NCBI GenBank assembly: GCA_038087875.1
Contig: CM075979.1
Span: 41,850,001 to 41,914,000, forward strand
From: Malacoraja senta
Lineage: Eukaryota
Direction: 5' to 3'
Length of the DNA stretch: 64,000 bases
Shown: piece after piece, positions 1 through 64,000 of the stretch
How positions within the stretch are numbered: position 1 is the stretch's first letter
Layout of the letters: every line of letters starts with the position of its first letter
Made by a program: the position numbers and the translations under genes
Notes under the pieces: generated by a model
The model's input: only the letters and a program-made list of their open reading frames with translations
Told to the model about the DNA's origin: nothing
Databases searched by the model: none

Positions 1-470
1 TGTCAGGACTTTCATATGAAGAAAGACTGGATAGACTCGGCTTGTACTCGCTAGAATTTAGAAGATTGAGGGGGGCTCTTATAGAAACTTACAAAATTCT
101 TAATGGGTTGGACAGGCTAGATGCAGGAAGATTGTTCCCGATGTTGGGGAAGTCCAGAACAAGGGGTCACAGTTTAAGGATAAGGGGGAAATCTTTTAGG
201 ACCGAGATGATAAAAACATTTTTCACACAGAGAGTGGTGAATCTCTGGAATTCTCTGCCACAGAAGGTAGTTTAGGCCAGTTCATTGGCTATATTTAAGA
301 GGGAGTTAGATGTGGCCCTAGTGGCTAAAGGGTTCAGGGGGTATGGCGAGAAGGCAGGTACAGGATACTGAGTTGGATGATCAGCAATGATCATATTGAA
401 TGGCGGTGCAGGCTCGAAGGGCCGAATGGCCTACTCCTGCACCTATTTTCTATGTTTCTATGTTTCTATG
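1..470 (+). mobile_element. CR1-clade LINE 3' end (ORF2 RT C-terminus plus TATGTTTC tail); 5' end runs off the window
   Basis: Translates to YSLEFRRLRG..ETYKIL..TRGHSLRI..FFTQRVVNLWNSLP, the typical CR1 ORF2 C-terminus. Ends in tatgtttc repeats at ~450-470. Confidence 0.9.
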
Positions 471-649
471 AAGACAGATGAATCTGTCACACATCTTCCT
501 TGCAAAACTACAAATTGCTTCAGTGTACATTTACATAGCAGATTAGTGTAAGTATTGTTTGACAGGATGATATTAATAGAACCTTTAAGTGCCTTGCCTT
601 AAATCATCAGAAATACTCTGCAGCTCAATATTTCCCACATTTCAGTACA

Positions 650-2417
650 TCTATATTACTAAAAGTCTGATCTTGACCACTTCCTGTTGTTCTGTATATT
701 GATTTTAGAAAAAACGCTGCCAGTTATGGCTGTGATTTTTGGCCATCTTATTCAGAGTCCCCCTCCACTGCGCAGGACAAGAGGATTTTTCCCATCGATG
801 AAAAATAAAGGAGTTATTAGTGTTTAAAAAATGTTGAGATTCTCTCTCCTGAAGGCCACGCCCCTTCCGGAGGGACTATAAAACCCGGATGTGTGGAGGT
901 GCCTCAGTTCTCTGCAAGATGGGGGAGCGAGAGGTCGCAAATCTCAGTCTGAGCTGTGAATAACACTGAACACATGTCTACTAAACTGTGAGTGGTTTTA
1001 CTGACCTGTCAGTGCCCTTAATGTGGTTTGAAAATGTAGTTTAAAAATGCAAAAGTGTGTTTTGGTTTGAAAGTGCTAAAGCTGTGTTGCCTTTGGTTTT
1101 GAAAGTGCTAAGGCAAGCTGTGTTGCCTTTGGTTTTGAAAGTGCTAAGGCAAGCTGTGTTGCCTTTGGTTTTGAAAGTACTAAAGCAAGCTGTGTTGCCA
1201 TTGCTTTTGAAAGTGCTAAAGCAAGCTGTGTTGCTTTTGGTTTTGAAAGTGATAAAGCAAGCTGTGTTGCCTTAGGTTTTGAAAGTGCTAAAGCAAGCTG
1301 CGTTGCCTTTGGTTTTGAAAGTGCTAAAGCAAGCTGCGTTGCCTTTGGTTTTGAAAGTGCTAAAGCAAGCTGCCTTGCCTTTGGTTTTGAAAGTGCTAAA
1401 GCAAGCTGCCTTGCATTTGGTTTTGAAAGTGCGAAAGCAAGCTGCTTTGCCTTTGGTTTTGAAAGTGCTAAAGCGAGCTGCCTTGCCTTTGGTTTTGAAA
1501 GTGCTAAAGCGAGCTGCCTTGCCTTTGGTTTTGAAAGTGCTAAAGCAAGCTGCCTTGCCTTTGGTTTTGAAAGTGATAAAGCAAGCTGCCTTGCCTTTGG
1601 TTTTGAAAGTGCTAAAGCAAGCTGCTTTGCCTTTGGTTTTGAAAGTGCTAAAGCGAGCTGCCTTGCCTTTGGCTTTGAATGTGCTCATGCGAGCTGCCTT
1701 GCCTAATAAGAGCTACCTTGCCTAATTAGAGCTGCCTTGCCTAATTAGAGCTGCCTTGCCTTCTATATAATTAAAAGTCTAATCTTGACCACTTCCTGTT
1801 TGCGCTTTATATTGATTTTAGAAAAAGCGCTACCACGTACGCTCTGCTCATCGGGTGCTGAGGATTTTTCCCATCGATGAAAAATAAAAGAGTTATTAGT
1901 GTTTTAAAAATGCTGAGATTCTCCCTCCTGTCAATCATGTCATGAAGGCCACGCCCCTTCTGGTTGGAGGGGGAGGGACTATAAAACCTGGAAGTGTGGG
2001 CGTGGCTCAGTCTCTGCAAGATGGGGGAGGGAGTGGTCATGATTCGCTGTCTTTAGTGGCCTTGAACCCTGCTTGAAATGGTATGAAACTGCACTTAAAT
2101 TTGGTGCGCTTGCACCCTACTTGAAATGGAAATTCAAGGAATAGCCGTGAGTCAACTGCGAGCCGACCAGCCGTGAGTGAGCTGCCAGCACAACAGGCTT
2201 GAGTGATTGAGCCGCCCTAGAATCCATTCGGTCCACAATGTCCATACTAGCCCTCTGGATACCAGTCCGTTCAGCGCACAACACCCACACTAGTGCTCCA
2301 GAAAGCCCGCCCCCCCACTGGCCACCAATATTGGAATTGGTGGAGAGGTGGAATATTGCAATGGGGGACCAGCCCTCCCGTGTGATGCTGGGACCTAACG
2401 GGTCTCACTTAGTCTAG
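650..2417 (+). mobile_element. Non-autonomous Helitron (composite, second 5' end at 1762)
   Basis: Starts A|TCTATATTACTAAAA at 650 and ends CTAG|T at 2414-2417. Subterminal hairpin TGGGACC-TAACG-GGTCTCA at 2389-2407. No TSD. The 5' module is repeated at 1762 (TCTATATAATTAAAAGTCTAATCTTGACCACTTCCTGTT). Confidence 0.8.
1060..1761. repeat. 36-bp minisatellite (~18 copies) followed by 3-4 copies of a related 19-bp unit
   Basis: Unit GCTGCCTTGCCTTTGGTTTTGAAAGTGCTAAAGCAA, matching the 12-aa periodicity in the ORF track. Followed by GAGCTGCCTTGCCTAATTA units at ~1691-1761. Confidence 0.95.
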
Positions 2418-2614
2418 TATCATATCAAGAGGAGCCTGATACTGGGTGTGACACTGTGTGAAGAAGATTCACAGGCTGCATTGAAACATATCCTAACCAT
2501 ATCCTGATAATATTCTGATGTCACACAGAAAAACTTCATCACCAAAATCAACATCAACTTAAACAGCAGAAATTTACTGTAGGTAAAATAAGTGGTATGG
2601 TGATTGCAACAGTA

Positions 2615-2710
2615 CAATAGACAATAGACAATTGACAATAGGTGCGGGAGTAGGCCATTCGGCCCTTCGAGCCAACACTGCCATTCAATGTGATCATGGC
2701 CAATCATCCA
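2615..2710 (-). mobile_element. CR1 LINE extreme 3' fragment
   Basis: (ACAATAG)n tail followed by GGTGCGGGAGTAGGCCATTCGGCCCTTCGAGCC, the reverse complement of the CR1 3' UTR seen at ~395-445. Confidence 0.8.
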
Positions 2711-3014
2711 ACATCCTCATGATTTCTTGTATAATGCGTTGGAGAAATAAAAGCAAAAGATGAATAAGATGTTACTGACATCAGCGCAGCTGTATGCCAG
2801 TGTATGGGGCTATCTTTTTAATAGGTGGTGATTTTCGTTCTAATCCAATCACGAATTGTGCGGGGATGTTTCTATTGTTAATACCAGGTGGCAAAAAAAT
2901 CTCCAACCTGCTAGACGCAAAGTTGGCAGCTGGTTCTGGCATTCCTTATGTAGCATCAACATTTTAACACCATTGCCTAATTTGATGTTGTCAGAATGGG
3001 AAACTGATGTATGA

Positions 3015-3168
3015 ATTAGTTTAGTTTAGTTTAGTTAAGTTCAGTGTAGTTTACTTTAGAGATGCAGCATGAACAACAGGTCCTTCAGCCCACTGTGTTC
3101 ATGCTGACAATTGATCACTCGTTCACTCTAGTTCTACATTATCGCACCTTCTCATCCACTCCCTACAT
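3015..3168 (-). mobile_element. V-SINE (HE1-like) 3' fragment
   Basis: (TTAGT)n tail plus AGAGATGCAGCATGAACAACAGGTCCTTCAGCCCAC, the reverse complement of the SINE 3' end at ~57580-57620. Confidence 0.7.
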
Positions 3169-3451
3169 AGAGAAAAACTTAGTCTTAAGTGCAAAAATGA
3201 CACATTTTCAATATTGAGCCAGAATTTGATGATGAATAAATAGCAGTAACTTGGGAATGTTAAGATTCAGATTAGGATCAAGAGCGTGCTATTTTACAAG
3301 AACATGACTGATAAAATTGTAACCTTAACTTGATATTAATCACATGAATCAATCAGTTGATTATTCTCATCACAAAGGAATACTTTTTTAAATTCTCCAT
3401 TGATTTAAGCCAATGGTCCCAATTCTAAAACCCAACGCTGAAGTTCAGGGA

Positions 3452-3690
3452 AGGACACAAAGTGCTGGAGTAACTCAATGAGTGAGGCAGCATCTCCATC
3501 TCTGAGAGATGAACTCCTCTCTCCCAGCGTTCATCTCCACTCCCCCACCTTACAATCAGTCTGAAGAAAAGTCCTGATCGGAAACATCACCTATCCCTGT
3601 TCTCCAGAGATGCTACCTGACCTACTGAGTTACTCCAGCACCGTGTCCTTTTGTGTAAACCAGCATCTGCAGTTGCTTGTTGTCTATATT
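3452..3690. mobile_element. Penelope-like element terminal fragments in inverted arrangement
   Basis: GACACAAAGTGCTGGAGTAACTCA...GGCAGCATCTC is mirrored by GAGATGCTACCTGACCTACTGAGTTACTCCAGCACCGTGTC. A CTGAAGA..GAAAC motif lies at ~3560-3585. The same repeat recurs many times in the window. Confidence 0.55.
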
Positions 3691-4966
3691 CTGAAGTTCA
3701 GGATTTAGCTGTACATACCACTGAACAACCAACATATCATGACAGGGTTGTTGAGACCCAGACTGACCCAGAGAGCTATTGACAAATTCAAGATCGTTCA
3801 AAGATACACATAAAGGATCATCTCTGTGAAATTCAAGTTCTGGAGAGAAATACTGCAAGAAATCTAGTGAACTAATGCAGGCAGATAGTGTAAATTATTG
3901 GAGCTTTCTCTCCCTTTTGCTGCTTCCGTTTTACTACCTCTTCTAGCATGGAAACAAATGTATTATCCATGTATTTATTCACTTGCCCACAAGATGGATT
4001 GTATTGATAATAGGAAATGTTGTGATATAATTGGATTTATCAGGGAGTTTCAGTCAGAGAAAATGGGAATAAAATTTAAGGAAGGGGAGTTTTGAATACA
4101 AGGAGAGTTGAAGAAGCAGAAGAGGGTCAATGTCTTCAATTTGTGACCATTCACTAGCACTGAGTGGAGACAACCACCTACTGCTGTTTAAATATTAAAA
4201 CCAGATCACATGCCTGTTGCTCTGAACCAAGAACATCATGCAAAGTGGACTTTGCTGTAAAGGGGAAGTGGTCAGACCCACTGACTCCATCCATTTCCTG
4301 TGAATTGCAAAATACTGGAAAAAAAAGAGGAAATTTATCAGACATCACGGTTTTAAACAGAAGACTGGTTGTAAGTCCATGACAGGAGCTGGATGTCCAA
4401 ACACAGATGACCAATTTCGTAAAACAAGAAAATTGCCTGGAGGGTATTTCCAGAATCAAGTCACCCCACAAAAACAGAGAGCTTGTTTCATTTTTTGTTC
4501 ATAGTTTTTTACAAGGAGATTAACAATGGAGAGACTAGGATTTCCCTGACCTATTACTCTGTAATAGAATGTGTGATACTAATCAATATAAATTAAAATC
4601 AGGCTTCATTTGTGTTGCTTGGTGCATCCACTGACAGATTGGCCTGGTATAGATGTAGGACCATGCGCGTAACCATTTCAAATTGTACATCATCCTTTTA
4701 TTATAATCCTGAAGCTTTTATTTATTGACAGTGCAAGAACGTATCGAAGTTGTAAGATGCTCAGAATTATAATAAAATGTATTAACACTGTTGACAAGTC
4801 AAGTCAAGTCAACTTTATTTGTCACATACAAGATGTGCAGTGAAATGAAAGTGGCAATGCTTGCAGGATTGTGCAAAACAACAGAACAGAACAAGTATTT
4901 ACAGTAAAATAAAGAAGACACAAGAGTAGTTACACCCTGGTGAGATCAGAGTTTACAGTCCTGATG

Positions 4967-6006
4967 TAGGTATGTTACAATACTTACCTTCAGCGGCGCT
5001 GCAATTCTGCCACTGGCCGTGTGCGCGATTTTGGCGCCTTTGAAGGGGGGCGGGGTTAAAACGCGGGTTTCTCCTACCTTGTCCTGGGTTATATTTCGTT
5101 GGAGTGCAAGCTTTTGCTGAAGAATCGTTCCGACAGGCGTTTTGTGTATTTATTTTTTTTAATTCGCCCGACAAGTTCAGCGCTGGAGTTTTTAAAAATC
5201 AGCTTCTAAAGCCGTCAACGCCGACAATGGGGATGGATTTCATGCACGGGACAGGTAAACGAAAGCAGTTTATTTTATGTATAAAAGTGCTCCTTAAGAG
5301 ACCTTTAATTCACATTTTAAGTTGCGAAACGGTGATTTTTTCCCCCGAACGATCCGGCAGTATTTTTCATGCCGATACGGGTTTAAATTCACCACAAATC
5401 AACGTTCCAAATGATCGCGTTCCAGAAAATCCCACTCACAAGATGATTTAAATGGCCATTAATTTACAGGTGTTAAACATTAAATTTCTTCCATTTGGCC
5501 TATAAATCCATGACAATGAGATTTAAAAATTATGTTATATTGTGAATTCTTGTGTGAATGTTATTTGGACACAGGCTATTTAAAAATGTTAATCTATTCT
5601 TATGAAATTGATAGATGTTTAGATCTAGTAATTGAATTTTGTAATTAGCTACAATTAGGTAACTAACTAATTATATGCTTTAATTTCAGGTCATCCAAGT
5701 AAGATTGTTTCATATTTGTTTCAGAATGTTTCAATCTATAATAACTTAAAATTTCATTCAGTTCTTTTAATTTTTAAGAAATTTATGGGCTTTTGACTGT
5801 CCTCGATCACAGCTTTTGTGTTAAGTCAATGGAAAAGCAACAGGGAACAAGATGCTAATTTCCGAGTATGAAAATGACCATAACTTTTTTAATACTGAAG
5901 ATATGAAAGTGAATTAGGTGTCAAATTAAATGTCTTTTTATGCTTTATCTGATGGGATAAATTACAGACTTGATTTTTAAAATCTCAACATTTTGTAACA
6001 TTGCTA
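4967..6006. mobile_element. Non-autonomous DNA transposon (hAT-like) with 7-bp TSD, inserted in a LINE fragment
   Basis: Imperfect TIRs TAGGTATGTTACAA / TTGTAACATTGCTA. Direct repeat CCTGATG at 4960-4966 and 6007-6013. The flanks rejoin as continuous sequence behind a (CAAGT)n LINE-like tail at ~4796. Confidence 0.75.
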
Positions 6007-7905
6007 CCTGATGGCCTGTGGGAAGAAACTCCGTCATCCTCTGTTTTCGCAGCGTGACAGCAGAGGCACTTGCCTGACTGCAGCAGCTGGAACAGTCCAT
6101 TGCTGGGGTGGTAGGGGTCCTTCATGATCTTGCTGAACAATGGCATGTTTCCTTTGTCATTGTTACATTTTTGGACATCTTTCATTCATTGTTCTATATC
6201 TATCTACATCATCATCTATATCTCTCATTTCCTTTTCTCGTAACTTTCAGTCAGAAGAAGAGTCTTGACCCAAAACATCACCTATTCCTTCTCCCCAGAG
6301 ATGTTGCCTGTCCTACTGAGTTACTCCAGCTTTTTGTGTCTGTAATCTGGTACTCTTCACATCAAGAGAAAAATCAGGATGATCTAATTGCCACAAGGTA
6401 TTGTTACTTCCAATATCTTAATACAGTGGGACAAAGAAACTAATCATGGTAAGAGTGATGACACGAGTTCAGGGCAAACATGTTCCTGGTAAAGGACAAG
6501 ACAGGTGGGAGTAAGAAAGCTTGGATGACGAGAAATTGAATGTCTGGTCATGAAAAAGGCATGGGACAGGCATAGACAGCTGGAAGAGAACTGAGGAACA
6601 CACTTATGAAGGAAATAATGAGGGCACAAAGGGGGCAGGAAAGAGCTTTGGCAGATAATATTAAGGAAAATCCAGAGATATTATAAGGGAAAGAGGGCAA
6701 CTAGTGAGAGAATAAGGTCCCTCAGAACCAAAGTGGTCATCTCTCTGGGGAAAGAAAGACTGGGATACTTGGGACAGCTAATACGATACGATACGATAGA
6801 ACATTATTCCTCCTCGGAGGGAAATTGTTCTGCTAGCAGTTATAACACACAAGGTACACGAGAACTTGAAATTAAAAATAAAATAAAAGGGAGATAAAAA
6901 AAAGACAAGCAACTGTTGGCTGGCTGCCATGTGCACAGCGCCTTAACCGGAACGAAAGAACAAATGCAGTCTTATCCCCTGGGCAGAGGATTCAAAAACT
7001 AGAGTGCCCCCCCCCCCTCTTCCCCACACCAGGTCCCCCTTTGTTCTCCAACTGTCCCTCACGGCGGCCCCCCCCCAAGCCAGGTCCTCCATTGTTCTTA
7101 ACGCAGTCCCCCCACGCCGGGTCCCCATTGTCTTCCCCTCCCCCACCTCAATGGAGATGTCTTGAGGATAGTCCATATTACGGCTGAGGAGGTGCTGGAC
7201 GTCCTAAGCCATATGATGATATATAAATCTACTGGGCCTAATTAGATATACTTTAAGACAGTGGGAATATCTGGAAGGCAAGGTTGGACAGGCTAAGACT
7301 TTATCCCTTGGAACGCAGGAGGCTGACAGGTGATCTTATAGAGCTGTATAATATCATGAGGTGAATGTATAGGGTGTCAGAATCTTTTACCCAAGGTCTT
7401 TTACCCAGAGTAGGGGAATCAAGAAACAGAGGACATAGGTTTAAGTTGAGAGGGGAAAGATTTAATAGGAACTTGAGGGGTGACTGTTTCCACATTCTGA
7501 CTCTGTCTGGCTAATCTTAAAATGACATGGTATGTGACACTATATGACTGAATTCATTTGAGTATTCTATGAACAAGAGCTGAGGAATACTTACATCTAC
7601 TTTAAATCCTAGGCACATGGACAACCTCTCTGCTACATAGGAAGACTCTGCTGGTGTAGCTCAGCAGGTCAGGCTGGTCTCAAGAGAACATGGATAGGCG
7701 ATGTTTCGTGTTGGGACCCTTCTTCAGTTTGAAGCATCGCCCCTCAGTCTCCTGAGATGCTGTCTGACCTCCAGAGCTACTCCAGCATCTGTAGTTTCTT
7801 ATTTCCACATCCCTCTGCTGCATGTGGTTACTTTGACTAGCCATTCTGTTAGATAATCTCTCAACATTCGGAGGTTGATTAACAGATTACAGGCCAACAT
7901 GAGAT

Positions 7906-7911
7906 TTTATT
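7906..7911 (-). promoter_or_regulatory. Candidate polyadenylation signal of the GATD3-like gene
   Basis: AATAAA on the minus strand ~310 nt downstream of the stop at 8219. Confidence 0.4.
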
Positions 7912-8218
7912 CCCAGTGTGATAAATACTACAAACGTTTCCATGTATTGAATACTTTAATCATTTGCTTTGTAAAAACATATATTTTGTACTTTGTGGAA
8001 AATGAAATACAGTAATAATACTTCATATTATGGAATACTTTTTACAATTTGGTTTGAGTTTTCTTTCACATTAGTGGCAAACATCTTCAAGAATTCCCTC
8101 AAAACAAATTGGGTTAATCAATATTGCCAATAAATACACATTCTAACAAATTTAATAATTTTAAGCTTTCAGAATTCCATAAGGACTGCATTTAATTATA
8201 GTAATTTACATCATGGGC

Positions 8219-8411
8219 TTATGCAAGTTTCAAGACTTCTTTCACCATTTCCCCAATTCCATCAAAAATCTCATGGATGGGGGCATTGCACATGAAGGCA
8301 CTGGTCGTCACCAATTTATTTCTCTTGTCGATGTGTACTTCATTGACATGCTTATTGACGTGCTCACAGCCTAACTCTTTCAATGCCTGGGCTGTTTTTG
8401 CATAGGGCCAC
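8219..8411 (-). CDS. GATD3-like: GATD3/ES1-like protein, exon 4 (last)
   Basis: Acceptor TTTCCAG|G. Encodes WPYAKTAQALKELGCEHVNKHVNEVHIDKRNKLVTTSAFMCNAPIHEIFDGIGEMVKEVLKLA*, the ES1/ElbB C-terminus. Phase 2 matches exon 3. Confidence 0.93.
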
Positions 8412-9132
8412 CTGGAAAGAAAATGTAAACCATCAATTGAGAAAGAGGGAAACAATTACCTAATAATGTCAGAAAAAAATGATTAAATGTACAGCATGAC
8501 ACATTCAGAGTGTGAAGCCACATGTAAAGCAAACCTACATCAAGAATTTGAATATACTATTGAGGCAACAATTTTCTGAATGATATTCCATGTCACTTAA
8601 CACCCTTTCTAGGTGTATAATTAGTGCATTTACTTTCTTGAGTTGGAATTGTATTGTTCATTGCATTTTCAATTCTAAAATAAGTTACCATATTTTACTT
8701 TTTCACTGTCAATAAAGTAAATATTCAAAGATATTGATAAATATTTGAAGTAAGCATATTATTGTGGATATTGGATGCTGCGTTGTGCTTTATATCCGTA
8801 TTCTGATGGTAAGCAAATTACAGATGTTAACTTTAATACACTTCATTACACCTGATTTGCTAACAGCAAATAATACATGTCCATAATAATTTTCTTTTAG
8901 AGGGAGCTAAATAGAATATAATTCAGATTGCAAGGATTCAATAAAATCGAAAAGGAGAACATTTCCACAAGGCATTAATCAAAAGTATCTAAGGAATGCA
9001 GTAACAACATAATCTTGGAAAGATAGGAGCATCAATGTGTTTAAATGTACATACAATTTAAGGAAATTGGCTTTGTGATGTATCACCAAGGTGTCACGGT
9101 TTATGGGAACATCCAATTTAAAGGCAAAAAAT

Positions 9133-9780
9133 CATAGAGCCATAGAATCAAACAACATAGAAACAGGCCATTCAGCCCAACTTATCCACACTGCCCTGTG
9201 AACACCCTTTGGTATTAACCCCATTTCCCTTCCTTCTATATCCATCCATGCAATTTAAGTGCTCTTCTTCAATACTTCTTAAAATGCTGTCAATGCCCCA
9301 GCTTCAACCAATCTCAGTCAGAGCATTCAAGACACTTACCACTTTCTAAGTGAAGAAGGTCCATCTCATATCCCTTTTAAATCTTTCTCCTTACACAAAA
9401 TCTGTCCTCTAGTATTATCTCCCTATGATACGATTAATAGTTTCCCCCAGTCTACCCTATTAAAGCATGATGTTGAGACTTGTTTCCGATGCCCTGATTA
9501 ATGAAAGCCAGTATTTACATATGCCTTCCATTATCTACCTGTAGTGCTACCTTCAAAGATCTGTGGTTTTGTAATCCACTTCATTCTCAATCCTCCCCAA
9601 GACCCTACCATTCAGAGTATAAATATTACCTCATTAGTACTCCCAAAATGCATCACCTCACATTTGTCTGGATTAAACTCAGTCTGCCATTCTATAATGC
9701 ATCAATATCTCTATGCAGCCCAAGACTTCTTTTACATTATCAACAGCTCCATCTATCTTTGTGTCATCTGCATGCTTACT
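9133..9780 (-). mobile_element. Old, degraded CR1 LINE fragment
   Basis: CATAGA-type tail and AAACAGGCCATTCAGCCCAAC 3' end, followed by decayed RT-like sequence (CCCAAAATGCATCACCTCACATTTGTCTGGATTAAACTC). Confidence 0.55.
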
Positions 9781-11386
9781 GATCATGTTTCCTACATTCT
9801 CATGCAAGACATGTGTATATTTCTCTTTAAATAAAATCTACTTGTACCATGGAATCCATTCTAACTATAATCCATATATAATCATGTCCCTTCACAAATT
9901 GGGTCCCAGTTTCTCAGATACCAAAGAAAGACAATCAATTATCAGTCAACTTCATAAGGTAAAACATTGGTCGGCTCCCAACTTACAAAGTATGATCAAG
10001 TAAGCGTACAAACTTTCAAAAGTTAACAAACTTCACTTGGTCAATTCTTATAAATGGTCATATCAATATTATATCTGTGATTTGTTCTGCAAGCACAGCC
10101 CAAATAAATCAAGTGTCTCACTATTTCTTTCAGAAATATGTTTCAAACTGCACAAAGTACAACAATGATAGGTCTGGCAGCATCTTTGAATATAATAATC
10201 GAGTCAAAGTTTTTGGTCAATTATCTTTTCATCAGAACTCTTTAAATGTATTATTCCCTTCTCCAAATAGTACATAATTAATTCCTTCATAGCCAGCTTC
10301 AAACTGGGCCTCATTGAACTCCCCTATTATCACCTTCCTACCCACCTTCTCCACGGCTTATCATAGTGAAGGTAAAGTACAGCAAAATGGAGGCAATCTT
10401 CCATACCTAGTACGCAGATGAACAGAATCAATATTTTCGCATCCAAAATGATACTCAAATTATGTGCTTTCCCCATCTACCAGTACCCATCAGATGAACA
10501 TATCAAATACAAATAGATAGGACAGACTCAATTAACCTAGGCTATATTGATTAATATAAATTTGCATGTTTTGAGATTAATTGAAAAGCAGAAATTAACA
10601 TGCTAATTCAAAGATCCAAAATCCTGGTTTCCAGTTTCTCCACTTGATTGTCAGCATCTCCCTAGCTCTCTGTGAAAGGCCTGTTCCACAAGTAACTTTT
10701 AAAATGGATATGTGCCTGGGGATTTTAAAGAAATGCACAAAAAGCAAAAAAACAGGAACTAACCAGAAATATTCTTTCAAAGAGTCAACACAAGCCAGAA
10801 GCATAAAAAAGCCTCTTTCTCGGACTGTTAGATTCCACGCCTCTGATGAGGAACACTAAATTTATGTATGTGGTTAAGCATGCCAGAAGAAACAATGAGA
10901 ATCAACAGTTTAATAAGGAGCCTGAAGGAATATCGGTGCTGAACAGTTGTGAATTTGTTTGAGATGGAAAAACTGGTTGAGCAAGCAAGCTTCCAGCCTG
11001 AGGCTTGGGAGCAACGCCAACAATCATCGAGGATTGTCACTTAATAAATCATTTTTGAACAGGTTAGATCTATGTGTGGATTGGACTAAAGTTAAATAAG
11101 ACTGGATTTACATTAGGCAAAGAAAGATCCATTTCCAAAGCCACTGCCTACTTTAACTGATAAATATTTTGACATCTAATATATCCAAAGATCATTTGTA
11201 ATTAATCTCTTAATGCTTATGTTGAATGACAATGGATGCCATCAATGATTCAGCCGTTTGTTATTGGTCTAATATTCAACGTTTCATTACAAATCTTAAT
11301 GTAATAGACTTTAACACTTTACATTGTTTGTCAAATAGCTGTGGGCATGGATTATTGGCAGATTTAATTAAAGGTGCTGCACTTAC

Positions 11387-11588
11387 TTCTCACATTCTGT
11401 GTCATAACCCACAGTTAGTTCACATCCTGGAATGAGTTTAGCTGCCAACACAGGAGAAATACAGCAGAGACCAATGGGTTTCTTTGTAGCATGACATTTT
11501 TTAATTGCTGATTCCACTGATGCCTCCACAGTGCAGTCCTTCCCTTCAACTGCCCAGCTGCTGAGATTTTTTGCAACCCCAAATCCAC
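11387..11588 (-). CDS. GATD3-like: GATD3/ES1-like protein, exon 3
   Basis: TTTGCAG|GT...AA|GTAAGT. Encodes [67 protein letters not shown], including the PGGFG.AKNL and GLCCI.P nucleophile-elbow motifs. This frame is not in the ORF track. Confidence 0.93.
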
Positions 11589-13384
11589 CTGCAAAGAGAA
11601 AACATAAAGAGATTTGACTGTAGTGTTGTTTCTAATGCAATGATTGAATAGAACCATCGGACACTTGACTGATAAATTGGTGTTGGTGAACTTATCTGCT
11701 CTGCCTTCTGAGAACTATATTCTGCACTCTATATCTTCCCCTTTGTTCTACCTATTGCATTCAAGTTTAGCGTGATTATATTTATGTATGTATCTGATTC
11801 GATAGCATGCAAAACAAAGCTTTTCACATACCTTGGTACACGTGACAATAAACCTAAACCTGTTTTATAGTCTTGGGAAGCCTACAAGAAAATCATGCAA
11901 CCTCAAATGCTTGAATATCAAAAATATATCTTATCATGACTTCTTGAACTACCGGAAGCAAATAGCTATATTTTTGACATACTAACTAAAATATAACATA
12001 ACAGCATTTGGCCTGTGCCTGTCTGGTTAAATGACAAAACTGATTTCTTTGCTTGTTCGTTGGTCCCTATATGCCTTTAAGAGGGATTAAATTATTTTCT
12101 GCCAATGAACTTTGGTCCCTCCAACCTGCCCTTCTTTACTCCAACTTTGCTGAAAAGAAGCCATGAGGAAAGTGATTTCAACTAATTGCCCAAAGTAAAC
12201 ACCTCTCTTCAAAAGTTCCAATTGGTCATCCATGCCATGGCAGATGAAGAATGGGGCTCAAGAATTAACCCCAACCTCCTTAATCAGTAGTCCCTTTTGA
12301 AGAAACACATCAGCTTGAACTGTTAACTCTACTCTCTCCTCAAAATTAGTTTAATCTGCTAAACATTTGACATTTTATGTTCTTATTTCTAGCATTTACA
12401 ACATCTTGTTTTTGGTTGAATAACATCATGTTGAAGGCTCCCTCAAGTGAAGCCAAGGAACTCAAAGTAAAGCAGAAATGCCCAAATTTAAAACAACCTA
12501 CTTATTATGTAATCGTGTACTCTAATGCAAATATCACTTTGGGACAGGGAAACAGTGATATATTGAAAATGAATAATTAACTTTCACATTCTAAGAACAT
12601 TTTGGACATTCTCTGATATCTAGCTATTAAGCAAAACCTAGTCATTTGGAAAACTGTGTTGCAATTAAAGCAGAGTGATTTAAACTTTATTAGTTATTAC
12701 TATTTATTCATTACAACAAACTTTCTCATCAAAGACAAATCATCTGCACTTGGTACTAACCTCAGTAACAAGAATTAAATCTAACACAAGATGGGGGTGA
12801 AGAGGATGTTTCCTCTTGTGGGAGAATCTAGAACTGCACGTTACAGCTTTTAAAAATAAGGGGTTGCTCACTTCGGGCAGAACTAGGGCAAACCTGTTTC
12901 TCTGAGAGGGTCATGAGTGTTTGAAACTATCTTCCTCAAAGCAACGGGGGGGTATATCGGGATATTTTCTAGGCAGAGTTAAATAGATCCTTAATAGGCA
13001 AAGCATGAAAGAATACCCTGTGAAGATAGGAATGCGGAGTGGAGGTTAGAGCCAAATTTTTTAATGACTATTAATTTGCGGAGCAGGCGTGAGGGTCGAG
13101 TGGTTGACTCCTGTTCGTGATTCACACATGTGAACCTTTGATGACTACATCAATGAATCGTTGCTGGTGCCACCAAGAGCAAGAGGCTGTTCCGCCTCAC
13201 ACCAGCAACCTGTACCGTGCCATCCAAAACGTTTCTCAGCAATTAACCTTTTCTATTTCACCCACTGTTGAAATGCTCAAGCTACAGAGAAAGTGTCAAC
13301 CACCGCCAGTCACCATCTATGACTTAAGATTAACAGAATGTCAGTTTGTGTGTGTGTGGGGGGGGGGGGGGTGTTGGGGGGAGG

Positions 13385-13582
13385 GGAGTGGCACAATGGT
13401 AGAGCTGCTGCCTCACATGGCCATAGACCCGGGTTCAGGGGGCTCGAGAAGGGTGGTGACAATGGCAGAGCTGCTACCTCCCGTGGCCAGAGACCCAGGT
13501 TCGATCCTGACCGTGGGTGTTGTCTGTACTGAGTTTACATGTTATCTCTGTGGCCGCGTGGGTTTTCCCCGGGTGCTCCGTT
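13385..13582 (+). mobile_element. V-SINE 5' fragment with duplicated tRNA-like head
   Basis: Two copies of G(G/T)(C/G)ACAATGG.AGAGCTGCT.CCTC..TGGCCA.AGACCC.GGTTC, then V-domain GCGTGGGTTTTCCCCGGGTGCTCCG. Confidence 0.65.
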
Positions 13583-13597
13583 TCAATATATTTGTCA

Positions 13598-14360
13598 CAT
13601 AGATACATAGAAAATAGGTGCAGGAGTAGGCCATTCGGCCCTTCGAGCCTGCACCGCCATTCAATATGATCATGGCTGATCATCCAACTCAGTATCCCGT
13701 ACCTGCCTTCTCTCCATACCCCCTGATCCCCTTAGCCACAAGGGCCACATCTAACTCTCTCTTAAATATAGCCAATGAACTGGCCTCAACTACCCTCTGT
13801 GGCAGAGAGTTCCAGAGATTCACCACTCTCTGTGTGAAAAAGTTTTTCTTTATCTCGGTCTTAAAGGATTTCCCCCTTATCCTTAAGCTGTGACCCCTTG
13901 TCCTGGACTTCCCCAACATCGGGAACAATCTTTCTGCATCTAGCCTGTCCAACCCCATAAGAATTTTGTACGTTTCTATAAGATCCCCTCTCAATCTCCT
14001 AAATTCTAGCGAGTATAAGCCAAGTCCATCCAGTCTTTTTTCATATGAAGGTCCTGACATCCCAGGAATCTGTCTGGTGAACCTTCTCTGCACTCCCTCT
14101 ATGGCTATAATGTCCTTCCTCAGATTTGGAGACCAAAACTGTACGCAATACTCCAGGTGTGGTCTCACCAAGACCCTGTACAACTGCAGTAGAACCTCCC
14201 TGCTCCTATACTCAAATCCTTTTGCTATGAAAGCTAACATACCATTCGCTTTCTTCACTACCTGCTGCACCTGCATGCCTACTTTCAATGACTGGTGTAC
14301 CATGACACCCAGGTCTCGCTGCATCTCCCCATTTCCTAATCGGCCACCATTTAGATAATA
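13598..14360 (-). mobile_element. CR1 LINE 3' fragment with intact 224-aa ORF2 C-terminus
   Basis: ORF 13689-14363 has RDLGV..KKANGML..LVRPHLEYCVQFWSP..RLRGDLIETYK. The 3' UTR closely matches the copy at 1-470. Confidence 0.93.
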
Positions 14361-14521
14361 CACTAGTTTACAAGCCCATCTGTTATTTATTGATTGTCAT
14401 AACAATATTTTGTTTAACAATATTCTGGACCAATTTCCGAGAAGTAGCTGGAATCGTCAATAAAGTTCAGATAGTCTAAAAAATATATAATGGATCGCTA
14501 GAAAAAGACCGGGATATTTAC

Positions 14522-14693
14522 CTGGGATGATCAGGGCATCGGTGTCATTGATGATGAGTTCAGTGAGGTCTTTGATGTTGCCCCTGGCGATCCGGCTGCT
14601 CTCCACCAGCACGTTGCGCACTTCTTTAGTGGGTTGTCCAGTCTTATGATCCACGACGTGCATCTGGTTCACGTTAGGGGCATAGAGTTGCAC
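14522..14693 (-). CDS. GATD3-like: GATD3/ES1-like protein, exon 2
   Basis: TTCCAG|GTG...CCAG|GTAAAT. Encodes VQLYAPNVNQMHVVDHKTGQPTKEVRNVLVESSRIARGNIKDLTELIINDTDALIIP, with the RNVL.ES.RIARG family signature. Confidence 0.95.
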
Positions 14694-14978
14694 CTGGAAC
14701 AAAACGAAACAAACTTTTGGAAGCAACGAGCTAAAGAGGCAGCTGGAAACAGAATGGGTGCGGTCGGATGGACGGTGAAACCGGTGACAGTAATTGCCGA
14801 AAGCAAAAGGAAATTAATCAGGGAGAGTGAAATATTTAGCACGAGACGCAAAAATGAAAGGATTGGATCTGAGCCTAATGTGACTGTGTGCAAGCGATGT
14901 CAGTTTCAACGCGAGGTCGGATGGAAAGTGAAAATGAAGAAGCGTTTCTGGCGATGAGCTGGGGGAAAGCGGACGTAC

Positions 14979-15089
14979 CTCAGCCCCGGCCCGGCTTAGC
15001 TGAACCATCACCGCCGAGGATTCGTGCACCTCGGAGCCGTCGTAGACACCACAACCGGACAGGATGACAGCCACTCGTTTCTTTGCCAT
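14979..15089 (-). CDS. GATD3-like: GATD3/ES1-like protein, exon 1 (total CDS 678 nt, 225 aa)
   Basis: Encodes [37 protein letters not shown], then donor GAG|[18 protein letters not shown] is the ES1/ElbB signature. Confidence 0.95.
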
Positions 15090-15169
15090 GTTCGACCCAG
15101 GCGGTGCAGTAATAGCGTGAGGTTTCAGTGGATCCTGACACAGTTGTCTCTCCGCTCTTTGTCGCCGGG

Positions 15170-15176
15170 TTTTATA
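15170..15176 (-). promoter_or_regulatory. TATA box of the GATD3-like gene
   Basis: TATAAAA on the minus strand ~80 nt upstream of the ATG, in a CpG-containing region. Confidence 0.6.
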
Positions 15177-17075
15177 GTGTGGAATGGTACCGCCCAGCGG
15201 CGGGGACTTGACTATGTAAATTATTTACTTGGCTCTCTCTCAACTTCCTGATTAGTCCTGACCAGGTAATTCTAAGGAAGACAAATACTCCCGGTCACCT
15301 TCAAACATTTATATTATATTTTCTAATTAATCGAAGCACATTCACAAGTTTATCGCATAATTTCTATTGTCCTGGCGTCACTTTTAAAGAAAATTGCCTT
15401 GTCATGCTGATTTTGGAAAAAACACGCATTGTGTTTGGTAACACCCTCATTCCCCCATCCACCCCCCACCCACCGACACCAGGAAATAGACGGAAGCCCG
15501 GGGCAGCTTCTGTATTTACCTCCTCAGATAATGTCCGTGCAATCTAGCACGTTTGTTGGTACCTGTCAACCAAAAGTCGTTTCAAATAACAATCGGTACC
15601 ATTAAAATGCTAACGGCATTAAATTGACACCTGAAAATTTCAGTGAAATAGGAAGGAACGGCAGATGCTGGTTTATACCAAAGATAGACACAAAGTGATG
15701 GAGAAACTCATCTCATCTCGTCAGGCAGCATCTCTGGAGAAAAGGAATACGAATAGGTGTCCATCTCCGCTGAATGGCCCGCTGAGTTACTCCAGCACTT
15801 CGTGTCGATCTTTATTTGACACCCGTTCCGTTATCTATTGCTTCTGAGGATAATCACTTTAAATTTGATTTTTCTAATTATCTGGTTCTCGCCCAAATAG
15901 CCATTCTTCTGTGAATGCACAAAACGCCACCAGCCAGTTCACCACGCCCTTGCCCAATCCAAATCCACATTCGGGGGGAGGCGACCAAGATGAGCAAGGT
16001 CTTGATCGTTGGAACAAAAGGTGCTGGAGTAACCCAGCGGGTCAGGTGGCACCTCTGGAGATCATGGACAGGTGGCGTTTCGGGAGGGAACGAGCCCGTA
16101 CAATTTAAGAGAAACAAGAGCAGATCTATTTGGCATTCAAATTAAGATTAAGTAATTCAGGTTGTGCAGAAAGTCGGTTTGGTGTTTAACATCCACACCG
16201 CATCATCAAATGCCAAATTTGTGAGCTGTAGCAATAATTACTAAGGACGTCGCACCCATATCATATGTTCCAGATTTCCTGGAAAGCTAAGAAACTGTTT
16301 CTAAAGAGGAGATGTGTTCACATAGCATACTGGGCGGATTCTAAATGACCCAGGATGTCTTTTACGCCCGATTAAAAACTTGAAAATATATAATTTTCGG
16401 TACATTTTATAGCTACAATAATTTACACGATTACAGAATGCTAAACATGATTCTAAACATGAAGCTTAAACCACGGGTTCCTAAATTGATCATGATTATA
16501 AGATTGTCTTAAATTAACATGAATCAAGTGACTTAATTGTAACTTGCAACGATACATATGTGAGTATAGGGTAATGAGCAGAACAAATTTATTAAGCAAG
16601 TCCCATCATTGCAAAGCATCCAGTACTTAACAAAGACAGCAAAAGAGAGGTGATTCTGGGAAAAGTAGAGCCAAGATATATGTCACCATTTTCCAAGCTG
16701 ACGTGACAAAACTAAAATGCCTGCAGACCCTTTTCCCATTTCCAAGAGGCGTGTTTGTGGACCTGTGTGTCCTGCATGTACTAACTCGAAAGGTAATCCG
16801 AGGACTGGGATTAGATGTGCGTACTTGCTTGCCCACTTGCCTCCTTGGGGATCTACAGTTGCTGGGCATTCTTACCCGTTTCCCCATTCAGTGCATGAAC
16901 CATATGACTTTAAATCACCGCACAGCGGAATTCAGTTCTCGTGATCGAGTGGGATTGCTTCATGTGATGATTTCTTCACATGGGATTTCCCCGTCATAGT
17001 GCTATCATAAGGCAGAGAAATTAATTGAATGAGAGCTAATAAAAGAGAATATAAGCTTCACTTAGGTTCATCGAT

Positions 17076-17240
17076 ATAGAAACATAGAACATAAGTGAAG
17101 GAGCAGGCCATTCGGCCTTTCGAGTCCAATTTGATCATGGCCGATCATCCAAAATCAGTACCCCGTTACTGCTTCCCCCCCCCCCCCCATATCCCTTGAT
17201 TCCGTTAGCCCTAAGTGCGATATTAACTCTTTTGAATACA
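17076..17240 (-). mobile_element. CR1 LINE 3' fragment
   Basis: ATAGAAACATAGAA tail plus GGAGCAGGCCATTCGGCC...GATCATCCAAAATCAGTACCCCG. Confidence 0.7.
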
Positions 17241-18692
17241 TCATATTTGGATCTTTCACCATGAGAATCCCCTTGGTAATTGTCGCTACAATTGCTGGTA
17301 ATTTTCGTTGTTGCCTTTCTAACGTTTGGCGCTGCTTGTGGTCTGTCTCCCTAATTTAGAACTTAACTTGTGGACCAGACCTGTCTTTATCCGTAACTAT
17401 TTTAAAGCTAATAAAACTGTGCTCGCCGACCCCGAAAGGTTCACCCACTGAAACAATTATATAAGAGCAGGCCAATCTTTGCCCTTTCCCTTGTCGAGTC
17501 CGATACATATTGCTGAGAAAACTTTCCTAAACACATTTGATAATTACACTTCGTTTAAGCCATCGTGGTGTTCTAAAAAGGGCAGGTGCTATGTAAACCC
17601 AAGCTGTCCTCTCCACCCCCACCCTTGAAGGGAAGAGTTTGTGTGTGTGGGGGGGGGGGGGGGTGCGGACAACACGCGTGGTGTCAATTGCGAGGCTTCA
17701 GAGTGTTTGTTCTTAAATACGTCGCCAAAGCATAGATCCTACCCGTCCATTAATTAAGTGTCTCCACCCACGGAGAGTTCTTTACAACTGTTAACCTGTA
17801 AGAAGGGAACTATCAATAATTGAAACGAATCGGTCTGGTCAATTGCCAGGCATTAAACAAAATAGTAATCAAATGATACGACGCGAGTGAAAATCAACGG
17901 CTGAGAGGTGTGTTTCAACTGGATCAAATTGATGGGTGGTGTTCGTACGGTAAGTAAAAAAGTCAGCCCTGTCCCACTGTACGAGTTCATTCAAGAGCTC
18001 TCCCGAGTTTAAAAAAAAATCAAACTCGTGGTAAGCACGTAGAATCATACACTGCCTCTCTCTTGGAAGTGAGACGGGGAAGGTGCTGGTAGTCAGCATC
18101 TCGCAAGCAGGGTCCCAGTTTGTCTTCATAATTAATACAGTCTCAGACGGAAATAGTGAATAAACGCCTTATGTCTCTCCTAAACTCATCTAAATTTTAA
18201 GTATATTTGAACACATATTAAACATCCACATTTGGAATTATATCGTTTCAGTCGTGTAGCTATTTGTCCAAGTATTTTATTTCAACAATCGACAGTCACA
18301 TTTTTATAACTCGAGGCTACGTACTGGTTCTCGCTCACACCCAGTGTAAGAAAAAAACAGGTAAATTGTATTTCCGTGCTGGCTTCTTCCGCGTTGTTGG
18401 GCGTTGACGTTTTACAGACCCTGTCAAAGCACTCTGCGGCGATTTAATTTCACCGTCTGGTTAATTTATTGATGAGTTGGCTACAGGCGAGGAGCGTGGA
18501 GATGGGATTGGTTTCCCATCGGAGAGCCGGTCACTTGTATGAATCTGGTATTTTAACCAATCTCAATATACAACGAGGATTCTGCACAATGTGCTTATGC
18601 CTCTAGACAGTATGTCCCTTCTCTCCAGCCACACACCCAACTGTGTCTTTCAACCCGCCCAGGCTCGGTCTTCTTAGTAGTTGCCGTCTACA

Positions 18693-19015
18693 CTTAGTTT
18701 AGTTTAGAGATAGAGCATGGAAACAAGCCCTGAGGACCACCACGTCCATACTATTATCCCACGCTCACCTCCACTCGGCACAGTGGCGCAGCGGTATAGT
18801 TCCTGGCTCACAGCGTCAGGAACCCAAGTTCGACCTGACTACGGGAGATATCTGCACAAAAGTACCCACAAAGACGTGCAGGTTTGTGGGTTATATGACC
18901 TGCAAATTGCCCATAGTGTGTCGGATAGAACTAGTGTAAGGGTGATCGTTGGTCGACCAACGATCGGCGCGGACGGTGGGTCGAATGGCCTGTTGCCACG
19001 CTGTATCACTAAACC
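18693..19015. mobile_element. Two adjacent V-SINE fragments (minus-strand tail 18693-18775; plus-strand internally deleted copy 18777-19015)
   Basis: TTAGTTTAGTTTAGAGATAGAGCATGGAAACAAGCCC, then GGCACAGTGGCGCAGCGGTA...CAAAGACGTGCAGGTTTGT...GGCCTGTTGCCACGCTGTATCACTAAAC. Confidence 0.65.
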
Positions 19016-19454
19016 CTACACTGGGGAAAATTTTACAGAGATCTTTTATTCAAAGAGAGTTTAAAGTGCAAACTGTATTTCTGCAGACGAAACTGCAGGT
19101 TATTTCAGATTTTCAGTTACCTTAAAGGTTGGTGAGGACATGTTCAACGTCTGCTTTGGGTCAAAATCTAAAGGAAGAAACGGGCTAGAGTTTTGCGGAC
19201 CCGCACACTTCGTCCTAACATTTTCTATTGCATTTTCTTGTATTACTAGCTTCTCTCTCGTACGTGAAATTGTGCATTATCCCTAGAGGTCAAACACCTT
19301 TCTTTGCCTTTGTTGCATTTGATTCTGGAGCCACTTTGCGAGCTGCGATATAACGGTGGCAGGTGGAATGACAACGCGCCTCCAGCACCCAACCGAGAGT
19401 CTTCCGTGGGATTTGCATATTCTGCGTGTCTGGCAGTAGGAGGAGGGAGGTTGA

Positions 19455-19461
19455 TATAAAA
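19455..19461 (+). promoter_or_regulatory. TATA box of the SatP-repeat/YrdC gene
   Basis: TATAAAA ~150 nt upstream of ATG 19604, in CpG-rich sequence. Octamer ATTTGCAT at 19411-19418. Confidence 0.55.
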
Positions 19462-19603
19462 GAGCAGCAAGGAGCTGCTGATTCATCTGTGGACCGAGAA
19501 GTCGGCGCACATCGTCGAGTCTTACGAAATATTCAAGGGAAAATTCATGTCATAGAGTTCAGCTCAATATTTACAACACATTCTTCTCAACTCAGAGCTC
19601 GAC

Positions 19604-19673
19604 ATGATGGAGCAAGAATACGACGGCGTCGAGACGCTGCACTATTCCGTGGGGATTCTCAGTATAAGCGCAG
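19604..19673 (+). CDS. SatP/YaaH-like repeat membrane protein with YrdC domain, exon 1 (total CDS 2598 nt, ~865 aa)
   Basis: GACATGATGG start. Encodes MMEQEYDGVETLHYSVGILSISA, then donor CAG|GTAATC. Phase 1 joins exon 2 in frame. Confidence 0.75.
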
Positions 19674-19755
19674 GTAATCGCCGAGCCTTCAAGCATTTCC
19701 TCCTAAATTTGTTTCATTGGTTATAAAGGATAACCCCTTGTTTATTGTGTGTTAG

Positions 19756-19860
19756 GTGCTCTGTTGCTGGCTGTGAATTACTATTCCACTGTTCCGCTGA
19801 TCCCCAGCACGGCTCTCGGTATTTTACTGCTTATCGTGGCGGCTCTCCTATGCTATACAG
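19756..19860 (+). CDS. SatP-repeat/YrdC gene, exon 2
   Basis: TTAG|GT...CAG|GTGAGT. Encodes the hydrophobic GALLLAVNYYSTVPLIPSTALGILLLIVAALLCYT. Phase 1-1. Confidence 0.85.
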
Positions 19861-22090
19861 GTGAGTTACAAACACTGAGGAGAATAAGACATCGTTGCTG
19901 TTGGCGGGCGTTCCAGTGTGCTGAATTACAATGCAAACTCTTGCTATTAACACTCGTTATTATCTGGTTAGCCTGTGTGAATAGAGATGAGAGCGCTATG
20001 ATAATATTTGAGATATTTTCCTTGATGCAAACGTAGTAATTATCGCCAACATCCACCCGGTCTCACACACGCTTGCGTTTTGCACCTGAAACGCCACCTT
20101 GTGGCGGGTTGTAGTTGCTTTGCCATCTATCCACTTCATTGCCATTGAAAGGATATTCAATTAAGTGAGTACTCGGGGAAGGCACCAAAAGATACAAAGT
20201 GCTGGAGTAACTCATGAGGCAACATCCTTAGAGAACATAGCAAGGTGACGTTTCGGGTCCGGATTCTTCTCCGGACTTCTCACTGAAAAGTTACGTGGCA
20301 CTTTTAATCAGTGGAACTGATTATTAATCGGGGATCGTGTTTTCATCCTAGACCTCTGGGTTTTCGTCTACCCGTGTGTGGTGGCTTGATTTATTCAAGA
20401 TCAGGATTAGAGCCCCCCTCAGGAATATCTACACCCGACTGGGTGAAATTTTTCTAAAACCAGTTTACAATTCTTGGTCATTTATATAAACCAGAAACTG
20501 CACAAAGCGCCCGAAAAACGTAAGTTTTTTTTAAATTGGAAGAAGATTTAGATCACTCCTTAAACCATCTAATGTACATATCAATATTTATCTAACACCC
20601 CTACATTTAAAATACATAATATTAAAAGCAATTATTTTTTTGGAAGATGGGACTCAAACCTGGAGATCTAACACTCTCTTCATCACTACAACTAGACATT
20701 TGGGGGGCATTGGTAACATCATAGTTATGTTACTTGGCCAATAATATAGAGCTTTGAATAATTATCTTAAAGCACGTTCAAATCCTATCCAAAAGCTGGA
20801 GAATTTAACTCCTGCTCACTGATTACATTGTCAACATCCAAAACATTTTTTGTCAATTCTGATTATGGACTGCCTCAAGGAAACTCCAAGAGGAAGAGGT
20901 CTACATTCCTGGTCAAGTTTTGACCTACAGGTTCAGAGCCTTAACAGCTATCTGAAGTTGCCAATGAAGTCACCTAGTTGTACCTAAAACAATATACCCT
21001 GTGAAGATACATATTTATCTGCAGGTTTAGGATGAGGCATCTGACCACTTTCAGAAGGGTACCGTGATAATAAAGCTCACATTTCACGAATAAATGTCAC
21101 ATAGAGGATATATTTAAGGAAATGAACTGGTTTGCCATCTGTATAAATTTCCACTGTAAGGCATAGATTAAGCATATTATTTATTGTGGTAATTTCAAAT
21201 TATTTATGAAGTTTGCCTTGTTTGGAAGTTATCTCCTTGGACATTTCAGTTCAGCATTATTTATGCAATCTTAAATGGAATACAGTGTCAATCAATGGAT
21301 GGATACAAGACTCCAAAAAAACCATAAAAGGTCACAAGTATCATGTCTGTGGAGGAAGTTCAGAAGGAATAAAACCATATTTGGTGATGAGGATTGAACT
21401 CGAATGAGTTCACAGACAGACGGGGAACCATACACGTTGTTATCATACTATGATTGAATTAGTTTTATATATTTTGGGTTCGCGTGACAAACTTCAAAGG
21501 GATAAGATAAAAAGTGAAGGAATAGAATAAAGGAGAATATAAATTGATTAAAAGCTGTATATATGTGTATCTGCATGCAAAGTGTAAAACAGGAAATAGG
21601 GAATAGTGACTGAGGATCATTAGTCAGACTGATGAAACAAAGGAAGTGTGATTAATGCTTGGAATAATTCACACAATTGTTTTAGACTTAAAGATGATGC
21701 GGCTGGGGGGAGGGGGAGAAATTGTAAGTGCAATTTCAAATGTTGCCAAAGATCCCAAATTGGGAGATCTAAAGGGCAAATGTGTCAGAAGGATATTAAT
21801 AACATTTCAGAATGCATGTGTAATTGGCAAATTAAGTTCAGTGTAGCTGAGTATGTAATGTATGTAGTGCATTTTGATTAGTAGAATTAAGGAATCAATA
21901 TATCTCGGATCACAAAATTTTGATGGATGGCAAGATAACAGCAACACCGGTGAATGAGGCCGTTATAAAAAAACTGTAAACTAAGGACTGGAGTTTATTT
22001 GGAATGTAAATATGTTGTTAAACTTGCACTGAACTTTGTTTGATCCAGACTTTAATAATTATTCGCTCTTCTGCCTTTCATATTGTAAAA

Positions 22091-22240
22091 TAGGGGCTAG
22101 TGGAGTCAAGGGATATGGGGAGAAGGCAGGCACGGGTTATTGATAGGGGACGATCAGCCATGATCACAATGAATGGCGGTGCTGGCTCGAAGGGCCGAAT
22201 GGCCTCCTCCTGCACCTATTTTCTATGTTTCTATGTTTCT
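22091..22240 (+). mobile_element. CR1 LINE 3' fragment
   Basis: AAGGGATATGGGGAGAAGGCAGG...GGCTCGAAGGGCCGAATGGCCT...CTATGTTTCTATGTTTCT tail. Confidence 0.85.
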
Positions 22241-23309
22241 AAAAAAGAGATGCATGCATTGGATAATCAATAAATGGCAACTGCCTGAAACGTCAAATAA
22301 AAACAGAAAATGCAAGGAAGATTCTGTATGGTCAGGGAGCATCTGCGGATAAAGAAATAGATTTAACATTTTCGATAATGTCAATTCATTAACTTGAAAT
22401 GTTAATTCTGTTGCTCTTTCCATCAATGCTGCTTCAGTTGGCTGTGAATTTCTAATATTTTCTATTTTTATTTCAGCTATTGATGTAAAAATTACGAGTA
22501 ATTTTGTTTTTAGAGCTAAGCAAAACTTGTGGGAGCTTTACCCCATTTGACTAGAAGCCTGCTAAAGGGCTTTTACAACAAGATGACAGTGTTGATATGG
22601 AGAAAATATCTTTGCTTAAGTTGAGTTTAAAACCAGAGTTCATAAGTATACAACTGATAAGTTTCATTGGTTATCCAGGAAACACTTTGTTTCCCAATGT
22701 TAAGAATATGAGACTCACTACAACATGGATGAGTGGAGGTAAATTTATCTCCATGTAGGAGTAGAGGTAAATGGCACAAATGCCTTCAGGAGGAAGCTGG
22801 AATGCACACAAGGGTGAAATGAAAAGAAACATATTATATGATGGTAGGCGTAAATGAAATAGATTCAGATTAGCTTATTGTCATAGGGGGCAATGAGATT
22901 TCTTGATCATATGAAGCTACTAGAGGAAACAGTACGCATGGTGATGACAGATACAACAATAAATACAATGACAAATGCAAAACAGATGGTGCAAAGATTA
23001 TACAACAATCTGAAGCAGTGCAATAAAATAAGATGGGGGAAAAAGCAAAATACTGCAGATTCCAAAAATCCAAAATTAGTCTTAATGTTCTGTTGGAAGA
23101 TCAACATGAAATGTGAATTTTATTTTCCTCACCCACCAATGCCGCTTGGAATCTTTAAGCGGGTAGATTGTCATTTGAAGCTGAAGAATGTATAGACTAT
23201 GGAGGAAGAATGGCTAATGGTGTAGTTCACACTCAGTGTAATTGGTGAATGTGTGTAAAACCTATGTCATCTCCTTTACTATTTATTTTCTGCTTGTTTT
23301 TTTTTTCAG

Positions 23310-24992
23310 GTATACGGAAGAGTTCAAATCGAGCTATCCCTTTTGTGAATCTATGCCTGACAGTGTCTGTCCTGTGGTGTGGATCTGGCCTGATCCACAT
23401 CTTAATGGGAGCAAATGTAGTTCAGAGTAATTCAGTCAGAAATGCTCTGGTCCCTGGTTTTGTAGCTTTAGTCTTGGTACTCTTCATCATTGGGGTTGTG
23501 GGGTTCATCCAAAAGGATGTAATCCCTGGTGTGATTGCCTTTGCTATTTCTCTTGCTACTGCTCATGAGATTGCTGCATTATATAATAAATCTTTTGGTC
23601 ATTCTGCAGTGGCTTCAAATTATTTGATCGTGTCCTTTATCGGCATTTACTTTGGATTGGGCCGTGCTTCTGTCTTCATAAGCAAAGGACAAATCACTTT
23701 CCCAGGGACTAGTCTGTCCAAGAATAAGTCCCATGTGACATTGAAATCGATAAGCTTCTTTAACAATGACACAATAGTTCTGGGATACATCACTAATATG
23801 CTATCTGCCAGTGTGTTCGGATGTCACCTATTGGGTGTAACTTCCAAACTGTCTGTTGGTCAGATTCCCTGGCTGTGGACAGCAGGCGTCTACCAAATTA
23901 TAGTTTGTATTTTGTCTTACAGGGCTTTTGACACGCTGAATGCTACATTCTTTGGTTTGACCTCCATATTAAAATTTGCAGAGGGATATGCATTGCTGTA
24001 CAGCATATGGCAAAGCAGCCAACCCTTCTTCCCAGTTCCAGTCCCGATTGTTCTTGCTGTCCTATTTTTCACGCTGGCTCTGTTCATGACCAGTAAAAGC
24101 CTTATTGATGGATTGTATCCATTGTTTTTTGTTGCCTATTGTATAGCAGTATCAGCTCGCTCCACAGGCTTTTTCCATGGTGGAGCACAAGGCGTGAGTG
24201 TGGCTATATTTATAGCATCTGCTTGCGTTACTTTAATTTCTCTTTTCAATAGCAAAGGGCCCCTGACATATCCCACTGGAGAAGGGGTTGTTAAAACTTT
24301 ATTCAGTAGGATGAATGCCTTATCTCTAAAGTCAGGTAAAGACTTCCATAACCCATATTTAGGATACTCCAGATACTCAGACGCTGAGATTCTAGCCCAT
24401 GCCTGCAATGTTGTGGCTTGTTTTGCCATCACTGTATCAATCAATCCTTTGGCACCTTTAGCCACTGTAGTTTTGCCTTGGATTGTTATTCCTGGGGGTG
24501 TCCTTCAGATCCTGTGTGGCTCAATCTCTTTTTCCCGGGGTAAAACCCTTGAAAGCTGTGCTTTCATTCTGTATGGTTTAATATGGATAATCTGGGGTTT
24601 GACCAGATATGGTGGTCTCTATGGTTCGACTAGGGGGTTTGGTATTGCTGTGGGAATTATTTGCTTCCTTCTCTTTAACAGTTTTGTGGTGATTGGCACT
24701 TGCTTTCTGAACACGGCATGGTTTGCCTTATCACTCAGCTTTCAGTTGATCTTAATAAGCTTCCTTTTGGATGCCATTAATGCAATTCCTTATGGATATG
24801 ATATTGGAGTCACCATCATTTTTGGTTTGATTAGTTTTTACTGCTTTCTGGCCACCCTCTTTAACCAAAGCTTTGAGAAACCCCAGTTACCTCTGGGACG
24901 GGCCTGGGCAAGCCTGTGTGGCTTTGGGCAGAACAAATCTGTGTGCCCTCATCTGCCTTCAAGAAAAACCACCTCAGTCAGAAAGATTGCAG
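23310..24992 (+). CDS. SatP-repeat/YrdC gene, exon 3 (1683 nt; most transmembrane helices)
   Basis: Lies within the 610-aa ORF. Acceptor (T)nCAG|GT and donor CAG|GTAAGG, phase 1-1. Contains GGVLQILCG..FSRGKTLESCAFILYGLIW and Y..LATLFNQSFEKPQLPLG, which match SatP/YaaH motifs. Confidence 0.92.
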
Positions 24993-26548
24993 GTAAGGCT
25001 CTGCAAAGATTGTTGGATTCCACATTGTTATTTCAGAGCTGTTTTCATTTCTTTAAGCGAAATAGCAAAATTAATAAGTAACATGTTACATTTAGTTTAC
25101 CCAGCCTCTTATTGACTTGAAGGGCTGAATGATCTAATGCTTCTAATTTGTATCTTCATATGTAACCTCTAAGATAGTGTATCATGCAAATCATAATTAT
25201 GAAATGTAATTACTTGGCTGTTCTTTTTATAACTTCTCTTCTATATACTTATATCCTATTATGTTTGTGATGGTCATGAAATGATAAGACAGCATTAAAA
25301 TCATTGGAGAGACCAAAGAGATTCAATATATTTAGTGTCAATTTCACCAATGTTTCTTGGAAACTTTATCCCACAAGTCTAAAAGACATTTGTGTAATAA
25401 CTTGGCTGCAGTCTTGGGGCATGAAATTTGTGTTTTCCAAAGATCCAAAACCAGGACCTTGGTAAACTATAAAATAAATTAGCAAGAAGCAGAGACTGCG
25501 AGCAAGGTGAGAAGGTATGTTAGAATGTGCAGTGGCTGAGAATGGTAAATTTTGGAAAAGAAAAGTAACAGTAAAATGTCCTAAAATGTAGACTGATCAA
25601 AATGAAGGGATAAAAGAGATGTAATCATGCACATATTTGTAATTGTACAGGAAAGGGTAGAATAGTTATAAAATGGAAACTGAAAAAATTTAAATTTAAA
25701 ATATCAGACATCCAGGATGATGTTGCATTTGGAAGGCAACAGTTAAACCATCAGTGAAGTAATTTATGTTGTTCTATACAAATTATTACCAAAAGGGTAT
25801 TAAATGCAAATGAAAACCTACTGAGAAGTTTAAGTCTGATTATAGTATGTCACAGATGCAAAAACAAGCTTGAAACTTAGTAATTTTTCCACTGAAAAAC
25901 AAATAGATGAAAAAGCATTATGAAGGCAATCAAGATATTTGAAGTTATATCTGGTTTTGAGGCAGAACAGTGTGAAGGATTGTGGGCAAATTCACAATCA
26001 GAGCTTATTAAATTTCAGATTGTCAGTAGAAATTTGGGATTTGAATTTACACAGGGAAATTGGAATTTTCTTTTCCACATAGGTTCAAAGTACATTTTTA
26101 TTCCATATTATGGCTATTGTAAATTTTTGTTTTATATTGTGACAAAGGCAATCATCTATTTACTTTCAAAGAAAGCCTGTGAAAAACGATGATGAGTAGA
26201 TAGATTTGGAGTAATTAAATTTGGCACAGTCATTCATAGTTCCTCCCATATTGTGATTCCTGATTCTTCCCATCAATATTCTGGGTGATGGCTAATAGTT
26301 TGTCAGAATTTAGTTAATGACTTTTTTTCTAGCTTCTCAATGTTCCATTTGTGCCACCTAGCAGAGTAAAAAAATGGTTACCAGGCTTAACTTTGTCAGT
26401 TCCGTCAGAGCCTGTGGTCAATAGTCCTCAATGTCTATTGTTGCTTTTAAATCATTTTTTTTATCATGACACTGAACACATTTAGGAAGAAAAACAATAT
26501 GTTCTTTGGGATTTTCCTGTTTATTAAAATGTTATTTCTTTTCTGCAG

Positions 26549-26648
26549 AAATTATGAAAAATGGAGGAATCTGTGGTATTCCAACAGACACTGTGTATGT
26601 GTTGGTGGCAGCCTGCAATTGTCCTGATGCTGTTGAGAAGGCTTACAA
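26549..26648 (+). CDS. SatP-repeat/YrdC gene, exon 4 (start of YrdC/Sua5 domain)
   Basis: TTCTGCAG|AA...AA|GTAGGA. Encodes EIMKNGGICGIPTDTVYVLVAACNCPDAVEKAY, with the PT(D/E)TVY YrdC motif. Confidence 0.9.
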
Positions 26649-26819
26649 GTAGGAACTGTTTTACATTGAGTGTTATTCACTTGGGCCTGTACCAAAGACC
26701 TTTAGTGCATTTGGAGTGGAGAACATCACTAATGCACCTATCTATTCACGCTTATATCTGAACATAGAAAATAATAGCTGTATATTTGGAATTATTTCTT
26801 ATTGTATTTACTAGATCCT

Positions 26820-26950
26820 GAAATGTATTTATTTATGCCTACTATATTCTGTTGTGCTGAAGCAAAGCAAGAATTTCATTGTCCTATCTGGGACACATGA
26901 CAATAAACTCTCTTGAATCTCTTGAATCTTTTGAATCTTTTGAATCTTGA
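26820..26950 (+). mobile_element. LINE-like 3' terminal fragment with (TCTTGAA)-type tail
   Basis: ACACATGACAATAAACTC followed by TCTTGAATC tandem units. Related ends occur at ~11840, ~27260 and ~57900. Confidence 0.45.
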
Positions 26951-27682
26951 AATTTGCAAGCATAAGAGCAGAACTGGTGCAAAAAAATGTATCCACTTCA
27001 AGAAAACCTGAAACACTCAACAAGTCAGTCAGACTAAAGAAGGATCTTCAATCTGAAATGTTAACTTTGATTCTCTTGCCATAGATGTTGCCTGATCTGC
27101 CAAGTGTTTGCAGCATTTTTTTCCTCACAATTCCAGCCCCCTTTTTTTTATTTTAATGTATCATTATTGGTTATCAATCTGTGCACTGTGGATGACTTGA
27201 TTGTATTCGCTCTTCTTTGACTGAATAGTAAAACAAAAGCTTTTCACTGTACTTCGGTACACATGACGATGATAAACGAAACTAAACCTATTATGAAGCC
27301 ATTGCAATGAATATATTTCATTGCTTGTTAGGTTGTTATTTCAACATATCTCAAGACATAAATATTAAATATCAAAAAATGTATGGATCATATTTAACAC
27401 TGAACATTTGTTGTGGGATAAATGTGTAAAGTGATAACATCCCTTGTATGTAAAGATAATGTACAAACATCCTTGGAAGTACAATGTTCCATTTATTTAA
27501 CTACTTTCTTGAAGAACTATCCTAATACAAAGGATGAGCTAAAGATGACTGATTCAGTTCCTTAATTTCTTGCATGTCAAGTAATGCCAATACCAAGCAG
27601 CAGTATTTTGATGCTTTATAATTTGTAAGCTAAGAATAGATGAAAAATATAACTAAGAAATGTATATTTTTTGTTTGAACAG

Positions 27683-27831
27683 CACAAAGAAGCAGGCCAA
27701 GGACAGGCCCATGTCTCTGTGGATCTCCAGCTTAGCACAACTGGAACCAGTTAAACATCTGTTAAACCCTCTATTGTGGGACTTTATGCAGGCAGTTTGG
27801 CCATCGTCTATCAGCCTTGTCATCCCCAGGG
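27683..27831 (+). CDS. SatP-repeat/YrdC gene, exon 5
   Basis: AACAG|C...AGGG|GTAATA. Encodes TKKQAKDRPMSLWISSLAQLEPVKHLLNPLLWDFMQAVWPSSISLVIPR. Phase 2-1. Confidence 0.9.
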
Positions 27832-28217
27832 GTAATACGCCTTTGTTCATCTCCATATTCTTCCTCTAAACCACCCACCAAGCAAATATGTTTTTCTCAT
27901 TCATGCAGTGTTTCATTTTCCAGCTCAAACGACAGATTGGAAATCTTTTATTGGGTGTCTCTATTCTTTGCTGTATCAAAATGCAGTTGGAAAAATCCAC
28001 TTTCATTCTGTCGTGAAGTATCTTGTGAAGTATTTCATCAATTTAGAACACTATCAGTTTATCAAAGTATAACCATGGACATTCCATGCATATTTGCCAA
28101 TCTCAAATTGCATAATTAAAATTAACTATCTGTTCCACTAGCACACAATTCATGTGTCAATCTGATTTAAATCAATGTGGGAGAATGATTATTAACAAAT
28201 GTTGTTTTCATTGGAAG

Positions 28218-28330
28218 GTGAATGGCTGGAACCATTTGGACTGAAACATGCAGATAAGTACATCGGGACACCTCAAAGCATCGCCATTAGGATTCCAGAC
28301 TGTGCTGTTACAACACATCTCATTGATCAG
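28218..28330 (+). CDS. SatP-repeat/YrdC gene, exon 6
   Basis: GAAG|GT...CAG|GTGAGA. Encodes GEWLEPFGLKHADKYIGTPQSIAIRIPDCAVTTHLIDQ, with the I.IR.P YrdC motif. Confidence 0.9.
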
Positions 28331-28872
28331 GTGAGATATTCCGAAGGAGCTTTTTTATATATTTTGCATATATTGCTGAATTTCCTTGACACTTTTCATT
28401 GCCTTTATTTACTTTCCCGATTCAGTGGGTTTTGACAGAATATCTGAAATAAAATCTATGTTTAGAAATAGCATCGGTAGAGAGAGAAATGGTTTCATCA
28501 GAACTGCTCCACAGAATGCCTTCTAATCTACTGAGAATTTCCAGCATTTTCAGTTTTTATTTTGGTTTTCCAACATCTGCAGTTCTTTTGATTTTCACAT
28601 AGAATATCCACTTGTTTCACTGGGAAATACTTGTAACTATGAACCAGTAGTTAATTCCAGGTGTGTGATTGCTTTATTTCATGGGGTCAGTTGTAAGTAT
28701 TTCAGAATTACCAAAGAAATACTGTTCAGCTATATTTTGCTAATGAACCTATCACCATAATATGTCTTATTCTAAAGTCTGCAGCATGCATAAAAGGAAA
28801 TACATTGTTCGATGGAATACAAAACAAATGAAACAAATCAGCATGTGATTATTAGATTGTAGGAAAGAGAAC

Positions 28873-29103
28873 AGTGTGTGTGCGTGTGTGAGTTTGTGCA
28901 TGCATGTGTGCATGAGTGTGTGTGCGCGAGTGTATTCATGCGTGTATGAGTGCGTGCATGAGTGCATTCATGTGTGTGCGTGCATGCATGTGTGAGTGTG
29001 CATGCATGCGTCCATGAGTGTGTGTGCATGTGCGTGTGTGCATTCATGAGTGTGTATGAGTGCATTTGTATGTGTATGCATGAGGGCATTCATTCGTGTG
29101 TGT
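28873..29103. repeat. TG/CATG-rich low-complexity microsatellite
   Basis: Interleaved TGTG, GCATG and TGAGTG units. Confidence 0.9.
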
Positions 29104-29530
29104 TTGGTGCAAGAGAGAAAGCAAAAGCAGCTCTCACAATTCTTGTGGAAGATTTGCGTTTTTAAGCAGAATGCAGGTTTGGTTAAGTCTTATTTTTGTA
29201 GAAATTATATTAAGTGTGGAAACTGTCAGTACTAAAAATTTCACTAAAGGTGGTTTTGAAAAAAGTTTCATTTTGTTTTTACTGTGGTGCCTGGAAGAGC
29301 TTTAATTTTATCATGGCCTGACACGGTTCTTCCCAACTTCAAGGCCTTACAGGTCTAGTCACTGGATAATGATTATGAGCAAAAACCATTGCAAAATTCC
29401 CTTTGCTAGCCAGATTGCTAGGGTTCATTATGGAGCTTACTTCCTCTTCAGCAGAAACTCAATCAGAACAGGGAATGAGTGTAGATCCACTTCTGTCTAC
29501 ATGGTAGCTAATCTTTCTCTGCATGTGCAG

Positions 29531-29620
29531 GTAGGCCCTATAGCGGTGACATCAGCAAATCCAACAGGAGAAGCAGACACCACACACCACAATCAAGTCT
29601 ATGCCAAACTTGGAGAAAAG
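29531..29620 (+). CDS. SatP-repeat/YrdC gene, exon 7
   Basis: GCAG|GTA...AAG|GTAAAG. Encodes VGPIAVTSANPTGEADTTHHNQVYAKLGEK, with the TSAN.(S/T)G YrdC motif. Confidence 0.92.
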
Positions 29621-29707
29621 GTAAAGTTAACTCTTTAAGTTTCAAACGTAAGTTCTGACATGTATCGTCATAGTTAATTACACATGGAAATTTTGTTCCC
29701 GGTACAG

Positions 29708-29830
29708 GTTAATGGAGTATTGTGTGATGGGCCGTCACCTGAGAATATTGCCTCTACTGTTGTAGACTGTACCAAGATAGAGACGGGTACACTTGGTTTC
29801 TTTAGAGTTGGCATTGTGCCCAAATCAGAG
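29708..29830 (+). CDS. SatP-repeat/YrdC gene, exon 8
   Basis: ACAG|GTT...GAG|GTAAGA. Encodes VNGVLCDGPSPENIASTVVDCTKIETGTLGFFRVGIVPKSE, with the STVVD and R.G YrdC motifs. Confidence 0.92.
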
Positions 29831-31164
29831 GTAAGAGTAACATCATATTGATGCATTGATGTAACATATCTGTCCTGAAATCAGTTTTATAGTTTGACCT
29901 TGCACGAGGGCAGATTTAAAAATGAAAATCTGGAGATTTGGGAGAAAAAATAAAGATGAAGAAATGTATTTAAATTAATGGTTCTCAGAAAGACTTCAAA
30001 AGACTCCAATCCTATCATCCATTTCATTCTTGAATGATTCTCACCAGACAAGTATCCACAGCTCATTATGAGAAGCAAGCTGAAATATATATTCTACTTT
30101 ATTCTACTCTACCTGACGGAATATCATACTTTGAAGTAACTTTTCAGATTTACTTGTTTTATTCGGGTTACTGCCCTGTGTTTCACAAAGGTCACTTTCC
30201 AGATGTCTCCATTTGCGGTTGAAGAGGGTAGATTTTCTCCAGCGGTTCCAAATCCAGTGACATTAGGATCAGTTTTGTCCTTCTTTCTATTTTGGCAATT
30301 GTTAGAACAGCCTCCGTTTACTTTTGTGTTCTAAACCTGCCTATCTTTTGCTTCTGTGTGCTGAAGCAAGACAGGGTTGATAAAATATGGTTTTACCATA
30401 AAGTCTCGGTAGAATCTGAACCTCCTCTGAGTTTCATCCTGTTTAAGATCTTAATATTTTATTCGTCACTTTCCTTTAGTTAGCCATAATTTAACAATGA
30501 GTCTGATAATAATCTCCTTAATTTTCATCCTTACTGACTTCAATACCATTCATAAGTATTTGTGATGCCCAAGTGTTTTTTAAAAAACTTTAATCCTGGC
30601 AGTATAATCTCGTACACACCATGTCACTTTACCCAACCTATTGGATTGTTACTGAAAAAAACTCGTTTCCTGAGTATACTTCAGGAAAGGAAATTTCTCA
30701 TCCTTACTGGGTATAGCTTAAATGATACTTCAGTCCCACCAATCTGGTTGACTCCTTGAGGACCAATTAACTTGAGGAGCAATTGGGGATGGTTAGTAAA
30801 TCCAGACTTAGTCAGTGTATCTCCATCCTGTGAATGAATAAAAATATAGGAATAATGGCTCATTCTGTCCACTTTGTCCAACTCATTGTGCAACTTAATG
30901 GCTCTCATTATTTCTTTGATTGAAAAACAACTTTTTTAATGGAAGATCTTTATCCAAATATAGAGATACCTCCATTAAAGAGTGACATAAACTCAGCAGT
31001 CACTTATTCCCACAACACAACTAAATAGTAATGGCTTTACTATCACAGCTTCGATGTTCTTGAAAGTTTCAATAATTTCATTGTTCACCTTCTTCTGAAA
31101 CTAATCTCAGTGGTTGGGAAACATTCCAATAGCTGCTGAGAGTCCAGCCAATTCTGGACTGGCA

Positions 31165-31425
31165 CTGGCAGCATGGTGGCACAGAAGCTGCCTTACAGCA
31201 CCAGAGACCCGAATTCAATCTTGACTATGGGTGCTCTCTGTACAGAGTTTGTACAATCTCCCTGTGACTGCGAAGGTTTCCAGTTTCCTCCCACACTCCA
31301 AAGATGTGCAGGTTTGTAGGTAATTGGCTTCTGTAACCATGTAAATAGTCTCCAGTTTACAGGATAGAACTACAACACGGGCTGATAGCTGTTTCTGCAT
31401 TGTACCTCTAAAGTCTAAAGTAAAG
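31165..31425 (+). mobile_element. V-SINE (HE1-like), degraded
   Basis: GGCAGCATGGTGGCACAG..CTGCCTTACAGCACCAGAGACCC...TTCCTCCCACACTCCAAAGATGTGCAGGTTTGTAGGTAATTGG. Confidence 0.75.
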
Positions 31426-31902
31426 CTCATTACTAAAGAAGGCATCACAATCAAAGCCAATCCTATCAATGTCCACACTGAATAACAAAGGACAAGAAAA
31501 ACTTGGTTATGTTATTTTTCATTTCTCACCATTGAATTAAGGATGCTCGGAGCCTCAAATGCACATAGCTCCCCGTTATAGAGTAGAAGGCTATCCTCAG
31601 TTGCTTGCAATAAATGCATGGTTAACACCATTGTGGTTGTGTGCAGTACTCTGAAACTGAACTTTGCCTCCTTTGAGACTATTTTGGAAGTGGAGCACAA
31701 TCATATATCCGCATTCAGTGCCAGCAACTGAATGAAATTTGTGAATCAAACCCACAAGCACCTGCTGTGTATTGTTTCATATTTACATTATAAATCATCA
31801 ATGGAATAATATTTGAAGTATTTATTCTAATGGATGAATTCTAATGGAACAATTCTAAAATTGTTTTCTTTTGCTAATGAACTATTTATATTTTGATTGA
31901 AG

Positions 31903-32067
31903 ATTCTGCAGATATTCGAAGAAGTGCAGAAGAAATCTCTGAAAGGTCATTCCAATGATGGATTCATTGATGGTCATTCAGAACCTAACACAGTTCAGCA
32001 GCCACAGACTCCATATTCCTTTGACAACATGGGCTTTGTAAATGAGAAGGAAGATGATAAGTTGTAG
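31903..32067 (+). CDS. SatP-repeat/YrdC gene, exon 9 (last)
   Basis: Acceptor GAAG|ATT, with an alternative in-frame CAG| at 31912. Encodes ILQIFEEVQKKSLKGHSNDGFIDGHSEPNTVQQPQTPYSFDNMGFVNEKEDDKL*. Phase 0. Confidence 0.75.
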   Translation: MLQIFEEVQKKSLKGHSNDGFIDGHSEPNTVQQPQTPYSFDNMGFVNEKEDDKL

Positions 32068-32763
32068 TATAAATGTATTACTGAAGAAATATGTAAACAT
32101 TTGAGCATCCTTTTGCAAACAAAACTATAAACACAAAAATGACATCATAAAGGATGTTGACGAGCCTGATGATTGGTTCCTGCACCTTCTGAGTTTATGA
32201 CAAATTTCCATGATCTGCATGATTTTGCGATGATTTGCTGTAGTATTTCATGAGCCATGGTACAATAACTGTGGTTAATATTACTGTAAGAACACTATTA
32301 ACTGACCTTAAAGGTATCAATTACGGATCAACTACTATGTAAGGCAGTTTTGTGCCCTTCACATACACAAAAATGATCAAGCTTATAACTGAGCATGAAT
32401 GAGTCAAATAGTAAGTGAACTTTTAAAATTGGCCACGAGTAGAAGAAAACCAATGGAATCAGAGAAGAGTAAGAGTAAAAAAGGAAGTAATTTAACCGAT
32501 CATGTCCTGCACCAATACGTACACTTGACCTACCTCATTCTCAAGAAGCATAACTAATTCTTCTTTTCTTGATGGATTAGAAATGTAGTGTTCTGGACAT
32601 ATTGGAAATTCTTTCAGCCTTTCTGCTCTTAGCACTATCCCAGTTTTCCTTGGGATGATTTAAATTTTCCAATATAACAACCAAATTATTTTTCCACCTT
32701 GGTAATCTCTCTGTATACAGTATTTGCTCTTCCACGTCACACTCACTTGTTGGAGGAGGAATT

Positions 32764-32963
32764 AGAAACATAGAAGATCGGCCCTTCGAGCCAGCACCAC
32801 CATCAATATTATCATGGCTGATCATCCAAAATCAGTACCCCATTCCTGCTTTTTCCCCATATACCTTGATTCCTTTAGCCTTAAGAGCTTAATCTAAACT
32901 ATCTCTTGAAAACATCCAGTGAATTGCCCTCCACTGCCATCTGTGGCAGGGAATTCCACAGAT
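32764..32963 (-). mobile_element. CR1 LINE 3' fragment (duplicated at ~43177-43376)
   Basis: AGAAACATAGAA tail plus TCGGCCCTTCGAGCCAGCACC...GAATTCCACAGAT. Confidence 0.75.
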
Positions 32964-33288
32964 TATTCACACAGACTCAAACAGATGAAGTGTAATTTGG
33001 CTACAGTAATGCTAGTTGGGATATAACTATGTTTTCTTCTCTGAACCTCTGTGGTTTTGATGTGCATAAACATTGCAGAGCTTTGAAAAGGAGCACATTT
33101 GTCCCATTGAATGTGGATTCATCCCCAAAAGCTTTAAGAAATGTCCATGTTCATGTCATTGATGCTGTGGAGCACCAAATCTGAATGGAAAATTCATATT
33201 TATTCTGAATTCAATGAAAGATGTATATAAGGAAATTGAAATTTGACAGAGGGGTGTAATTGCACTTTATATTGTATGCATATTTTTA

Positions 33289-33294
33289 AATAAA
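33289..33294 (+). promoter_or_regulatory. Candidate polyadenylation signal of the SatP-repeat/YrdC gene
   Basis: AATAAA ~1.2 kb after the stop, in U-rich context with downstream GT-rich sequence. Confidence 0.4.
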
Positions 33295-35624
33295 AATATC
33301 TTGGTTTCTATATGTGAATTATTGTATATTTCTCACTATGAAGTAACTGGATTATTATACAATGACTGATGAACAGTTTTCACTGCCCAGATACAATGTT
33401 TGTTGATGACGATGAATCTTCATGTTTTTATAACTCCCAAGCTTTACAGTAGCAATTTGGTGACTACCATCTTTGAATAAACTGAGACAGTTGGTTTGGG
33501 CCTCTTGAGTTGTTCTTCCATGGGGAAGGTGGATTAATATGTCTGAAAAAGGCAGATGCAGTAACCTGCTTCATCCATCTCTGTGTAGATGTCTGACCGA
33601 AAATACCACAAACAACAACAAAAATGTTCATAGCAATGGAAACTGTCAGGACAAAAGCAAGACCATCCCAATGATGAGTTACTCCCTTGATGGTAGCCTC
33701 TTTGCTAAGGCATGGAGTGTAAAACGGGTGCACTTTAACACACCCAAGAATAGTGCCTTTGCTATAAAGTCCAACAGAGTGAAGCAGGATGCCACAGCTG
33801 AGGTGAAAGGCCATCTTTCTTCCCACCATTGTAACTCTTCCTCCAAACTGAATTTGATAATTCTCACTTGGACTGTAGAATTATATTAAAAATAATGGAT
33901 GAGAGTGCCTTGAAGTACAATGATGACATATCAGTTATAGAATACTAGCATCATGGGCTCGGGCAGCATTTATTGTACAACCATCATTGCGGTTTGGAAG
34001 ATAGGGTGAGATAAGCTGCTACTTTGAAGTGGAGGCTGGAAGGTTAAAGTATTCCTCTCTTAATCATACATTAGTTGGGAAAGTTCATAAATGTTGTTGA
34101 AAATAATTGTTTCCTGGTAGTTGTGTGTGTGGTGGAAATGTTGGTTGGCACTTATCAGCTTTTCTGAATTTGTCCAGGTTTTGTTACACACTGACAGGGT
34201 CTGCTTCATTATCAGAACGATTGCAAGATCATGTGAATATTCTTCAACAAACATGCCCACTTGTGGTCATTGTATGAAGGGCAGATTTTTTATCAGATCG
34301 CTGAAACCCATTGAGTAAAACAAACTGCCCTGAGGCATTCTGCAGCAATGTTCTGACTGGGACAATTGATCGTCAAAAAATTAAACCTCTGTTGATATAC
34401 AAGGAGGAATGTCGCTTCGGAGGTGAAAGGAAGTACCAACATTTTAAATATCAGGATTAGCTGCTTAACATTAATTCTGTTCTTTTTATCAGCATATGAG
34501 GAAATGATTTCACAGATTTGGTTCAGCGTCAAATTGTACCATAGTTACAATTTACTCACCATTGCCACAATTGTCACTGGGGAACATGAGGTGAAGATAC
34601 AGAGAAGGAATATAAAGTAATAGCAGAGACCATGACAAAACTATTTGGCTTGGTGTAAGTTATAAAAAAAAGTTTGCTTGGTCTTTGCTAGATATTGAAA
34701 GTATTGTGACGATGTGGCAGTAAGAAGAGAGGCCAGGGGAGAAATCTACAAGGAGGTCCCAATCCTGTTGGTATTTTCAAGCAGTGGATGTGAGGATGCT
34801 GACAGCATTTGTTCTGACAAAATTAGTGGAAGGAAAAAAAGGCCAATGCAGAGAAGCAGAGCCACAAAAGCTCTGGCACTGGATCATTAAGACCAGAGAG
34901 TTAAAAGTGGGGATCAAAAATTGTGTCAGACAAATGGGTTGTAATTCATGGAGCAGTTGCATCCATACTGGGGAAGAAGGGAGCTGTTCTGTTGAAACAG
35001 GCTTCACCTGAATAGAGCAGGGACCAGTGTCCCAATGGAATGAAAAAAATCAGGCTACAGATAAAAGCTAAAATGAAATAGTGGAGAGGAGTGGGTGTCT
35101 TTTTGGGGGGGGGGGGGGGAGACAGAATAGACAATGAACAATGCGATGGTGTAAAATTACAAAACAGACCATGTAAATCAAGATCTCTCTGGATTTTTAA
35201 GCCTAAAGGTATTCCTCCAATCAGAAAGATAGCATGAACGTCAAAAGGCACTTTATCTGATCACGCATTCCAATTGCAACCAGCTATGTAAATAAATGCC
35301 ACACATAGAAACAAATGTGCACCCTCTAAGAGCCATTCTAGAATTATTCTAGTGGCCAAGGTGGGGAATTAAATATTCCAGGGTATTTAAGCAAAGCAGA
35401 AGACATTGGATGGAGTTTATATAGATCCCAAAGCATTAGAAGTAATCTTGGATATTGTATTAATCAGAAAATTGGAGATGTATGTAATAAGGATAACAAT
35501 TATTGCAGGCTATAAGCTACATATAGAATTAGCAAATTAAATTAGCAGTAAAATAATGGAGGATGAATTTGTGGACAATTAAATGCCAAATGGTACATAA
35601 TTTTGATAAATGTGTGCAGAAGAG

Positions 35625-35880
35625 ATTTAGATATATACAACACGGAAACAGGCCATTCAGCCCACCAAGTCCGTGCCATCCATTGACCTCCCTTTTACAC
35701 TAATCCTACAGTAAACCCATTTTTTATTCATCTACATACTGTATAGAGGCCAATTAATCTACGAACCCATGTGTCTTTGGGATGTGGGAGGAAGCTGGAG
35801 GACCTGGGAGAAACAAATGCAGTCACAGGGAGAAAGTACAAACGACACACAGATAGCATTTGAGGTCAGGATCAAACCCA
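35625..35880 (-). mobile_element. V-SINE (duplicated at ~46038-46293)
   Basis: ACACGGAAACAGGCCATTCAGCCCACC...GTCTTTGGGATGTGGGAGGAAGCTGGAG...GAGGTCAGGATCAAACCC. Confidence 0.8.
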
Positions 35881-38188
35881 GAACCCAGAGTTAATTATTT
35901 TTTTCACCAACTAGTAATCAAGACATGCAACTGCTTCCGCTGGTTTTATTTATCTGCTAAGAGAGAACATATTGAGAGATGACTGTAATAATGGGAGTAG
36001 CATTAATAAGTGGTAATTCATGCAGTAAACTGGTGGGAAAGAAAGGAAATTATAGCTGCACTCAGTTTTGCCCTGTATCTAGTCATTTTCTTTTCAAGAA
36101 GGGTCACGCAATAACTTCTAGGAGTGGGAGATACCTGCAGTTTTGGAATGTGCGGTATTGGAGCACCTCAGGAAGAGGCACAGAACATGGCTGAACCAAG
36201 AATTCCCCCTGTATAGGCCCTATTATAGAAATTTTCTCTGTCCTATATTTAAATTATAAAACAAACAAGCATTTAGATATAAATGCCTAGATTTAGGCTA
36301 CATACTGTAAATTACATTTAAGGATCAAAGTGGTTAATTCAGGAATGACCATTCTATAGTTATAATTTCTGATAAGGAAGGGTTAATGAATCTGGAGAAA
36401 CATTTTCAGGAGGGAAATGTAAGACTTTAGATGATGAAAATGGAATACAGCATTAGAAAAGGTTTCGACAAGCTGCCACATGGGAGGGATATACAAATAT
36501 AAGGGCTATAAAGAGGATGTAATTTTCAATTTGAACGTAGTAGCCAATTATGTTTCTCAAATACACTGTAAGTGCTATCTACCGTGATTCAATACTGGGG
36601 ATACCTGTTTGCTGTTCGTATCAATGAATTGAACAGAAACTCCAGAAAAATGGTACCAAAATTAGCAAGTTAATAGAGATTAGGATGATGCCATAAAAGG
36701 CTAATACAAACTGGAAAGAGATATCGATAAGTCGAGTCAAGAAATACATGTAATTTATTGATGAGAAGCATCACAAGGAGCATTTTGGTTATTATAGTTA
36801 GTAAAACTGATCACAGTGTAGTGAGAATCAAAGAAAGGCACAAAATGCTGGAGTAACTAGTCATCTAGTCAACTCTAGTCACTGGAGTAAGCAGCATATC
36901 TGGAGAACATGGATAGGTGTCATTTCGGGTCAGAACCCTTCTTCAGACAAATTGTTGAGAACCTATGTGGTTTTACTAGGCATTTCATATTTCCTGAAGT
37001 TATCCAAGATGACAAGTTAATAGCTGCCCTGTCAATTGGTCTTAAAGTCCAAAATCCAGAATCATTTCCATTGCACAGGGTTTACTTCAATGTACCACTC
37101 TCTATGGGATTCATCACATCTTTGTATGCAGAATGTAGTGACACTCAACCAGACTGACATTTGGACTAAAAACTAGAAGGCAATTTATTTAACATAGAAG
37201 TTAAATGAACAATATTCAGTACAAATAACGCCTATACAGTAATTTACAAACCTGCTACCCTTATCAATGTATCATAAAATTGACTTACTTTACCTTGCAA
37301 ATTAAAAGTCAAAGCTGTTTTGCACTTATTTTATCATTTGCTGGCCTGACAGATTGAAAAAGTCAAATTCTGACAGGCCATGATAAAGTCCCATGAATAC
37401 ATTCCAGCTAAAGAGCTGTCCATCAAAAACTTGCAATGAGTCAGTGAGTCATCCCCTTGTCAAAGGATCCACATCTCCAAGCATGACAACTGTAAATTCA
37501 AAATCATAATTCACTGCACTTCAATAATCTAGGATATTCTGACTTGAGATTATATATTAATGGTTCAGGTGAAAACACCCTTGTGTAGTCAATCTTCAAA
37601 ACACTGTCTAACAGTTTAATAACCATTATTCCATTCTGTTTTATAACTATTTTCTTTTGTACACCCAGAATCATGTTTAAGTGCGCATTAATGCCTGTAG
37701 ACTTCCAGCTTGTAATATATATTCTTGTACTTAATAGAGTACATTTTCATTTAAACCAGGTCAACTTTAATTGAACATATATAGCATAAATTTTAATTGA
37801 ACATACATAGCATATAATATCTTCACAGAATTAAAATCTATCAATAGAGATAAGCTTGTAAGCTTTCTCAATCTGTTCTTGTTATATATAATGTATTTGT
37901 GTTGTGAGAAATTCCATCAATTCCTTCACCAAAATCTCAGGAATAAGATCCAAGATTGCCGAGGTATTAGGAAACTAATCTTAACATTGACTATATAGTA
38001 ATGTAAAAAGCATGGTTCAAGTTCCAAGGATTGCTGTGGGTAAAGACTGCAAAAACTGTGAGAAAAGCTTTGGTCATACCAGTTGGGAGCTGAGCAACAT
38101 CACCTCTGGAATACACTTGTCAATAGATCAAGATTCCAGCATCTGCATTTGTTGTGTCTACTGGAAAAAAAATTGACACGTTTGAGCT

Positions 38189-38369
38189 TTAGCTACAGAA
38201 ATCTTCCTTTTGCCGTCGGGCAGCCCTCTCATCTGCCCGCAGTATGTTTTCATCAATGAATGAAAACAGCTCACTGGGTGTAACAGGTTGAATATAACGT
38301 TCCCTGTCAGTGCCATATTTGTCAATCAGGACAACATCAAAATGCCTATCGGATAAATAATAGACTTGT
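38189..38369 (-). CDS. SRPX2: SRPX2 last coding exon, distal duplicate copy
   Basis: Same translation as 48604-48784. It lies downstream of the first-encountered stop exon, so its use is uncertain. Confidence 0.6.
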
Positions 38370-38721
38370 CTGCAAAAGGAACAGAAAAGAAGCATGTTAA
38401 TAGGCTGAAAACATCTTTCAGAATTTATTAATGCAGAATTTACTTATGGTGCTTCTTGCAAAAAGATAGCAGATAATTTGAAAATTAACACATTTCTAAT
38501 AGAGAGTAGATTTTCCTCATTTGTATGTATTATACTTTACAAAATTAGGGAAATTCCTTACATTTAACAGTTGCTATGGTAAAGGTAGGTACACCTGCAT
38601 ATTAAGCCCAGACATCCTCATTTGTTTAGAAGTGGTGATTGAAACTTGGAATCTTCAGTCTGTGGACAAGATCTAAGCTGGCCATCATTCATAGTCCAAG
38701 TAATGGCAGTGTCTGTCATAC

Positions 38722-38843
38722 CTGAGTTCATCAGCCATTTCTGTAGAAAGCTGCTGCTCCTTTATGCGTCCTACTAGTTTTGGTGGATTTCCAATCAATT
38801 CGATTACTGTTATTTGCCACTGTTCAAATCCACAGGAAGCCTC
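38722..38843 (-). CDS. SRPX2: SRPX2 penultimate exon, distal duplicate copy
   Basis: Encodes EASCGFEQWQITVIELIGNPPKLVGRIKEQQLSTEMADELR. Duplicate of 49137-49258. Confidence 0.6.
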
Positions 38844-41327
38844 CTGATTGAGAACAGGAACAACATGCTCAGTTAGAGAGACTAATTAATAACATTATTT
38901 TACATAAAAACACTCACCTCTTCTGTTAATTCAACAATGAATCCCCAGTCTCTGTGTATGTAACATTTCATCAGTAGACACCATCTCTGGCAGTTACCCA
39001 GTATAGCAAATATTACCTTATTGTGATTATATAAAATATAAGCTTTAAACTGCTTTGAGATGTCTGTTGTATTTATAAATGCAAGGCATGACAGTCTGTA
39101 AAATTATACCTGTATATTCTCCATAAGCAATCACTTGAGATTGAGGATGAGTTGCATTCATTCCATTTCTGAGTTCTGAGGTGACTGTTGAGGGAAATAT
39201 TTGACTCACATACATTATCACAGGTGAGGCAGGAGGTGCTTGACAGGGCAGGTTGATTGATGCAGTTGGTTGATGGATAGTTAATGAGGTGATGCTGTCC
39301 TGCTGTTTCTGCCGGGCTCCTGCGTGCCTCCAATAAATGGACTGGAGGTTCTCAATGAAATCCCACATACATCGCCTTTATTTTGAGGAGTCGTAAATGA
39401 GGGATTCCCCATGGGTTGGTGGTAATGATACACTTTTTTCAAGGGAGTTTTGAGAACATCCTTGATTCTTTTCCCTTGAAATGATGGAACAGGGAATAGA
39501 ATGTCTGTTCACAAGTCCAGTATTGGAGTGAATCGGCACATTGAGGCCAACTGATTGTTCACAGGAACGTAGCGGTGAGGATGTATGTTTGCTTATCCTG
39601 TGAATGTATTTGGAGAATTTTGCAGAAACTACAAGTTTCTCTGGGGCTTTTAGGTGCTTGCTCTAAGCAGTTTAAGGAACCACTTTTTGGTAAAGACAAG
39701 TATTAATGATGAAATTGGCCATCACTTTCAACGTGGCAGCACAGCATTTAAGCAGAGTGAGTGTTTGAAAATCAAAATCTCTGGTCTGGCACAAAACTCA
39801 CTGGAAACACTGTATGTCCATTTCCCTCCACAGTTGTTGCCTAACCCACTGAGACCTGCCTTCAGCACTTTGTTTTTTGTTCAAGATTGCCACATCTGCA
39901 GTCTCTTGTGACTCCATTGCTCAATAGCCATGTGCCACTGTTGCTCCTATTTTACCAGCTAAAAATCATCTACTTGCTGTAAATTTGGGAAGTTGCTAAA
40001 TCCTGTTCTTGAAACAATTTTTCTGAGGTTCCAGGCAGTATAGAACCATGTGGAACTCCAAGGAGACGCTGATAATTGGTTCCACCAGACCTTTACCATA
40101 CCTCTCATGTTTAATCTTTCTAACATATTACTGCCTTCCATCTACCCTCTCATTACACAACATTTTCTCACACCATAAGTACAAAGACCTTTACTGGAAA
40201 TCTGAAATATTAAAAAAAATGCTGGAAACACTCAGCAGGTCTGGTGGTTTCTGGAGAAAGAGGAACTGAGATAACATTTCAGTTCTGAGATATTTTGTCA
40301 GAACTGGGCACAAAACTCAATTATAATTTACAGTAAGAGTGGGGAAATAATGGCAAGACTAAAGGATACCTGGTAAGATCCTAAGATGGTCATAAATGAC
40401 ACACAGGTCCCTATGAAAATAGCGTCTTCTAGCCTTTTTCCATGGAGTCTCCAGTTCTGTCCAAGCTGCTTCTGAGCCCTGGTCTGGAGCTCCAACTTAC
40501 ACATCACACCCAATATACTACATATGAATGAGGTAAGCAGGTTTGAGTGCAGAAATTTCAGTTGATCTTATCTAAAGTCTATGACTCTATGTGGTCAATG
40601 TAAGCTGGTTTTAGAACTGTGGTCATCATAGCATGATCTGCAACAGATGGCAGAAAGTTGAGCAAAATCTACGAGTGCATAGAAATCAAAACAATGACAA
40701 TCTGGTCTCTGTTGTGACTGATATAACAATTGATCTGAAGTGGATCATTATGACTTAATTACTCCCAGTAAGACTCAAAATGTACAAGGAATTATAATAT
40801 CATTTATGCACCCCTTGCAAGTCATTTACACAAGCATAAAACTTAATAGGAAGTACCCAACCTAGCAAATTGAGTTGTTCAATTTAGACAGAAAACCCAG
40901 TGGGAAACAAACAGCACAGTGCTACAGAATTTCAAGTCAGTAATGTTTAACTTTACAAACAATATTTTGCTGCATGTTTGTTTGAAAGCCTCAGATTAGA
41001 CCTTTCATTTATTTGATACTTTTCTCCAATTTCACAAAGTATGGAAGAAAGGAACAGGGCAGAGCAAATATTTGACCAGAACCACTGACTTCCTTACAAT
41101 CACAAGTTTTTCAAAATGCATTTCGTAATCCTGAAAAATTATTTGGCAAATGGGTGGCTTGAGAAGACACAACAAAGCATATCACTCACAGATAACCCAT
41201 TTTGAATTCCAAATAGACACACATTTGTGTAAGTGCAATTTACAATTATTATTAGGGATTCGTTCCATGTAAAGAACAGCCAGAAATCTCAGAGGCAATG
41301 TTGACTTTCAGATATCCATTTACTGAC

Positions 41328-41461
41328 CTGAAGATAGGTCATCTGCATCCTGTAGTATCTATCAGATGGGCTTGGGGAGGAAATGATGAGGAGACGCTGC
41401 ATTTCATAAAACTGATCCAAGAGAGCAGCCACTGAATTCACATCAACGTTAATCTGAATTC
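41328..41461 (-). CDS. SRPX2: SRPX2 third-from-last exon, distal duplicate copy
   Basis: Encodes [44 protein letters not shown]. Duplicate of 51743-51876. Confidence 0.6.
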
Positions 41462-44400
41462 CTGCAATTATATTAAGGAAGCAATATGTTGCCATCAGAC
41501 TTCATTCATTGCATGTTTCATCGTTTTCCAGGAGGCACGCTAAATAAACTGTAAGGGGAGAGAGTGTGCAAGGCTGTCTTTTTCTAATGTTGGTTACACA
41601 TTATCAATGCTCTGGTAATATTTGTGCTGAATATCCTTGGTTTATGTAGCTGGAAAGGTTTAGCATTGGTACAATTGAAACACATTTCTGCCTTTGTCAT
41701 TAAAAATCACAACATTTTCCACCCTTGACGACTACAAACCTGCCTCTGCACTCTTGTTATTCCAGTTAAAACTTTCACTGAATTGATCAATGGCAAGATA
41801 AACCAAATCATACCCATATTTAGAAGTAAAATCTCAATTCAAGTGCTCCTGGGGAAGTCCTGGGAGATAGGAGCTGACATGAAAATGGCAAGAAAAATAC
41901 TGACTTAGAGAACTTGACCAAGGTGAAGCGAATCTATAAAGCACGACAGGAACATTACATTACAAGGAAGCCTGGCAGAACATAGTCGAAGATTGGCAAG
42001 GGGGGAGTCATCAGGAGTCCAAAGCCTTCCGCAGTAGCAGAGAGACATTGTGATTGGACAGTTATTTTTACCACTACAGCACCAGGCTGAGATTTGCTCT
42101 GGCAATCATTTTAAATCTGCTCACTGGCTTCCTTCTCAACTGCATGTTGAACAGGAGACAAATCCTTTTGAAATGAGATTGCAGAAAACATGTTTTGTTC
42201 GGGAAGCAGGATTGCAGTAGAAAGAAAGTCACTTTGTGGGAAACTTTCAGCTGTCATTCATCAGAAAAATGGAAGATCAACAGAGAACAATCCAGTGGTG
42301 CCCATGTGCGCACAGTTCAATATCTAGGTGGCTTTGAAACAAGTCATTTGCACTTCTGGCCAAATTCAATGATGCCGAGAGCATCTGGCCCTGTCCTCAG
42401 CAGCGCCATCTGCTGGATACCTTCAGAAGGCTTTGAATTGCTCTTCAGGTTTAGTTTAATTTAATTTAGAGACAGAACATGGAAACATTCTGTTCGAGTC
42501 CATGCTGACCATCGATAGCCCGTTCTATGTTATCCCATCTTCTCATTTACTCCTTAAACACCAGGGTTAATCTTACAGAGGCCAATTAACCTATAAACCT
42601 GCACGTCTTTGGGATGTGGGAGAAAACCAGAACATCTGCAGGAAACCCACCTGTAGTATTTCATGAGCCATGGTACAATAACTGTGGTTAATATTACTGT
42701 AAGAACACTATTAACTGACCTTAAAGGTATCAATTACGGATCAACTACTATGTAAGGCAGTTTTGTGCCCTTCACATACACAAAAATGATCAAGCTTATA
42801 ACTGAGCATGAATGAGTCAAATAGTAAGTGAACTTTTAAAATTGGCCACGAGTAGAAGAAAACCAATGGAATCAGAGAAGAGTAAGAGTAAAAAAGGAAG
42901 TAATTTAACCGATCATGTCCTGCACCAATACGTACACTTGACCTACCTCATTCTCAAGAAGCATAACTAATTCTTCTTTTCTTGATGGATTAGAAATGTA
43001 GTGTTCTGGACATATTGGAAATTCTTTCAGCCTTTCTGCTCTTAGCACTATCCCAGTTTTCCTTGGGATGATTTAAATTTTCCAATATAACAACCAAATT
43101 ATTTTTCCACCTTGGTAATCTCTCTGTATACAGTATTTGCTCTTCCACGTCACACTCACTTGTTGGAGGAGGAATTAGAAACATAGAAGATCGGCCCTTC
43201 GAGCCAGCACCACCATCAATATTATCATGGCTGATCATCCAAAATCAGTACCCCATTCCTGCTTTTTCCCCATATACCTTGATTCCTTTAGCCTTAAGAG
43301 CTTAATCTAAACTATCTCTTGAAAACATCCAGTGAATTGCCCTCCACTGCCATCTGTGGCAGGGAATTCCACAGATTATTCACACAGACTCAAACAGATG
43401 AAGTGTAATTTGGCTACAGTAATGCTAGTTGGGATATAACTATGTTTTCTTCTCTGAACCTCTGTGGTTTTGATGTGCATAAACATTGCAGAGCTTTGAA
43501 AAGGAGCACATTTGTCCCATTGAATGTGGATTCATCCCCAAAAGCTTTAAGAAATGTCCATGTTCATGTCATTGATGCTGTGGAGCACCAAATCTGAATG
43601 GAAAATTCATATTTATTCTGAATTCAATGAAAGATGTATATAAGGAAATTGAAATTTGACAGAGGGGTGTAATTGCACTTTATATTGTATGCATATTTTT
43701 AAATAAAAATATCTTGGTTTCTATATGTGAATTATTGTATATTTCTCACTATGAAGTAACTGGATTATTATACAATGACTGATGAACAGTTTTCACTGCC
43801 CAGATACAATGTTTGTTGATGACGATGAATCTTCATGTTTTTATAACTCCCAAGCTTTACAGTAGCAATTTGGTGACTACCATCTTTGAATAAACTGAGA
43901 CAGTTGGTTTGGGCCTCTTGAGTTGTTCTTCCATGGGGAAGGTGGATTAATATGTCTGAAAAAGGCAGATGCAGTAACCTGCTTCATCCATCTCTGTGTA
44001 GATGTCTGACCGAAAATACCACAAACAACAACAAAAATGTTCATAGCAATGGAAACTGTCAGGACAAAAGCAAGACCATCCCAATGATGAGTTACTCCCT
44101 TGATGGTAGCCTCTTTGCTAAGGCATGGAGTGTAAAACGGGTGCACTTTAACACACCCAAGAATAGTGCCTTTGCTATAAAGTCCAACAGAGTGAAGCAG
44201 GATGCCACAGCTGAGGTGAAAGGCCATCTTTCTTCCCACCATTGTAACTCTTCCTCCAAACTGAATTTGATAATTCTCACTTGGACTGTAGAATTATATT
44301 AAAAATAATGGATGAGAGTGCCTTGAAGTACAATGATGACATATCAGTTATAGAATACTAGCATCATGGGCTCGGGCAGCATTTATTGTACAACCATCAT

Positions 44401-47400
44401 TGCGGTTTGGAAGATAGGGTGAGATAAGCTGCTACTTTGAAGTGGAGGCTGGAAGGTTAAAGTATTCCTCTCTTAATCATACATTAGTTGGGAAAGTTCA
44501 TAAATGTTGTTGAAAATAATTGTTTCCTGGTAGTTGTGTGTGTGGTGGAAATGTTGGTTGGCACTTATCAGCTTTTCTGAATTTGTCCAGGTTTTGTTAC
44601 ACACTGACAGGGTCTGCTTCATTATCAGAACGATTGCAAGATCATGTGAATATTCTTCAACAAACATGCCCACTTGTGGTCATTGTATGAAGGGCAGATT
44701 TTTTATCAGATCGCTGAAACCCATTGAGTAAAACAAACTGCCCTGAGGCATTCTGCAGCAATGTTCTGACTGGGACAATTGATCGTCAAAAAATTAAACC
44801 TCTGTTGATATACAAGGAGGAATGTCGCTTCGGAGGTGAAAGGAAGTACCAACATTTTAAATATCAGGATTAGCTGCTTAACATTAATTCTGTTCTTTTT
44901 ATCAGCATATGAGGAAATGATTTCACAGATTTGGTTCAGCGTCAAATTGTACCATAGTTACAATTTACTCACCATTGCCACAATTGTCACTGGGGAACAT
45001 GAGGTGAAGATACAGAGAAGGAATATAAAGTAATAGCAGAGACCATGACAAAACTATTTGGCTTGGTGTAAGTTATAAAAAAAAGTTTGCTTGGTCTTTG
45101 CTAGATATTGAAAGTATTGTGACGATGTGGCAGTAAGAAGAGAGGCCAGGGGAGAAATCTACAAGGAGGTCCCAATCCTGTTGGTATTTTCAAGCAGTGG
45201 ATGTGAGGATGCTGACAGCATTTGTTCTGACAAAATTAGTGGAAGGAAAAAAAGGCCAATGCAGAGAAGCAGAGCCACAAAAGCTCTGGCACTGGATCAT
45301 TAAGACCAGAGAGTTAAAAGTGGGGATCAAAAATTGTGTCAGACAAATGGGTTGTAATTCATGGAGCAGTTGCATCCATACTGGGGAAGAAGGGAGCTGT
45401 TCTGTTGAAACAGGCTTCACCTGAATAGAGCAGGGACCAGTGTCCCAATGGAATGAAAAAAATCAGGCTACAGATAAAAGCTAAAATGAAATAGTGGAGA
45501 GGAGTGGGTGTCTTTTTGGGGGGGGGGGGGGGAGACAGAATAGACAATGAACAATGCGATGGTGTAAAATTACAAAACAGACCATGTAAATCAAGATCTC
45601 TCTGGATTTTTAAGCCTAAAGGTATTCCTCCAATCAGAAAGATAGCATGAACGTCAAAAGGCACTTTATCTGATCACGCATTCCAATTGCAACCAGCTAT
45701 GTAAATAAATGCCACACATAGAAACAAATGTGCACCCTCTAAGAGCCATTCTAGAATTATTCTAGTGGCCAAGGTGGGGAATTAAATATTCCAGGGTATT
45801 TAAGCAAAGCAGAAGACATTGGATGGAGTTTATATAGATCCCAAAGCATTAGAAGTAATCTTGGATATTGTATTAATCAGAAAATTGGAGATGTATGTAA
45901 TAAGGATAACAATTATTGCAGGCTATAAGCTACATATAGAATTAGCAAATTAAATTAGCAGTAAAATAATGGAGGATGAATTTGTGGACAATTAAATGCC
46001 AAATGGTACATAATTTTGATAAATGTGTGCAGAAGAGATTTAGATATATACAACACGGAAACAGGCCATTCAGCCCACCAAGTCCGTGCCATCCATTGAC
46101 CTCCCTTTTACACTAATCCTACAGTAAACCCATTTTTTATTCATCTACATACTGTATAGAGGCCAATTAATCTACGAACCCATGTGTCTTTGGGATGTGG
46201 GAGGAAGCTGGAGGACCTGGGAGAAACAAATGCAGTCACAGGGAGAAAGTACAAACGACACACAGATAGCATTTGAGGTCAGGATCAAACCCAGAACCCA
46301 GAGTTAATTATTTTTTTCACCAACTAGTAATCAAGACATGCAACTGCTTCCGCTGGTTTTATTTATCTGCTAAGAGAGAACATATTGAGAGATGACTGTA
46401 ATAATGGGAGTAGCATTAATAAGTGGTAATTCATGCAGTAAACTGGTGGGAAAGAAAGGAAATTATAGCTGCACTCAGTTTTGCCCTGTATCTAGTCATT
46501 TTCTTTTCAAGAAGGGTCACGCAATAACTTCTAGGAGTGGGAGATACCTGCAGTTTTGGAATGTGCGGTATTGGAGCACCTCAGGAAGAGGCACAGAACA
46601 TGGCTGAACCAAGAATTCCCCCTGTATAGGCCCTATTATAGAAATTTTCTCTGTCCTATATTTAAATTATAAAACAAACAAGCATTTAGATATAAATGCC
46701 TAGATTTAGGCTACATACTGTAAATTACATTTAAGGATCAAAGTGGTTAATTCAGGAATGACCATTCTATAGTTATAATTTCTGATAAGGAAGGGTTAAT
46801 GAATCTGGAGAAACATTTTCAGGAGGGAAATGTAAGACTTTAGATGATGAAAATGGAATACAGCATTAGAAAAGGTTTCGACAAGCTGCCACATGGGAGG
46901 GATATACAAATATAAGGGCTATAAAGAGGATGTAATTTTCAATTTGAACGTAGTAGCCAATTATGTTTCTCAAATACACTGTAAGTGCTATCTACCGTGA
47001 TTCAATACTGGGGATACCTGTTTGCTGTTCGTATCAATGAATTGAACAGAAACTCCAGAAAAATGGTACCAAAATTAGCAAGTTAATAGAGATTAGGATG
47101 ATGCCATAAAAGGCTAATACAAACTGGAAAGAGATATCGATAAGTCGAGTCAAGAAATACATGTAATTTATTGATGAGAAGCATCACAAGGAGCATTTTG
47201 GTTATTATAGTTAGTAAAACTGATCACAGTGTAGTGAGAATCAAAGAAAGGCACAAAATGCTGGAGTAACTCTAGTCATCTAGTCAACTCTAGTCACTGG
47301 AGTAAGCAGCATATCTGGAGAACATGGATAGGTGTCATTTCGGGTCAGAACCCTTCTTCAGACAAATTGTTGAGAACCTATGTGGTTTTACTAGGCATTT

Positions 47401-48603
47401 CATATTTCCTGAAGTTATCCAAGATGACAAGTTAATAGCTGCCCTGTCAATTGGTCTTAAAGTCCAAAATCCAGAATCATTTCCATTGCACAGGGTTTAC
47501 TTCAATGTACCACTCTCTATGGGATTCATCACATCTTTGTATGCAGAATGTAGTGACACTCAACCAGACTGACATTTGGACTAAAAACTAGAAGGCAATT
47601 TATTTAACATAGAAGTTAAATGAACAATATTCAGTACAAATAACGCCTATACAGTAATTTACAAACCTGCTACCCTTATCAATGTATCATAAAATTGACT
47701 TACTTTACCTTGCAAATTAAAAGTCAAAGCTGTTTTGCACTTATTTTATCATTTGCTGGCCTGACAGATTGAAAAAGTCAAATTCTGACAGGCCATGATA
47801 AAGTCCCATGAATACATTCCAGCTAAAGAGCTGTCCATCAAAAACTTGCAATGAGTCAGTGAGTCATCCCCTTGTCAAAGGATCCACATCTCCAAGCATG
47901 ACAACTGTAAATTCAAAATCATAATTCACTGCACTTCAATAATCTAGGATATTCTGACTTGAGATTATATATTAATGGTTCAGGTGAAAACACCCTTGTG
48001 TAGTCAATCTTCAAAACACTGTCTAACAGTTTAATAACCATTATTCCATTCTGTTTTATAACTATTTTCTTTTGTACACCCAGAATCATGTTTAAGTGCG
48101 CATTAATGCCTGTAGACTTCCAGCTTGTAATATATATTCTTGTACTTAATAGAGTACATTTTCATTTAAACCAGGTCAACTTTAATTGAACATATATAGC
48201 ATAAATTTTAATTGAACATACATAGCATATAATATCTTCACAGAATTAAAATCTATCAATAGAGATAAGCTTGTAAGCTTTCTCAATCTGTTCTTGTTAT
48301 ATATAATGTATTTGTGTTGTGAGAAATTCCATCAATTCCTTCACCAAAATCTCAGGAATAAGATCCAAGATTGCCGAGGTATTAGGAAACTAATCTTAAC
48401 ATTGACTATATAGTAATGTAAAAAGCATGGTTCAAGTTCCAAGGATTGCTGTGGGTAAAGACTGCAAAAACTGTGAGAAAAGCTTTGGTCATACCAGTTG
48501 GGAGCTGAGCAACATCACCTCTGGAATACACTTGTCAATAGATCAAGATTCCAGCATCTGCATTTGTTGTGTCTACTGGAAAAAAAATGGACACGTTTGA
48601 GCT

Positions 48604-48784
48604 TTAGCTACAGAAATCTTCCTTTTGCCGTCGGGCAGCCCTCTCATCTGCCCGCAGTATGTTTTCATCAATGAATGAAAACAGCTCACTGGGTGTAACA
48701 GGTTGAATATAACGTTCCCTGTCAGTGCCATATTTGTCAATCAGGACAACATCAAAATGCCTATCGGATAAATAATAGACTTGT
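48604..48784 (-). CDS. SRPX2: SRPX2 (sushi repeat-containing protein X-linked 2) last coding exon
   Basis: TTTTGCAG|A. Encodes QVYYLSDRHFDVVLIDKYGTDRERYIQPVTPSELFSFIDENILRADERAARRQKEDFCS*. From memory this is closer to human SRPX2 ([27 protein letters not shown]) than to SRPX. Confidence 0.88.
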
Positions 48785-49136
48785 CTGCAAAAGGAACAGA
48801 AAAGAAGCATGTTAATAGGCTGAAAACATCTTTCAGAATTTATTAATGCAGAATTTACTTATGGTGCTTCTTGCAAAAAGATAGCAGATAATTTGAAAAT
48901 TAACACATTTCTAATAGAGAGTAGATTTTCCTCATTTGTATGTATTATACTTTACAAAATTAGGGAAATGCCTTACATTTAACAGTTGCTATGGTAAAGG
49001 TAGGTACACCTGCATATTAAGCCCAGACATCCTCATTTGTTTAGAAGTGGTGATTGAAACTTGGAATCTTCAGTCTGTGGACAAGATCTAAGCTGGCCAT
49101 CATTCATAGTCCAAGTAATGGCAGTGTCTGTCATAC

Positions 49137-49258
49137 CTGAGTTCATCAGCCATTTCTGTAGAAAGCTGCTGCTCCTTTATGCGTCCTACTAGTTTTGGTG
49201 GATTTCCAATCAATTCGATTACTGTTATTTGCCACTGTTCAAATCCACAGGAAGCCTC
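49137..49258 (-). CDS. SRPX2: SRPX2 exon (C-terminal thioredoxin-like/DUF4174 domain)
   Basis: ATCAG|GAG...CAG|GTATGA. Encodes EASCGFEQWQITVIELIGNPPKLVGRIKEQQLSTEMADELR. Phase 0-2. Confidence 0.88.
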
Positions 49259-51742
49259 CTGATTGAGAACAGGAACAACATGCTCAGTTAGAGAGACTAA
49301 TTAATAACATTATTTTACATAAAAACACTCACCTCTTCTGTTAATTCAACAATGAATCCCCAGTCTCTGTGTATGTAACATTTCATCAGTAGACACCATC
49401 TCTGGCAGTTACCTAGTATAGCAAATATTACCTTATTGTGATTATATAAAATATAAGCTTTAAACTGCTTTGAGATGTCTGTTGTATTTATAAATGCAAG
49501 GCATGACAGTCTGTAAAATTATACCTGTATATTCTCCATAAGCAATCACTTGAGATTGAGGATGAGTTGCATTCATTCCATTTCTGAGTTCTGAGGTGAC
49601 TGTTGAGGGAAATATTTGACTCACATACATTATCACAGGTGAGGCAGGAGGTGCTTGACAGGGCAGGTTGATTGATGCAGTTGGTTGATGGATAGTTAAT
49701 GAGGTGATGCTGTCCTGCTGTTTCTGCCGGGCTCCTGCGTGCCTCCAATAAATGGACTGGAGGTTCTCAATGAAATCCCACATACATCGCCTTTATTTTG
49801 AGGAGTCGTAAATGAGGGATTCCCCATGGGTTGGTGGTAATGATACACTTTTTTCAAGGGAGTTTTGAGAACATCCTTGATTCTTTTCCCTTGAAATGAT
49901 GGAACAGGGAATAGAATGTCTGTTCACAAGTCCAGTATTGGAGTGAATCGGCACATTGAGGCCAACTGATTGTTCACAGGAACGTAGCGGTGAGGATGTA
50001 TGTTTGCTTATCCTGTGAATGTATTTGGAGAATTTTGCAGAAACTACAAGTTTCTCTGGGGCTTTTAGGTGCTTGCTCTAAGCAGTTTAAGGAACCACTT
50101 TTTGGTAAAGACAAGTATTAATGATGAAATTGGCCATCACTTTCAACGTGGCAGCACAGCATTTAAGCAGAGTGAGTGTTTGAAAATCAAAATCTCTGGT
50201 CTGGCACAAAACTCACTGGAAACACTGTATGTCCATTTCCCTCCACAGTTGTTGCCTAACCCACTGAGACCTGCCTTCAGCACTTTGTTTTTTGTTCAAG
50301 ATTGCCACATCTGCAGTCTCTTGTGACTCCATTGCTCAATAGCCATGTGCCACTGTTGCTCCTATTTTACCAGCTAAAAATCATCTACTTGCTGTAAATT
50401 TGGGAAGTTGCTAAATCCTGTTCTTGAAACAATTTTTCTGAGGTTCCAGGCAGTATAGAACCATGTGGAACTCCAAGGAGACGCTGATAATTGGTTCCAC
50501 CAGACCTTTACCATACCTCTCATGTTTAATCTTTCTAACATATTACTGCCTTCCATCTACCCTCTCATTACACAACATTTTCTCACACCATAAGTACAAA
50601 GACCTTTACTGGAAATCTGAAATATTAAAAAAAATGCTGGAAACACTCAGCAGGTCTGGTGGTTTCTGGAGAAAGAGGAACTGAGATAACATTTCAGTTC
50701 TGAGATATTTTGTCAGAACTGGGCACAAAACTCAATTATAATTTACAGTAAGAGTGGGGAAATAATGGCAAGACTAAAGGATACCTGGTAAGATCCTAAG
50801 ATGGTCATAAATGACACACAGGTCCCTATGAAAATAGCGTCTTCTAGCCTTTTTCCATGGAGTCTCCAGTTCTGTCCAAGCTGCTTCTGAGCCCTGGTCT
50901 GGAGCTCCAACTTACACATCACACCCAATATACTACATATGAATGAGGTAAGCAGGTTTGAGTGCAGAAATTTCAGTTGATCTTATCTAAAGTCTATGAC
51001 TCTATGTGGTCAATGTAAGCTGGTTTTAGAACTGTGGTCATCATAGCATGATCTGCAACAGATGGCAGAAAGTTGAGCAAAATCTACGAGTGCATAGAAA
51101 TCAAAACAATGACAATCTGGTCTCTGTTGTGACTGATATAACAATTGATCTGAAGTGGATCATTATGACTTAATTACTCCCAGTAAGACTCAAAATGTAC
51201 AAGGAATTATAATATCATTTATGCACCCCTTGCAAGTCATTTACACAAGCATAAAACTTAATAGGAAGTACCCAACCTAGCAAATTGAGTTGTTCAATTT
51301 AGACAGAAAACCCAGTGGGAAACAAACAGCACAGTGCTACAGAATTTCAAGTCAGTAATGTTTAACTTTACAAACAATATTTTGCTGCATGTTTGTTTGA
51401 AAGCCTCAGATTAGACCTTTCATTTATTTGATACTTTTCTCCAATTTCACAAAGTATGGAAGAAAGGAACAGGGCAGAGCAAATATTTGACCAGAACCAC
51501 TGACTTCCTTACAATCACAAGTTTTTCAAAATGCATTTCGTAATCCTGAAAAATTATTTGGCAAATGGGTGGCTTGAGAAGACACAACAAAGCATATCAC
51601 TCACAGATAACCCATTTTGAATTCCAAATAGACACACATTTGTGTAAGTGCAATTTACAATTATTATTAGGGATTCGTTCCATGTAAAGAACAGCCAGAA
51701 ATCTCAGAGGCAATGTTGACTTTCAGATATCCATTTACTGAC

Positions 51743-51876
51743 CTGAAGATAGGTCATCTGCATCCTGTAGTATCTATCAGATGGGCTTGGGGAGGAAATG
51801 ATGAGGAGACGCTGCATTTCATAAAACTGATCCAAGAGAGCAGCCACTGAATTCACATCAACGTTAATCTGAATTC
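51743..51876 (-). CDS. SRPX2: SRPX2 exon
   Basis: TTGCAG|GA...CAG|GTCAGT. Encodes [35 protein letters not shown]. Phase 1-0. Confidence 0.9.
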
Positions 51877-52863
51877 CTGCAATTATATTAAGGAAGCAAT
51901 ATGTTGCCATCAGACTTCATTCATTGCATGTTTCATCGTTTTCCAGGAGGCACGCTAAATAAACTGTAAGGGGAGAGAGTGTGCAAGGCTGTCTTTTTCT
52001 AATGTTGGTTACACATTATCAATGCTCTGGTAATATTTGTGCTGAATATCCTTGGTTTATGTAGCTGGAAAGGTTTAGCATTGGTACAATTGAAACACAT
52101 TTCTGCCTTTGTCATTAAAAATCACAACATTTTCCACCCTTGACGACTACAAACCTGCCTCTGCACTCTTGTTATTCCAGTTAAAACTTTCACTGAATTG
52201 ATCAATGGCAAGATAAACCAAATCATACCCATATTTAGAAGTAAAATCTCAATTCAAGTGCTCCTGGGGAAGTCCTGGGAGATAGGAGCTGACATGAAAA
52301 TGGCAAGAAAAATACTGACTTAGAGAACTTGACCAAGGTGAAGCGAATCTATAAAGCACGACAGGAACATTACATTACAAGGAAGCCTGGCAGAACATAG
52401 TCGAAGATTGGCAAGGGGGGAGTCATCAGGAGTCCAAAGCCTTCCGCAGTAGCAGAGAGACATTGTGATTGGACAGTTATTTTTACCACTACAGCACCAG
52501 GCTGAGATTTGCTCTGGCAATCATTTTAAATCTGCTCACTGGCTTCCTTCTCAACTGCATGTTGAACAGGAGACAAATCCTTTTGAAATGAGATTGCAGA
52601 AAACATGTTTTGTTCGGGAAGCAGGATTGCAGTAGAAAGAAAGTCACTTTGTGGGAAACTTTCAGCTGTCATTCATCAGAAAAATGGAAGATCAACAGAG
52701 AACAATCCAGTGGTGCCCATGTGCGCACAGTTCAATATCTAGGTGGCTTTGAAACAAGTCATTTGCACTTCTGGCCAAATTCAATGATGCCGAGAGCATC
52801 TGGCCCTGTCCTCAGCAGCGCCATCTGCTGGATACCTTCAGAAGGCTTTGAATTGCTCTTCAG

Positions 52864-53180
52864 GTTTAGTTTAATTTAATTTAGAGACAGAACATGGAAA
52901 CATTCTGTTCGAGTCCATGCTGACCATCGATAGCCCGTTCTATGTTATCCCATCTTCTCATTTACTCCTTAAACACCAGGGTTAATCTTACAGAGGCCAA
53001 TTAACCTATAAACCTGCACGTCTTTGGGATGTGGGAGAAAACCAGAACATCTGCAGGAAACCCACCTGGTCATGGGGAGAATGTGCAAACTTCACATAGA
53101 CAGCATCTGAGGTCAGGATTGAACCCGGGTCTCTGGTGCTGTGAGGCAGCCCCTTTACCAGCTGCGTCACTGTGCCACCT
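52864..53180 (-). mobile_element. V-SINE (HE1-like) spanning the right duplication breakpoint
   Basis: TTTAGTTTAATTTAATTTAGAGACAG tail, V-domain and GAGGTCAGGATTGAACCCGGGTCTCTGG head. The copy at 42449-42650 is truncated at the junction. Confidence 0.8.
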
Positions 53181-54636
53181 TGGTTCAGTTAGCATTCATG
53201 AGATCATCTGAAGAAGGGTCTCGACCCAAAACACCATCTGTCCTTTTACCTCCACAGATGCTGCCTGACCTGCTGAATTCCTCAAGCACTTGTTTTTTGC
53301 TCAAGATTCCTGCATCTGCGGTCACTTGTATCTCATTCTTGAGATTATTATTAAATGCTTTTTTTCCCTAATGCCTTCATGCCAAACTACCTCCTCTCAA
53401 CCAATCATCTCATCATCTAGCTTCTTTGTGTGGCATGCAACATCTAATTGACTTCAGGTTTTGCAGAACATTATCTAAAGGATTTCAAAAGTGCAAAGTT
53501 CAGTTGTAGCCTGGGGTCAGTTTTGTGTGTGCTATTTGGGTATATACTAAAGGGGAATGTGTTTACAGAGTGCACAAATCTGGCAGAAATTATCTTTCAT
53601 ATTGTATTTTAACCTATGTTTTGACAAGTAAACAGCCAGAATTATAAACTATGATTCCACATGGGTGTCAACAATCCATCTGCTCTGCATTATTTTGTAG
53701 ATATTTTATTATGGCCATTGATAACATATAATATATATGATAATATAATCTGAGTAAAATCAAGAATAATATATATCGATAGGACTCCTTAACTGGTCAA
53801 AATGTTTTAAATATCCCAACGTTCACGGAATTATATATTTGAAATGCAATGAATCATAAGCTGGGATCTTTCTGATAAATGTCTATATTTCAAGCAGAGC
53901 CACTGGATTCACATGTTTAAATGGAATGGGTCAGGGACTTCAATGCACATATTATCAAGATCAAACCTGTAAATTCACTTTGCAGCTTGACTCCCCATGG
54001 ATTCTGGTCATGGAAGTCCACCCTGTTAAGATTCCTGTACACTAAATCCGGTGATAGGAGTATGGGGCTACAGACACATTACTTTATTTTATTAAACCAA
54101 TTCAGTTTAGTTTAATCTTTCTAAATTATTTAATTTTAATTCTTATTTTAATTCTTATTTTAATTCCAAAAATATCTATATATTGTAGGCATTGAAAATA
54201 ATTATTAAAATCCCCTCTACTTTGACAACCATCAAAGCTGGAAGTGGGACTTTTTTTTTTAAGGTCCTACCACTGTCCAGGTTTTGTTGCCAGAATTTAG
54301 GATGTTTTGGATCAGTAAACAGGTCCTTAAGATCCAAGTTAGTATGGGTGTGGAAAAATTATAGGTGCTTATTCCAAGTCAGGAAGATTTAGGCATCAAA
54401 TTGTGCTACATATTTATAGATGTTCCATCTAGTTCAGTTTAGTTTAATATTGTAAGAAATACTGAGATACAGTGAAACGTTTTTTCGTTGCAGACTATCC
54501 AGTCAGTGAAATGACAATACATGATAACAATCAAGCCGTCCATAATGTACAGATACAGGATAAAAAGAATAGTATAGTGCAAGATAACATCCAGTAAAGT
54601 CCGATTAAAGATAGAAATCAATGTACCCCCCACAAC

Positions 54637-54709
54637 TGCTGAAACCCGGGATTGAACCAGGGACCTTTAGATCTTCAGTCTAACGCTCTCCCAACTGAGC
54701 TATTTCGGC
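54637..54709 (-). tRNA. tRNA-Phe-GAA: tRNA-Phe (GAA), with one acceptor-stem mismatch
   Basis: GCCGAAATAGCTCAGTTGGGAGAGCGTTAGACTGAAGATCTAAAGGTCCCTGGTTCAATCCCGGGTTTCAGCA, 73 nt. Near-identical to the vertebrate consensus except for C3:A70 and A57. Confidence 0.88.
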
Positions 54710-55297
54710 AGATGAAATAATAAATACAATTTTGTATTTATTCATTTGTAAATGTAAATAAAATATTTTTGAACATAATACCCCAAAACAGACTTCAGGT
54801 AAACATTAGGTTCAATCTAAAAAAGAAAATAAAAGTAATTACTGCAGGATTACTGTGTTGGTGCACTTATTTTGAAACAGATCACGTATGAGATTCTTTC
54901 TTCATGAAGTCAACCGAAAATCGTTCCTACACGATTACTCTTGAGAGTAGCAATAAATGTCTTCTATTGTAGTTGAAATGGTGGCAAGTGGCTTGTTAAA
55001 TTAGAACTGGTTGATTCAGAATTTGTGTGTGTCTTACCTTATGTATCTGCTATTATAATAAACAATGAACTTAAGTATAAGGAGTGCAGATACATGTTTT
55101 GACTCAAGCTAGCATTTGCTGTTGTGTAAAAGTGAATGTAAATTACCTAAACTATATGTGTGAGAAATATTGTTACATTTTAACTTTATTTCCATTTACA
55201 ATTCAGGGAGCTGCAGTTCTGTTATGGAGTTTAATGTTTATTTTCTGTGGATGAATGTAAAGTGGCACATTCCCAATATCTTATTAAATCCACTTAC

Positions 55298-55477
55298 GTA
55301 CACAAGATGGTGGCATTCCTGACCAGCTTCGATTAAAGAGACAAACTCTTTTGAAGATACCCAGACGTTCGTAGCCTCCTTCACACGTGTAAGTGCAGGT
55401 TGCACCATAGTTATTGCCATCAGATGTACAAGTGATGTAACCATTGGCAGGGGGGTTCAAAAGAGGGCATCTTCGAA
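55298..55477 (-). CDS. SRPX2: SRPX2 exon encoding the third sushi/CCP domain
   Basis: GACAG|TT...C|GTAAGT. Encodes [59 protein letters not shown], a 6-Cys sushi. Phase 1-1. Confidence 0.92.
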
Positions 55478-55607
55478 CTGTCAGAGAAATAGATAAATAC
55501 TCAAACTAGAGAGAGTTAACAACATGCACATATAAAATAGACAATTAACAGAACTAAACAGGATGTTATACTGAAATATAGGATTAGAACAGTCTCGACG
55601 GTTAACA

Positions 55608-56744
55608 AATTTGATAAGGTCCCAAATAAGAGATTAGTGAGCAACGTTCGAGCACATGGTATTGGGGGTAGGGTGCTGACATGGATAGAAAATTGGTTGG
55701 CAGACAGGAAATAAAGGGTAGGAATTAATGGGTCCCTTTCAGAATGGCAGGCAGTGACTAGTGGGGTACCGCAAGGCTCGGTGCTGGGACCGCAGCTATT
55801 TACAATATATATTAATGATTTGGATGAAGGGATTACATTAGCACATTTGCAGATTACACAAAGCTGGGTGGCAGTGTGAACTGTGAGGAGGATGCTATGA
55901 GAATGCAGGGAGACTTGGACAGGTTGGGTGAGTGGGCAGATGCAGTTTAATGTGGATAAATGTGAGGTTATCCACTTTGGTGGCAAAAACAGGAAGGCAA
56001 TTATCTAAATGGTGCCGTTGGGAAAAGGGGAAGTACAACGGGATCTGAGGGTCCTTGTTCATCAGTCACTGAAAGTAAGCATGCAGGTACAGCAGGCAGT
56101 GAAGAAAGCGAATGGCATGTTGGCCATAACAAGAGGAGGTGAGTATAGGAGCAAAGAAGTCCTCCTGCAGTTGTACAAGGCCTTAGTGAGACCACAATTG
56201 GAGTATTGTATGCAGTTTTGGTCTCCAAACTTGCGGAAGGACATTCTTGCTATTGAGGGAGTGCAGCGTAGGTTCACTAGGTTAATTCCCGGGATGGCGG
56301 GACTATCATATGTTGATAGATTGGAGCGGCTGGGCTTGTATGCTCTGGAATTTAGAAGGATGAGAGGGCATCTTATTGAAACATATAAGATTATTAAGGG
56401 TTTGGACACGCTAGAGGCAGGAAACATGTTCCCAATGTTGGGGGAGTCCAGACCCAGGAGCCATAGTTTAAGAATAAGTGGTAAGCCATTTAGAACAGAG
56501 ATGAGAAAAAACTTTTCACGTTGTGAGTGTGTGGAATTCTCTGCCTCAGAGGGCAGTGGAGGCTGGTTCTCTGGATGCTTCAAAGAGAGAGTTAGATAGG
56601 GCTCTTAAGAATAGCGAAGTTAAGGGATATGGAGAGAACGCAGGAACGGGGTACTGATTGTGGATGATCAGCCATGATCACATTGAATGGCGGTGCTGGC
56701 TCGAAGGGCCGAATGGCCTGCTCCTGTACCTATTGTCTATTGTC
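55608..56744 (+). mobile_element. CR1 LINE 3' portion (RT domain with frameshifts)
   Basis: Encodes FDKVP..., [21 protein letters not shown] and LVRPQLEYCMQFWSP. Ends in a CTATTGTCTATTGTC tail. Confidence 0.93.
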
Positions 56745-57306
56745 ATAAATAGCATAACTGACTCTATATCATACATATCTAAAACCCTGCTCATCGGCAG
56801 ATGTCCCAAATAATTACCACATTCTGTTGAACAGTCAAGTACAAAGGTCTTGTTTATATGAGTCAGAGTTAATGTCCCTTTGTTATATACTTTAGAATCA
56901 CCTCAAATACTTTACTAAAATATAATTAGCTCAGGACGATTTCTCACAACTCCAATTTCTGCACAATAAACACAACCAACATTATTTATTATATGATAGC
57001 AATGATTATTGATGGTCTTATTAATAAATATTTCTATTTATCATATTTCTGTCTGTTATTTTAGCAGAAACATTGATCAGTTCCTTTTAAACGTATCGGA
57101 CATTTATCCAATTAAATCAGTTATTCTGACCCCATTAGTTAAATAGCTATTCCAATAAATAAAATACCATACGTTTTCTTATATTTTGGTGGTAGCAATA
57201 AGGAGATCACATAATATTTTGAAAATATGAATTGAATTAGATAGAGAATTCTATGGATATGTGAGGAATAATTGATCAATCAATAACATTTACAACACTA
57301 GTAAAT

Positions 57307-57620
57307 GGTGGTCACGATGGCGCAGCGATAGAGTTGCTGCCTGACTGCGCTTGCAGCGCCGGAGACCTGGGTTCGATCCCAACTACAGGTGCTGTCTGTA
57401 CGGACTTTGTACGTTCTCCCCATGACCTGCATGGGTTTTCTCCGAGATCTTCGGTTTCCTCCCACACTCCAAAGACGTACAGGTATGTAGGTTAATTGGT
57501 TTGGTAAATGTAAACATTGTCCCCAGTGGGTGTAGGATAGTGTTAATGTGCGGGGATCGCTGGTCGGTGTGGACCCTGTGGGCCGAAGGGCCTGTTTCCG
57601 CGCTGCATCTCTAAACTAAG
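57307..57620 (+). mobile_element. Near full-length V-SINE (HE1-like)
   Basis: tRNA-like A box (TGGCGCAGCGATA) and B box (GGTTCGATCCC), V-domain (GTTCTCCCCATGACCTGCATGGGTTTTCTCC..TTCCTCCCACACTCCAAAGAC) and a CR1-like 3' end (GGGCCGAAGGGCCTGTTTCC..CTAAACTAA). Confidence 0.9.
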
Positions 57621-57941
57621 TAAATACACTATAAAAGCAAACCTACCAACAATGGAATGGAATTGAAAAGTAAATTAGTTATGTTCGACTTGCTTGGTAC
57701 CTTGGTTGAACCGCACAAGGAGGAACATGAATTATTCTGGTCTACAGGGGAAGAAATATTTTATGGCATTGCCCATGATATGCAGTTTATTAATTTAATG
57801 AATTGTTTTGTTTATTACCATATGTATCATCTGTGTGTATTGTATTTACTGGCTTGTTATGCTGTTGCAAGTAAGAATTTAACTGTTCTGGTGTTGGTAC
57901 ATATGACAATTATACACTCTTTTGACTCTTAACTAACCTAC

Positions 57942-58063
57942 CAAAAACTGTCACAGTGAATTTGCAAGTGGCTTTGTTCCTTTCTCTGTCATAGGCCACA
58001 TAACGAATGACGTGTTCACCCTTTCCAAACTCAGACCCTGAGGTTGGTCCCTTCAGAATTAAT
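57942..58063 (-). CDS. SRPX2: SRPX2 exon, HYR domain second half
   Basis: TTTCCAG|A...G|GTAGGT. Encodes LILKGPTSGSEFGKGEHVIRYVAYDRERNKATCKFTVTVF. Phase 2-1. Confidence 0.92.
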
Positions 58064-58228
58064 CTGGAAAAGGATGAAAGTTTATTATCTCTCAACCAGT
58101 TCACAAAAATTGAGACATCCTTCCTGAAATCTTTATTGAACTGTTGTGTTTTAAGCTTCTATCTGTTGGCAGCATCAAAACCCAAGCTGTGATTCAAAGT
58201 TTCATTTTCTTGCAAACCTGCAGGCTTA

Positions 58229-58758
58229 AGCCCCTGTCCCACTTAGGAAACCTGAACGGAAACCTCTGGAGACCTTGCGCCCCCACCCAAGGTTTCCGTG
58301 AGGTTCCCGGAGGTTTTGGTCACTCTCCCTAATGGTGGAAAGTGGTTTCCGCGTAGTCGAGGCTTCTTCTATGTTCCTGCGATTATTTCAAAAAAACCAA
58401 AACCGGCCTCGACTAAAAATAGGTTGCCGTTTGGTCGAAGCCAGTGGAGTGGGGTTGCTATTTACTTACAGGCAGTCGAAGGCAATCTCCTTCGCTGACC
58501 GGCCATTTTGATTGGCTCATTGGAGTTTTCAGCAAAGGGGATCTTTGGTTTTCAGGACCTAGAAGTTCCGCCGGAAGGTAAAATGCCCGCTAACTTTATT
58601 AAACTTCTTAAAACAGTCTCCACTCGTTCTTCCCCCCCTTCTCTCTCCCTCCCGCGCTCTCTAAAGGACTTACCGTGCTCTGTGGCAGCCGTTTAACTTC
58701 CTCTTCATCGCGCAGACAGCGCTCCTCCGCTGTCCCTCACCTTTGCGATATATATATG

Positions 58759-58794
<36 letters not shown>

Positions 58795-58894
58795 CAGGCA
58801 AGTGACCAAAACCTCTGGCGACTCATGGAAACCTTGGGTGGGGCGCAAGGTCACCAGAGGTTTCCGTTCAGGTTTCCTAAGTGGGACAGGGGCA
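58229..58894. mobile_element. Non-autonomous PIF/Harbinger-like element (MITE) with ~70-bp TIRs
   Basis: GCCCCTGTCCCACTTAGGAAACCTGAACGGAAACCTCTGG... is mirrored by ...CCAGAGGTTTCCGTTCAGGTTTCCTAAGTGGGACAGGGGC. Flanks are TTA/TAA. Internal (TCTG)n at ~58758-58793. Confidence 0.85.
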
Positions 58895-59057
58895 TAACTC
58901 CCAGAAATCCATGTATATCAAGGATTCTCTTCAGCAGCCACTTCTATGGAAACAAAAGAACTTAAATGCTGCAATTACTACCTGTCAGGTAGTAATTGAA
59001 TGGGAATACAGGTATTAATATCCATTGTATTACCAAGAAATAGGATTCCTATACAGT

Positions 59058-59250
59058 TGGGGCAATTTACAGAGGTCCATTAACCTACAACCCCACACAT
59101 CTTTTGGGGTGTGGAGGAAACTGGAGCACATGGGGGAACCCCACATTGTTACAGAAAGAACGTGCAAATTTCACACAAACAGGTCAGGATTGAACCTGCA
59201 TCTCTGGTGCTGTGAGACAGCAGGTCTACCAGCTGTGCCACTGTACCACC
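59058..59250 (-). mobile_element. V-SINE fragment
   Basis: GGGGCAATTTACAGAGG..TAACCTACAA..TGTGGAGGAAACTGGAGCAC..AGGTCAGGATTGAACC. Confidence 0.7.
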
Positions 59251-60209
59251 TTATTGTTGGTCCCATTCTGATTTGTATCATATCACAAACCATGTTTAAT
59301 TTCCACTGAGATCACTTGGGAGTATTGGCAAATATCCATCTGCAAATACCACTTTTTATATCTGGATAAACTTTTTCCAAAGTCAACAAACATGTGAAAT
59401 CATTGGATAGTGTAGAGGAAAGGGCAAAATGGGGAATAATCCAAAGGACAGGATTGAGAAACAGGAAAGTATGAATGGGAATACAGAAAAACTATGATTA
59501 TCAATATGTGTTAAATAATAAAATATGAGTGGGTCACAATATTTGATTTTAATATGTGTTGCAAACACAGAATTTTGAGGGGAACTAATTAATTTTGTGT
59601 GATCATTTGCATGTTAATAATGCTCAAATAACTAATCGCCTACAGACAAATATTGGGCCAGACCTTAATGCCAGCAACAAGCTGATCATGCTTGCTCCAG
59701 CATACCAACCTATTGAACTATTAACGCTTCAGATTCACCATTATAGACTTTGCACTCTGAGCCAAACTGAGTGAAAGTGCAAAGTTGTGCAGTGACATAT
59801 CTGTAGCATCTTGGACCCAGAAAAATCTCCACTCGTGAATAAACTGAACAAAAAACTTTGAAAGCTGGTTATGCCAGGCTCAGCCAGGTGTTAAAATTAT
59901 CAAGGACAAAACTTTTGATTATCCTTTATATGGAATTATCAGGATAAGTAAACAATCAAAATGTTAAAATTATTGAAAACAATCCACATATTTAATCACT
60001 TAAAATACTAAATTAAAAATATCCAAGCAAACTCAATTAATTCAAAACATCTAAATAAACTTTCTCTCTCTTAGCCACTCCTTAAACAAATGGGCTTGCT
60101 GTGCCAGCACTAAGTTTAACCTGCCATAGATTCAGCAGGCAGATGCACCCTTGCAACTGCTAGGGAACTCGAATGACTTCATGTTCCCTTTGGAAACGAA
60201 CATTGGAGA

Positions 60210-60359
60210 ACAGCTGGCTAATTCCAGGGATGTAAATACTGCAATTCCAGCATTTCCCCAGCAACCATGAGGAAATGCTGGAATGTCTGTGCCAAACAGG
60301 TTCTGGGGAAATGCTGGAATTGCAGTACTGTATTGACATCCCTGCAATTATTCAGCTGT
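60210..60359. repeat. ~150-bp imperfect inverted repeat (hairpin or MITE-like)
   Basis: Perfect 25-bp arms TACTGCAATTCCAGCATTTCCCCAG / CTGGGGAAATGCTGGAATTGCAGTA, extended by CAGGGATGT/ACATCCCTG and CAGCTG..TAATT/AATTA..CAGCTG. Confidence 0.85.
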
Positions 60360-61039
60360 GCTCTAATGTTGGAATCCAAAGGGAATGTGGTCATTCAAGT
60401 TCCCTTGCAGTCTGGCACAGACTTTCTCCCAGGGGCTGACCTCCAGAAGTCCTCAGCTTATGATACAGATCCATTCCCGAGAACCATTTGTAACCGAAAC
60501 TGTTCATGAGTTGGAAACGAACAAAAACAATGTGTGGAAGAGGTTCTCAGAAACAGCACTGACAGTAGAGAAGACTGGTGCAGGAAGAATGGCCGCACCT
60601 CCGTGAGTGAGTGAGTGAGTGAGCGAGCTCAGTAATCCCACCTGTTTAGCTCCACCTACCCCCAATTGTTGCAGCTTAGGTGGATTGGGAGAAGAAAGTG
60701 GATATGTTCCATTCCCACTCAGCAGATGATTCCTGCAAGCCCACAGCAGCCTGAAAATGTAACCCCATCCATTCTGCTGGTCTTTCAAATGCTTTTACAT
60801 ACAGGGTGTCCATACATCAGATGTTCGTAACCCAGGAAGGACCTGTACCAAGTGGAAACAAGGAACTGCAGTTGCTGATTTATAAAAATAGGCAAAATGC
60901 TGGAGTAACTCAACTGGTCGGGAAGCATTATGGAAAGGTGACATTTCAGGTTGGGACCCTTCTTAAGACTTGTTGTGGGATGTGGGGGATAAGAAAACTG
61001 TAGGAGAGGAGGGACAGGACACAACCTGACAGGTAAACC

Positions 61040-61398
61040 GTATACAATCATGAGAGGAATAGATTGGGGAGATGCACAGTCTCTTGCCTAGAGTAGGGGT
61101 ATTGAGGACAGAGGACACAGGTTTAAGGTGAAGAGGAAAAGATTTAATAGGAATCTGAACGGTAACTTTTTTCACACAAAGGGTAGTGGGTGTATGGAAC
61201 GAGCTGCCAGAGGAGGTAGTTGAGGCAGGGACTATTGTAATGTTTAAGAAACGGTTAGACAGGTACATGGATAGGACAAGTTCATAGGGATATGGGCCAA
61301 GAGCAGGCAGCCGGGACTTGTGTAGTTGGGACATTTTGGCCGGTGTGGACAAGTTGGGCCAAAAGGCCTGTTTGCCCGCTGTGTGACTCTATGACTAT
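61040..61398 (+). mobile_element. CR1 LINE 3' fragment (second subfamily, CTATGA tail)
   Basis: AGAGGACACAGGTTTAAGGTG..TTTTTCACACAAAGGGTAGTGGGTGTATGGAACGAGCTGCCAGAGG...GTGTGACTCTATGACTAT. Confidence 0.85.
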
Positions 61399-62184
61399 AA
61401 CTGGTATTAATATTGAAATGTGGATTGAGTTTGTTTGCTATTACAGATTCTGGCCACAGAGTGTCACTGTGAAACAACCTCACATATAAAGAGAGGTTCA
61501 GAAACCAAAGCAAGATTTGTATTAGATGCTAAAACCACAGCAAGCCTGAAGATGGGTCCCGACCCAAAACCTCACATATCCATGTTCTCTGCTGAGTTAC
61601 TCCAGCACTTTGGGTCTTTTTTTGTAAACCAACATCTTGAGTTCCTTGTTTCCACAAGATATGTACAGACTGGCCATGGGAGAGCAACAGTCTTGGTATT
61701 AAGATCTGTGGGAAAACCTCAGTACTGGTTTTTGATTCAATGCTATGGGTTGTTGTGTCCTCTCTGACACTGTTATAGTTTATATTATTTGTAAGGGTAC
61801 AGCATGGTAAGGCAGCACAGCTAAGTGGAATATACATTCTACACTGTGTGAGAAGACATGGACGTTTCCAGTCCCAGACAACAACACGTGCAGTAGGTGC
61901 ACAACACGTGGCTGTAGTGCCTTGAGCTCCATGGTTTGGCAGATGGAGTTACTGTGGTGCATCCAAGTACTTTGTGGATGGCATGTTTAAGAACGTGGTG
62001 GCTTTCAGTTTACGTGTGAGCAGGCAAACGGGGCATGAATGGCAATCAGGCAGAGTTGGAACAATGGGCAGCACACTCCTCTAACCCAGTCAAACTCTCG
62101 AACAGATAACACAGAGGAAGGCAGTCAGCGCCAGGAATATGGCACTCAAAGGTTCACCTGAAAAGGAGGAGAGGGAGAAAAGTG

Positions 62185-62500
62185 AAAGAACAATTGATAT
62201 AAGGGATTCAGTAGTTAGGTACAGTGACAGGCATTTCTGTGGCCTTGCATGCAACTCCAGGATGTTGCTTCTTTGGTGCCAAGATCAAGGATGTCATTTA
62301 GTGACTGCACAGCATCCCGAAAGGGGAGGTTGAACAACCTGGTCCATATCTGTACCAATGACACAGGTAGACAAAGGGATAATATACTGCATGTTGAGTT
62401 TAGGGAGAAAGGAAAGATTTAAAAGCAAGATCCCAAAACTAGTAACTTCAGGATTACTCCCAAAGTAAGTGCTAGTAAGTATAGAAATAGGAGAATAGAC
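62185..62500 (+). mobile_element. Degraded CR1 ORF1 (SGNH-esterase) fragment
   Basis: Translates to IDIRDSVVRYSDRHFCG..NSRM, resembling CR1 ORF1 VIGDSIVRGTDRRFCG..DSRMVCCLPGA. Downstream VH..TND and SGLLP remnants. Confidence 0.6.
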
Positions 62501-63099
62501 ATTGCCACTCGCACTTCCATCCCCCACTGTTGCATTTGCCATTGTTGTTCCTGCCTCTAATGCCTGCATCCCTCGCCTCCACCCACCAACAACCGCACGC
62601 CATTCAGGCTACTGGACCTTTCAGTCTACTGTTGTCAGTTCTATTGTCAGTCCTTCCTGTGCTGGCTTCCTCAGTCTACCACTGTGCTTGCTGCTACTAG
62701 CTCAAAGCTGCCTGTAGCTGGACCCTGCTCCTGCTGGCACCATACTGCACCCAGCAACGTCATTCCAAGCATATTACAGAGAATGAAAACAAATACTGTC
62801 CAGCACTTATTCAGACAGAACCTAGAATGTCTAAGTTTCTTATTTCCTTCAATATAAGTATCATTTGTTCATCTGCAACTCTATCTAATCCAATCTCACT
62901 TTTCCCTTACTTCCTGTTTCTTCCAACATCCTGCACACTCTAATCCTAACATCATCCACTCACTCTAATTTTTGTGAGATTACCAGTAGTCCTTCGAGCT
63001 GAATGCTGGCTCCAACCCACCATAGCTGCTGCCATCATGGAAGATGAACTGTAACAATATGATGCCAGCACTGAAAACGGGGTCTTTTGTCATACTAAC

Positions 63100-63226
63100 T
63101 TTGTGCTGTGTTTATCAACCACATCCTTTATCCGTGGAGGATCCCAGTATATGCGAGTCGTCAGCTGCCCTGGTTCCGCCACCTTTTCACGAGACCCTGG
63201 GCACTTTATCCTGGGAGGTTCGTAAT
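63100..63226 (-). CDS. SRPX2: SRPX2 exon, HYR domain first half (gene continues beyond the window)
   Basis: TTTTTAACAG|AT...AA|GTTAGT. Encodes YEPPRIKCPGSREKVAEPGQLTTRIYWDPPRIKDVVDKHST. Phase 1-2. Confidence 0.9.
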
Positions 63227-63834
63227 CTGTTAAAAATAAACAATTATTATTTGTTTTTACTAATCCAACCCATGGTGAAGGCCATGACCAATGGCATGGA
63301 TTGCTTTGCAGTTGTTGGCAGCTCTGAGAAAAAAAAAATATTTACAGTATGTGTGCTATAATAGGGAGGTAGATCCCATATACAATTTAGAACATGGTCT
63401 AATTGCATAATTATTAGGGGCATAAACCCTATCTGATTTCTTGCCTTGTTAGCCTTGGGACTCATTTCAAATGCAAACAGTTCTATCATTTCTTAGCTGA
63501 GACTACTTAACCCAGGGCATGCCAGTGATCTGGCTGTTATCTACTGGGACAGTATAGCCAGATAATGTACAGTATTTCCAAAATATGTATCTACTGGCTG
63601 AGAAGATCGAGGCAATTGTATATATATGGCTGTCTGCTGAGTTGTTCCAGGCAATAAAATGTCTACCTTCGGAAATTTGTTGGTTCTTTGTTCTCTGGCA
63701 GGTTCCAGTTAAGCCAAGTTAAAGTAAGAGAAATTCCTCTTCCTGATGTTGAACTAGTTTAGCCAATGATCTTAGTTCTCCTCAGGCACTGAATCACAAC
63801 AAGTAAACTGTTCCTAAAACTGCATCAAGTTAAC

Positions 63835-63879
63835 AATATTATTTTATTATTTATTTATTATTTATTTTATTTATTTATT
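63835..63879. repeat. (TTAT)n AT-rich microsatellite, probably a retroelement tail
   Basis: ATTATTTTATTATTTATTTATTATTTATTTTATTTATTTATT. Confidence 0.8.
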
Positions 63880-64000
63880 CCGAACAAGTAAAGACATTAA
63901 AGACATTGATATTAACAAAATCGAAATTATCAAACAATTGAACATTGCAATCAACATTTACAAATGAGAAGAACAAAATCAAGGTTCCAATGTCCAACTC

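Follow-up and report, generated by a model that had tools for sequence, protein, structure and literature searches.

The window analysed here is a 64,000-nt stretch of the Malacoraja senta genome. It contains two divergently transcribed genes, gene A on the minus strand and gene B on the plus strand, whose ATGs at 15089 and 19604 are 4,514 nt apart. Both genes are spliced in RNA and each has its own TATA box. The original prediction had described such a pair, and the observation itself is confirmed. Gene A extends from its ATG to the end of its stop codon at 8219 and comprises four GT-AG exons that encode 225 aa with no internal stop:

15090-15175, minus strand: 5'UTR and TATA box of gene A (tataaaa at 15175-15169); RNA contigs extend to 15138 and 15128
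14979-15089, minus strand: exon 1, coding part, with the protein start; the mature domain begins at residue 4
14522-14693, minus strand: exon 2; ElbB model positions 37-92, E 7.4e-21
11387-11588, minus strand: exon 3 (GGFGVAKNL ... PIGLCCISP), holding the nucleophile-elbow Cys137; ElbB model positions 94-159, E 4.3e-18
8219-8411, minus strand: exon 4, the last 63 aa and the stop TAA (8221-8219), with the AG acceptor at 8413-8412; ElbB model positions 159-217, E 8.9e-14

The TATA box of gene A lies ~30 nt upstream of the furthest observed transcript end (15138), and two RNA runs of related skates yielded contigs with the spliced joint of intron 1 (14691/14977). The exons aligned collinearly with the ElbB model NF008747 over positions 2-217 of 218, and their four scores sum to roughly 239 bits, the cut-off of the model being 180 bits. 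In comparisons with the PDB, exon 3 matched the ElbB entries 1oy1 and 1vhq (E 1e-9) and SCRP-27A (5lir; E 1.6e-10). All 51 near-invariant residues of the family are kept, Cys137 included. Metagenome proteins, several of which carry the source annotation ElbB ('enhancing lycopene biosynthesis protein 2'), were 43-52% identical to gene A. Judged by its sequence, gene A is a complete ElbB/ES1-family protein of the DJ-1 superfamily.

The full-length match, the 51 near-invariant residues and the elbow cysteine are what gene A has in common with mitochondrial GATD3A/ES1 and E. coli ElbB. Unlike GATD3A/ES1, it has no mitochondrial presequence, because the mature domain begins at residue 4, and its product is therefore presumably cytosolic. 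In a phylogenetic tree, every linked gene A copy fell into one clade (SH-aLRT 98), apart from the other vertebrate ES1 clade, which contains second platypus, bird and lizard copies. Gene A-type proteins of 224 aa carry the UniProt name 'Si:ch211-153b23.5'. The zebrafish ortholog of gene A is si:ch211-153b23.5 (hereafter.5); relative to mitochondrial GATD3, gene A is a paralog, not an ortholog.

Gene B extends from its ATG to the end of its stop codon at 32067, with nine GT-AG exons that encode 865 aa and a 3'UTR reaching to about 32781:

19456-19603, plus strand: TATA box (tataaaa, 19456-19462) and 5'UTR of gene B; Leucoraja cDNA L002 aligned from 19485
19604-19673, plus strand: exon 1; exon 1-2 joint seen in RNA
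19756-19860, plus strand: exon 2; exon 1-2 joint seen in RNA
23310-24992, plus strand: exon 3, most of the three SatP-like repeats, each of six helices (18 modelled in all)
26549-26648, plus strand: exon 4, where the YrdC domain begins; PF01300 E 4.3e-6
27683-27831, plus strand: exon 5, YrdC; KKQ where the canonical KxR sits
28218-28330, plus strand: exon 6, YrdC
29531-29620, plus strand: exon 7, YrdC; SAN motif retained
29708-29830, plus strand: exon 8, YrdC
31903-32067, plus strand: exon 9, coding part, a disordered acidic tail and the stop

The TATA box of gene B is upstream of the cDNA 5' end (≤19485), and contigs of the same two skate RNA runs contain the exon 1-2 joint. The protein is 95.5% identical to that of Leucoraja erinacea (P0001). 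According to its AlphaFold model, gene B consists of 3 × 6 helices and an alpha/beta domain, with residues 826-864 at pLDDT below 50. Foldseek matched this model to SatP (5ys3, 5zug; TMt 0.72-0.75) and to YrdC/Sua5 (TMt up to 0.78), each with a probability of 1.0; PF01300 scored 114.8 bits. An NPxAPL-like motif (INPLAPLA) remains in the third repeat, which matched AceTr_1 with an E of 4.4e-7, AceTr profile matches of this repeat being weak and scoring under the curated cut-offs. Residues 603-811 contain the majority of the nearly invariant alignment columns, which makes the YrdC domain the best-conserved part.

Ato-YrdC fusions carry the NCBI name 'si:ch211-153b23.4'. Gene B is the ortholog of this zebrafish gene (hereafter.4), the vertebrate 'Ato-YrdC' protein. 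The Ato/AceTr-YrdC family of vertebrates was described in 2025 (Ghasemi et al., bioRxiv 10.1101/2025.05.26.656167), and gene B shares its three six-helix Gpr1/Fun34/YaaH domains, its C-terminal Sua5/YciO/YrdC domain and its length of ~865 aa; its identity to the named orthologs is 55-95%, with no difference in structure. All three repeats of gene B adopt the fold of SatP/YaaH (E. coli, Citrobacter koseri) and of the fungal acetate-succinate channels Ato1/Ady2. SatP, however, is one protomer of a homohexamer, whereas gene B carries three repeats in a single chain, has no SatP/AceTr sequence signature in repeats 1 and 2, and has gained a YrdC domain. With the SatP fold in gene B and the metagenome relatives of gene A, it was fair to call both families largely microbial in type.

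The region between the two TATA boxes contains the following:

15176-19455, no strand: shared intergenic spacer, mostly high-copy interspersed repeats with few single-copy islands
18351-18553, no strand: conserved, single-copy non-coding block, 68% identical over 221 nt to positions 6591-6810 of shark Heptranchias L011 (blastn E 1e-10)

Depth spikes occur in the spacer at 15644-16240, 17037-17434, 17833-18230 and 18629-19026. Its GC content is 0.44, and there is therefore no CpG island. The conserved block is a candidate shared regulatory element of the two genes. A scan for common inflammatory transcription-factor motifs yielded no consistent site across species. Gene A was contained in more RNA runs than gene B, and their transcript levels were >100-fold apart in one run; the skate runs are not an independent test of expression, because they were picked for containing both genes.

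The pair resembles classical vertebrate bidirectional-promoter pairs in its divergent orientation and expression co-variation. It differs from them in that the transcription starts are ~4.3 kb apart, that the spacer is 1.5-12.6 kb in other species, and that there are two TATA boxes and no CpG island. We rejected a bidirectional promoter on the distance between the starts and the separate TATA boxes. An operon-like organization was likewise rejected, the transcripts being divergent, separate and very different in abundance.

The pair is arranged head-to-head, with no gene between, in eight to nine further genomes, including another skate (Leucoraja, spacer of 4.8 kb), a shark (Heptranchias, 12.6 kb), gar (6.9 kb), two teleosts (Astyanax, 2.9 kb; Danio aesculapii, 1.5 kb), gecko (5.2 kb), ostrich (3.0 kb) and platypus (3.2 kb). 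The four-exon structure of gene A was identical in the loci that span the whole gene. Among the matches listed, proteins of both genes were encoded on contigs of identical size in at least 21 species. No partner gene was called within 10 kb in Scyliorhinus or Microcaecilia. The microsynteny that had been anticipated thus holds, and the head-to-head order is older than the split between sharks and bony vertebrates and was kept across jawed vertebrates.

A test for co-loss of the two genes in mammals had also been proposed. No therian ortholog of either gene was present among the best 120 matches in each of three lists, but platypus retains both side by side; 'non-mammalian' should therefore read 'non-therian'. 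Ghasemi et al. (10.1101/2025.05.26.656167) report that mammals lack the Ato-YrdC family, whereas platypus carries it here; the neighbouring ES1-like gene, IRG1L and expression are not discussed there. Outside vertebrates, Ato-YrdC fusions are present in molluscs and amphioxus.

In published zebrafish datasets of whole-larva bulk RNA,.4 and.5 rise together with irg1l (PMC6980646, PMC9228135, PMC11140123, PMC8877790), as does the paralogous Ato-YrdC gene.3. The two genes correlated with r = 0.87 over 18 conditions (data of PMC8877790), and both increased upon infection with Shigella and upon exposure to PFOS, consistent with the co-expression that had been predicted. In chicken, the ES1-like LOC422305, a probable gene A ortholog, rose ~20-fold in the non-leukocyte cells of the gut in response to Salmonella (PMC4256799, PMC4574724). 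Such infection-inducibility in epithelia sets it apart from GATD3A/ES1 and ElbB. Overall, the original interpretation is partly supported: the synteny, the lack of therian orthologs among the matches listed and the co-expression support a co-regulated unit, but not an 'operon-like' one, and what favours the proposed glyoxal and methylglyoxal chemistry is the known activity of the two families.

According to one preprint, on which the proximity of IRG1L to the pair rests, the five genes closest to vertebrate IRG1L include ones with YrdC and GAT domains, as do those closest to paleo-IRG1 in oyster and amphioxus (Szeligowski et al., bioRxiv 10.1101/2022.06.17.496652). VOC and 2OG oxygenase genes are further neighbours given in the literature. 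IRG1L itself is absent from the window. Szeligowski et al. label the neighbours by domain only, draw no functional link and saw 'no obvious functionally related gene clustering'. They report that IRG1L, a mitochondrial-matrix enzyme, was lost in therians and kept in platypus, the phyletic pattern of the pair described here. The Ato-YrdC fusion and paleo-IRG1 are, moreover, both present in molluscs and amphioxus. The pair thus occurs in the same range of species as IRG1L, the enzyme that makes itaconate. Together, the conditions of induction and the neighbouring genes suggest an IRG1L/itaconate response rather than to glyoxal/methylglyoxal chemistry.

We therefore favour, with a probability of roughly 0.55, an ancient divergent pair that is co-induced within an infection- and stress-inducible epithelial programme tied to IRG1L. 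Through gene B, a small carboxylate of the size of acetate, succinate or itaconate would cross a membrane; each chain has three SatP-like repeats in the model, so that two chains could rebuild a SatP-type six-fold ring. The carboxylate may be gated or processed by the YrdC domain of gene B, which is of the nucleotide/carboxylate-binding type with a changed KxR motif. The nucleophilic cysteine of gene A might hydrolyse or hydrate a reactive carbonyl or electrophile that arises in the same response. Shared spacer elements, not a common promoter, probably hold the two genes together. Set against this reading are the matrix location of IRG1L and the lack of a presequence in gene A; the separate promoters, the unequal transcript levels and the lack of consistent inflammatory motifs across species; and Scyliorhinus and Microcaecilia, with no partner called within 10 kb.

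It is possible, though doubtful, that the adjacency is historical: regulatory elements of one gene may lie within or beyond the other, or no breakpoint may have become fixed, and genes of unrelated pathways would be co-induced through their shared chromatin. The individual TATA promoters, the variable spacer, the disparate abundances and the larger number of runs with gene A are consistent with this, and the chicken ES1 papers (PMC4256799, PMC4574724) make no mention of a YrdC gene. However, every lineage with readable DNA, teleosts included, has the two genes directly next to each other and divergently oriented, and neither gene has a therian ortholog among the matches considered. The correlation of.4 with.5, and their co-variation with.3 and irg1l, further argue against mere history.

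We consider it improbable that the pair is the dicarbonyl detoxify-and-export unit of the original prediction, in which gene A would be a glyoxalase III that converts glyoxal and methylglyoxal into glycolate and lactate, and gene B would export these products. Glyoxalase III activity is reported for mouse ES1, and deglycase activity for GATD3A (PMC10209487, PMC8935817); AceTr/Ato proteins carry acetate and lactate (10.1101/2025.05.26.656167). The catalytic cysteine is kept in gene A, and inflammation raises glycolytic flux, so that induction by infection does not speak against such a unit. However, vertebrates already export lactate via MCTs, and nothing ties the pair specifically to dicarbonyl stress. 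What recurs as the co-regulated partner is irg1l rather than a gene of the glyoxalase pathway, and the neighbours (IRG1L, VOC, 2OG oxygenase) and patchy distribution (molluscs, amphioxus, non-therian vertebrates) better fit an IRG1-centred function.

It is very unlikely that the YrdC domain is the business end of gene B, as a membrane-anchored adenylating enzyme or nucleotide sensor (carbamoyl-AMP- or TC-AMP-like) supplied with substrate via the channel, with gene A as a bystander: this domain is the best-conserved part, keeps its fold and SxN motif, and has been suggested by Ghasemi et al. to catalyse a carbamoyl-AMP-like reaction (10.1101/2025.05.26.656167), but its canonical KxR arginine is replaced (KKQ), and the conserved pairing with gene A and the co-induction are left unaccounted for.

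Gene A, the minus-strand ElbB/ES1-type gene and ortholog of zebrafish si:ch211-153b23.5 (.5), comprises four exons bounded by GT-AG splice sites. It encodes a product of 225 amino acids without an internal stop.

Exons of gene A
15089-14979, minus strand, exon 1
14693-14522, minus strand, exon 2
11588-11387, minus strand, exon 3
8411-8219, minus strand, exon 4

Against the NCBIfam ElbB profile (NF008747), the exons yielded in-order matches at positions 2-35, 37-92, 94-159 and 159-217 of 218. E-values ranged from 6e-12 to 7e-21, and the summed scores came to roughly 239 bits (cut-off 180). Exon 3 alone retrieved ElbB crystal structures. All 51 near-invariant columns of the ElbB/ES1 family (51/51) are kept, including the nucleophile-elbow C137 in GLCCISP. 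The Pfam DJ-1_PfpI profile gave a sub-threshold 22.5 bits on P0186, the Leucoraja ortholog. By profile match and invariant residues, gene A is assigned to the ElbB/ES1 family of the DJ-1/PfpI superfamily. Within this family, glyoxalase III or deglycase activity is reportedly known for mouse ES1 and GATD3A only.

In a maximum-likelihood tree, every ES1-like copy linked to the fusion gene described below fell into one.5-type clade (SH-aLRT 98). The other platypus, bird, lizard and fish copies formed a second vertebrate ES1 clade (SH-aLRT 95), separate from the first, and the presequence-bearing ES1 copies of amphioxus and Heterodontus lay outside the.5-type clade. On this placement, gene A is therefore a paralog of GATD3, not an ortholog. 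Because its conserved domain begins at residue 4, gene A lacks a mitochondrial presequence. It thus has neither the presequence nor the GATD3-clade placement that mark orthologs of GATD3 (mitochondrial ES1). The word 'mitochondrial' in the NCBI names of gene A orthologs was probably inherited by homology, and the annotation is corrected accordingly: the gene named 'GATD3, mitochondrial' is a distinct paralog without a presequence. UniProt names the 224-aa proteins of Latimeria, Callorhinchus, Salmo and Takifugu 'Si:ch211-153b23.5'. The sister of the platypus gene A copy in the tree, P0252, was suspected to be marsupial; the protein is from Anolis.

Gene B, the plus-strand partner, encodes a triple SatP-like repeat fused to a YrdC domain (Ato-YrdC). 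Its exon boundaries were fixed from splice sites and reading phase, with the Leucoraja protein as reference.

Exons of gene B
19604-19673, plus strand, exon 1
19756-19860, plus strand, exon 2
23310-24992, plus strand, exon 3
26549-26648, plus strand, exon 4
27683-27831, plus strand, exon 5
28218-28330, plus strand, exon 6
29531-29620, plus strand, exon 7
29708-29830, plus strand, exon 8
31903-32067, plus strand, exon 9

The product is 865 amino acids long, identical to the Leucoraja protein at 825 of 864 positions. An AlphaFold2 model of this 95%-identical Leucoraja ortholog (pLDDT 78.5) comprises three sets of six helices, two disordered linkers and an alpha/beta domain. In Foldseek searches, the helical repeats matched SatP structures 5ys3 and 5zug (TMt 0.72-0.75, probability 1.0). 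According to the model, gene B has the six-transmembrane-helix SatP fold (AceTr / Gpr1_Fun34_YaaH). The AceTr profiles matched the third repeat alone and below their curated cut-offs, at 15.8 bits for PF01184 (cut-off 25) and 30.1 bits for NF038013 (cut-off 50); precomputed PF01184 matches are present on many gene B orthologs. Repeat 3 is also the only one to carry INPLAPLA, which is related to the NPAPLGL signature motif of AceTr/SatP/Ato proteins. The C-terminal domain matched the YrdC profile PF01300 at 114.8 bits, and Foldseek paired it with TsaC2, Sua5 and YrdC (probability 1.0, TMt up to 0.78). Of the motifs of TC-AMP synthases, SxN is kept as SAN; the catalytic KxR lacks its arginine, KKQ aligning with K-E-R of TsaC2.

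This architecture was published in 2025 without an assigned function, together with the hypothesis that a dimer of triple repeats forms a hexameric ring (10.1101/2025.05.26.656167). The same work called the Ato-YrdC family absent from mammals, whereas platypus has gene B. In NCBI, the fusion proteins are named 'si:ch211-153b23.4' (.4). At 19604-19606 the window has two successive ATG codons (MMEQ...), and transcripts of two related skates have three bases fewer (MEQ...). Intron 6 contains low-complexity CA/TG-rich DNA at 28767-29165, with His/Thr-rich and Cys/Val-rich pseudo-ORFs.

The locus was compared across nine further genomes. Wherever DNA was retrieved, a gene of 224-228 amino acids lies head-to-head with a gene of ~870 amino acids, and no gene is called between them. 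The arrangement is thus shared by skate, shark, gar, teleosts, gecko, ostrich and platypus, and the order of the two genes has been kept for more than 400 million years.

Spacer between genes A and B
Leucoraja, 4.8 kb
Astyanax, 2.9 kb
gar, 6.9 kb
ostrich, 3.0 kb
platypus, 3.2 kb
Danio aesculapii, 1.5 kb
gecko, 5.2 kb
shark Heptranchias, 12.6 kb (from record coordinates)

The window is collinear with Leucoraja erinacea at about 90-95% at the DNA level, and the two products are 95-96% identical to their counterparts there. In tblastn searches with the gene A protein, orthology was confirmed, with identities of 60-78% per exon and the same exon boundaries; all four exons were seen where the whole gene fell inside the fetched locus. 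In gene tables of the large genomes of Scyliorhinus and Microcaecilia, no partner gene was called within 10 kb. Both proteins of the caecilian Microcaecilia are recorded on a contig of the same length, and for 21 species the contigs recorded for the two are identical in length. Two points appear not to have been stated previously: that gene B and a cytosolic ES1 paralog are strictly paired head-to-head throughout gnathostomes, and that the two genes co-vary.

Beyond gene B, an SRPX-like gene is present in skate and in the catshark Scyliorhinus. Beyond gene A, a centrin-type EF-hand gene is present in ostrich (locus L006, 1-158) and in gecko, where a 1045-aa, OGT-like TPR protein follows it (both in locus L010, at 16104-19807 and 24139-24862). 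The human centrin 2 and OGT genes lie on the X chromosome, which would suggest where a therian remnant of the locus might be sought.

Three homology searches, one of them seeded with the platypus protein, returned no therian protein among the best 120 matches of each. Judged from these matches, the distribution fits a loss of both genes in therians. Platypus retains the two genes side by side, so a co-loss would concern therians and not mammals as a whole. An exhaustive search with the membrane part of gene B returned 55 cluster representatives only, with clusters at 50% identity. Among them are full-length YrdC fusions related to gene B, from scallops, a cephalopod, a snail, a chiton and amphioxus. 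Near-identical proteins resembling si:ch211-153b23.3 (.3), a paralogous Ato-YrdC gene of zebrafish, are recorded in Tachysurus vachellii under five locus tags (013710, 013716, 013722, 013727 and, for one shared sequence, 013716/013722), which suggests tandem amplification of a block of several genes.

The original prediction described the pair as divergent, each gene with its own TATA box, and as operon-like. The first description was confirmed: the ATGs lie 4,514 nt apart, and both TATA boxes were located.

TATA boxes (tataaaa), each ~30 nt upstream of the most 5' transcript end observed
15175-15169, minus strand, gene A
19456-19462, plus strand, gene B

'Operon-like' is inapt for separate divergent transcripts with their own TATA boxes and starts ~4.3 kb apart. 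Bidirectional promoters, for their part, have starts less than 1 kb apart, a shared promoter and usually a CpG island, features not found in the A/B pair. Given the distance between the starts, the two TATA boxes and the lack of a CpG island (GC 0.44), the pair is therefore divergent and not a bidirectional-promoter pair. In two RNA runs of related skates, both genes are represented by contigs that span their spliced joints. The gene A transcript was far more abundant in one run, with a depth of 470-617 versus 3.5 for gene B; these runs, which bear no tissue labels and were picked for holding the two genes, validate transcripts and not co-expression. Runs X10 and X11, considered as RNA evidence, proved to be DNA.

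The spacer consists mostly of interspersed repeats. Motifs for NF-kB, C/EBP, AP-1, STAT, ISRE, Nrf2, HRE and Oct followed no consistent pattern in the 500 nt preceding each ATG, compared over eight species, and beyond elasmobranchs the spacer alignment was limited to exon 1. The spacer also has a single-copy non-coding block, 18351-18553, that is conserved in Heptranchias at 68% over 221 nt (E 1e-10). Its distance upstream of gene B is ~1.1 kb in skate and ~3.3 kb in the shark; the block is a candidate shared enhancer. That the adjacency of genes A and B is purely historical linkage is a serious, if less likely, rival.

In zebrafish, the.4 and.5 genes co-vary. We computed r = 0.87 between them over 18 conditions from a published table (PMC8877790), the median among the other genes taken from it being -0.08; si:ch211-207n23.2 and sult5a1 track the pair almost as closely (r 0.67-0.86). 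Co-induction with irg1l, which encodes an itaconate-making enzyme, emerges from three papers; these and the correlation between.4 and.5 are all based on bulk RNA. In a Shigella-induced heat map,.4 and.5 adjoin each other and irg1l (PMC6980646). PFOS placed both among the top five raised genes, together with irg1l (PMC9228135), and one co-expression module containing irg1l and noxo1a has.3 and.5 among its hub genes (PMC11140123). The proposal that the pair is a co-regulated unit thus gains support from head-to-head synteny, the lack of therians among the best 120 matches, and co-variation in zebrafish.

A chicken gene may extend this pattern. Salmonella induces the 'ES1' gene LOC422305 (chromosome 4) 20-28-fold in non-leukocyte gut cells, alongside IRG1 (PMC4256799, PMC4574724). 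It comes after the centrin-like LOC422304 in NCBI numbering. Because gene A of ostrich and gecko has a centrin-type neighbour, we infer that LOC422305 is the gene A ortholog. The A/B pair could then account for chicken 'ES1' being among the most strongly Salmonella-induced gut genes.

Jawed vertebrates, platypus among them, have IRG1L, a second itaconate synthase, but marsupials and placentals have lost it; paleo-IRG1 is restricted to molluscs, amphioxus and lamprey (10.1101/2022.06.17.496652). Their five nearest neighbours include VOC, YrdC, 2OG-Fe(II)-oxygenase and GAT-domain genes (10.1101/2022.06.17.496652). The distribution of gene B follows the same pattern, with molluscs, amphioxus and jawed vertebrates including platypus, and no therian among the best 120 matches. 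Neither the window nor the 10-kb flanks of nine loci contain a called gene of the MmgE/PrpD family, to which IRG1 belongs, and no IRG1L, VOC or 2OG-oxygenase gene was found in the window or the 10-kb flanks of the fetched loci. The shared patchy distribution, the reported neighbourhood and the co-induction point to an IRG1L/itaconate response rather than to dicarbonyl detoxification. The particular chemistry of the original prediction, conversion of glyoxal to glycolate or lactate followed by export, is unsupported. We put at roughly 55% the probability that the pair is conserved, co-induced and part of an IRG1L-linked epithelial response. The Ato-YrdC fusion and the cytosolic ES1 paralog are accordingly candidates for the handling of carboxylates or itaconate in epithelia of fish, birds and reptiles, a role open to direct testing.

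In a wider reading, which we regard as doubtful, the pair would form the conserved centre of an ancient gene cluster for metabolism in animals. Its members would be IRG1L, two Ato-YrdC paralogs, a cytosolic ES1-like enzyme, a VOC-family protein and a 2OG-Fe(II) oxygenase. The cluster, possibly of bacterial gene origin, would range from molluscs to platypus, be induced by infection in barrier epithelia, and have disappeared from therian mammals in one block; it would serve to produce, alter and transport itaconate or an acid derived from it. In fungi and Pseudomonas, itaconate genes adjoin VOC-type and oxidising enzymes, and functionally linked gene clusters are rare in animals.

The rest of the window holds several further features. 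A near-identical 10.4-kb tandem duplication (32238-42650 and 42651-53065; offset 10,413-10,415 nt) begins within the gene B 3'UTR, and sampled 300-nt stretches are 100% identical. Segments 38127-39308 and 48542-49723 of the duplication align to the end of Leucoraja's downstream Sushi/HYR/DUF4174 (SRPX-like) gene. The region is single-copy in Leucoraja, and the duplication could be recent or an assembly artefact. An Rfam scan of the window returned one tRNA, which may be a functional gene or a piece of a tRNA-derived repeat, and nothing else.

54636-54710, minus strand, tRNA-Phe (GAA), Rfam 64.9 bits, also called by ARAGORN

C-terminal fragments of LINE reverse transcriptase from one family (…LVRP.LEYC.QFWSP…) occur at 13689-14363 (minus), 56009-56599 (plus) and 42-275 (plus), one of them inside gene A intron 2; matching DNA is very high-copy in sequencing runs. 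Finally, a minisatellite-like array at 1057-1725 reads as LKVLKQAALPLV repeats in one frame and as FKTKGKAA repeats on the opposite strand.

Follow-up and report, generated by a model that had tools for sequence, protein, structure and literature searches.

A skate gene joining three SatP/Ato-like channel repeats to a YrdC/Sua5-type enzyme domain

Introduction

Proteins of the AceTr family, among them bacterial SatP, have both termini inside the cell, and SatP crystallizes as hexamers in which every protomer has its own pore (PMC8379382). The idea that Metazoa lack AceTr proteins was corrected by Ghasemi et al. (bioRxiv May 2025, preprint 10.1101/2025.05.26.656167; iScience 2026, 29:116467; PMC13316224), who described vertebrate "ATOs" composed of three Gpr1/Fun34/YaaH domains and a Sua5/YrdC domain. 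In their survey the family is present in vertebrates "except mammals", and a dimer is hypothesized to form a six-domain ring, or hexamer; no functional test was reported (PMC13316224). A search of the literature likewise found no transport or enzyme assay for any family member.

The gene described here occupies positions 19604-32067, on the plus strand, of a 64,000-nt window of the skate Malacoraja senta (contig CM075979.1). Within one gene and one transcript, three SatP/Ato-like channel repeats are joined to a YrdC/Sua5-type enzyme domain, and the gene is an orthologue of zebrafish si:ch211-153b23.4. A preliminary description of the window had implied that such a fusion was novel, and had described AceTr channels as bacterial, archaeal, fungal and protist proteins; the first is anticipated, and the second corrected, by Ghasemi et al., who had already published both family and architecture (PMC13316224). 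The present analysis adds to that picture a KxQ tetrad with a nearby Arg, the KxR of the paralogue clade and of the microbial-eukaryote fusions, a fusion older than animals, the sister position of molluscs, a platypus gene and the absence of NPAPLGL from all three repeats.

Gene structure and transcripts

Nine GT-AG exons with compatible phases, all borders being AG/GT, yield a coding sequence of 2598 nt, an uninterrupted frame of 865 aa whose only stop is the terminal one. The product aligns without gaps to the little skate (Leucoraja erinacea) protein P0001, named "uncharacterized protein si:ch211-153b23.4", at 95.5% identity over 864 aa; together, translation and comparison confirm the phased nine-exon model proposed at the outset. 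P0001 is encoded without interruption by five Logan transcript contigs (3.0-3.46 kb) from five little-skate SRA runs. Two of the five were aligned to the window and gave nine blocks ending at the predicted exon borders, which they exceed by a few bases owing to BLAST overrun at junctions. Because the contigs break at these borders, the join of exons 3 and 4, singled out in the preliminary description as the critical junction, is in use in little-skate transcripts, which span it (exon 4 block 26544-26648). In another species, an 890-aa fusion is encoded by a transcript contig of 4.2 kb.

From 19485 to the exon 1 donor the window is matched at 90.7% identity by L004, a little-skate cDNA contig, giving a 5' UTR of at least 19485-19603. 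Exon 1 (19604-19673) comprises the start codon (ATGATG), an N-terminal cytosolic stub and the beginning of TM1 of repeat 1; its donor reads GTAATC, and the cDNA block terminates at 19675. Exon 2 (19756-19860; cDNA block 19754-19862) encodes TM1-TM2 of the same repeat. Its donor at 19860 (CAG/GTGAGT) is the sole one to reproduce the ...LLCYTG/IRKSS of P0001; two other in-frame donors, at 19917 and 19974, are unused in little-skate transcripts. At the opposite end, exon 9 (31903-32067) encodes an acidic, poorly conserved C-terminal tail (mean column identity 0.41, dN/dS 0.79, pLDDT < 50) and the stop codon. L004 aligns unbroken over 31901-32781, such that the 3' UTR extends at least over 32068-32781. 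From 32238 on, the 3' UTR lies inside a 10.4-kb tandem duplication.

The membrane repeats

The AlphaFold model contains 18 TM helices arranged as three sets of six, in agreement with the roughly 18 segments first estimated from some 600 hydrophobic residues. Exon 3 (23310-24992) encodes the remainder of repeat 1 (23310-23737; model aa 59-201), a divergent, 6-TM AceTr-like unit, followed by repeat 2 (23738-24343; aa 202-403), which has a 6-TM SatP fold, repeat 3 (24344-24937; aa 404-601) and a basic cytosolic linker with a conserved CPHLPxRK leading into the YrdC domain (24938-24992).

The resemblance of the third block to E. coli SatP, originally noted by eye, is upheld by BLASTP against the E. 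coli satP product (26% identity over 156 aa, E 4e-7), by full-length hhalign comparison with SatP (94.5%, E 1.5e-8) and by VIA-align, in which model residues 412-588 match SatP with Z 20.1 (rmsd 2.3 A, 172/182 residues). NCBIfam AceTr_1 also matches this repeat (E 5e-7), the Pfam and NCBIfam scores of the membrane part lying below the cut-offs of those databases. Repeat 2, modelled separately, matches SatP 5ys3_B with Z 18.1 over 174/182 residues and by hhalign at 93%; its next-best structural match is the UreI urea channel, with Z 14 (13.5-14.3). Repeat 1, with helices at H67-181 of the AlphaFold model, has no direct Pfam or SatP match in the skate sequence. Its profile is homologous to those of repeat 2 (95.6%, E 1e-8) and repeat 3 (95.2%, E 2.5e-8), which are related to each other at 98.3%, and in the paralogue lineage weak PF01184 matches fall on repeat 1. 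An AceTr origin is supported for all three membrane blocks, beyond the third alone, and structure and profile searches place the membrane part in the AceTr fold originally suggested, not in an unrelated one.

Repeat 3 is the most SatP-like and the most constrained of the three (mean column identity 0.79, dN/dS 0.08). Its LYGLIW corresponds to the SYGxFW motif, and the Y479, G480 and W483 in it are conserved. Of the F-L-Y constriction only the repeat 3 Tyr is conserved, the Phe and Leu are not, and the equivalence of F17 is ambiguous between two alignments. None of the three repeats contains NPAPLGL, a signature that characterised AceTr proteins require for uptake.

Predicted cytosolic loops contain 19 K/R against three in the outer loops; by the positive-inside rule and by analogy with the family, the N terminus would be cytosolic, as would the YrdC domain and the two linkers between repeats. 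Between TM18 and the YrdC domain the linker includes seven K/R and is modelled with pLDDT < 50; neither its C603 nor its H605 varies among vertebrates. Two chains probably pair, whereby 2 x 3 repeats would re-create the ring of six pores formed by the SatP hexamer.

The YrdC domain and its altered tetrad

The membrane repeats are followed by one YrdC domain of TsaC type, which lacks the SUA5 C-terminal domain. The domain scores 114.8 bits against Pfam PF01300, and its nearest solved structures are Sua5 (Z 12.2 on residues 602-817) and TsaC2; AlphaFold confidence is low over residues 750-806. Exon 4 (26549-26648), which PF01300 matches on its own (E 4e-6), encodes the beginning of the domain (GGICGIPTDTVYVL), including a Thr equivalent to T35 of Pa-Sua5. 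Exon 5 (27683-27831), as aligned to Pa-Sua5, St-Sua5 and Tm-TsaC2, has the first half of the tetrad of catalytic residues remodelled to K-K-Q. Exon 6 (28218-28330) encodes IAIRIP, the invariant Arg of which is equivalent to the threonine-binding R121 of Pa-Sua5, and exon 7 (29531-29620), again matched by PF01300, encodes TSANPTG, the intact S-x-N half of the tetrad with both S and N invariant. Exon 8 (29708-29830) encodes STVVD and FFRVG; the Ser is equivalent to S181 of Pa-Sua5 and the Arg, assigned by motif position, probably to R195.

The motifs from which a complete YrdC fold had been recognized (PTDTVY, WP, IAIRIP, TSANPTG, STVVD and FRVG) are thus all in the translation, but the K-x-R/S-x-N tetrad is non-canonical, reading K-x-Q/S-x-N with the Q codon at 27693-27695. 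Position 656 is Q in 30 of 37 vertebrate orthologues, H in six and K in one, and never R. Four residues after the tetrad Q, at the position of Pa-Sua5 N62, R660 is R in 36 of the 37, and W665, at the position of H67, is W in every one; K654, T633, R726, S747, N749, S785 and R802 are likewise invariant. Apart from the tetrad Arg, the residues that contact ATP, threonine or bicarbonate are invariant across vertebrates and molluscs, and the domain as a whole is highly constrained (mean column identity 0.88, dN/dS 0.075). In lineage B and in protist fusions, positions 656, 657 and 660 are occupied by R, P and K, respectively. A true pseudo-domain is seen in frog P0284, in which every catalytic residue is lost.

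Orthologues bear the automated names 'uncharacterized' or 'Threonylcarbamoyl-AMP synthase', annotation as uninformative as had been predicted. Since the tetrad reads KxQ for KxR, threonylcarbamoyl-AMP synthesis cannot be assumed, and on the strength of its sequence the skate protein should not be annotated as a threonylcarbamoyl-AMP synthase.

Distribution and origin

Orthologues of 860-890 aa, with 55-95% identity, range from sharks to birds and platypus, the last being the only mammal among the best 120. YrdC-fused members also occur in amphioxus, molluscs and microbial eukaryotes. All fused YrdC domains form a clade of their own, apart from stand-alone YrdC, TsaC and Sua5 (100 support). KxR is kept by a paralogue clade (si:ch211-153b23.3; amphioxus; other molluscs) and by the microbial-eukaryote fusions. 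The fusion is older than animals. The vertebrate clade of the skate gene has molluscs as its sister group, not nested within it, a placement that fits old paralogy rather than horizontal transfer.

Proposed function

The best overall explanation, which is judged somewhat probable, is an orthologous 865-aa channel of three AceTr repeats with a tethered, modified YrdC domain. More specifically, and with a chance approaching even, the skate protein would be a small-anion or monocarboxylate channel whose best-preserved pore is that of repeat 3, the hydrophobic constriction residues having been lost from repeats 1 and 2, which are also less constrained. The cytosolic YrdC domain would still bind ATP and an amino-acid or carboxylate (bicarbonate-like) ligand, and would act on, or respond to, whatever the pore delivers. 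The preliminary description had put forward a 'chanzyme' in which the YrdC domain would gate, sense or use the anion being transported. The ancestral fusion may have been a working adenylate-forming enzyme, as suggested by the full K-x-R/S-x-N tetrad of microbial eukaryotes and the paralogue lineage. In the lineage of the skate gene the tetrad Arg would have given way to Q, H, K or L, and four residues further along, where Pa-Sua5 has the Asn62 that contacts pyrophosphate, an invariant Arg would have arisen, so that the chemistry is either kept through the relocated Arg or changed. Evidence against the proposal includes the missing NPAPLGL and a constriction reduced to the repeat 3 Tyr.

The YrdC domain may instead be non-catalytic in this lineage and gate the AceTr-type pores as a cytosolic sensor whose ligand is a nucleotide, an amino acid or bicarbonate, a possibility regarded as rather unlikely. 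The KxR Arg is reported as indispensable to the binding of ATP and to activity in TsaC and Sua5 (PMC6004061), for which reason the skate domain may be inactive, and the variability of the position (Q, H, K, L) is as expected of a non-catalytic site. AceTr activity is also regulated by cytosolic termini and loops (PMC8379382), and a bacterial precedent exists in YciO, an inactive paralogue of TsaC (PMC10321239). Set against this are the invariance of the remaining ligand contacts in vertebrates and molluscs, the low dN/dS of the domain, the new invariant Arg at a pyrophosphate-contacting position, and the quite different appearance of the truly decayed frog domain.

A membrane-anchored, canonical synthase, making threonylcarbamoyl-AMP for tRNA t6A and merely localized by its membrane part, is improbable. 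The automatic UniProt name, the PF01300 score, the proximity to Sua5 and TsaC2 and the retained threonine-binding residues would all suit it. Vertebrates nevertheless possess a separate YRDC gene, the fused domains branch apart from the stand-alone enzymes, His67 is replaced by Trp, and the SUA5 domain is missing. Moreover, the domain departs from the defining KRSN tetrad, and such sequences are discarded as non-orthologues in the field (PMC10321239). That no mammal in the published survey has the family (PMC13316224), and that platypus is the one mammal among the best 120 orthologues, would also be odd for an essential t6A enzyme.

An equally small probability is given to a membrane part that is no longer a pore but a scaffold, or that transports an unrelated solute such as urea or amides, in the manner of UreI/AmiS. 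Skates are ureosmotic, UreI is the next-best structural match, NPAPLGL is missing and the constriction residues are mostly replaced; yet birds, teleosts and amphibians, none of them ureosmotic, conserve the protein as well, SatP exceeds UreI by 4 Z units, and the sequence signal is to AceTr, not UreI. Finally, although gene finders run on short genomic contigs predict exon 3 alone (proteins of 547-635 aa), it is barely conceivable that the membrane reading frame and YrdC exons are two adjacent genes, or the latter a decayed retro-insertion, given five independent transcript contigs with the entire 864-aa ORF aligned across every junction, the 890-aa fusion transcript of another species and an architecture that dozens of vertebrates share with amphioxus, molluscs and microbial eukaryotes; for the sister species, little skate, a mis-joined model is already refuted.

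Comparison with known systems

The skate repeats share the 6-TM hourglass fold of SatP (YaaH) of E. coli and Citrobacter koseri (PDB 5ZUG, 5YS3) and of yeast Ato1/Ady2 (AceTr, TC 2.A.96), with Z 18-20 for repeats 2 and 3. The SYGxFW counterpart and constriction Tyr of repeat 3, the C-terminal ...LP(I/L)G ending and the cytosolic termini (predicted for the skate protein) are held in common, whereas NPAPLGL and the constriction Phe and Leu are not conserved in the skate protein, and an enzyme domain is attached. SatP, with one repeat per chain, assembles as a hexamer; the skate protein has three repeats in one chain. UreI/AmiS (PDB 3UX4, 6NSJ) likewise forms channels that are hexamers of 6-TM protomers, each with a pore, and is the second-best match to repeat 2, but it scores below SatP, shows no visible sequence-level similarity and has no fused enzyme.

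With TsaC, Sua5 and YRDC (PDB 9D3H, 2EQA/3AJE, 6F87, 1HRU) the skate domain shares the YrdC alpha/beta fold, the threonine/bicarbonate contacts (Thr, Arg121, Ser181 and probably Arg195), Lys56 and S-x-N. It differs in the replacement of Arg58 of K-x-R by Gln, Asn62 by Arg and His67 by Trp, in having neither SUA5 domain nor linker lid, and in its covalent tether to a membrane channel. The YrdC-like domains of HypF and TobZ are carbamoyl-adenylate-forming modules fused to other domains. They match the skate domain structurally (Z about 10, 14-17% identity) and provide a precedent for YrdC carbamate/carboxylate and ATP chemistry fused to a product-using partner; that partner is a Kae1-like transferase and not a membrane channel, and the sequence similarity is lower. 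The vertebrate ATOs (Oryzias melastigma A0A3B3D9A3, zebrafish si:ch211-153b23.4) are the same family, of which the skate gene is an orthologous member: proteins some 865-900 aa long that carry three 6-TM Gpr1/Fun34/YaaH repeats in tandem and a C-terminal Sua5/YciO/YrdC domain. They fall into two vertebrate clades, that of the skate gene with K-x-Q and the other with K-x-R, and from them the skate gene shows no difference in kind.

Gene Structure and Genomic Surroundings

The window gene lies on the forward strand and comprises nine exons whose borders are AG/GT and whose phases match, at positions 19604-19673, 19756-19860, 23310-24992, 26549-26648, 27683-27831, 28218-28330, 29531-29620, 29708-29830 and 31903-32067. 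Together, these give a coding sequence of 2598 nt for a protein of 865 aa, whose sole stop codon is the terminal one. The best database match of this model is P0001, the little skate (Leucoraja erinacea) entry "uncharacterized protein si:ch211-153b23.4", with 95.5% identity over all 864 residues and no gap. In little skate, five SRA runs provide five independent Logan transcript contigs (3.0-3.46 kb) that encode P0001 exactly and without interruption, as against a genomic span of 11.5 kb for the gene in that species. When two little skate cDNAs are aligned to the window, they fall into nine blocks of 91-100% identity, the ends of which coincide with the predicted exon borders to within a few bases of BLAST junction overrun. 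The same alignments show that, on the forward strand, the 5′ UTR begins at or before 19485 and the 3′ UTR extends to 32781 or beyond. The join of exon 3 to exon 4, singled out in the preliminary description as the point at which the proposed fusion could fail, is spanned by the little skate transcript contigs aligned to the window. In a more distant species, a transcript contig of 4.2 kb likewise carries a fusion ORF, of 890 aa. The gene model and the fusion of channel repeats to a YrdC domain are real.

Comparison with P0001 identified the donor of exon 2 as CAG/GTGAGT, after 19860. Two alternative donors were considered and rejected: that at 19974 gives a 903-aa model with 38 additional in-frame residues and that at 19917 an 884-aa model with 19, and neither product agrees with P0001 and the little skate cDNAs. 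These two GT sites lie within the intron 3′ of exon 2 and are unused in the little skate transcripts.

No second tandem paralog, of the kind represented by the.3,.4 and.5 genes in zebrafish, is present within the window. A head-to-tail tandem duplication of 10.4 kb (32238-42653 and 42651-53068; 99.95% identity) starts inside the 3′ UTR of the gene and includes the identical ORFs at 33464-33829 and 43877-44242; it could be either very recent or an artefact of the assembly. Two further ORFs flank the gene, at 13689-14363 on the reverse strand and 56009-56599 on the forward strand. Both resemble the C-terminal part of a LINE reverse transcriptase (...LEYCVQFWSP...) and are probably transposon remnants. 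At approximately 1272-1725, a minisatellite shows a 12-aa (36-bp) period in ORF translations on both strands, with FSTFKTKGKAAC, for example, repeated.

Fold and Ancestry of the Membrane Repeats

An AlphaFold2 model computed from an alignment of 37 orthologs (mean pLDDT 71, and 80-94 over most of the membrane region) shows 18 helices arranged as three sets of six, at residues 11-181, 213-373 and 417-578. The third of these repeats superimposes on the SatP crystal structure (5ys3_B) with a Z-score of 20.1 and an rmsd of 2.3 Å over 172 of 182 residues. It is also recognizable in sequence, with 26% identity to the Escherichia coli satP product over 156 aa (BLASTP, E 4e-7) and an hhalign probability of 94.5% (E 1.5e-8), so that the likeness of the third block to SatP, noted by eye in the preliminary description, is borne out by structure and sequence alike. 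Skate exon 3 scores 29.9 bits (E 5e-7) against NCBIfam AceTr_1, below the cut-off of 50, and 15.8 bits against PF01184, under the cut-off of 25, while P0001 has no match to PF01184 at E 0.1 or better. The PF01184 cut-off is nonetheless reached by some orthologs, among them lungfish P0017 (29.1 bits) and many teleosts. No match came from a word-indexed homology search with repeat 3 alone. With E. coli SatP as the query, such a search recovered close enterobacterial relatives only, so that the SatP profile is shallow.

Repeat 2, folded alone (pLDDT 78), matches SatP with a Z-score of 18.1, with 174 of 182 residues aligned. The second-ranking match, at a Z-score of 14, is the UreI urea channel, a structural relative. 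Pfam scans of the 37 orthologs gave no consistent family for repeats 1 or 2, with PF01184 found on repeat 1 in one ortholog (E 0.26) and on repeat 2 in none, and hhalign comparisons of block with block and of block with SatP were not significant for these two repeats when the alignment was confined to vertebrates. With the alignment widened to include the paralog lineage, amphioxus, molluscs and protist fusions, full-length homology emerges between repeats 1 and 2 (95.6%, E 1e-8), 1 and 3 (95.2%, E 2.5e-8) and 2 and 3 (98.3%, E 1.6e-14), and between repeat 2 and SatP (93%). This signal does not stem from a slip of register, because colinearity of the blocks is preserved in all of the added sequences. 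Repeat 1 has independent support from the weak PF01184 matches that fall on it in the paralog lineage and in protists. A protein-language-model look-up places all three blocks next to PF01184 clusters at scores of 0.86-0.87, which serves as a lead only, the performance of the method on parts of proteins being unmeasured. Given the structural matches, the homology among widened profiles and the PF01184 matches of the paralogs, all three repeats are descended from the AceTr (Gpr1/Fun34/YaaH) domain.

Pore Residues, Constraint and Topology

The hallmark positions of the family were located from profile alignments rather than structural ones. On this basis, the NPAPLGL(M/S) signature is missing from all three repeats, and its Gly alone is kept. 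Repeat 3 has D-A-E-I/V-L-A/G at the corresponding positions, repeat 2 has D-x-x-V-x-G and repeat 1 has L-H-x-S-x-G. The SYGxFW motif appears to be kept solely in repeat 3, as LYGLIW, where Y479, G480 and W483 are present and Y479 and W483 are invariant. The pore constriction of SatP is formed by F17, Y72 and L131 (PMC8379382), and in the same profile alignments the Tyr of repeat 3 is the one residue of these to be conserved. The counterpart of L131 in repeat 3 is Leu in skate and Tyr or Phe in most vertebrates, and that of F17 is N424 or F429, depending on the alignment. At the position of the constriction Tyr, repeat 1 carries Val or Ile (V76) and repeat 2 carries Thr (T275). The standing of repeat 3 as the best-kept bearer of the hallmarks is in line with its constraint: its dN/dS against little skate is 0.08, compared with 0.33 for repeat 1 and 0.55 for repeat 2 (small counts, from 83 differences in total), and its mean column identity is 0.79, compared with 0.71 and 0.72.

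Loops on the side of the N-terminus contain 19 Lys and Arg residues, and those on the opposite side contain three. Owing to this bias, and to the intracellular location of both termini in AceTr proteins (PMC8379382), the linkers between the repeats and the C-terminal domain should be cytosolic.

The YrdC Domain and Its Active Site

Residues of the C-terminal domain are cited here in the numbering of P0001, which is one less than that of the window model. PF01300 matches residues 606-812 with 114.8 bits, in excess of its cut-off of 25.1, and a PDB profile search retrieves TsaC2 (9d3h) at E 6e-21. Structurally, VIA-align pairs residues 602-817 with residues 8-211 of Sua5 (2eqa) at a Z-score of 12.2. 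The match ends at Sua5 residue 211, and both the linker lid of Sua5, with its PGM and HY motifs, and the SUA5 Rossmann domain are missing. Beyond the YrdC domain there is a poorly conserved tail of approximately 55 residues with low pLDDT. Constraint within the protein is highest in the YrdC domain itself, with a column identity of 0.88 and a dN/dS of 0.075.

Functional residues were taken from the structural study of Pa-Sua5 (PMC6004061) and transferred through an HMM alignment. The counterparts of Thr35, Lys56, Arg121, Ser143, Asn145 and Ser181, namely T633, K654, R726, S747, N749 and S785, are present in all 37 vertebrate orthologs. R802 is likewise invariant among these 37 and probably corresponds to Arg195, an equivalence made by motif only. 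ATP binding and activity have been reported to require the K-x-R/S-x-N tetrad, which also serves as a filter for true TsaC/Sua5 orthologs (PMC6004061, PMC10321239). In the window gene, the tetrad reads K654-K-Q656/S747-A-N749. Position 656, that of the tetrad Arg, is Gln in 30 of the 37 vertebrate orthologs, His in six and Lys in one, is Leu in three molluscs, and is never Arg; the Pro that follows the motif is replaced by Ala in this lineage. Nearby, the position of Asn62, which together with Arg58 contacts pyrophosphate in Pa-Sua5 (PMC6004061), is occupied by a near-invariant Arg, R660, and that of His67 by an invariant Trp, W665. His67 belongs, with Thr35, Arg121, Ser181 and Arg195, to the residues of Pa-Sua5 that contact L-threonine and bicarbonate. 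By the tetrad filter, the YrdC domain of the window gene, with KxQ/SxN in place of KxR/SxN, falls outside the true TsaC/Sua5 orthologs.

Several Cys residues are invariant in vertebrates, comprising that of the CPH linker (603-605) and five in the YrdC domain (627, 641, 730, 775 and 790; exons 3-8 of the window gene). Of these, C730 is restricted to the vertebrate si:ch211-153b23.4 (".4") clade, and C775 and C790 also occur in lineage B, described below, but are missing from protist fusions. A metal site or redox control is a possible role for this set. A natural example of a decayed domain is found in the frog Pyxicephalus adspersus, whose 814-aa member P0284 has all of its catalytic K, S, N, T and R residues replaced and lies on a very long branch.

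Distribution and Descent of the Fusion

An exhaustive HMM search with a profile of the YrdC domain recovered many long proteins with multiple transmembrane segments. Fused members include the vertebrate paralog si:ch211-153b23.3 (".3"), proteins of amphioxus and of the molluscs Argopecten and Saccostrea, and a second mollusc group of Ylistrum, Candidula and Argonauta. The fusion also occurs in an MMETSP transcript of a marine microbial eukaryote and in records from the JGI, ENA, Logan and NCBI collections. The YrdC-domain tree groups all fused domains in a single clade separate from stand-alone YrdC, TsaC and Sua5 (support 100). The full-length tree, which was rooted on the protist group and in which all nodes have support of 99-100, resolves a lineage B, of vertebrate ".3", amphioxus and molluscs, and a lineage A, in which the second mollusc group is sister to vertebrate ".4". 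The skate sequence of the window is placed inside the latter vertebrate clade (support 100). The motif is the canonical K-x-R-P...K-P in lineage B and the protists, and K-x-(Q/H/K/L)-A...R-P in lineage A.

From this topology, and the presence of KxR in lineage B and protists, it follows that the fusion of channel and enzyme is older than animals, that the ancestral enzyme domain possessed the full tetrad, and that the changed active site is a shared derived feature of lineage A. An old duplication followed by vertical descent fits these data better than horizontal transfer, because the second mollusc group is sister to vertebrate ".4".

Proposed Function

SatP forms hexamers in which each protomer has its own pore (PMC8379382). 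Since the window protein has three repeats in each chain, a single chain would amount to half of a SatP-type ring, for which a dimer is the simplest completion; the three covalent repeats are compatible with such a ring-rebuilding dimer. Within it, repeat 3 would be the likeliest of the three to conduct a small anion through its pore, while repeats 1 and 2, with their altered pore lining, may conduct something else or serve structural roles. The YrdC domain is tethered directly after the last helix of repeat 3.

What this domain does can be read in several ways. The favored reading, to which we give slightly less than an even chance, is that it still binds ATP and an amino-acid or carboxylate ligand and either acts on the permeant or responds to it; here, the relocated Arg may rescue catalysis. 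A purely regulatory pseudoenzyme is a less probable though serious alternative, in keeping with the altered tetrad, but a decayed copy looks different, as illustrated by the frog protein devoid of any catalytic residue, whereas the domain of the window gene is highly constrained. More speculative, and rather unlikely as a whole, is a specific form of the catalytic reading in which the lineage A site would perform a different ATP-dependent carboxyl or carbamoyl activation, of an anion supplied by its own half-hexamer channel, with the paralog lineage and protist fusions keeping the ancestral chemistry. The re-wired site of this proposal consists of K-x-Q/L, the Arg four residues on, and the Trp in place of His. 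If true, the protein would be a genuine channel-enzyme with a product other than TC-AMP. Synthesis of ordinary TC-AMP for t6A is very improbable, in view of KxQ in place of KxR in the tetrad and the change of His67 to W665.

AceTr channels were long held to be microbial only. A conserved animal AceTr protein fused to an ATP-dependent carboxy-adenylating fold suggests a coupling of small-anion entry, with acetate, lactate or a bicarbonate-like ion as candidates, to activation or sensing. The residue-level data provide handles on this idea, in the form of a repeat with a likely live pore and a paralog that retains the tetrad. The lineage A site also speaks against giving the ".4" clade its automatic UniProt name, "Threonylcarbamoyl-AMP synthase".

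Relation to Published Work and Known Systems

Ghasemi et al. (2026; PMC13316224) describe AceTr/Ato members as widespread in Bilateria. Vertebrate members are reported there to be approximately 900 aa in length, to form two clades found in all major lineages except mammals, to contain three Gpr1/Fun34/YaaH domains by AlphaFold and TM-align (TM-score 0.82 to SatP), and to carry a C-terminal Sua5/YciO/YrdC domain; two protomers, it is proposed, might build a six-domain ring. The available text of that paper contains neither a functional test nor an active-site analysis, and in the portion of the literature consulted no assay of acetate or short-chain carboxylate transport is reported for a metazoan AceTr member. 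The triple-channel/YrdC architecture was thus read correctly in the preliminary description, but the novelty implied there does not stand, as the family had already been published. The fusion family is known, and the skate finding is real.

Relative to that paper, the present analysis adds the K-x-Q remodeling with its lineage distribution and the YrdC-fused members from amphioxus, molluscs and microbial eukaryotes, and it extends or corrects the published account with a tree that favors paralogy over transfer and with an ortholog from platypus. The latter, P0060 (Ornithorhynchus anatinus LOC100084527), is a full-length ortholog of 878 aa with all of the lineage A active-site residues. It lies inside the vertebrate ".4" clade, beside goose in the YrdC-domain tree or goose and alligator in the full-length tree, and is the only mammal among the best 120 matches. 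The published absence from mammals therefore needs the qualifier "therian", mammals being covered here by those 120 matches. Among vertebrates, the range of the family extends from sharks to birds and platypus, with no mammal in the published survey (PMC13316224).

Other literature naming the zebrafish gene consists of entries in differential-expression tables only. In larvae infected with Shigella sonnei, the zebrafish ortholog is one of the top 50 host genes by differential expression, listed next to irg1l and directly after it and the epidermal keratins, with no direction of change given for the single gene (PMC6980646). This listing points tentatively to a metabolic role in epithelium or innate immunity. 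As a system, the window gene matches the vertebrate ATO-Sua5 family of Ghasemi et al. (2026) in its length, in its layout of three AceTr repeats and a YrdC domain, and in its orthology to si:ch211-153b23.4.
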